Made by a program: the position numbers and the translations under genes
In this document: piece after piece, positions 1 to 43,285 of the stretch
Position numbering within the stretch: position 1 is the stretch's first letter
How the letters are laid out: each line of letters starts with the position of its first letter
The notes under the pieces: generated by a model
Seen by the model: the letters and a program-made list of their open reading frames with translations, nothing else
What the model was told of the DNA's origin: nothing
Database searches by the model: none
Source of the DNA: Catajapyx aquilonaris
Lineage: Eukaryota
NCBI GenBank assembly: GCA_000934665.2
Contig: KZ538007.1
Location: 124,001 to 167,285 of the forward strand
Direction: 5' to 3'
Length of the DNA: 43,285 nt

Positions 1-351
1 CTGACAGAGGACGGTGTTAGAGGACGGGGCAGCAGGAGCAAGGATGGGTATTTCGGAAATCTCGCCACCTTACAAGTGGTCAACTTGACAAACAAACTGT
101 GACCACAAATGAAAGTCTAGATCAAGTCCTAGATCAAGTTGAGTACTTGGTGATTGAAAAATAGTGGGTGTGGAAAAGAGTCGAGTTTCAAACACCCCCC
201 CCCCCCCACCCCTCCCCCACACGCATTTCCGGGCCATTGGTTTGTGAGTCCCCGCGGAAAAGCACCTGGCGCCACTCCGGGTTAATCCGGTCTCCTCCAC
301 CGTAAAGTTTCAACAGCCCGCTAATGGGGAATTTGGACCTGGAAACCGAGG

Positions 352-354
<3 letters not shown>

Positions 355-393
<39 letters not shown>

Positions 394-399
394 AAAAAA
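355..399. repeat. (AG)17 microsatellite followed by an A11 tract
   Basis: Directly visible: 355-388 AG repeat, 389-399 poly-A. Confidence 0.97.
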
Positions 400-461
400 C
401 GTGGGATTGGAAAAATAGAGGCCGTCATAAGTTTGGGTTTGGAGCGACGCATGGGGGTTAA

Positions 462-508
462 CAAAATGGCGGGCTAGTTAGCGGGATTATGCTTGGAGAA
501 ATGGCGGC
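462..508 (+). promoter_or_regulatory. Two YY1/Pleiohomeotic-type motifs next to a GAGA tract
   Basis: caaaatggcgg (462-472) and aaatggcggc (499-508) match the YY1/Pho consensus CAA(G/A)ATGGCGGC. Confidence 0.3.
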
Positions 509-3128
509 TAACGCCAGGCCTAGATGGGCCAACGTGTGGAAAAAGTGTCAACTTAGTTAGTGGGATGGTTGGACCTCCAGAAAAAAAATTCCGTGTTTTT
601 TTACCAGCTTATGTAGACTCAGCCAGGTTTTAATATTTGGGAGTGGGGTTGTATAGTTGTGGGCCTATTAATTTGACTCAAGTCTTTAGTTGCCACTTAG
701 CCTCTTTGAGCTTAAAGACAAGGGGCAAGGAACATGCCAACAAATAAAATGCAAAAATGAGCTACCAATGGCCAAATTGCGACGAAAAAGTGGTCTGCCC
801 ACACTAGAACTGGATGGGCTAACACTTGAACAAAAAAAGGCCTGCGCAGGCTAGTGATTTTTACAAAACGTATGTCCACTTGGGCTCCCTTCCAAAAAAA
901 AAGTCAGCTATTCTAAGTTGGACGGTAGCCGCCATCGTCCTGCGGGCACAATACACCGCAATTTCTGCCCACTCGCAATCCTCTGGCATAATGAGCAAGC
1001 AAAGTCCCATAGTATGGCCCCCCTCTCCGGTGCGGCACTTGTATCCTCCTCATTAGGCTTCTACTCCAGCCTGGCTCTTCTGCCGAGTCAAATGGCCGCC
1101 GATGCACTTCCACGGAGCATCCAACCGAAGGCATCTCATCATATGCCCCAAACGTACGCCATTTCAATTTTCGCACTTTGTCTTCGTGGGCAGAAAATTA
1201 TCGGCAATCAACCTCAGGCAGATTCAGGCCTATTTCGGAAATTTAGGAGCGATTTTTTCATTAGTTGTGCTATTTGAGCGTGACTCATTATCCTGTACGG
1301 CTTGACCGTGCACTCAATTTAACTTATCTTACTAATAGAATTTACGTAGACGGATAAATATGTTCATTAACTCATGATGGTCAGCTTTATGTAGTTATTC
1401 ATGAATGCCTTCCAACAATTGCTGAAAAGGAGCTATTGTGACCGTGTTAGGTGCACATACTGTCACACAGGTAGGCTTATTATTATCCTATTGTGATGCG
1501 TTGATTCTTCCGCATCCCTACATTGATGCTCAAAGCCTACCAGTTATAATAGCTGCCTAAATGACCATGGTGTTATACAAGCACAGCTATATTTTTGACA
1601 CTGAAATAACCTGCTTGATGACATTTTAACATGTTGCGCAGGAATAATGATTTTACATTCTTATAGGAAGTGATTTGAAGCTGTCGATTTCACCTTCATC
1701 TTTATGCTATAAAGAAGCTGCATAGCAGTTATATTCACTGCATTATGTTATTACTAAATGGTAATTAATGCAATGCACTTAGGCTTACGCTCTCTAGCCT
1801 TCAGGAAGCAGTAATATTAAACATATTTTGTTTACACCTAGTGGTATAAAACACTGCAGGCTATAAAAGCTTCGCTACAGTAGTGATGTGTTGCTTCTAA
1901 CTTGTTATTCCTGATAATTTTAAACCACAGCAGCTCCGTATAATGCGCAAGTCATCGTTGCATCATATTCTCATTTACCAGATTCATCTCACCACTGATC
2001 TTACTTTAAGCCCAACTTTTTCACCTCCTTTCTACTTGTAAGATCAACCAATCAATGTCACATACTGCACTATAATTCACATTTAATACCTACCAAACGC
2101 TACTGTAAACTGAAGTGTTTACCACATCTTGGACCAAAAAGGGACCCCAGACTACGACAACACGACACTGTCACATGCACGTCAGACTGTGCGCAAAAGA
2201 ACCGCCTATGATTTTTACTGTAGAAGAGGGTTTTTGAAATGGTCTTTCCTTCCTGAAGCTACATCTATCTCCATCCCGACATTTCCCGTAAGCAACGTTA
2301 TTGCCAGCGACGGATTCTCCTTTTTTAAAAAAAGAAAAATCTTCTCTTTTTTTGATCCGAGAGACTTCATCTCACAGCTCGGAGGCTCTCGGAAACCTCG
2401 AGCAGCCGGAAGGGGTCTTTCTAACCGAGCCTAACAACCCTCACCGGAATTTGGCCCCGCCGTTAGCCCGGCTTAATTGTACTACGAGAGAAATAGAGAC
2501 CAATGATGGTGCGGGGGAGAGATGTGGACGGAAGATTGGGAGAAGATAAAGTTTTTTTTTTTTTTTTTAAAATAGTAGAGGAGAGAGGGGCTGAGTTTGC
2601 CCTCGGTTCAGGTCAGGCTCACCATTTCAAGTGGGGTCCTTCTCTGTGAGGGTTGGGTACTTTGATCAGAAATAGTAAAAGTAGGCCTACGTTACTGTGC
2701 TATTAAAGGGGATGGTTATGTGCGGTTTATCAGGCGTGATTTCATTACGATGCAATGCCGTTTAGAATGGAGGATTCGAGGTTTTTTGGGGATGGTACGG
2801 AATAACCAGACTTGACGTGGGTGACCAAATAGGGAAATTCAGCACCTAATCCGATCAAATTTTCTGAACCTAACGATAGGCACTCCTGACAAAGCGGTTA
2901 GCTGCAATGGGCAGTGTGAGCGTCCCTGCAAAGAAGACCGACAATTACGCAAATTGTTGCTGCACTTTATAGTGTGCACAATAGAAACATGTGGTGTGAG
3001 CACACGATCTGATGTGCAATGAATATTTCAACCTAATCAACAAATCCTGACTGTTCTCTTGTAGTGTTACCAAAAATATTTTAGACGACTCGTACACTTT
3101 ATTTCGTATATTCACGCACAATATACAG

Positions 3129-3200
3129 TTAAGGCGGGTTCACACTAGCTGACGGTAGCATACGAAACGAACGGAACGGTATGACGAAACGAACAGAACT
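3129..3200 (+). mobile_element. Solo left end of a Harbinger/Kolobok-like element with subterminal direct repeats
   Basis: ttaa-ggcgggttcacacta followed by two copies of acgaaacgaac(g/a)gaac. It resembles the terminus of 17227-17354; no matching right end was found. Confidence 0.4.
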
Positions 3201-6200
3201 AGGGGCTAGGTGTTCAGACACAAACGCGAGGGGCGTGGCTTAGTCTCCGTATCCCGCAGCGCATGCGCTGTGCTTGAACTCTCTAGCAGGACTCTCCCTG
3301 ATTGTTAACTACCTCGTTATTAGACTAGCCTCGTCTCCAGCTCTCTCACAGACTTGAAGCGTCTCCCCAGGTCCGTCACATGACATATTCCCGGATGCAC
3401 GCCATCTCCTGGAAAAACTGCCAACTCACACCATTAACTCCATCTACTGGATGCGGGGGATATCACAAGCTGTATAGATCGTAGGCTTGTGAACTGGCAC
3501 ACAGAAACAGAAACGACACTAAAAATTTTCTTTTCACTTGCTGCACAATACAAATAAAAATATGCGTCAAAATTAAAGTTATCAGCATATCAGCGCATTA
3601 CAACTTCCTTCTTTAACCTGGAAATTGCAGGAAGTGGTGAATGCTATTTCGAGGGTTTGAAAGTAGGGGTAATTGTGACGGCCGCCTAATTGCGTCTACC
3701 CCCGGCAAATTTCCTTCAATTTCCTGCCTCTTAACTAACCGCCATAATAGAGGCAAGCCTTACGGAATTCAGAGTTGGAAACATGCAGGAAATTATTCCA
3801 GCCAACCACGATTGCCCTCCCCCACCTAACCTCAGAAAAGCAAAGCCGTCACAACATAAAGGTACATCAGTTCAAGTCGTCCACGAAATTGGTTTCTCGA
3901 GAGGGCAAGATCCATTCCGACCATATTGCTCTCGAATATTTTCACATGCCGTTTTGTATAGATTGTCGACCCGCAAATGTGTGCCAGGAACTTTTCTTCT
4001 TTTTTTTTTTTTTACTTAGCCAGAGGGGATTGAGGGTCCTGGCTGCAGGAAGTGGCTGCTGCATTAGGAGATGGCTCCCGGCCATGTTTTCTGCAGGCTG
4101 ACGACTATCAATCCGAGGCGTTGCTGCGCCCCACCAAAATCCCTCATCAATCGACTTTTCGGGGGATTGGGAGGGAAGGGGTGGGTGGGATAACATTTCT
4201 TGGGAGAAGACGAGCCAGCAGGTGCAGGATATATAGACGGTACTTGCTATAAAAAAACACATTGGTGCATTGATGTTAGAGACGATTTTCAGGTTGCTAT
4301 AAACTTTTTTTGAAATTTTTTTATAGTGCTTTAAACCGTTGTGGATGAGAGGTGTGCGTTGGATATTTGCCAGCAGAATTTTTGCGCGTAAGTAAATGAT
4401 GGGTTTTGAACGGCTGCACATTGTACGGATGCATGCTGAATTCGATAACGAGTTAGCATGGAGTAGGAAAGAATAGCTTTGGTCATTATGGAAGAACAAT
4501 CTGTAACGTTTTGTACATATCGGCAGCGATTGGGAAAATGGTGCGTAATATGAATTATGTAATGTTGGCAACAGCATGAGGCGAAACATTTGAAAGCGTA
4601 TTCACAATACTAAGAGAGACCTGAACAGCGAACAATACAACTGGTTTATTTGGAAATGCACGGTATGAAAGCAAGCTTATTATAATTTTTCCCTCATTTC
4701 GGGATATTTCATGAAACGAGATTACATTTCATGCAACACATTTACGCTCAATTGGACTGCCAATGCATCACTAAACATTATTGGTTTCTACAGCTTAAGT
4801 GCGGTGTAGTAGTTCGGTTGGTATTATTATTCGCAGTCACGCACATGCATGATCATTTAATATTGAGCAATCTGCGGCAGGTTAATTACTGTTTTGTTAT
4901 TACAGTGAGCAAAATTGACCCATGTGTTTGTGTAGTAACAGAGCTTTTTCACAAAGGCCATGAAATTAGTGCCCCCCTTTACCCAAAAATAGCAGTAGAA
5001 TCAACGGAGCGCCTGTATACTAGTCTGCATGCATTACAAAGGAGGCTCATAGGTTAGCGTCCTTCCAGGATGAACCGCTGCATTCAAGGTCACTCAGGCC
5101 TGAACACTACACGTTTCACAAGCTTATACTCATCATTTAACTGCCTTATACTCTATATGCAGAATAACTCATAGACTACGACAGAATATAAAAAGGGCAG
5201 TAATGAGGTTTAGAAAGTTTTATGAAAAGTTGCGTTCTCAAAGGGTTTTTTTTTCAGGCATACCCGATAGAAGCAGGACTTACAAAAGAATTGAAGAAAA
5301 AAAAACTTAGAGGAATATTTAAGTCCTAAAGGCAACTTTTGTACAGAAATACATAGTTTGCAGTTTGGCAATATTGACTATAGAAACAAAGTCTCATGTC
5401 ACACCCTGTACACTTTGACATAGACAAAACTGCTCAATTGGACATCCGTTTGAGTACCGAAAAAAGTGGGCAGCAGCTCACAAAGCAACGAAGGGTCTGA
5501 ACGTTGAAAACAAAACTGCCTTATATCCTCCCCATAGCAAAAAAAATCCAGAAAACAAAAAAAAAACATACAAACAAACTTGAGCGAAGTTGGATTAGCT
5601 TTTCCTGGCTTGAAGTCGACCGCGAACTGAAGTGGCGCTTTGGCAGTTTCAGGATGGAGATTATTTGCTGGTTGGCAGAGAGTGCTGTGAAGAAATGGGC
5701 AGGAAGGAAGGCAGAAATAATGAAGGGAGACAAAGGGGAAGAAGGATCAGAGATAAAGAATGAGGTGTTGTATAAGGATCAAGAGAAATGCTGCGCGGGG
5801 GCCGACTCTTCATCTTCGTCACTTGTCTTGTTTCTTCTCGCCCCGGATACAGGGCCTAGATAAAAGGAATTGCTCTTTTTGTCCTCGAGTGTCGCAGGAG
5901 AGTGCGAACGGGAATGAGCTAAACTGCAGTAATAAAGTTGACCACGTTATTGGCCCGATAAGAGCCACTCGGGAATTTAGGACGCAACGTGCGGAAAGGG
6001 TATCAACCGCAATGACTCTCGTTCCTACCCCGAGTTACGATCACGTTCTGATCAGCTGAGTGGAGGATATTCGCATAATGTTGCAGTTCCACACTTGATT
6101 GTAAAAAAACACACACAATGTCCACTTTCATTGGAGGCGAGAAATCTGAAAGACTCATTACGTCAGCCGTTACAAAAATACTGCCATACCTACATTTAGC

Positions 6201-9200
6201 TCGGTATTTAATATTGCACATTTGAAACTAGGGCAAGGCCACAGCTATGGACGTGGAAGTTGGAGTAAGGGACTGTCCACAAAAGTGCAGGATAAGGCTT
6301 ATACAAAAATTATTAGCATAATCTGCCATGAAATGCTACTCTGGCTTTTAAAAAGTCTAGAAGTTGGTTTAAATTCGACCATTTTTTGGGACAAATGAAC
6401 CAACACAATTTGGTAGATTAAATGTACCCATATGTTTGAGTGAAAATTCCAACCCAATAATGAGGGTTCGGTTGACCTGCACAGGCACAGTGGCACAAAC
6501 GGGCACAAATGCTGAGTAACGTCCCAGCCATTAGGTAATGATATAAATGGTTTTATCTACACCACTATATGGTAATACAGTAGAAAATATTCAGGATATT
6601 ACCCAGGAAGTTGATTAATAATGAGAAAGTTCACATCTGGTTAGGATGATATTTTAATAGCCCATTTCATTGTGGTTACCTTCTTACTTTAGAGGAGGGT
6701 TTGAACCTCCAGGTTGTCTCTTTATTCAGAAAAGCATGCTGTCATACGGCCCAGTAGACGAGTCCATACTTAACTGGAGTCAATATAGTGTAATTGTGAG
6801 ATCACAGAGGCTCCTGGTCAGCTTCTCGGTGGAACGAATCATGCTCACACTGCAGCAATCAGAGATACTTGAGTTTCCCAGAATATTGAGTGCCATGAAG
6901 CGATTCTGGTTTTCTCAACCCTACTTCCGGCTAGATTATGGACTACGGAAATTCAGGTGCAACGTCTGGATCCCAGAAACCTGAGAATCCACCCTCTGTC
7001 TGATGGGCAAACGAGTTAGTCATGGTTGGCCCAAACCATCTACCCTTCCTTTCTTGCTCAGCTGATGATACAGTATGCCGAGAGGTACTCCATTTCCAGT
7101 GACATGTACTGTAAAATCATGTAATAGGCTACCGTACAGTTCCGAGAATGACTCCCCACAGAATTTTCAAATCTAGTGAAACTCGAGAATATACCATTCA
7201 GAATTACAGTGTACAGTGTACTGAGCGTGATCTAATAGCAAAAAATTCATCCCATGCATGGTATAATGTCACAGAATAGAGCTTTCTGGTGCAGTTTCTG
7301 AGAGGAAGTTCAGTTGTTCTACTGTCAATGCAAGGGCTGTGTAATTACTTTTCGAAAACTTTATAGTATATATACTGATACTATACTGTATAGAGAGAAA
7401 CATTGAGTGTAATTTAGTTGGTTTTAAGTTATTTACACCACAAAGTGGCATCTTGGCTGTTCTATCGTCTACTTAAGTCCATTTAGTCCTAAAGATTCAT
7501 AATTAGCCAGGAAACCAGAATTTTATTTATTCACAAATATTGTACTGGTATGTAAGCACCTGCAAATCACAGTCTTCGATATTCTCTAAACTATTTTTTT
7601 TGGACGGTGAATTTCACTTTATGCCGACGATATAATACCTTATAAGGTGTATAACGCATACACCGTAAAGCTCTTTTGGACTTTATCCAGTACCATTAAC
7701 ATGCTTGGGCAACACCATATAACGCATCACACAGAAAACTCATTCGAAATCAAGTACACACCCTGAAATAAAATCACAAACGTCCCCAAACTCCCTCTCT
7801 TATCCGCACCGCCATGTCAAAAAAAAAGTCCAGAATGCTCCTAATTAATTGGCCACTGCAAGACTAAACGATAAAGCCGGTTTTGGTAGAACATGACTTT
7901 GACTAAAGAAGCGGTAACAAAAGTTGGAGTGTCCAGTAACCAAATCCTGGCAGTGGTGGCTTGGGTAACCCCTCTGTTTGCCAACGTCTTTCTCTCTCCC
8001 GGCCCGAAAATCAAACCGAGATTAAGGGGCTTTAAAGAGCGCACTGACCACCATCCCCACCAAAAACGCCCGCCTCTAGCGCCTCCCTCTCCTCCAACCG
8101 CCCCCTTTTCCTCCAGCGCCAGCTCCACTTGGCTTCCCTTGCGAAATGACCGCTGCGTCTGACAACCTGGCGTGAATAATTGGGAGATGGCGACTTCCGG
8201 AACGGCGATTTGGGGGCAAGGGTGCGGCGAACGAGTTCGCATTTGCCACGGCTCTGGGGCCTCACCCTAACATACGGTAGCTTTTAGGCTACCAGGAGAA
8301 AAGAGGGAGACATAAGAGAGATATCTGGTTTTTAGAGGCCTGTGCACTAGGTCTGTTGAATAACCCTAACTGCAGAATGTCTGGGATTAATAGTTCAAAG
8401 TGGTGTTTACGGTGTCTTGGGTTATACTTGCGCTGGCTGGTGGATTCTAGTGCGGTTGGTATCGATGCCGGTAAATCATGGGTGATATGCATCGTGACTG
8501 GCAGTCTTTTTTGACAGTAACTTATTACTGCACTGGAAATATTTCAGGGTGATGTGCATACCCAGCGTCAAGTGCTGTCGAGGTTGGCGTGCTGCCATGA
8601 TATTGGTGGAATGATAGGTCGCGTAATTTCTACAGGGTGGGCTTAAAGTCAGCTCAGGAATTTCTGGAAACAAAAAATTGAATATCGTTGCACTTTATGG
8701 CTCAAAGCTAAGTAGATGATGCGGCGATGTTGGTATCGAACGTTTCGCTAGCTACTGTATTCCGGCTCTTGAAATTAAGTTTTGATATCTATGTATGATT
8801 AATTTCGGCAAATAATGTTCCCCGTTTTGGTTCACTGGCTCGCACTTCCCGATAAACTCTACTGAGCAAGTCTAGGCTTAAGTTATCGATGCAACTTGCT
8901 GAATACAATCAAGGTGTCATTATGCCATGATGAATAGATCTTTTTGTCAATAAATACACCGATAGTTATGGAGATGGTTTCTTATTTATGGTCATTCTTT
9001 TTTCTAACACAGTCATAAATAATAAGATGCCCGATTCAGTATCTTGCATCAGTCTAATAAATCGGTAAAATTTGCTGTAAGGTTGTATTATTTGGGTTGT
9101 GCATAGTTTTGGAATAATTCAATAACTGTAATCCCGACAATAATCACAAAATTATCTTGTGTACTTTTCTGCTACTTAGCTACTAAGTAGGCCTACTCTA

Positions 9201-11174
9201 AAAATAATGTTTTGTGAAACATGTAGCAATTACGGATAATTGTTTTCCATTCACTATTTAAGATCTTTACATTTTTAGACATGTTTAATGTCAACGTTTG
9301 ACCACCCCGCTTATATGCTAGCCTTAGTCGATATCCCTGTTCAAATATTTCACAAATAACCATGGATATACCGATCAGCAAACTTGAAACTGCAGGAACG
9401 TCCATGATTTTTTTTTGTAATTGAAGAGCTCGTTAATTAGTGTTGTACTCTTATGCCACATGTAATGATCATGCATGGAGTTAATCCTGAACAAGCCAGA
9501 TTTTAAAATTCTAATTAAGCTCATATCCAAACCTGTATACGGTACCTCTCTTTAGTTCCTTTTCCAGACTCACGATCTCGCAGCCTCTTTTTAAAGTAAA
9601 CACTTCTGGTAAAAGGAACGTTATACATAGGCCAGCTCATATCAGAGAACTGTAATAACAAGCAAGGAAAAAAAAAATCATTCACTGTAAACCACTGTAA
9701 AAGCCAGTATTTTACGACACCCGCTTAAAACAACCTTCTACAGCTTTAAAATAATTGCGCTACAAACATCACTTCATATTCCCCTCGCACATGAAGCTTT
9801 ACTATTCAACCCTCTTTTTTTCCAAGCTATGAAGGACGAAAATATACAATAGCACCGAGTTCAGCCAGAGTTGAAATTCTCTGTTCACGGCATGTGTACC
9901 TCCGGGTATACTCTCCGTCCAGTCCAAATTAATGCGCGTATGTAACACACCAGCAAAAAAAAGGGGCCAGAGAGCTGCCCACTCTGGGAATATCCTCGTC
10001 CAGGGCTGTATCCAACATTTGCTCAGAATTTACTACCGTCACGTTGTTGCTATTTTGCGCACGCTTTCTACCACAATGATCACCTACGATGTGCCCAGAA
10101 TATTGCTGCCAGGGACGGCTCAGTTTGAAGGCGACAGGTGCAATTTTTTTAAGGGAAGGGGAGTGGTCGTGATTGTTATTTTTTACCAGCTTCCATGCAT
10201 TTTAACCTAGAGAAGAATGAGCCACTGTTACCTAATTAGTGACGCTACGTGAGAGAAATGCGCCGTGGATGTAAAGGCATCCCCGCAAAGTGATTACAAG
10301 GGTACTAATGGCCGGACTGAGTAAGGGTTGTATACCGGTAGCACGAGGTTTTTGCGCCTAGGTACCGTACATCATGAGAGTCCACGTGGGATGTAGTACG
10401 TTTTGGCTAGGTTCTTCTAGGGTTTCATACCATCTGAGGGCTCAGATGCACTTTCAGGTGCGAAATAGTGATTTATAGGCAGCAACCTTTTGGGGTCGTT
10501 TAGAAGCGCTTCATCGGATGGAAATTGTGGCAGTCAGAAAATCAGGATTTTTTTCCCCCCTACCTTCCGTATGCGAATGAGACGGGCTGGAGATTGACGG
10601 GGTTTTTTCTGTGTTGATGGTTGGTTGGGAGGAGCTGGAGTTAATTTTTGCGGGGTTTACTCCGGAAGGTATCGATCAGGAGAGGTGCGATTTATCATGG
10701 GGTCTGGCACCGTGTTTCGTCAGGAACCATTAATTACCCAGGGTCCAAGTTCTACTGACAATTCACGCGAACATCTTCATCTGTAATACCGACTTTGGTT
10801 TAGATAGAAAGGGACAAAATAATTATGTTATTTAAAGGAGGAAAAATCTAAGTCCAAACTACCAGTGTCGAGATAATTGAAGGCAAATATTTGAACTTGC
10901 ACATGTTTACATGCTAATTAATAATTTCCCCAAAAAATTCCTGGCTCACCAGGAGATAGAACAGGAAAAATGCTACTCCAAACCGACTTGTATGCCGACG
11001 AGATGTACAGTATTGGTCATATATCGAGGCAACAGCCAGCGACATTTTCCGAAGCGGCAGAAGAAGGAATCTTCCTCGCTTGGCTTGTAGCATGCTTATC
11101 TTCGATTCCTTCATCTGCCGCTTCTGAAAATTTCGCTGGCAGTTGCCTCGATATATGACCAGTACTGTACTATT

Positions 11175-11322
11175 GGGTTCAATTATTAGTTCCAGCCACT
11201 TTACTAACCTGGTCTTGAAGCAACCATTCACACACACACACACACACACACCTCCTCACCGTAGAGCCTGTGCGAAGGGTTGCTTCAAGACCAGGATAAA
11301 GTGGCCAGAACTAATTGAACCC
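11175..11322. mobile_element. Short foldback element/MITE with ~50-bp imperfect inverted arms and an internal (CA)11 tract
   Basis: gggttcaatta..agttccagccacttta..cctggtcttgaagcaacc pairs with ggttgcttcaagaccagg.ataaagtggccagaactaattgaaccc. (CA)11 at 11229-11250. No clean target-site duplication (TSD). Confidence 0.75.
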
Positions 11323-14108
11323 GTTATACGTTCTTATAAATAATAATGAAGAGAGAAGTGGCAACAATGCCCTGAATGCGAGTTTCATCCCGATATATAA
11401 CTCAGGAGGCTGTGCGTACATATAGTGACTCCCATCCTCATGCCAAAACTGCCCTGTAATGCCTGAGTGACGCGATAGCTGCCATACACTCATAGTAATG
11501 ACATTGAAAACAGGCACTTTTAAAGCAGAATCTGAGATCTTTTTTCTTTACAACCGAATCTTCTCCATACTTTTATTCAAAGAGCCGCGTCAACGATCAC
11601 TTTCGATGCACCCGAGCGACTCAGCTATCGCAAAAGGTACGGGGCCCATAAATGTACCACATTGTGTGGACCCCCCCCCCCATCCTCCCCGCCCCTCCTC
11701 TCCCCAAAGAAGGGAAGTGGGGGATGGGATGAGGCCAGTGGGGAAGGCAGACGCCGTCGAAATGTGGCCACCCCGTCGGAACAGCGTCACATCACACAAA
11801 GGTCAACGGATGCAAGGCGGAGCTGCGGAATGGGTTTCTATAACTTTTCAATAACGCATGGTGAAGCCATTCGCAGGGGCCAGTCTTCCGACCACTCGGC
11901 GACAAAGGAGTCGCGCAGTTGATTCGGAAAAGGGTAATCGAGGAGAGGCCACCTCGTCTCCAGAAGGGAATCAGGAACGCGGAAGAAGGACAGTTCTGCA
12001 TCGCTCTATCACTACTGCCCCATTCCGACTCCCGAGCACGACACGCTCTTTTTTACGGTGTGTGTGCATTCCCGGATGCGGCAAACTCAAAATCGCCTCA
12101 ACGTCTCGTGGAACGTGCAAGGTAGAGAACTCAGAATGTGTGTTGTTTAGGTACCCAAAGCTGCTCTTCTTGGTTGTGGTTCAGAAGTAATAGATGCCAA
12201 CTCTGAGAAGCAATTTCGGCGTTATATCCGTGAAATAGGCTCATCTCGATACAGTAGCCTGTCTAGTACGTTTCCTGTTTTCCTAGTAGCTCTTTCAGGC
12301 GATGTGTTGGACTAAGCCAGATTAAACTTATATGGTAACAATATTGCTGTTACTTCCAACTTTATTAAGAACACTTTAAATACTAGCTTACGAGAACCGG
12401 TACTTGTGAAAGTGTCTTGCAGAATGAGCATTGCTTTAATTAATTAGTGAGGCGAGGTACACTCGACCAATTTGACGTGCTGATCAATATGCGGCAAGGC
12501 CTTAATGAGAGCCTGTATATAGGTCCCTATATACTGGAGCAATAGTTCCCCAACCCGGGAATTTTGGGATACTCCTGACATCATAGTAGTCCGTGGGAAA
12601 AACTATTTGTTCAAAAATATTAGCCTACAGTATTATTATGTAGCAACCGTGATCAGATCAGTGTCAAGCATATTTACTTACATCAATACAAGCGCACTAT
12701 GAGAAACACTGGCAATTCACTGCTACGATAGATAATGACTTAAGATGCACTACATCTTCGCAGCATCTTCATTAAGCATAGTATAATCACATGGGGTAAC
12801 TCTGTGGCACGTGAGTTAATTCGGGCTGACGTCAGGCCGAATTAAGGCACGAACTCCTACCAGTGCATTGCCCCACATTATATGCAGCAACGGAATGGAG
12901 TTGGCAACATGACGTGTCTTGAAGCCAGTGCTTTATGAAGACGTTTCAGTGGCCTTTTTGGAAAGAGCAGGAATGAGAGAGGGGCCTTGGAGTGGTGGCT
13001 GTCTGCTCACTATTGTGTATACTGTCGGAACTTTGTTTCGAAAGGCGTGTTTTCGTTGGACTCGGCGACTGGAGCATCTCCCAGAGAAGGCGAGAAACCT
13101 GGTCTCCAAGGAAGAAGGAAGATTTATTTCCTTCACTACCGCGTACTCTACCGGGAGAATCCAAAATCTAATTTAAAATTGCGAAGGATGTTCTTTATCT
13201 GGTTTGCTGTACAGTAAAAGGCTGGAGAATTTTTCTCTCGTCTCCTCCCCCCTTCCCTGCCCCCCCTTTCATTATTTATGATTGTTTTTGCTCCTGGCCG
13301 GAAAAGCACTTCTGGATCAGAAATCATTTATAAGGTAGATGAGACGTAAATGCACGACATCAATTCGTACCGCAAGTTCAATATGTCTTGTGGTCGATGA
13401 TGTCGAAGCTTTTATCTGTCAGAGGCATATAGACACGGAATTCCTGGATAAATAAGGTTATACAGTATAAAGGACGTTTTACAAAGGCATAATGTAACTT
13501 GTGAATGTATTATAGATCTTATCAATATCTCAAATTTTATAGGTCGATCACAAAATAATAACAGATTAATTTTAAATGGCAGTAATTCAAATCATAACTT
13601 TGGCATGCAGTTATCTCGATCAGCTATACTCTACGGAGATGTATAGGGAACTGTACTGTGCAGTTGATAAAAAGAGACAACGTTATCGGATAACATGTGC
13701 TTTTTATATATACAGCACAGACGCAGATTTCACGCTAGGAAAATATCCTGCAAACTCTCTTTGTAATGCAGCCTCCGAATTTGCTCCTGTAGTGATGGGT
13801 TTTGTCAAAATCCGGAGCTTGTCTTTGATGTCAGACGTTTATCCTCACTGTTCGAGGCAATTCTGCACGTCTCTTCTGTGCAGCGACCCAGTCTGGCATA
13901 ATAATAACAATCTTTGAAACTTACAAAGCTTTGCAGAATAGCTTTTGTTTTTTAAAAAATCTACAGAGATACTGGGAAAAACTGCATATAAGCAGATCTA
14001 CGCTGCAATGTGAATGAGTGGTGGATCAGTGTTTTGCATTATGCAGTGTATTAATCAGTATGTGTACTTGTATAATAAATAACTTATAGCATTATAGCAC
14101 CTTCTACA

Positions 14109-14255
14109 GTATCATCAGTTCAAAAAGAATTGTCCCAGTCATCCTGACGTGTGGGCTGGCCGCTCGACACACACCATGTAAGTTACATGGTATGTGTCGA
14201 GTGGCCAGCCCACACGTCAGGATGACTGGGACAGTTCTTTTTGCACTGTTGATAC
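14109..14255. mobile_element. Near-perfect 147-bp palindrome (hairpin MITE)
   Basis: 73-bp arms around one central G (14182), 5 mismatches and no gaps; preceded by TA-CAGT as in Tc1/mariner-type ends. Confidence 0.85.
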
Positions 14256-14260
14256 ATATA

Positions 14261-14343
14261 CACTGCGAAACCTCGATCTATCATTCCCGGATATATCGCT
14301 TTCCCTGATCCACAGACAAAATTGATGAATGGAGGTTTTACTG
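14261..14343. mobile_element. Decayed pogo/Tigger-like mini element
   Basis: Left end TA-cactgcgaaacctcgatctatca resembles the reverse complement of the right end (cagtaaaacctccattcatca). CAGTAAAACCTC is a common pogo/Tigger-type terminus. Confidence 0.5.
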
Positions 14344-15646
14344 TTCAGAGTTTTTAAAAATTATACTGAACTAATGACAGTTGAACATCGGTGAATTAAC
14401 CCTAAAGATTAGGCTCATTATTTTAAAAACTGGAAAAAGTTCAATAACCACATAATACCCAACCTATACCATGATCCGAACCCCCATCCAGACAGAACCG
14501 GTCGCTCGTAAATGACCTAACTAGAGTTGAAGCAACCACGGAGATCGAATCCTGACCGACAAGCACCGCAAAGTCAAATCTCATTGACAACCCATCTCAG
14601 ATTGATCCAGCCAGGCACAAGCAACTAAACCAGCTTGAAAATGGATGCTAACATGTTTGTAACCGCGCTACACGACCTAATTTCACCGTCGAGCGTACCC
14701 GAACCCACAGTTTGAGTTGCTCCCCCTCCCTCCCCTCCCTCCCAAAAAAAGCCCCTTTGTTTACCGTATATGTTGAAAATCCGCGGCAGAGTAACCGGAA
14801 GCGCGGCCGCATCGTGATTTACCAACAAAACAATCAGCGAGTGCTGTAATCCGTTTCCAACAAGGGACAGACGGAAAATCCTGCACTCCCCACCCCGCCT
14901 CCCCCCACCAAGCCGAGTTTCTCCATCAACGTCAACAGTAGAGGAGGTGGGAGCTGGGGAGGGCTGAATGACCCCGATGATTGAGTCGCTGCTCTGTGAT
15001 ATCCCCACAGGCTCTCCCCAAGGCTCACCTTTGCCTTCAGAAGCTCATAGCTCGAGTGGCTTACAGCTTTCTTTTTTTAGGGGGTGGGGGGCGGGGGTGG
15101 GGGGTTGGACCAGGGAGGTGGGAGTTAAAAAAAGAATGAAGGAGACCANGGGTTAGAGTAGGCCTAACTCTGTGTGTTGAAGTTGGGTAGGAGAAATGAG
15201 GATCTTTTGTTATTGGATTTTGGATCGGACGGAAGACTAATGAGGAAGCGGAACAATGGTAGTGATGATCGAGAGAGGGAGCAAACGTCGAATAGAAATT
15301 GATTTAGAAGTGAACAGTTAGGAATATATTTTCGATGTAGCTGGTTCCAAAAGTTTTTGGGTAATTAAAATCGTGGGCTTAGTCGTAGGATGGGTTTGAT
15401 TGGCTCGGAAAAGGGTTTTATAAGGATGTTACTGCACTTTGGATGTCAATTACTTCAACCATCACGAACAGGCTTAATTGATCACGCCAAATAAGAGTAG
15501 TTGTAGGCCTGAATTATATGTTAAACATCATGGCTGTTGTTGAGATAATTTATGTTTCCTTTATTTATTACATCTTTATTACAATTTGGGGAAACACACT
15601 TTATAAGTATTCAGAGACTCAAAATTACAAAACCAAATAAATTATA

Positions 15647-15973
15647 CGGGGGGTTTCGACTTTTTTGTCCGAACAGTTATCGGAAAATTGCACGTAGCGG
15701 CTACTTTGTAAGCAGTGACTTGCAACCGGTGATTTGTCGGAGAGGAATGGATAAAAAGAGGGTCACACATCCCATGGCATGTGTGACCCTCTTTTTTCCA
15801 GGCTTGACCTTCAATTTTCAGCGGGCAGCACGTATGGCACTTCAACCTACGATTCGTAGGGAATATTCCCCGTTCCTCCAAAAATCACCGTTTGCAAGTC
15901 ACTGCTTACAAAGTAGCAGCTACGTGCAATTTTGCGATGACTGTTATTCGGACAAAAAAGTTGAAACACCCTG
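15647..15973. mobile_element. Tc1/mariner-type MITE, 327 bp, ~100-bp TIRs, TA TSD
   Basis: Left TA-cggggggtttcgacttttttgtccgaacagttatcggaaaattgcacgtagcggctactttgtaagcagtgacttgcaaccggtgattt matches the reverse complement of the right end TA-cagggtgtttcaacttttttgtccgaataacagtcatcgcaaaattgcacgtagctgctactttgtaagcagtgacttgcaaacggtgattt. Internal palindrome at 15753-15796. Confidence 0.92.
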
Positions 15974-16075
15974 TATACTGTATATTTCCTACATAATGAG
16001 ACTGCAGAGTATTAAAATATTAACTACCAATAACCACCTTGTATAATTATGATGCTCTTCTTTCTAACATATTAC

Positions 16076-16223
16076 CAAGGGGGTAATCACTTCGGTACTC
16101 CGGTGTACACCTGCGAGTGGTACTCCCTGGTACTCCTCAGGTACCTCACTCTTTATTACTCCTTGGTACTCCTTGAATTTGGTAGTCCAGTGTACACGTT
16201 TCAGTGGAGTGATTACCCCCTTG
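16076..16223. mobile_element. 148-bp MITE with perfect 16-bp TIRs and perfect 8-bp TSD (P-element- or hAT-type)
   Basis: TIR CAAGGGGGTAATCACT (16076-16091) / AGTGATTACCCCCTTG (16208-16223). TSD CATATTAC at 16068-16075 and 16224-16231. Internal GGTACTCC repeats. Confidence 0.92.
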
Positions 16224-17226
16224 CATATTACACTATTTTCCAATGTACTACATGATTGTAATCAGGCTAAAAATCACGTTTTAAATATTATTTCGTAATT
16301 CCAACTTTGTGATTCAAATGGACGTAATGAGCTCACCAACATTATTACCATTAATAAGCACGATATTGGCCATTTTTTTCAGGGCGGGGGGATGTTTCAA
16401 GCGGCAAAGGTAAACACTTCCGTCATTTTGATATCATTTCATATCTTTCCTTGTCAGCAATTTTCAATCATTTACTCTGCACCCATACAACCACATCACT
16501 GACAATATTTATTTGATTATTTTGTGACACATTGCAATGGCAAATATTTGTCATGTTTAATTTTCTGATCCAAACCCTATGAAATGATATTAGCATGTAT
16601 ACATGTTGTCAACACGTACGAGCATAGTATGAAATGACCAGATAATTACATGTTACTCTTCGTTCGCTCACTGCTAGCCTCTTTTAGGAAAGTCCCCTAT
16701 TTCAACCAGAAGTGAGATCCTCGGTAGTTCATTTTTGCTTCTGGTGGAGCCAGGGTATCTGTGGAGCAGATTTTCCAGGATTCACTCGCCTTATCTCAAA
16801 GCGCAATTTGATACCCTAAGCCAGCTCCAATTTACCTTTTAGATACTAATCACTTGAAGCACTCACTGGGGTGTCAAATGAATCTTTCTCGCCACAGCCC
16901 CCCATGGCAACTACAAGTGACGTTCTCGGAGTGTCAGATAAGGGGCGGAAATCAACGGCCCTCGCTGAATTTTATATCGCTTCATTAGGGCGTTATCTTG
17001 GGGTAATGACGAAAAGGGTGTGATCGGTACTGCACCTTCTGCTCCCCACCGCACCGGCTGAGTTACAGGTTTGGTTACAGTTCCTTGCAGCGTAGGCGGT
17101 AGAATCAGGAAGTGAGTTTCGGCATTGGATTCAGATCAGGTGGTATTTGATAGGACTCAGCCTGCTGAAAACATAAGGATGTTTACCATTTTATGCATCA
17201 GATCACATTACACATCAGACGTTTAA

Positions 17227-17354
17227 GGGCCGGTTTCACCGAGCTTGGTATATGATAAAACCAGGTTTTTTTTAGGAAAATCCCATACAAAGAGAGAGGG
17301 ATTTTGAGAAAGAACCCAGGTTTTATCATATACTGAGCTCGGTGAAACCGGCGC
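17227..17354. mobile_element. 128-bp TTAA-flanked MITE (Kolobok- or PIF/Harbinger-like termini)
   Basis: TTAA-gggccggtttcaccgagcttggtatatgataaaacc ... ggttttatcatatactgagctcggtgaaaccggcgc-TTAA. Inner arms aaaatccc / gggatttt extend the foldback. Confidence 0.88.
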
Positions 17355-17487
17355 TTAATAGTGTAAACAGCAAGCGATGGCTTTATTTCTTTAAACAATT
17401 CAATGAGCATTTCAACTGGTGAAACTGGTATTGGTTGCAGAGTTGTGGCTTAGGTGTAATCTTACGCTCTTTTTCTATTTGTTCTAG

Positions 17488-17644
17488 CAGAAGCAAACAA
17501 CTAGTTTGATTGAACTTCCGGACGTGACCGCACCACCGTTGACCACTCCGGGACAAAACGGGTCGGTTCGCTGCAACGGCCGACTGGTAACCTACGAAGA
17601 TTCTTCATCGTCTTCTTCCAAGGACCAACCTGGAATGCCAAGAG
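17488..17644 (+). CDS. Internal coding exon (phase 0 to phase 1) of a membrane dipeptidase (M19) gene; encodes the N-terminal, probably cytoplasmic, segment QKQTTSLIELPDVT...NGSVRCNGRLVTYEDSSSSSSKDQPGMPR
   Basis: Pyrimidine-rich acceptor ctctttttctatttgttctag|cag (NAGNAG, alternative start 17491) and donor AG|GTATGA at 17645. Only one of three frames is open. It ends in phase 1 (AGA G|), which joins in frame to exon 28171-28345 (G+GG = Gly). Confidence 0.8.
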
Positions 17645-19282
17645 GTATGATATCATTATCTACTTTCATGCTGGAAAAAGCGCCATTTTGGTGTACCAAC
17701 TGCCGCTTTTTCTTTTATAAAACGCTGGTAAAATTCAGGCAACCGTGCAACTGCCGCTTGAGTATTTCATATGGCCACATTAGCAAGTACAGCATTACCA
17801 ATAAAAATCGCGTTATCAATACCGCGTGCAAACAGACCGCGGTGCCATAGAGACCAAATTGCAAAGTGACCCACGGCAGTGAATGGGCAAAAATCTCTCA
17901 GTTAATGATAGCCAATCTTTCCCAATGGTTGTCATTTCACGCTCGATTACACGTCACAATATTTTTATGAACGCGAGTGCACAGTGGACCAAGTGAATTT
18001 CAGATACCACTCTCAGGTTTTGCGCTCGAGTGAATGAAATAGCGTGGACTTATTGCACCAGGCGGAAATTCCTCGGGACTATTCTCTTACTGTAGGGGGG
18101 TGGGGGTGGGGGGAGAGCTGTAATTGGAATGTCAGCAAAAAGGAAGCACAAAAGCATCTGTAAATCATTTTTGCTGTGGTCTCATTCTTCTCACGGCTGG
18201 AAGTCACATCCATTCTGAGATTTCATTACCCTATTAAAATAATTGTGGCCCCTACAAAGATCCCCCCCTCCCTCCCCACGAATAGATGAAGCGAGTAGCG
18301 TTGATTCCGGCCAAACGAATGCCTCCGCTGTGAATAGAAACTCGGAGCAAGTTTGTCCGCCATTTATCACCAAACCTACTTTTTCTCTCCTCCCCCTCCC
18401 CCTCCCACCCTGGTCTATTCACCCACCCAGCCAAGAGTTGGGTACCAGAACCGTCTTAGCAACTCACCACATGTCCCTTCCCCTTTTGTCTCCGCCGAAT
18501 TACTTCGCCTTCCCAATGTTCTCTCAAACTGCCATCCCCCACCCTCAAAACCTCCAACTCTGTGATGGCATCAACTTAAATAGGATCTCTGGCAAGGATG
18601 GGCGCAACCTCGATTTCCACTTGCACAATTCGTCACCGGAATGAGAAAGCCTTTTGTCATTTGCACTGGGTTCAGGACGGGAGAGTTGGCCACCCTCCTC
18701 ACCACCACCTCACCAACTCGCTAAGATACCATGGTGGAACGAGTCCCATGCGCTGTGTACTGTTCCACTTGGGTTACTATGCCACATGAAGTGATTATGG
18801 GTAGGTTGGCAGCATCCCTGAGAGTATATCCATGGACAGTGTTGTCCGAAATCATGCCAGGACACGTTTTTGCCAACCGCTTTCGTCATACTGGGCCCTA
18901 GCTTCCCAAACTACCTCAGGGGGATTTGAAAGCAACGTTAGGGATGCACTTAGGCTCCGATTTTCTTAACCACGACACTTTAGGTTGGGTGTTTTAGGTT
19001 CAATCAGATTTAGGGCTATTATTCGGTGTCTAGAGTGCACAGTTGCGAAATTGCGGATCCCGCGGGGCAGCCACCCCTGCGTTGCTTGTGGGGAGTTTGG
19101 CTGCACCACATGGGATGGAGCTTTCAACAGACAACAAAAGGGATTCGCTCTCATGTTGAAGAACTGCATCAAAGCCTGAGAGGTGATCTTCGAGGTTTCC
19201 GAAACCAGGGATCAAAAGTTGATGAAATCTGTGGCAGGTTGTAGTACAGTAGTTGGCGATATGCTGAGTTCCTACAAATTAA

Positions 19283-19306
19283 TTTCATTCATTTTAGCAG
19301 GTAAGT
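19283..19306 (+). promoter_or_regulatory. Fused 3' acceptor and 5' donor: candidate recursive splice site, or 3-nt microexon CAG (19298-19300)
   Basis: tttcattcattttagcag|gtaagt: pyrimidine tract, TAG/CAG, then immediately a consensus GTAAGT. It is on the gene's strand and inside its long intron. Confidence 0.5.
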
Positions 19307-22300
19307 GAAAATTAACACGGTCCAATTAATTAAGCGTTTGTACCGTGACACTCATTCTTCATTATTTACTAATGTTACGATGCTCAAAAACACAGAGCAA
19401 AAAGTAAATTGTTCCCTTGAACATCACGCATGCAGCTTGTCAGGCTATAAGTAGAACAAAGAGCTTGTGTCTCATAGCCGACTGGCTTAATGTTACATTC
19501 GTGTTTTTGTCAGCCTCACTACGTCTTAACCCATAAACACACTCACTGAATTTCGCCGGAGGACTGAATTATATTACACCCCATGTATAAATCAGTCCCG
19601 AATATCACGATAGTGTTTGGCACTAAATCATGAAGCAATTATCAGCAATGGTCCTGAATTTGGCGAATCCTTTGGCCCCTTCCATTTAGTGTTTGGCCCT
19701 GGCTGTAGAGAGAGGCTGTGAGGGAGGGAGAGGAGGGGAGCTGCTTCCGAGGGAAAGTCAGATAAGAAATTTGCATGAAGAAGAGTGCCTCGGCAGCAGA
19801 TAAATCCGCAGCGGTCGCCATAAAACTTTATGGATGAGTAAGAAATGACCATCGCTAACAAGATGAGGAATGGCTTGATCCCAAATGCCAGGGATCACTC
19901 AACATCCGAATCTGGCCCTAGGGTACGAGAAAAGAGCTCACGGCATTTTTTCTCTCTCTCTCTAGAGAGAGCGATAACTTCATATGACCTGCTCTCTTCT
20001 TTTCCATCTTATCCATCTGCATGGTTTATATTATTTCCATACTTCTATTTTACATATGGTCAATGGAGAAGCATATTTTCAATATTTGGAGTCACTATGA
20101 CTCTGATGAATGCTTGTATAGGCTGTGATGAATTTGGTTAATATTGGGGTCAAAATTAAGTGTACTCAATGTGTAGTCGACCGCTAGTTTTGATTGTTTA
20201 ATGATATTATGGGAAAGTTAGTCAAATTATTGATGTTTTCCATATTAAAGCTAATAATTCATCACCGGTGTAATACTGGACTGAAAATCTGTCAATACAT
20301 AAAATCCAAAGTGGTTAACAACACCTGAATATTTTTATTCCAAAAAATTAATGTTTCACATCATCAATAATGACACCAAATTTTTAATATAAATATTTAT
20401 GATACCGCTTCCTCTCTCACGCATTATTTTGTGAAAAAGCTCTTTTTGAAAGCAAGTCAAATATGACGAATTGGATTTCCGTGGTAATGCATGCGGCCGC
20501 AACCACATTCTGTCACATGAAACAATGTAATGGATTACATAGGGGATTCGAAATCTCCATCATGGTGGCTTCACATCAACTTGTGGGAAATAAAAACCTC
20601 ACAGGTACCAGTTACGAACCTGTGCACACCAGGTGAGTGACAGTGACGACACAGGCAGCCTTTCAGAATTGGACGTTGAGTGATGATAGAAAGACAGTGG
20701 TGTCAATGTTGGTATATTGTCAAGCTGGGCTGTGCTGGCAGAGCGACAGTATCAGATATTTTGCCCTTGTGTACACTGTAAATCCTCGCAATATTATTTC
20801 ATAGTACGCTTACAGAGGCAAAATGTGAAAGAGATGAAGAGACCACAGTTCAGTATAAGCCATAGTTCAAGCCATCATTTTGAAGTAGTGTTGTTTTAGT
20901 AGAATAATAACAGTGTTGCTCAAAATACGTAGACTACATAATTATGAGAAGTCTAAACATTTGTATTATACGAGGTTTAAAAGCTGAAATTGTTGGCCTT
21001 AACAGAAAGCGAGCAGTGTTGATTAATTTATAATGTTTCAAATTATTTTGCAACAGTTTAAATAATTTTTATTCAGTGACGTGAAAGTTTCATTAATTAT
21101 TGCAAACGAGACAGTATTCAGGTTCACAGGTGCAGGAGAACTCTGACCAAATGTTATATAGGTTTGTTGGCGCCAGGCGGCTAATTACGATTGCTTTCAT
21201 AGTTTCACATTATTCAACCATGCCCATGAGCATTATTGCATAAGTGAAAGCACTCGTGCGCTGATATCTGCCGCCAGCAATACCAGCGGCCAGAACAAAC
21301 TAATCAGTCATAGTTTTAATATACCTCTAACATGTATTCTCCTGTCGTGATGGATATCATTCTGCAGGTGTATTGTTTAGGGTTGATGTTTAAAATTTTT
21401 TTGGTTTAGTAAATGTATAAAAATACAGTGAAGTTGTAAATTAAATGGAACTTTCACTCCCGTTAAAATTGTTCTGAAAGAGGAAGATTGAATAAGTGGT
21501 TGTGTTTTTGCAGCACCCTTTCGTGAAAAAATGAGAGAGAAATCTGATATGTAGGCCCTTGTGTAGGCATGCTTGTACCTGTAGCTCTTGGCAAGCGTGC
21601 CTTGAGCCATTATAATGTAAGCGACAGAAACTTGTGCTACATCTTGAATATTTCAAATTGCTTTCATTAATTATTCTGAAATTATGAAAATGCGTTATAA
21701 AAACCGGAAGTATCATAGTACCTGTATATTATATACAATAATATTGCAACACAATAAACCTTCAGAAGAATTGGGGAATAGCGTATATGCTGCAAATGTT
21801 TCCAGCATTTAGATCGGGCAAAAGGTAAACAAATCAACTGAATAATTTGCTTAATATTTGCAACTAGGTGTTTCTTCAGACACTTGCATCTTGCTACATT
21901 GATGCATATTCCTCCTAGGAATATGCCACGGTCCACTACAATCCCACGTTTTCTTTGCATCCTGAAAAACTTTGTTCCACGCTTCAATCTATCGTCTTAA
22001 AATGTGGCGCCTGTTTTCCGCCGTCTAAACGCATCGCATCGCTATGCTTAAACTTTCCATCGCTTCACCACAGTGCAACCCGACTGGTTTGCCGAAAACA
22101 CACACAAAAAAAGACGGCCACATCCACAAACTGAATCCAAATACTGTGCCTGCTCTGCATGACGAGCACCGCATTAATAAAAAGGGGAATAACACAATTT
22201 CAAGCCGAAAAAAGAAGCTTTGAACTTACCGGATTCACTCAAGCTTGAAATTCGGTGGCGGTTCCCCCCCTTCCCCCTTCCCTCCCCCGCCTCTCCCCAC

Positions 22301-22708
22301 CGACAAGCCACCCCGCCGCTGTCTACCCAACACAGTCCAACATAGGCACAAAACTCCTCTCTCTCGTCCCGCAGCCGTAAAAACGCTTACCCGTCGTAAA
22401 GCGTCACGGGGAACCGAGCCCCTCCACCTCTCTAAATCAGCTTTTTTTCCCTGGCTCCTGAATACAAACTGGTCCTTGACAAGTGAGCCGAGACTATCCT
22501 GCCAAGCTGCACTTTAAGGGGAGAAAAATGGGGCGCGGGCAACCGGATTCGGACGCGCGCAAACGCGAGTAATCTGGCCCTAGGTGCATCTTCTCCAGCT
22601 ACAAAGTTCCATTGCCTTAAAAAAAAGAGGGCTAGAAAAGAAAATGGGAGTCAAAATAGTCACAATGGAGATAGGAAGGATGGACGTGGTTTTATGGCTG
22701 GAGTGGGC

Positions 22709-22798
22709 CCCGTTTACACGAGGCTGCTACTAGCAAAACTTGAGCTGTGTTTCGCGACCTGCGTGACGCGCCGGCGATGTTTTGCTCGTGTAAACGGG
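22709..22798. mobile_element. MITE remnant with 14-bp perfect inverted repeat (Harbinger-like terminus)
   Basis: cccgtttacacgag (22709-22722) / ctcgtgtaaacggg (22785-22798), plus inner agcaaaac / gttttgct. No clear TSD. Confidence 0.6.
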
Positions 22799-25700
22799 AG
22801 TGACAAAACCAAAGCAAATGGCTGGTTTATTTGTATCAGTACACCCATTCAGCTAAATCCCTTGCCTTGGTAGCGTTAAAACTACTTTCCATGCTTGCTT
22901 ATTAGCAGCGTGCCTGCACATTAATCTAACCACAATTTGCTGAGAGAGATTAGGAGCAAAATGTAAGTTATATACCACCAGCTTTATAATTATGCGGCAG
23001 GAAAATACTGTAAGCCCAGAGTCAGTTTTATAATACGTATGACATTCAGCAGGATAGGCGCCAGTTGCATCAACTTTCCTTCCAAAATGTACGTACAGTG
23101 TTCCGAAACATTTAAAAAAATACTGTTGGATGTCTAGTACACCTGCCTTGCCAGAAGGTAACATTTCATAGCGTCAGACTACGTATAACTGCCTGTTTAA
23201 AATTTCATAACGGAGATGGATTAGCTCAACTGTCACGTTGAGTCAAGGGGATAATGGATAAGTTCCTACAACGATTTTCCAACTTGGTACGCAAACGAAT
23301 AGGAAGAAAAGGCTCGGAGAACACAGCTGATGGAGACCGACGTTCGTTTAATGAACATTTAGGAACTTGGTCCCTGTCACGTGCAATCTCATGCTTGGCC
23401 TCACCAGACGCTTTCGCCCGCATCCAACCATTCGATTCGCCAGCTCCCGACACACTTGTAACATTGGGACTCTTGTTCCAGACCCCTCCCATTCCTCCTC
23501 CACCTTTGCCCCCGTGTGCATGTGTGAATGGGGAGGAAATTGACCAATTTTCGCCACTACCACGCAGGCGGTGCAGTTGCTTCTCCTGCTCAGGCTCTTC
23601 TGTGCTGCACTTGTGGTCTAATAGGCAGGAGGACTGAAAAGGCATACCATTTTGTATGAATATAATTTTGGTGGAAATGTCAGGAAAGCGGTTGAAATAT
23701 TGTGTACATGGGAAGGACAATAGTTGGAGATATAAAGCAACGGAACTAATTTGGAAGTGGAATGTCTAGTGGTATGCGCAAAATAGTCCTTCGATTAGAC
23801 ACGGTTGCTTACAGATGTGTGAGAGTGTAGACCAGGGGTAGCGCATCACACCTTGCCCTGTAGGTACAGTACAAAGCCTCATAAAGCCATCATGTTGACG
23901 AAGGAGTTATTTTCCCAATGATTATTTAGCTCCCGGCAGTCCGGATAACATATTCACTGATCCATAACGACCGCATTGCCCCTTAGTGGCCAGTGTTAAA
24001 ATGGGGAGCAATGCGGACAACGCCATCTGCGTTGCGCTTTCCAAAGTTGCTCCCCATAGGCCTGCTGTAATACCCAAATTGCCGTGACGAGCCACTATTT
24101 GCGTATGAATTGTTTAATCAAACTTAATGACTTGATCAAATTCGCGAATCTTCTTTCTGGAGGGGGTCTTCATATTGATCCAACGTGTTAGTGTCACACG
24201 CGGTGATTATACAAATTAGTTGACATTGCATGTAATGGGAAATGTTCGTATTTACTTCGAATGTTCCCATGTATCATCGGCGGCATTACCAGACGCCGTT
24301 GTACATTCGCAAATGATGCAGACTGCATAACATTGGGCCAGTGTTCGATGTGTGAAGAGATACAGGGCCCTTTGAAGCAGATAATAGGCTTAACATCGCG
24401 AATGTGACATCCAAATGGTTGAAAATCCGATAATTAGCCATTGGACTCTGCATACTGGGATGTTTCGCACCTCATTCGGATGCCCTCGTTAATTCTTCCC
24501 CATTACAAGGTAGCCGTAATGTTCCATTGCATCCACATATCGTAGATCTCCTACCCTCATATCCATTTGTATAGGGTATTGTCCTCTGACCATCCATTTT
24601 AATGAATGTACTGAGGCAAGCACTTTTAAATCCGACGGTTATCAAGAACCAAACATAATATCTAACTCAGGAACTAGCCAGTAATATAATATTCGCTTAA
24701 ACATTATTACAAAACTACTTATGATCACTGTCATAATTACTGGAAACTGAGAAAAAATCAGCACAGGAGTTGTGTAGAGTCAAAGGTGTCAAATATGATA
24801 CTTGAAGTCCCAACAACTAACAATTACCTATTTCTTTATTTAAAATATTATTTTATAATATGCTAGTCCTATTATGTACTATATCGCTCAAAAACGTAGA
24901 GACGATTTTGCATTTGACTCAAGTACAGCCTGCACTTGAATCAAATGTAAAATTGTCTCATATGTTTTTGAGCGATATACGTAGTATATACGATAATGCC
25001 CAGTTGGCACTAACATTGTGCTCCTGTCATTTTTGTATCCACACAGGAGGCAAAACATATTCCATTACTTAAACATACCGTGCTTCTATGTACACAAAGC
25101 AAGAAGCTACAATACTGCACATAACCGGCACAGGGTGTTTCATAACAATGCAAACAAACTTCAAGGGTGAACTCTGGGCCATAAAGGATCACTTTGTGTA
25201 CAAGTGCCATTGGCCCCCCACAGTCTAGTTACTGTAGTAATTTGCATTAATCAAAGGGTGCATTATACCCGCCCCTATGTGGCGGATACAGCCTGTTACA
25301 TTTCCATATAGCTTCGGCGATTACATGCCACAGAGTGTTGAAGTGCATAAGGAAGCCCCCATCCACCACCATGGACCAATGACCTGAGTTCCGAGATTCA
25401 ACACAAATTGCACTAAATTAGTTTGTTCATAAAAACAAAATTTACAATTTACAATTATTTAATGAGCCGTTTAATGATATGTAAAATGGAGTATCCAGTC
25501 GGGGTTGTATGCTTCAATACTGAGGTACAAGGCAGTTTATTTTCCAGCACTTTACTTTATTACTACTGGAAACACTGGCAGCACATTAGTGTACCAAACA
25601 AAAACACTTCCAACTGTAGCGTACTTGGTAAGGTGTGACGTCCGAACCGGACCATCCTTTGAAGTCAATTGGGCGCCACAGTGACTTCATTTGAGCTGGA

Positions 25701-27898
25701 AGTTGCACGGCAGTTAAAATAGTAGGGGTCACATATCCTGCGGGGCCGTAAAAAACATCGTTGGGGGGGTTGGGGGGAAGGGGAACTGGCCACCACAGTG
25801 GAGCTTAGATCAGGAAACTGTCGTTTCTGAACGGTGAATTTTCAGTGCAACCCTCGCAAGCAGAAAAAGCCATTGGAAAGCGTCGTAAAGCACGCATGGA
25901 AGTCGATGGCTCATCAAAGTCAACGGGTATACGCCCTCTGGATCTCTAGGCCTAGCAAAAGGAGAGGAAAACTCAACTCGGCTGCCACCTTCTTTGGACT
26001 TTTCCCTGCGCCAAATGCCCCCTTCAAAATCCACTCCAGCTCTTTTCTCAAGCGTCCTGCTTAGCTCTTTTATCTTCCCTTGCCTCTTCAACGATACTTT
26101 GCCTCAACCTGCTTTAAGAGCGCCCATTTTTTCCCCTCCTCTCCTAGTTACTTTTTGCCACAGGCAAACTGCGAAAAAAATGGTGGATCAATGAACAAGT
26201 CCAACAGACTACCCATTCTTTGCATTAAAGCGGCCAACAATCCAGGGCCAACAAATTAATTTGCAGAGGCGCAGTGTAAATAACAGATTGTTTATGCACA
26301 AACTCATAAGCCGTACCACTGAGGTGGGGAGTGTGGACATTCAAAATGGAACAGTACATGGGCTCGCCACACCAGCTAAATTAATATTAACGCCTCAACT
26401 TTGAGGTGGAGTTTGCGCAGCTTGTACCTTGGAGGCTTCCACAGGTAATGTTTCTGCTTAAATGATTGAAGAATTAACTTTGGATTTGCATACTGTGGTC
26501 TAATGCGGATTACATAGTTGTTGTGAATGTGAAGTGGACCCACACTCTAAGTCCAACATTGAATATTCTTTGTGAAAGTCAGTTAATTACTGACTGAAAG
26601 TATAGCTACTTTGCAACACACGGATGTGAAAACTGAATATAGAGTCAAAATGGAACGATGTCGACATATGAGCGTTTGAAGTGTGGAAATTCATGACCCC
26701 TTATGAGATTTAAAAAAAACATGTCTCAAGGATTTAGCAAAAAACTGACTCGATCATCACAAAGTCAATGACTAGAATTACTACAATACACAATGCCTAT
26801 CACTCGACTATGACTCGAATAGTTTTTAAACTCAGGTCTTCAATTCTCCAAAACAGACACGTTTTCTAAGATATTATGTCAGATCAGTGTCATCAAGAGG
26901 TTTTCAAATGCAAATCTGCCTTGTCGCATCATATCCATGCAAAATATTGTTTACCCTTTACCCTTCTACCTCCCTCAGTCACCATAACCTGGGTCCTGCT
27001 CCTACATTATTCTTGAAAAGCGGAATTTTGTGTCCGTCCGATTCTACACAGTGGTTAATGTTTTCCTCCAAGAGGCGATTAGGCTGCACATCACAAGCCC
27101 TAAAATTTCGCGTCACAATACTTCACCCGCCTTATGTAACGCCGAGTAGACCCCACAGTTTAATGCACCATAACTCCTTGGAGCAGACGACCGGAGAGAA
27201 GGCTTGATGGTGGGTGAAACCTCCAGTATCTCAGAATCGTTACATTGTACCTCACCGAGCCTGATTTTGCTTTATTTGCTTAAAACATTGACGAAAATTT
27301 GATTTAATGAAATTTGCTGCTTATTAACAAGGCTCTGTCTTGACCACCTTTAATCACGGGATGGCACTCATAAGCCTTTAATTTGTACAGCTTCATTTTT
27401 ATAAAAAAGTTGAACTGTAGCAGTGTGGCTGGAAGTGGCCAATAAAGGGAACTGCTCCAGAAGACTCTGTGGGGAGTCCGGAAGGCCAGTCAATTCTTCA
27501 AGATGTGTACAAAGAAGGCCCGGAGGATGGAGATCACATGGAGCATGAATCCAGGCTTTTCTACCCTTTTGGGTGGAACAAAGGAGGGGCGGCGAGACCA
27601 GGAGGTTGGTTGAGAGGCCCATCTTTTGTCAGGAGTACACCAAGTAGTTACGCCATTTTCTGTCTTGGCAGCGACCTCTCTGAGGGAGACAAATCCAATT
27701 GACGGCTGCTTCCGGCACTGGCCACTTTGTTCTTTTTCTTTAGTCGGTTGCGCCAGAAAAGTAGGAAGTCCCTGACACAGTGACACTCATCCTTAACAGA
27801 CTACTTGTCTTGTTCCGCGCTCTACAAAATGGCTTCCTCCGCGGGGGCTGGAGATAAGGTTACCAGATGCCCGGTAATCTGGCAACTTGGATGGGTCG

Positions 27899-27938
27899 CT
27901 TCTTTCAGGGTTGGAGATAACAGTAAAGCACTGGCGCA
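27899..27938 (+). pseudogene. Decayed partial duplicate of the acceptor and first 30 nt of exon 28171-28345 (pseudo-exon)
   Basis: ctctttcag|ggttggagataacagtaaagcactggcgca versus ctcttttcag|ggttggagataagaatgaggcactggtgca: 25/30 exonic nt identical without gaps, plus a matching acceptor. Confidence 0.75.
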
Positions 27939-28170
27939 GTGCTTGGAAAGAGGGACAGAGATTGTGCGACGTCATATTTATGTTACAGGAGGTGAATGCC
28001 TTTTTGAGCACTGGTATAGCCATATTTTGTTCCATCAATTGACGTTTAGAAATTCTTAATACCTGTGTGCTCATACTGAATTAAGTAACTTTGGCGATTT
28101 GACACCATTTTCATACTCTCCTTGCAGGTAATCTTCCAACTTCTGCTCACAATGTGACTTCTCTTTTCAG

Positions 28171-28345
28171 GGTTGGAGATAAGAATGAGGCACTGGTGCA
28201 TCTTATGTTTGGTGCTCGTGATAGCAGCTGCCGTGGGAGTAGGAGTGGGGCTACCTATGGCGTTGAGTTCAGACGCCAACGCCTCACCCCGTGAACGGAT
28301 GGAGTTAGCCAAGAGAGTCCTCAGGGAGGTGCCACTTGTGGATGG
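28171..28345 (+). CDS. Coding exon of a membrane dipeptidase (peptidase family M19, renal dipeptidase/DPEP-like): hydrophobic anchor or signal segment plus start of catalytic domain
   Basis: Acceptor gacttctcttttcag| and perfect donor GG|GTAAGT at 28346. The 175 nt are 2 + 57 codons + 2: (G)LEIRMRHWCILCLVLVIAAAVGVGVGLPMALSSDANASPRERMELAKRVLREVPLVD(G). The hydrophobic stretch followed by A..VL.EVPLVDG matches the M19 N-terminal PL(I/V)DGHND zinc-ligand motif; HND would lie in the next exon. Not listed in the supplied ORF track. Confidence 0.9.
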
Positions 28346-31300
28346 GTAAGTACTCTGATTTCCACTGGCATAGTTTAACTTCGCCTTAACACCTCGCGAA
28401 ATTAATCAAAATGCCAATGTTTGATCCCGAGAGCATTAGAGTGCATTCAGGCAAATTATTATATTTACGCAAATTAGGGTACTCAGGCGCACTTGTGCCC
28501 CTTCGGTCAATTATAACTCAGTATTGTGACGTCGTTGCCATGAAAATGAAACGCCAAGCTTTACCTTTTATCTTTGTCTTATTCCTTCACTGAAAGGAAT
28601 GAATACACATTTCCAGGTCTTGTTCCTTCCTCATTCCAAATGGGACTATACGATGCTTTTGTTCTGCGTTAATTGGCTAAACAAAGGATACTCAATTTTG
28701 CTACAAACAAAGGAGAGTTAATGTTCCATACCATGCTGATTCTTGGTGATAGAGCCTCAGGCTCTGCAAAGTTGCTGATTTTTTTCTTCGGCGATCTTTT
28801 CTCATGATCCATAATATTACCTTTCAAACCCTAAGGAGGCACCTATTCATAGTTCTTAAAATATTTTTCTTGGTATTTTGCATTGTTTCACTTTCGCATT
28901 TCCTGTATGCCAGCTAGTTTTGTGTACTCAGTCCCAAACACCCCCGTACTTCTCTAAAATGAAACTACATAGGGTGTATCTATCTCACTGAAATGGAAGT
29001 CAGGTCAGAAGGGACTTAATCATTTTGCAATTCACTGAATGGTGCGGATCTTGGACATGCCTTTGGACGTTTCAGAATGATTTTATTTAGCGGCAGGCTT
29101 GATACCAAATGAGGCGGAAGCTATTTTGCATCTGAGGCGGAGACGGCAAGGAATGAATCATCTTTCAGGAAGCTTGGGAAAATATTCCGCATCCTTTGCA
29201 ATGTAGACTATTACGATTTTGGAAGTTTTCGACTACGACTTGCAGGATTTTAGAGCTTTTTTTGCTGCGGTCGTAACGAAGAATAAAGCTACATGCAAAT
29301 CATTTCCAAAGATACGAGAATTACTTTAGCTCAGGGATATTTCTAGGTGAAATATATGCAATTTTTTGATCCACGAAATTTGGGTCCTAGGCTATAATTA
29401 TATATTGTCATGTTTATCTGTTTCCAAGAGCACCTTTTATTTAATGATAAGAATCTTGGGTCAAAACACACCTTTTGACCTTTATACCTTACTAGAATAC
29501 TGATAGTTGTATGGAACGATAATACGTCTGCTGAACTTTTTTGACGTTGTAAATAACTAAGGGTGGTACTAGTACAATAAGCTACTTTTTACTACAGTAT
29601 TTTAGTATGGTGACATTATTCCATAATTTACAGTAACTCCAGAAGGGCAACAGAACATATCTATTGGACATCAATATAATTATTTTTTAAACAAAATTAA
29701 GTTACCCCACTCTCATTCCCTTCATTTACTTTCAGTTACGTTTCACTAAACACTCAAAATAATAAGCAACTAATTGAAAGCGGCATGGGAAGACCCTAAT
29801 CGGATCCCTAAAAAAATTGAACGAGGTTGCTACCTCCAGGAGAGTACGGGTAAAAGAAAAGCAAAAGGGGAAGGAAAAAAAGAGGGAGGAAATAGGGGGA
29901 AGGGTGGGAGGCGGCTCGGGGATTCTTCAAAATGAAAATTCTCTGCGCGTTTCTTTCCCGAGCAATTACTCTGCTGGATTATCTGGGGAATGAGTCTGGC
30001 TCCTTCTTTCTCGCCGCACCGCTACATTCTTAAGCCCCCTCTCAGAATTCCTCATTTACAGTTTGCACTCTTACTCCAGCTATACCCATCGGCTTCCGAG
30101 ATGAGGAATTTTGAATCCAGACGTCCCTCCCGCTCCATATTTTCGACTTAATTAAAGACCCCTCCCTGCCTTGTCCGACCATCTCCTGTAAAGTTGCCAG
30201 GGAGTTTTCAACGCCTCGTGTCTCGTGAAAAGAGAGGCCTACGAGTTGGGATACTTTCCGAATCAGCGGTCTTTTTTAAGGTTATATAGAGAGTATTTTT
30301 CATTGATAAATTTTTGGGCTAAAAGTTTTTGATGGTTAAATAGTGAGGGGTTACCTACACCTTGATGGGGAGAGACCACAACATTCTTCTAGAAGATAAT
30401 CCGCCAACATTGGTTTGATCTTTGCATTACTTAGCAGCAGCTGACCTAGTTTGATATACACATCACTGTCATATATTCTTACTAACAGTATATAGTGACC
30501 CATAGTAAAATTTTGCTCTTTATGTGTAGAAGTTATGTGACTGTAGTCTACTTCATTTCAATTATATTAAATTATGCTTGTTTCGCTTTTACTGTCAGTA
30601 CCCCGGTACTTGGTTTGTGCATCAGATACCGGCTCGTTAATAAATGCTGGGTCCACACGAGCCACTTTGGTGACGGTCGCTTCGTTCACACCGACCGCAT
30701 TTTCCGTCTCGTGGTACACATGCTTGCCTTGTACGTACAGTACAATATTATCTGCATGCAAAGTTAGGTATATGCAAAGAGGACGAGTGGAAAATAATTT
30801 AATTCTCATCCGTCTCTCTTATTTGGATCAAAAGTTGAACACTCGGCACTGTATAACATGGCCACACACGCCCCAACATCATGATGCGTAAGGAGCGGAG
30901 AGAGCTCCGACCATAATGACCACATCAATGAGGACCTTCCATGAAAATAATGACCAACTATACACATTTGAAAGAGTTTTTTTGTACATTTGCCACAACT
31001 AAAGCTTGTGTAATGTAGGCTACGTGTAATTTATTAATATTGTTAAATCACGTTTCTGCGATGTATACTGTACTGTACATCAAGGCCTCTGATCCCCACC
31101 TGTTTACGTGAAATATTACAGTAGTATCAAAGTCTGTTATTATTTTGACTGATTCTCTATTCGCATCGGGTCCAAGCAGTCACCGCCATCCTAGTAAGGC
31201 GCTGCCATCTGGAGTATCCCTGGTTCTGAACGTCGTTCAGATTGTGTTACTCCTCTAATATATGCTAATAGTTCATCACGTAGAGTCCGAAAGCGAGTAG

Positions 31301-33799
31301 ATCTATTGTTGATATGAAGAAAACGGCAAAAAAGTAGGTGGGATTCCATTTGGCAATAATCCAAAGATAAGATTTATGATCCCTTGTATGCATCCATTTT
31401 CGTTACTTGCGACCCCATTATGCTTTGTCACATGATTTGTCTGGTTCAGATCCCATCGCCTCAAGAACACCGACTATAAAACACTTTCCCCAAGACAAAT
31501 GCTGGACCATGTAGACCATTTCAAATTGAAAATCTCCAGCGTGAAATGACTCCAGGAAACATTTTGGCTTTTCCTCTATAGAGTGAGAGAGCAAATTCTG
31601 CGGACAGTGTCGCTGTGTTTTGCCTCCCCCTTTTACCCCAACCCTGATTGCAAGCAAGCCGAGTTGGCGACGCTACTTAGGCGCTGATTTATAGGCAGCG
31701 ATTTGCCCCTGCTGAATAAGGTCGTCGCTTTCCGTCTCCTAAAGCCATCGTTTGCACAATGCGAGTTCACAGTCCCCTGGTAAGAGAGGGGGTCCAATGA
31801 AAAGGGAGTCCGCGTAACAAAGCTGGTCCAGTTATCAAAAGGACATTAGGGTCTACCCTCTTTGGTCCAATCATGGCCTCACTCCATTTTTTGGCGGGTA
31901 CTTGTCCAAAAGCCACTTTTATCAAACGACAGCAATCTTTTCCGTAGCAGCGATCTCTCCTACTTAGCACCCGGGCGCGATTTAGCTCCCATTATCCCCG
32001 TTCATGCTGCAAATAAAGCAACTTGCCTTTCGTTAGCGCTTTACAACTCCCTAGGCAACCCTTTACAAGGCCCTTTAGAAGCTCAGAAACGTCAAATCAG
32101 GTCGTTAAAGGCGAATTTCCTCCAGGAAGCGAGCGGGATTTGGTCCTTATTTTGGGCTCTGGAGACGATGGGAGTTTCGGCTGGGGTAGTAGGGGGGAGG
32201 GGTGGGGGGTTAGAAGAGGAGATATGTCTCTAGAGGGATTCTCTTCCCGAGTGCGTGCGTCGGATTGTTCCCCAGATTCACTCATTTAAATATCCGCCGC
32301 TAAAAAGGAGCCAAGGCGCCAACCCACCCCACACAGAAATTTCTACTAGCACACTACACTGGGGAATACCCGCAGACTTAATTCCGACTCTTGCCAGGGC
32401 CCCAACTCTATTACAACTTTCCGTTGCAATTGAAAATTATTCTGCCAACTTTGTCCCATACACAGGAGAATGAATTTTACTTCCTCTAGCATTAAAGTAG
32501 CCTTGCTCCATGCAGCAGTGCTCGAGTCAGGACCTGACCGATGTTAACGATATATTCTGGTACCGAGGGGGGGGGGGGGGGGCTGAGGATCTATATCACC
32601 TTTGAAGCTGGCTGATCACCATTTATCAAGTCGGTTTATAACAAATGTAGATTTCAGGGGATGCGGATGCAGCGGTTTCGATTGGATGTCGCTACATTGG
32701 ACCATTTTACGTTTTTCAGATAAGTTACACCTACACTGAAATTAGCTTGAACCGAAGACATTCAGATTCAAGGTAGTTAAAAATAACTGGTTAATATGGT
32801 ACCACATTATGTAGACCCTCTTTAAAAACTTGCTACCTTCTACTCTGGGATCGCCTCTGATACCTGAGTGACAATTTCGGTGCATCAAAAAGTAAAATCA
32901 TTGTAGCTTGATGATTAGGAATGCTCGTTATCCTGAAAGTTTTGACAACGTTCTCTACAGTATTCGTGACCAGGCATTTGCACCAGGAACAAGGATGGCC
33001 GAGTCATAATGAAAATGTATCCAATTAGAGACAGTCACCATTTGCACGCATGGTCATGAATGTAGAAGCAGCAGGCTCTTCATGACTCTTACCAACGGTT
33101 CTCTAAAAATTTAATTTGTCCCATTGCCGCATTGTTGTTTTTTTTGGTATTCTAACAATGATCCATTATTTTTCGTAAAAACTGACACTACTCACGTACC
33201 TAATAAAATATTTTATGACATGACATGTCTAAAATTCACGCCCTTATTTTTATGCACAGTTGAAAAATTTTAGTTGCAAAATAGTCTGAAGCTACAAAAA
33301 AAAATCAATTCGTATTCCCTAGCCAACACTACGCAACGTTTCAACGTGTTATCCCCGTTGTAGTGCACCTAATGATACATTTTAAATGAAAATCTGCATA
33401 AAGTAATGAGGTTTACGCCGTACAGTTAAAGAGCGAATAGCCACGTGCTTGTTTTAAATGACCGTGACAGGAGGCGGAAATGACTTCATGATTGCAACTT
33501 GTCTCGAATGGCCACACCTATTGTCGAGTTTAGACCGTGTCAAAAAAGCGGGACAGAATAGTTCTGACATGCATCACCCCCCGAGCTCTATTTGACACAG
33601 CCTAACACGTTCATAACAATGGAACTCGGGCCTTTGCTGCGGCTCTTCACAGAGCTCCCTCCCCACCTCTCTATTCCTCTCTTTATCGTGAGTTTCCAAC
33701 TCATCGGGCGCATCATCCACATCAATAGAATCTGCACGTAATCAGAGCTCATCACACTGCGCATGCACAAACCAAAATGGAGTCCAACCTGTTGTACAC

Positions 33800-33811
33800 G
33801 CCGCCATTTTG
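33800..33811 (-). promoter_or_regulatory. Full YY1/Pho consensus site
   Basis: gccgccattttg is the reverse complement of CAAAATGGCGGC. A further aaaatggcggc lies at 34640-34650. Confidence 0.3.
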
Positions 33812-36800
33812 AGTGGTGAGAGAACTCTGTATGCAAAGGATTTTTAAAAATCTTTAAGTAATAATGAAGAAGTTGATGCAGATACGACGATGCCTAAACA
33901 TTTAATGTAACGTAATATCCAATCCAACTTTTCTCAGATAATGGGCTTTTTGAGCCACGTTGAAAATCGATGCCTCATAGTCTTATATTGTCTTACTTTC
34001 TAAGAATATGGTGAGTTCAGGAGAGCAGGAGAGGGTGTTTCTTCGGAGTTTACCATTAAAGAAGCAATCATAATCTGCATTTTCTATATGACACCATCAT
34101 GCAGTACATTAGAGAAGCAAAGTTAATACGCATCTCATTATCTAGTCTTACGGGAATCAATAATTACAATGGCTCTGAAGCATGTGTTTGTTTTTCAAGT
34201 AGTCTGAACTGTTTTAGCTTTAAAATCAATTGGACCATCACATTATAAGTTTATAACAAACTATAGTGAGCGTATAAGCAACTGATCATAGCTCTCGGAT
34301 CATTATGTGCATACAAGCAAAATAATATTGTCCTTACAACCCATTTCTCGTACAGTTGCATCAAACAGAGTTGTAACATAAACATTGTCACAATTGTAAG
34401 CCCCTAGTCCTTTTCCCTCTCCTTTCCCCTCCCATTTTTCACTTTTCCCCTCATCCCTGTTGCTAGGCAGCAAAATAGATTTCCACACAAATCCTAAATA
34501 ATGGGAAAAACCAGTATAAACCAACCAATTTGGTCCCCTACTCACATCCCTAAACTCTTGTCTATGACCTCTCATAATACCCAATTTGGTGTCATTTTTT
34601 AAAAGTCTTGTTAGAAGGTGTGACACCTTGAGGCAGTCAAAAATGGCGGCTCATTCCACAAACCCTACCTAAAATTGAAACGACACTGATCAACTAAAGA
34701 GGCTGATTTTTGTCCGAATTGAGATCAAAAGCAGGCCATTTCAACTTGATGAGCCCCCACGTTTCTAGGCCTACAGCCTAAAATTGGCGCCCAACCTGTT
34801 GTGCCCTCCCTCTTACGAGAGTCATAGGTCGGAAAGCGGAGATCCTTAGTAGGCTAGGTTCTCCATTTCCTTCCTCCATTGATGCCGATTGACTTGGAGC
34901 ATCGGAAGGGTCACCTTTCGGAAGGGCTTTGACGACCGCCTGCCCCAACTCAAACTCTTACTTTCGCCTTCACGCCATGATTTCCCTAGGGGAACTTGGA
35001 AGGTATAGGAACCACCCCCATTGGACACTGCTGGAAAATCCCGAGGGCAAGGCAGGACCCGGAGAATTGAGGTTAGGGAAAGAAGAAAAGGAAAAGGGAA
35101 GAAAGGCAGAGCCAATTGGATCATGCCACAAAAGAGGAGTCATAGGGGACAGCTTTTGCGGATTTTTTTTGGAGGTGTTTCAGATCCGATTTACGCATCG
35201 CCTGAAGATGTACTGTAGCTACATTAATCGCTTATTTAACCTGCCTTGCTCAGTGTGGTGGCGAGATTACAATATCAGTAGTTAGTATCCTCCGGCACCC
35301 GTACAGATGGTAGTGGAGGATCAACATGAAATAATATCCGTTCTAGCCCGGTAGACTGTACACGCTGCAGGCCCATATGTAATTTATTCCAAATCCGTAC
35401 AAAAAACAGGTTACCGTTCTGGCCTAACACTGCATGATGTGATCGATACTATGATATGTGGCGTAGAAGGCAAATGGGCCGCCTTAATTAAATTTGTATT
35501 CCAATCATTGGAATTGCTTTGTTCGGAATATTCCACCAGTTATGTTGTTGCACCTGGACGAAAAATTGGTCGTTCCGCAATTGCATTTTGGCGACGTGTC
35601 ATGATCAACATGTCTCATAAAATGATGAGAGTAAAGCAGTATTGTTGCAAAATTGAAATCAATCTCGTTGGTCGAGTGTGATTGCCAAGTAATTGCATCG
35701 ACAAAGCCATGTCGATAATCTAGAGTGCCAATTTATTTGCGTTTCTACACAGTTTCTCTAATTAGGACACGGGAATGATGCTTTTTTATTCTGAAAATGC
35801 ACACTTTTTGATTGCACTGATTGGCAAACATTGCGCTTACCCCCCAAAATAATCAAAGTTAAAAAAAAACACATATGAATAACCAGTCATGTTTTGATGA
35901 AATGGGTTACTGTATTGGACACATACAGTAAAGTCAGTTGTCTGCCACAGCAATTCTTATTTGAAAGAAATGCAACCCAACAAATTCTCATTGGCAACTT
36001 TAAAATCATTCCAATGTTAGTCTGATCGTTCCGAATTTCAGGTCTTCATATCGATCAGAACCGTCCTTCAAAAGAGGCGAATAAATGCAAAATAGAATGC
36101 GAGTACTTCTGACGAGAATATGTAACATTCACTTGTGAAATATGTATGACAATATTACGAAGGAGGAGGAATGGAGCACTTTGAACGGATCGTTAAGTTT
36201 TATTCCGAACATGTTTCGGGTGAATCTGCTCTAGTGTCATTTAGTCAGAGAAGCTACCTTCGACCTCCCATGCTCCCCACCATTACCTCCCTCTCCTCCC
36301 CCCCTCCCTCGATTCCTTTTTTTTTCTAAATATTACCAGTGACAGCATGATAAGCGTATCAGGAAATATGAAAGTGGGATCGCCAAATAACCTCTTGAAA
36401 ACCTATAAAAATCGGGTAGTCGGCTCTTGGCACGTTTCCCAACTTTCCCGCCTTCCCCCTCTCCCCACCTTCTTCCCTCCAACCTCCATCTTCCTTCACG
36501 AAAAGTGCACATCCTAAAAGTCGCAATTTACAAACTAGTTTTGATCCGGCTGACACAAAGTTGAGAATGTCCACTACTTAGGACCAGAAGAGCATGGGGA
36601 ATCCGGCATTTTCTGTAGGACCCAAGGGGGCATACAGGAAGGTAGGGGCGATTATTAAACCTTTGCGTGATTCAGCTGCAGACTAGGCCCTTTTAGCTTA
36701 TAGGTCCTATAGGGGGATAGTGCAGAAGGGTTTTCCTCAAAGGCATAAAATGCCAGGGCCCATAAGATGCCATGTGGACACCACCGCACGTTCTCAGTCA

Positions 36801-39800
36801 CCTTATCGGCATTCAGCCAGGATTGCACACGAAATTGCTCCAAACCTTGCCTGGGCTAGAGCTGCAAAAAAAAATGTAATATTAAAAAATTGATCCATTG
36901 TGTCGATCATAGTGATGAGACGTGGCTCTTGTAGTACCCCTGTATTTGAGCCTTTTTGCGTATGGAAACGGTTCATGTTTTGGATCCTTCACCCTGTTGA
37001 TCCTGCTGGGGCCTACAGGCTCCTTTTCCACATTTCAACCGCTGTCTCCCGGCTTCCAATAAAATATTCATAGCCCTCCCCCTCCTCCTTACCAGTTGCC
37101 TTCCTTCCTGCCTTCTTTCCCTTTCAACAGGAAGCCCCCTCAGTTCATCGCATGTAGAATTTCCACCTTATTTTCCACGTATCTGACCTCGCCACAGGGG
37201 GGCGGAACCGCTTGCCAATAAACCGGCTGGGAAATTATGCAAAACTGCAAGTATTGGCAATACCTGCCGCTTCGGTACCCGAAAGAAACTTTGTAGCCTA
37301 TCCGCAATTTTACCCAAAACAGGGATCATCCTAGTAGTCCTGCTTAATAGGAAAATTAACCTGAATTGTGCACTCCCCCGCCTCTTAAATGAGAAATGCG
37401 GAAGCTCACTCCTGGATTCAAGGCACGGCGGCCTCGTGACAAAAAGTGAGACGATTTGGCCTCCTTGGTTATCGCAAATCGATGCCTCTCCACGCCTACA
37501 AAGCTCGTGGCTAAGACCATCCATCCAATCCACTGCAACGAATAGCGATCCAAGAGCGATGAGCGAAAGGTGTGTCGCCGAGGGGTTCAAAGCGCCCCGT
37601 GTGTCGGAAATGATTACTAGAGCATGCCTGAATCTTTGCTAACAAGCTAGTACCACATATGATGAGTTCCAACCGGTTCCAACAATTGAAAGAACTTCAG
37701 TCGAATGTGACCTAAAAATCTGGATTCACAGCAATACCCTCCTGCTGTCTTCCATTTGGAGACAAAAGCGACACATGATGTCGTAGGTCGTCACATACCA
37801 CTAGATTGCGCGCACGGCACATCAAAGGGCGCTTGGTACAACAAAAAAAAGCTACCAAAGAGGAAGGGTAAAGAAGGAAAAAAAATCTGAGAGAAGTCTC
37901 CACAAATGGAGGAAACGGACACGTGTCCCTTTCGACGCTACAAGGAATTGATTCAATTCCGGACCGGGATGAAAACGGCTCCGTTCGCCGAGAAAATGGG
38001 ATCCTGGGATGCCCTCTGGGCCAAGGCAAGAAGATGAAGATCACTGGGTGAGTGGTCACCCCTACCTATCTGGGAAGAGTCACGGCTGCCCTTTATCAGC
38101 TCCCAGGAAATGGTCGCTTGCATACAGGAAATCAAAAGCAATCATTTTTGCTCAATATATATGTACTATCAGATACATTGTTTTGTGTCAATATTTACCA
38201 GATACAATGTGCATGCTTGTGAATGCAACCTAGTAATAATAACCATATTGTATTAGTGTAGATTTTCTACACTTTCTATTATACAAATTTTTTGCGCTTC
38301 ATATCTCTAAAAATATAAAATTCAATGTGAGCTACTGAAAACAATATTATGCTCACGAGTTGCAACATCCAGTTTTTTTTTGCAAACATCTCGTAGCTTT
38401 GTTCCCAACTGCAACTATAGATAGAGAGCTATCTGTGATCTTGGTGCAATGCCGTGTAGAAGTGGAAAAATAAAATAATCCACTTCTAAACGGCATAAGG
38501 AGTAGAACAAAAATAACAGTGTTAATTATGAACACTGTTGTTTATGTTCTACTGCTTATATTGCTGCATCATATCTGATGATGAAACTGAATTTCTAATA
38601 ATATCTGAAATTATGAGTAATGTTAATGAGGAGTTTTCAGATTATTACAAGCTGAATCAGAAGTTCAAATATTTTTCATTTTTATCTGAATTGTTGAACT
38701 GATAATAACAAACTGGCGAGTTACTGTGTGCCAGTTTATTTCATTTTATAGCTAATATATTGCCGCTGCCCACGATACGTTAGTTGAATAGTCGTTCTTT
38801 AAATGTCACTTGAAGTGCCTTGAGAGTAAAATAATCTTGAATTCGGCCTGCGGCGAGGTCAGGAGAACGCATGGATAGCAAGTTTGAGGAATGGAATGCT
38901 GTGCAAACTTAGTTCGGCTGAATGGTTTGAGGGCAGGGTTGGCAATTGGGAAAGGCGAAGCTGCCATGGCCATCTGGCAACAACTGAGGGCACCAAACAC
39001 GGACTGCAAGCTGTGGCCATCAGATTTGACAGGCCCGTCCATTGGGAAGCCAAGTACTGTCATGGCCAGGACCCAGGGGAGTGGCCAACACAGCACACGA
39101 AACTGTCCTTGCGTTGCTTCGTATTTTTATTTTTATCATTTTTATTTGCGGTCAGCTTGAAGCTATATGGTTTTGTAAGTCAGCTGTGTGGATCGTCTCT
39201 GCTGAAAGTGGCCTATTTGATTCAAAATATAATTAATATTAATGCCATTTAAATTTAATAACAAGTTGCAAATTTTTTTGCAGCTTTATCATTATCAAAT
39301 AATTTGGAGTTCAATTTTTGAATTTTCAATAAAGCGTTTTACGCATTAAGCTGTGTTTTTGACACCCACCACTTCGGTTTCATTATCAGACCTAAACCTC
39401 TACTCCTATGCTTCCCCACGCAGATGAAAATGACTGCACTGTTGGTTCATAATAACAAGGTGTACTAGGTCCAGTGCAAATCATACATCAAACTTATCTC
39501 GTTTTAACGAGCGCATTATTAGTGCCTGCAGCAGCGCAGCAAACATAATCAGCTACATCTGCCTCACCTCAGGTTACTTGTCGAACGTCATAACACTAAA
39601 AAAAAGCCACATCAGCTACTGAATAGGCAGCATGCTGAAGTTTTTAAAATAGTGGGTTAACTATATTCGGATAGATGTACAGTACCTTGACCACTTGTCA
39701 AAGTAGATATTGTACACAATCCTGAAGTAATAACGTCCATTATATGCAAACTGGATGGTGTTATTCTGTCAGCAAATCGGTATGGCGCTATTTGGGCGTT

Positions 39801-40195
39801 TTGAAACCGGAAGCCAGTTTACAAACTTATCTGGTCACATTAGCGTATTTTATCCACTTTACACTAGCTACTGTGGAGGGCAGTTTCAACAATCAATATA
39901 ACACCCATACTGTTTGCACGCTCTTGTGTCACGTTTACTACGGTAGGCCATAACGTTTTTATAAAAATAATATTACAAATATTCATTGGCGGAATATAAT
40001 TTGCTATTTGTGAATTGCCCTCCGGTGAATCAGATATGTTGACAGTTGATGGTTCCTCGTATGTTTCGACAATGTTTAATATACAGGGGGTTCATTTCAG
40101 TTCAAAAACAGCGTTGTTTTTAGCGATGTTTTAGAGGAAACATCTGGTATGATATTAAAATTTTAAATATGCTCTAATAATCTGACTGTTTCTGA

Positions 40196-40417
40196 CAGTG
40201 GCGTAGGCAGGCGGGGGGTTGTAACCCCCCCTCCCCTTGGACCCAAAAGAATATAGTTCCAATCCGCAATTTTAAGGTGTTAAAACGCACATGCGCAAAT
40301 ATTATAGCTTATGTGAGCTTGAACAGCAAAAAAAAAATCGTCTGCGGCGGGCCTCTTCGTTCTACCCTCACATAACCCCCCCCCCCCCCCATTCCCTTAC
40401 AAATTTCCTGGCTACGC
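40196..40417. mobile_element. hAT-like MITE with a clipped right terminus
   Basis: Left CAGTGGCGTAGGCAGG, right CCTGGCTACGC, with subterminal G/C runs. TTTCTGA flanks both sides (40189-40195 and 40418-40424), consistent with an 8-bp TSD plus a small deletion of the terminal CACTG. Confidence 0.75.
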
Positions 40418-42657
40418 TTTCTGAGCATATGACGTCAAGGTCCTGATAATTCCGTGAACTTTCCATTGGTTAACTCAGCAACATGAATCCCTCTATCGTA
40501 TACTCCATCCTACTCTTATTACAAGCACAAGGCGTGGTCGAATTAGACGCGCTTAATTCAAAACCGGGCGATATTAATGTACATCTTGCAGGCGTTATGC
40601 AAAACAGAACATGAAAAAAAATATGTAACCGCTATTTCTGCATGTACCTTTTATGCGAGGTAAAAGCACGAGAGAGCTTTCCAAAAAAAAAATCGGAACG
40701 CATCTGTGGTACTTCCAGGCCGGAAGCGTGAATCTGAACCTTCATTATCCATTCCCGCACTTCTTTCACTGTACAAAAACCGGGCTGTGGGGCAAATTTT
40801 GCCTTTTCACAGCGATCTAAAACCTCAGCAGAATTCCTCTCTACCTTGGTTCCCTCTACGCTCTACCCACTTTTCAGGCAACAGCGTTCCGTGTTGTTCT
40901 AATGCATAGAGATCAAACAATGCATCTCGCCTAGAGATGTTTCCAGGCTTTCACCGATACCTCGTTCGAGATCGGGCTAATTAATGAAGCAGCAGGCTTC
41001 GGATGCAAAGTGCTTGCGGAAGAAGAGAGTTTGGGTAAAGGCGAAGTATGGAAGAGGGTATAAGAAGGTCGCATGGAGGCAAGACTTTAATAAATTGACA
41101 TGGTATTGTGCTACTACCTGAGTAATACAGGAAATGGCAAGAAGATTACTCAACTTGGATTTGACTTGTGCATCAGTATTGACGGGGAATAAGAGGCACT
41201 ACTCAAGTTCCTTTCCATGATGCTTGGTAATTGTGCTAAGGTTTGTGGGGTGTATGGTGGTTTCCTTAACCACAATCTTCCAGTAGGCCTACAACCTCCC
41301 CCTGCCCTGCGACCACGTGGATGCGGGAAAAAGCCTAGTCCCTTTGCGGAGGTCGGACGAACGGATGGCGGCCAACAGTAGTGGTCGAACCTTGTGTAAA
41401 CTGGCCTTAACCACCATGAAACATGTCCCACAAGTTTGGATAGAAGCAGAATCTCTTTTAATACGCCATTTCCGAAAATTGTGACAGCAAGAAGCGTCCT
41501 AATGGAATACACCACGACACACCGCCCTCTGCTCTAAGAATAAAATCTGAATTTTATCCCTCGCCTAACCACAGGCGCAAATGGAAAGGGAGAGAGAGGG
41601 TATACTATTGATTCCAAGAATGGAAACTGCAAAAGACTCCATCCCACTTGGGGCTGCACAGTTTAGGATGACAACAAAGACTGTCAAGTTCTGCATAAAG
41701 TTTGACACCCACCCCACCCACTACTTGTCCTCCCTTCACATCCTCCTCCTCGTCTTATAGCATCGCCATCGTGATCTTGCTCCTAGCTGCCGATCTTCCA
41801 ACTTGCTCAACTTTCTCAACGGTGCCATTCTTCGGAGCATCTGCTCCTCATCCAAACCATCTCTGAGGGAAAACTATCGGGATTTCGCACTCTCTTACAA
41901 ACAATCCGGAGACACGGTGCGCGCATTTCAAGTTTTCGCCATAGAAGTTAGGGAAGGGCGGAACAGGGATGGGGAGAATCATGCTACTGGCCTGGAAGAA
42001 CAATTCTATTATATATCAGCCCCATTCTTTATATCCCCTCCTCTTTTTTTTTTGAAAAAAAAACGCGCGTTCCGCATCACCTGCACTATTGTGTGGAAAA
42101 GCGAGGACATTTTTACTACACAAGTGCAGGCAACGGCAGTTAATCAGCACGTTCTTTTCATACACACCTATTGATTGCAACAAAAAAACATGTGCAGGTC
42201 TTGTCGCATAATGGCCAAATTGCAAGTTAGAGCTCCCCTCACCCCACTACCACCACCTCTCTCCACAACAACCCCCTCACCCCCCGGCAAAATCAATTTT
42301 ACATAACGCTGATTCTGAGCAGGCTGAGTAACAATGAAGAGTGGGAGGAGAGGGGTGGTTCCAATATTTTTTTAAACGCCGCAAAATTTGGCCAAATGTG
42401 GCGTCCAGGGCATTAAAAATGGAGGACTCGACGGGCCTGAATATTAGATGGTAATCGCGGTGGTAATCTGACTGCTCGTGCCATAGTGGCCATTTTGCTC
42501 GATTTGAAATTAATTGTGTTTACAGTGTTATACGCCCACCTAATAACCGAAAATCGACAGACCGAAATCCTCTTAATCTTTTGTATAATACCAACCGGCC
42601 ACTCGTCTGCTCCACACTCAAAATGCGCACCATTCCGCTGACAAAAAATAATGGCCA

Positions 42658-42725
<68 letters not shown>
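42658..42725. repeat. (TAT)n microsatellite, about 22-23 units
   Basis: Perfect TAT run directly abutting the 5' end of the LINE fragment. Confidence 0.98.
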
Positions 42726-42726
<1 letters not shown>

Positions 42727-43285
42727 GGGTGGTTAAGACTAGGATTGTGGTTGTGGCTGTGTATGCACCAGTTGACTCATCTCCAGATGAGGATAAGGAG
42801 AGGTTCTGGGATAGCTTAAGTGCTGTGTTGGATGGGTTCAGTGGTAATGACAGGATAATTCTTGCAGGGGATTTTAATTCTTGGGTGGGTGTCTCTCGCC
42901 CGGGGTATGAGGGAGTGTTGGGTCGTTATGGAGATGTTAGGGTTAATGGAAATGGTGTGAGTTTATTGGATTTATGTGTAGAGAGGGGCCTTTATGTGTC
43001 TAATACTGTGTTTCCACACAAACGGATTCATCAGTATACTTGGGAGAATAGGTCATTAGGTCAGAAGTCCTTGATTGACTTTGTAGTGATAGATAATAGG
43101 TTGAGGTCATAGGTAGTTGATACTAAGGTGGTTAGAGGTGTAGATGTTGGTTCCGACCATTACCTGGTCGTCTCTAGGTTAAGGTTAAGTATTGGATGGA
43201 GGATGTTTAAGAAAAAACCTGAGGTGGTTGAAAGGATTAAGGTTGAGCGACTTCCTGCATTAGGTTTGGAATATCAACAGCTAGT
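42726..43285 (+). mobile_element. 5'-truncated non-LTR retrotransposon (RTE-clade-like LINE), AP-endonuclease domain with one in-frame stop; runs off the window end
   Basis: Motifs VYAP, IILAGDFN, G.YG...N.NG..LLD.C, NT.F.HK.IH.YTW and IDFV. After TAG at 43110-43112 the same frame continues VVDTKVVRGVDVGSDHYLV (SDH catalytic motif). This is typical of RTE/BovB-type L1-EN-like domains. Confidence 0.93.

What the first reader, a model, noticed from the sequence alone, without database searches (positions are those of the whole stretch)
1..42600. Quasi-periodic GC-rich islands (~every 1.5-2.5 kb), most with a C/A-rich to G/T-rich strand-skew flip
Seen: GC- and homopolymer-rich islands centred roughly at 0.3, 2.5, 4.0, 5.7, 8.1, 10.2, 11.7, 13.1, 15.0, 17.0, 18.4, 19.7, 22.4, 23.5, 26, 27.6, 30, 32, 34.8, 36.5, 37.9, 40.9 and 42 kb, separated by AT-rich troughs that hold most of the MITEs. 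At most islands, clearest in the first 23 kb, the + strand is C/A-rich on the left and G/T-rich on the right. Hand counts in 60-nt windows (C:G), left versus right: 1981-2040 19:4 vs 2761-2820 6:21; 7741-7800 21:4 vs 8401-8460 8:23; 9721-9780 16:4 vs 10621-10680 7:23; 14441-14500 23:5 vs 15181-15240 4:20. These windows were chosen by eye, and a few islands (18.1, 25.8, 29.9 kb) show G-runs before C-runs. The islands share no obvious sequence homology, so they are not a repeat family, and one-way transcription of the host gene cannot give a sign flip. Inference: each centre is a long-lived site of a strand-symmetric germline process. Candidates are bidirectional transcription from dense enhancers/promoters, fixed replication origins, or recombination hotspots (resection mutagenesis plus GC-biased conversion). 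A ~2 kb sawtooth would be an unusually fine-grained genome architecture.
Basis: partly seen in the sequence, partly recalled or inferred. Interest (0 to 1): 0.75.

Follow-up and report, generated by a model that had tools for sequence, protein, structure and literature searches.

The report
GC-rich patches with outward G-rich flanks
In this long non-coding stretch of an animal genome, a handful of unique GC-rich patches are C-rich on their left and G-rich on their right, much like two-way promoters, but there is no true 2-kb rhythm.

Summary
Partly confirmed. The window is 43 kb of single-copy non-coding animal DNA with MITE hairpins and one LINE fragment. GC peaks tend to have C-rich left and G-rich right flanks: antisymmetric cross-correlation z=4.0, reached by 0 of 372 circular shifts; 35 of 50 peak-to-trough half-units are G-rich on the outward strand (p=0.007). 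The effect is small (mean skew 0.044). It rests mostly on about nine peaks with GC of 50% or more, nearly all in the first 23 kb, and it sits 200-500 bp from each peak rather than forming a sawtooth. A/T skew is not robustly coupled. Periodicity is not supported: there is no autocorrelation peak, and the 1.5-2.5 kb band has p=0.15 (GC) and 0.06 (skew) against AR noise. The islands are not repeats, inverted repeats, CpG islands, exons or hairpins. A C-then-G pattern reads the same after reverse complementing, so it does not require a strand-symmetric process. Best reading (0.4): clustered promoter- or enhancer-like elements whose G-rich, R-loop/G4-prone strands point outward. This resembles mouse head-to-head promoters and Drosophila R-loop peaks. 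It is untestable here without RNA, chromatin data or the genome.

The parts
1981..2820 (.). Island near 2.46 kb: C-rich left arm, T17 run at 2552, G-rich right arm; upward skew flip at 2462 (step 127)
   Evidence: C:G 19:4 at 1981-2040 against 6:21 at 2761-2820
3700..4400 (.). Island near 4.06-4.16 kb: T14 run at 4000, then a G-cluster/G4 motif at 4161-4181; upward flip at 4161 (step 104)
7463..9141 (.). Island with peak at 8138 (smoothed GC 0.548): pyrimidine tracts at 8040-8110, flip at 8168 (step 140); outward skew 0.27 left and 0.17 right
9142..10876 (.). Island with peak at 10421, flip at 10136 (step 101); outward skew 0.07 left and 0.21 right
10877..12484 (.). Island with peak at 11808 (GC 0.557): C-run/G4 motif on the minus strand at 11671-11705, flip at 11708. 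Its left edge holds the high-copy MITE at 11005-11170
14387..15547 (.). Strongest island (peak 14924, GC 0.544, flip 14937, step 183). Nested C-tracts at 14722-14743 and about 14890-14912, then G-tracts at about 14940-14965 and 15080-15104. A7 lies on the left and T7 on the right. Divergent pair of G-cluster (R-loop-like) zones: 14387-14906 on the minus strand and 14949-15547 on the plus strand. The assembly N is at 15149
16448..17325 (.). Island with peak at 16976, flip at 16915; outward skew 0.14 and 0.15
17326..19384 (.). Island with peak at 18527 (GC 0.516): C-runs at 18262-18410, flip at 18749 (step 121).
20995..23058 (.). Island with peak at 22385 (GC 0.538): C-tract/G4 motif on the minus strand at 22264-22288, flip at 22470 (step 118)
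31849..32297 (.). Island with peak at 32185 (GC 0.508): divergent pair of G-cluster zones, 31849-32073 (minus) and 32170-32297 (plus); weak flip at 32124 (step 61)
34169..35882 (.). Island with peak at 34941 (GC 0.504), flip at 34817 (step 94); outward skew 0.18 and 0.06
1..1735 (.). Counter-example: GC peak at 1017 (GC 0.500) with G-rich left and C-rich right (both flanks inward)
38535..39309 (.). Counter-example: GC peak at 38978 with a G-to-C flip (left outward skew -0.23)
11005..11170 (.). Palindromic MITE (67-nt arms, 93% complementary), very high copy (word depth about 45,700 against about 30 for unique DNA). Not part of the islands
14109..14255 (.). Palindromic MITE hairpin (73-nt arms, 93%), high copy
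15637..15983 (.). MITE with nested inverted repeats, high copy; it accounts for the weak 'GC peak' at 15835
42726..43109 (+). Fragment of a non-LTR retrotransposon endonuclease; it explains the strong G/T skew at the right end of the window
   Evidence: 53% identity to a reverse-transcriptase protein, E 9.7e-28

Best explanation
The window is a single-copy, non-coding stretch (a long intron or gene desert) of a small animal genome, probably an arthropod. It carries unique GC-rich patches 0.3-0.8 kb long. About nine to eleven of them have a two-sided build. Pyrimidine/C-rich tracts, often with an A-run, lie on the left. G-rich tracts, often with a T-run, lie on the right. On each side the strand reading away from the centre is therefore G-rich and prone to G-quadruplex or R-loop formation. 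I read these as clustered promoter- or enhancer-like regulatory elements. Their skew mostly reflects built-in sequence content: G-clusters on the non-template strand downstream of initiation sites, and polypurine/polypyrimidine protein-binding tracts. A smaller diffuse component might be mutational. Shown: the composition, its sign, its statistics, and the uniqueness of the islands. Inferred: that they are regulatory, that they are transcribed, and whether each fires in one direction or two. The apparent ~2 kb rhythm is mainly what smoothing makes of ordinary patchiness.
For: The link between GC peaks and C-to-G flips is beyond chance: z=4.04, 0 of 372 shifts; 35 of 50 half-units; flip-centre GC 0.474 against 0.420, p=0.0023. 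It is strongest at the most GC-rich peaks, 16 of 18 half-units. G4+ runs lie 50-800 bp to the right of C4+ runs 345 times, against 230 times to the left. 8 of 9 crude R-loop-like G-cluster zones start within about 120 bp of a GC peak and point away from it, with two divergent pairs. The outward strand has more G (5756 vs 5352), more T (7120 vs 6771) and more TTTTT (146 vs 83). Enriched words are CCCTCCC, CCCCACC and CT/GA repeats, and CCGGAAG occurs 11 times against 3.2 expected. I recall these as binding-site-like; no call tested that.

The islands are single copy (depth about 30-38) and non-coding: of 146 frames of >=70 aa, the only Pfam hit is the LINE fragment, and there is no 3-base periodicity.

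Known analogues have the same sign. Mouse head-to-head promoters show a negative GC-skew peak upstream and a positive one downstream (PMC3882496, passages). Drosophila R-loop peaks show GC skew going from negative to positive and AT skew from positive to negative at the centre, with polypurine motifs (PMC9254486, passages).
Against: There is no direct evidence of transcription, open chromatin or conservation: no RNA run was usable and no genome or relative was available. The effect is small (mean 0.044) and rests on a minority of islands. It is not significant beyond 23.5 kb, for peaks below 50% GC, or after removing the 6 best half-units. CpG observed/expected is flat, 0.72-0.79 across GC quartiles and 0.69 at flip centres, so these are not CpG islands. 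Motif enrichment partly follows from GC-richness and low-complexity tracts. One regulatory element per ~1.7 kb over 43 kb would be very dense. In Drosophila most promoters show little divergent transcription (bioRxiv 10.1101/224642, passages).
Confidence: 0.4

Rival explanations
1. Neutral patchiness. The islands are ordinary compositional heterogeneity: slippage-grown homopolymer and purine/pyrimidine tracts, plus very old, unrecognisable strand-biased debris. The link with GC peaks comes from a few striking cases and has no function.
For: There is no periodicity, and the peak count equals the AR-noise expectation. Only 16 of 25 peaks flip. Significance is lost after dropping 6 half-units, and absent in the second half of the window. 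Skew is four times stronger inside low-complexity tracts (0.110 vs 0.027). One smoothing setting gives sign p=0.33.
Against: Chance should give equal numbers of C-to-G and G-to-C flips at GC peaks. Yet 0 of 372 shifts reach the observed antisymmetry, 20 of 25 troughs flip the other way, and 16 of 18 half-units at the richest peaks agree. A diffuse outward skew survives masking of all runs and tracts (37 of 50, p=0.022). No repeat or family signal was found.
Confidence: 0.3
2. One reading: a germline mutational asymmetry from a strand-symmetric process centred on each island (divergent transcription acting through mutation and repair, replication initiation sites, or recombination hotspots).
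For: With the main peak set the outward strand is both G-rich (0.044) and T-rich (0.024). This has the sign, and roughly the size I recall, of the mammalian transcription- and replication-linked skews. A diffuse component remains after masking tracts.
Against: TA skew is not robust (p 0.013-0.57) and is uncorrelated with GC skew across half-units (r -0.12 to 0.13). The mean TA step at flips is about 0. Skew is confined to 200-500 bp from the peak and does not decay across the unit. Local skews up to 0.36 to 0.64 are far above known mutational skews (recalled). The 1.7 kb spacing is far below replicon size (recalled). The simple resection-deamination model predicts the opposite sign (my inference). 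Flat CpG o/e gives no sign of a special mutational regime in the islands.
Confidence: 0.15
3. One-directional elements. Each island is a single oriented unit with a pyrimidine-rich 5' half and a G-rich 3' half, for example a one-way promoter with its transcribed leader or an unannotated non-coding exon. Such units can sit in either orientation, because the pattern is its own reverse complement.
For: The reverse-complement invariance is a logical point. 9 of 25 peaks have only one outward-G flank. Drosophila R-loop-forming genes show negative GC skew at the start site (PMC9254486, passages), and Drosophila promoters are mostly one-directional (10.1101/224642, passages).
Against: Nothing distinguishes this from the two-way reading with the sequence alone. 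The two divergent pairs of G-cluster zones and the mirrored A-run/T-run layout at 14.9 kb look two-sided.
Confidence: 0.1
4. Decayed foldback or long-inverted-repeat transposons, whose two arms are reverse complements and so give a built-in C-to-G flip.
For: The genome is rich in palindromic MITEs. A palindromic family would show one polarity whatever its insertion orientation (logic).
Against: Left arm against the reverse-complemented right arm of the same island scores 12.2, against 12.1 for arms of different islands, p=0.50. Left arms show no family likeness to each other. Folding is no better than half-shuffled controls, and up and down flips give the same result (z -1.08 vs -0.92). The islands have single-copy depth at >=90% likeness.
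Confidence: 0.05

Closest known systems
Inverted GC-skew peaks at mammalian bidirectional (head-to-head or lncRNA/mRNA) CpG-island promoters (PMC3882496; GC-skew/R-loop promoter classes, PMC3787257)
   Same: A GC-rich centre with negative GC skew on one side and positive on the other, so the G-rich strand reads outward. G-clusters lie just outside the centre. The skew extends a few hundred bp.
   Different: There is no CpG enrichment here (o/e 0.69-0.79 everywhere). GC is only 45-56%. No genes or start sites are known. The density, one per ~1.7 kb inside non-coding DNA, is far higher. The host is probably an invertebrate.
Drosophila R-loop peaks (strand-specific DRIP-seq metaprofile, PMC9254486)
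   Same: At the centre, GC skew turns from negative to positive and AT skew from positive to negative (C/A on the left, G/T on the right), with polypurine motifs.
   Different: That is an average over experimentally mapped hybrids, and there the AT-skew change is the stronger one. Here the GC skew dominates, the TA skew is weak, and no hybrid data exist.
Replication-origin skew jumps (upward jumps of GC+TA skew at origins in mammalian 'N-domains'; recalled, no paper read here)
   Same: The sign of the jump is the same: C/A-rich on the left, G/T-rich on the right.
   Different: The scale is hundreds of kb with a steady decline between jumps. Here the units are about 1.7 kb and the skew vanishes 500 bp from the centre.

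Membership tests
GC-skewed CpG-island promoters | CpG observed/expected raised above the bulk of the genome | tested here: not met
   CpG o/e is 0.72-0.79 in all GC quartiles; 0.69 at upward flips against 0.73 at downward flips
GC-skewed CpG-island promoters | [quoted passage not shown] | tested here: inconclusive
   Inverted skew around GC peaks is present, but no start site is known, so its position relative to transcription cannot be checked
GC-skewed CpG-island promoters | Transcription initiation at the element | not testable with these tools
   No RNA run was usable
Drosophila-type R-loop sites | GC skew turns from negative to positive at the centre | tested here: met
   strongest at peaks with GC >=0.50 (16 of 18 half-units)
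Drosophila-type R-loop sites | AT skew turns from positive (A-rich) to negative (T-rich) at the centre | tested here: inconclusive
   z=2.4; p 0.013-0.57 depending on the peak set; mean step about 0 at flip centres; T-runs face outward 146 vs 83
Drosophila-type R-loop sites | RNA:DNA hybrid signal | not testable with these tools
   No DRIP-type data
Replication-origin skew domains | Upward skew jump followed by a steady decline across a replicon-sized domain | tested here: not met
   Skew is confined to 200-500 bp from the peak and is about 0 beyond; units are about 1.7 kb
Periodic genome architecture (~2 kb) | Autocorrelation or spectral peak at 1.5-2.5 kb above red noise | tested here: not met
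   GC autocorrelation is -0.01 to -0.11 at those lags; band p=0.146 (GC) and 0.06 (skew); peak count equals the null; only the spacing CV gives P=0.03
Foldback/MITE-type inverted-repeat transposon | Homologous inverted arms | tested here: not met
   Own arms score 12.2 against 12.1 for other islands' arms, p=0.50; folds are no better than controls
Foldback/MITE-type inverted-repeat transposon | Multiple copies in the genome | tested here: not met
   Island bins have depth about 30-38 at >=90% likeness, against 2,000-45,700 for the true MITEs. Older, more diverged copies cannot be excluded without the genome

The most novel reading that the evidence does not exclude
In this species, long non-coding regions are tiled about every 1.5-2 kb by bidirectional, R-loop/G4-prone elements without CpG islands. 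That would be a very dense array of two-way initiation sites (enhancer-like transcription or closely spaced replication initiation sites) that has left an outward G(+T) imprint on the DNA, an architecture not described for invertebrate genomes.
Probability: 0.1. Interest if true: 0.7.

Novelty: new member of a known kind. Interest (0 to 1): 0.3.

Why it matters
If the outward-G build marks real two-way regulatory elements, sequence alone could flag candidate enhancers, promoters and R-loop sites in poorly annotated invertebrate genomes that lack CpG islands. It would also show that the GC-skew signature of vertebrate bidirectional promoters does not depend on CpG islands or DNA methylation. 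If it is only patchiness, the case is a useful warning. Eye-picked windows and smoothing can make a weak, local asymmetry look like a genome-wide sawtooth. And a C-then-G pattern, being its own reverse complement, says nothing by itself about strand-symmetric processes.

Tried and rejected
- **Earlier findings of this scan:** nothing by place, by relatives or by words.
- **Sequencing runs:** 4 DNA runs of one sample hold the stretch, and no RNA holder is listed. The one extra run (X5) covered only MITE copies when laid, so it gave no information on expression.
- **More DNA of the same or a related organism:** I scanned with a 19-base MITE word. It gave 2 hits in metagenome contigs and 2 in prokaryote genome contigs. 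None shares anything further with the window, so they are chance matches.
- **Taxon:** the protein-atlas look-up of the LINE fragment gave no usable taxon. The first homology search found nothing. The second gave two relatives, one named from a weevil, which is only weak support for an arthropod.
- **Coding exons:** of 146 frames of >=70 aa, the only Pfam hit is the LINE fragment. Three-base periodicity appears only at microsatellites and the LINE region. The two longest frames look like junk.
- **Structured RNAs:** 0 tRNAs and 0 Rfam hits at gathering score. Five sub-threshold miRNA-model hits all fall on MITE hairpins.
- **Inverted-repeat origin and hairpin folding of the islands:** rejected. 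One search timed out and was rerun smaller.
- **CpG-island nature:** rejected.
- **Telomere-like, spliced-leader and core-promoter words:** no enrichment, or no matches.
- **Literature:** searches found no description of dense intronic arrays of skew-flip islands in invertebrates. These were three keyword searches of an open-access library, not proof that none exists.

Full report
**What the window is.** It is 43,285 bases with GC 42.9%, CpG observed/expected 0.73 and one N at 15149.

- It is essentially non-coding. Of 146 stop-to-stop frames of 70 aa or more, all scanned against Pfam in two calls (25 and 121 frames), only one has a hit. That frame is 42642-43109(+), an endonuclease of the reverse-transcriptase type, below the curated cut-off.
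- Trimmed of its microsatellite, that frame is 53% identical to a reverse-transcriptase protein and 43% identical to a protein named from a weevil. It is therefore a non-LTR retrotransposon fragment of animal type.
- There are no tRNAs and no Rfam families at gathering score. Five sub-threshold miRNA-model hits all lie on MITE hairpins.
- Three-base periodicity appears only at a (TAT)n array, the LINE region and two other short spots.
- When the contigs of a DNA run were laid on 4001-24000, the islands had unique-copy depth of about 30-38. Depth was 2,000-45,700 only over the MITE-bearing bins 10671-11337, 14006-14672 and 15340-18007.
- Self-comparison finds only palindromic MITE-like elements (11005-11170, 14109-14255, 15637-15983, 17223-17358, 24880-24979, 38449-38559 and smaller ones) and one 36-bp direct match.
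- No genome is held for this window, so everything below rests on 43 kb.

**Checking the observation.**

- 18 of the 23 named centres lie within 220 bp of a GC peak called objectively (Gaussian smoothing with sigma 150, prominence 0.02). The five misses are 0.3, 36.5, 37.9, 40.9 and 42 kb.
- GC content and G-C counts vary among 100-500-bp windows about twice as much as in shuffles. Windows with |G-C| of 15 or more are 7.4% of all 60-nt windows, against 0.4% in shuffles.

**The link between GC peaks and the flip is real.**

- The cross-correlation of GC with GC skew in 100-bp bins is antisymmetric. It is -0.13 to -0.16 at lags -200 to -600 bp and +0.11 to +0.145 at +200 to +500 bp.
- The antisymmetry statistic has z=4.04, and none of 372 circular shifts reaches it.
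- A step scan (500 bp on each side) finds 20 upward (C-to-G) and 19 downward flips. Upward flips sit in GC 0.474 and downward flips in 0.420, Mann-Whitney p=0.0023.
- I cut the window at 25 peaks and the troughs between them and treated each peak-to-trough half as one sample. 35 of 50 halves are G-rich on the strand reading away from the peak (mean skew 0.044, sign p=0.0066).
- Three other smoothing settings give 44 of 66, 38 of 67 (sign p=0.33, t-test p=0.03) and 28 of 36.
- G4+ runs lie 50-800 bp to the right of C4+ runs 345 times, and to the left 230 times.

**How far it goes.** It goes less far than the finding says.

- Only 16 of 25 objective peaks flip C-to-G when the 500-bp flanks are compared, although 20 of 25 troughs flip the other way.
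- Both flanks are outward-G at 13 of 25 peaks, one flank at 9, and neither at 3.
- The signal comes from the richest peaks (GC of 0.50 or more: 16 of 18 halves, mean 0.086) and from the first 23.5 kb (23 of 32, p=0.006).
- Peaks below 0.50 GC give 19 of 32 (p=0.27). The part beyond 23.5 kb gives 12 of 18 (p=0.47). Without the six most positive halves the mean falls to 0.018 (p=0.17).
- Clear counter-examples are the peaks at 1017, 38978, 25861 and 30041, and the MITE at 15835.
- The A/T half of 'C/A to G/T' is weak. It has z=2.4, the mean TA step at flip centres is about 0 with four strong cases at 5.6, 8.2, 10.1 and 14.9 kb, p ranges from 0.013 to 0.57 with the peak set, and it shows no correlation with GC skew across halves (r -0.12 to 0.13).
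- T-runs do face outward, with TTTTT counted 146 times against 83.

**Periodicity and shape.**

- GC autocorrelation falls to about 0 by 300 bp and is slightly negative (-0.01 to -0.11) at lags of 1.5-2.5 kb. GC skew has only 0.04-0.09 at 1.6-2.0 kb.
- Against AR(4) noise fitted to the data, power in the 1.5-2.5 kb band has p=0.146 for GC and p=0.06 for skew, and no single spectral line stands out (p=0.35 and 0.19).
- The same peak caller finds 23.2+-2.2 peaks in AR noise, against 25 observed. The ~1.7 kb spacing is therefore largely set by the smoothing.
- Only the spacing CV (0.327 against 0.43+-0.06, P=0.03) hints at some regularity.
- The outward skew is about 0 within 200 bp of the peak, largest at 300-400 bp (0.095) and about 0 beyond 500 bp. 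That is a local two-sided pulse, not a sawtooth.
- Of eight MITE-like hairpins, two lie in deep troughs and six sit at GC percentiles 37-62. 'Troughs hold most of the MITEs' is therefore only loosely true.

**What the islands are not.**

- Not a repeat family, and not decayed foldback elements. The left arm against the reverse-complemented right arm of the same island scores 12.2 on average, against 12.1 for arms of different islands (p=0.50). Left arms do not resemble each other. Depth is single copy.
- Not hairpin-forming beyond what composition gives. Folding z is -1.08 at upward flips and -0.92 at downward flips against half-shuffled controls, and left-right pairs are no more frequent than in those controls.
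- Not CpG islands. CpG o/e is 0.72-0.79 in every GC quartile and 0.69 at upward flips.
- Not exons.

**What they look like.**

- The strong islands carry C/T-rich tracts on the left and G-rich tracts on the right, often with an A-run on the left and a T-run on the right.
- The best case is 14.9 kb. It reads CCCCTCCCT repeats followed by A7 at 14722-14750, a second C-tract near 14890-14912, G-tracts near 14940-14965, and T7 followed by GGGGGTGGGGGGC repeats at 15072-15104.
- Enriched words are homopolymers, CT/GA repeats, CCCTCCC (24 against 2.6 expected) and CCCCACC (20 against 2.6). CCGGAAG occurs 11 times against 3.2 expected, mostly inside islands. That these resemble protein-binding sites is my recollection, not a test.
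- G-quadruplex-type motifs number 6 on the plus strand and 11 on the minus strand, and most lie on the side where they point away from the nearest GC peak.
- A crude rule for R-loop-prone zones (three G-clusters followed by a G-rich stretch) finds 3 zones on the plus strand and 6 on the minus strand. 8 of the 9 start within about 120 bp of a GC peak and read away from it. Divergent pairs lie at 14387-14906/14949-15547 and 31849-32073/32170-32297. This measure derives from G-richness, so it is a description rather than independent evidence.
- Skew inside C/G runs and purine/pyrimidine tracts (12.5% of bases) is 0.110. With all such tracts masked (74.6% of bases kept) an outward skew of 0.027 remains (37 of 50, p=0.022). 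There is both a tract component and a diffuse one.

**Interpretation.**

- A point of logic matters here. 'C-rich then G-rich' is its own reverse complement. A one-directional element with a pyrimidine-rich upstream half and a G-rich downstream half would look the same in either orientation.
- The sign fits G-rich non-template strands pointing outward from a GC-rich centre, which is known elsewhere. In mouse, head-to-head promoters show two sharp inverted GC-skew peaks, negative upstream and positive downstream. lncRNA/mRNA divergent promoters show a milder version (PMC3882496, passages read; see also the abstracts of PMC3787257 and PMC4617957 in listing 32).
- In Drosophila, mapped R-loop peaks show GC skew going from negative to positive and AT skew from positive to negative at their centre, with polypurine motifs and a link to H3K27me3 (PMC9254486, passages read). 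That is the same C/A-to-G/T sign as here.
- My best reading (0.4) is therefore a cluster of promoter- or enhancer-like elements in a long intron or gene desert, with outward-facing G-rich strands.
- Against it: there are no expression, chromatin or conservation data. The effect is small and rests on a minority of islands. The implied density is very high. Drosophila promoters are reported to be mostly one-directional (10.1101/224642, passages).

**Rivals.**

- Neutral patchiness with a few striking cases (0.3).
It is weakened by the uncoupled TA skew, the confinement to 200-500 bp, local skews far larger than known mutational skews, and, for break hotspots, an expected sign opposite to the one seen (my inference).
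- One-directional elements (0.1).
- Decayed foldback transposons (0.05).

**Verdict.** Unique GC-rich patches and a real but modest C-to-G flip at the richest of them are there; a ~2 kb rhythm and a sawtooth are not. The kind of signal is known, from the inverted GC skew at two-way promoters and at R-loop sites. Its occurrence as a cluster in non-coding invertebrate-type DNA without CpG islands would be a new member of that kind if it holds genome-wide. Searches did not turn up such a description, but that is weak evidence of absence. Interest 0.3.

Noticed in passing
window 12810-12851: A 42-nt near-perfect palindrome (88% complementary) centred on TGACGTCA, next to the GC peak at 12988. I recall that word as a CRE/ATF-type site; this was not tested. 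It could be a paired binding site or a tiny hairpin element.
   Followed up: no
window 11005-11170, 14109-14255, 15637-15983, 17223-17358: Palindromic MITE families at very high copy number (word depth about 2,000-45,700 against about 30 for unique DNA). Several end in TACAGTA-type termini, and one is flanked by TTAA. Contigs of the DNA run join different MITE copies across the window (repeat-induced joints).
   Followed up: partly
window 42642-43109: The LINE endonuclease frame is preceded by a perfect (TAT)22.7 microsatellite at 42658-42725 that reads through as poly-Leu/Ile. The element is truncated and runs towards the window end.
   Followed up: partly
window 15072-15149: The assembly's single N (15149) and a break between contigs of the DNA run (15071 to 15150) fall in the G-rich tract of the strongest island. 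Depth there is lower (22 against about 31). G-rich tracts seem hard to sequence or assemble, so tract lengths there may be unreliable.
   Followed up: no
window 23000-43285: Cumulative GC skew falls steadily from about +0.2 to -2.9 across the second half (net C excess on the plus strand). A one-way background skew of this kind could reflect the strand of a host transcript.
   Followed up: no
window 195-207, 2552-2568, 32567-32582, 40376-40390, 355-389: Unusually long homopolymers (C13, T17, G16, C15) and an (AG)17.5 array, mostly at or beside GC peaks.
   Followed up: no
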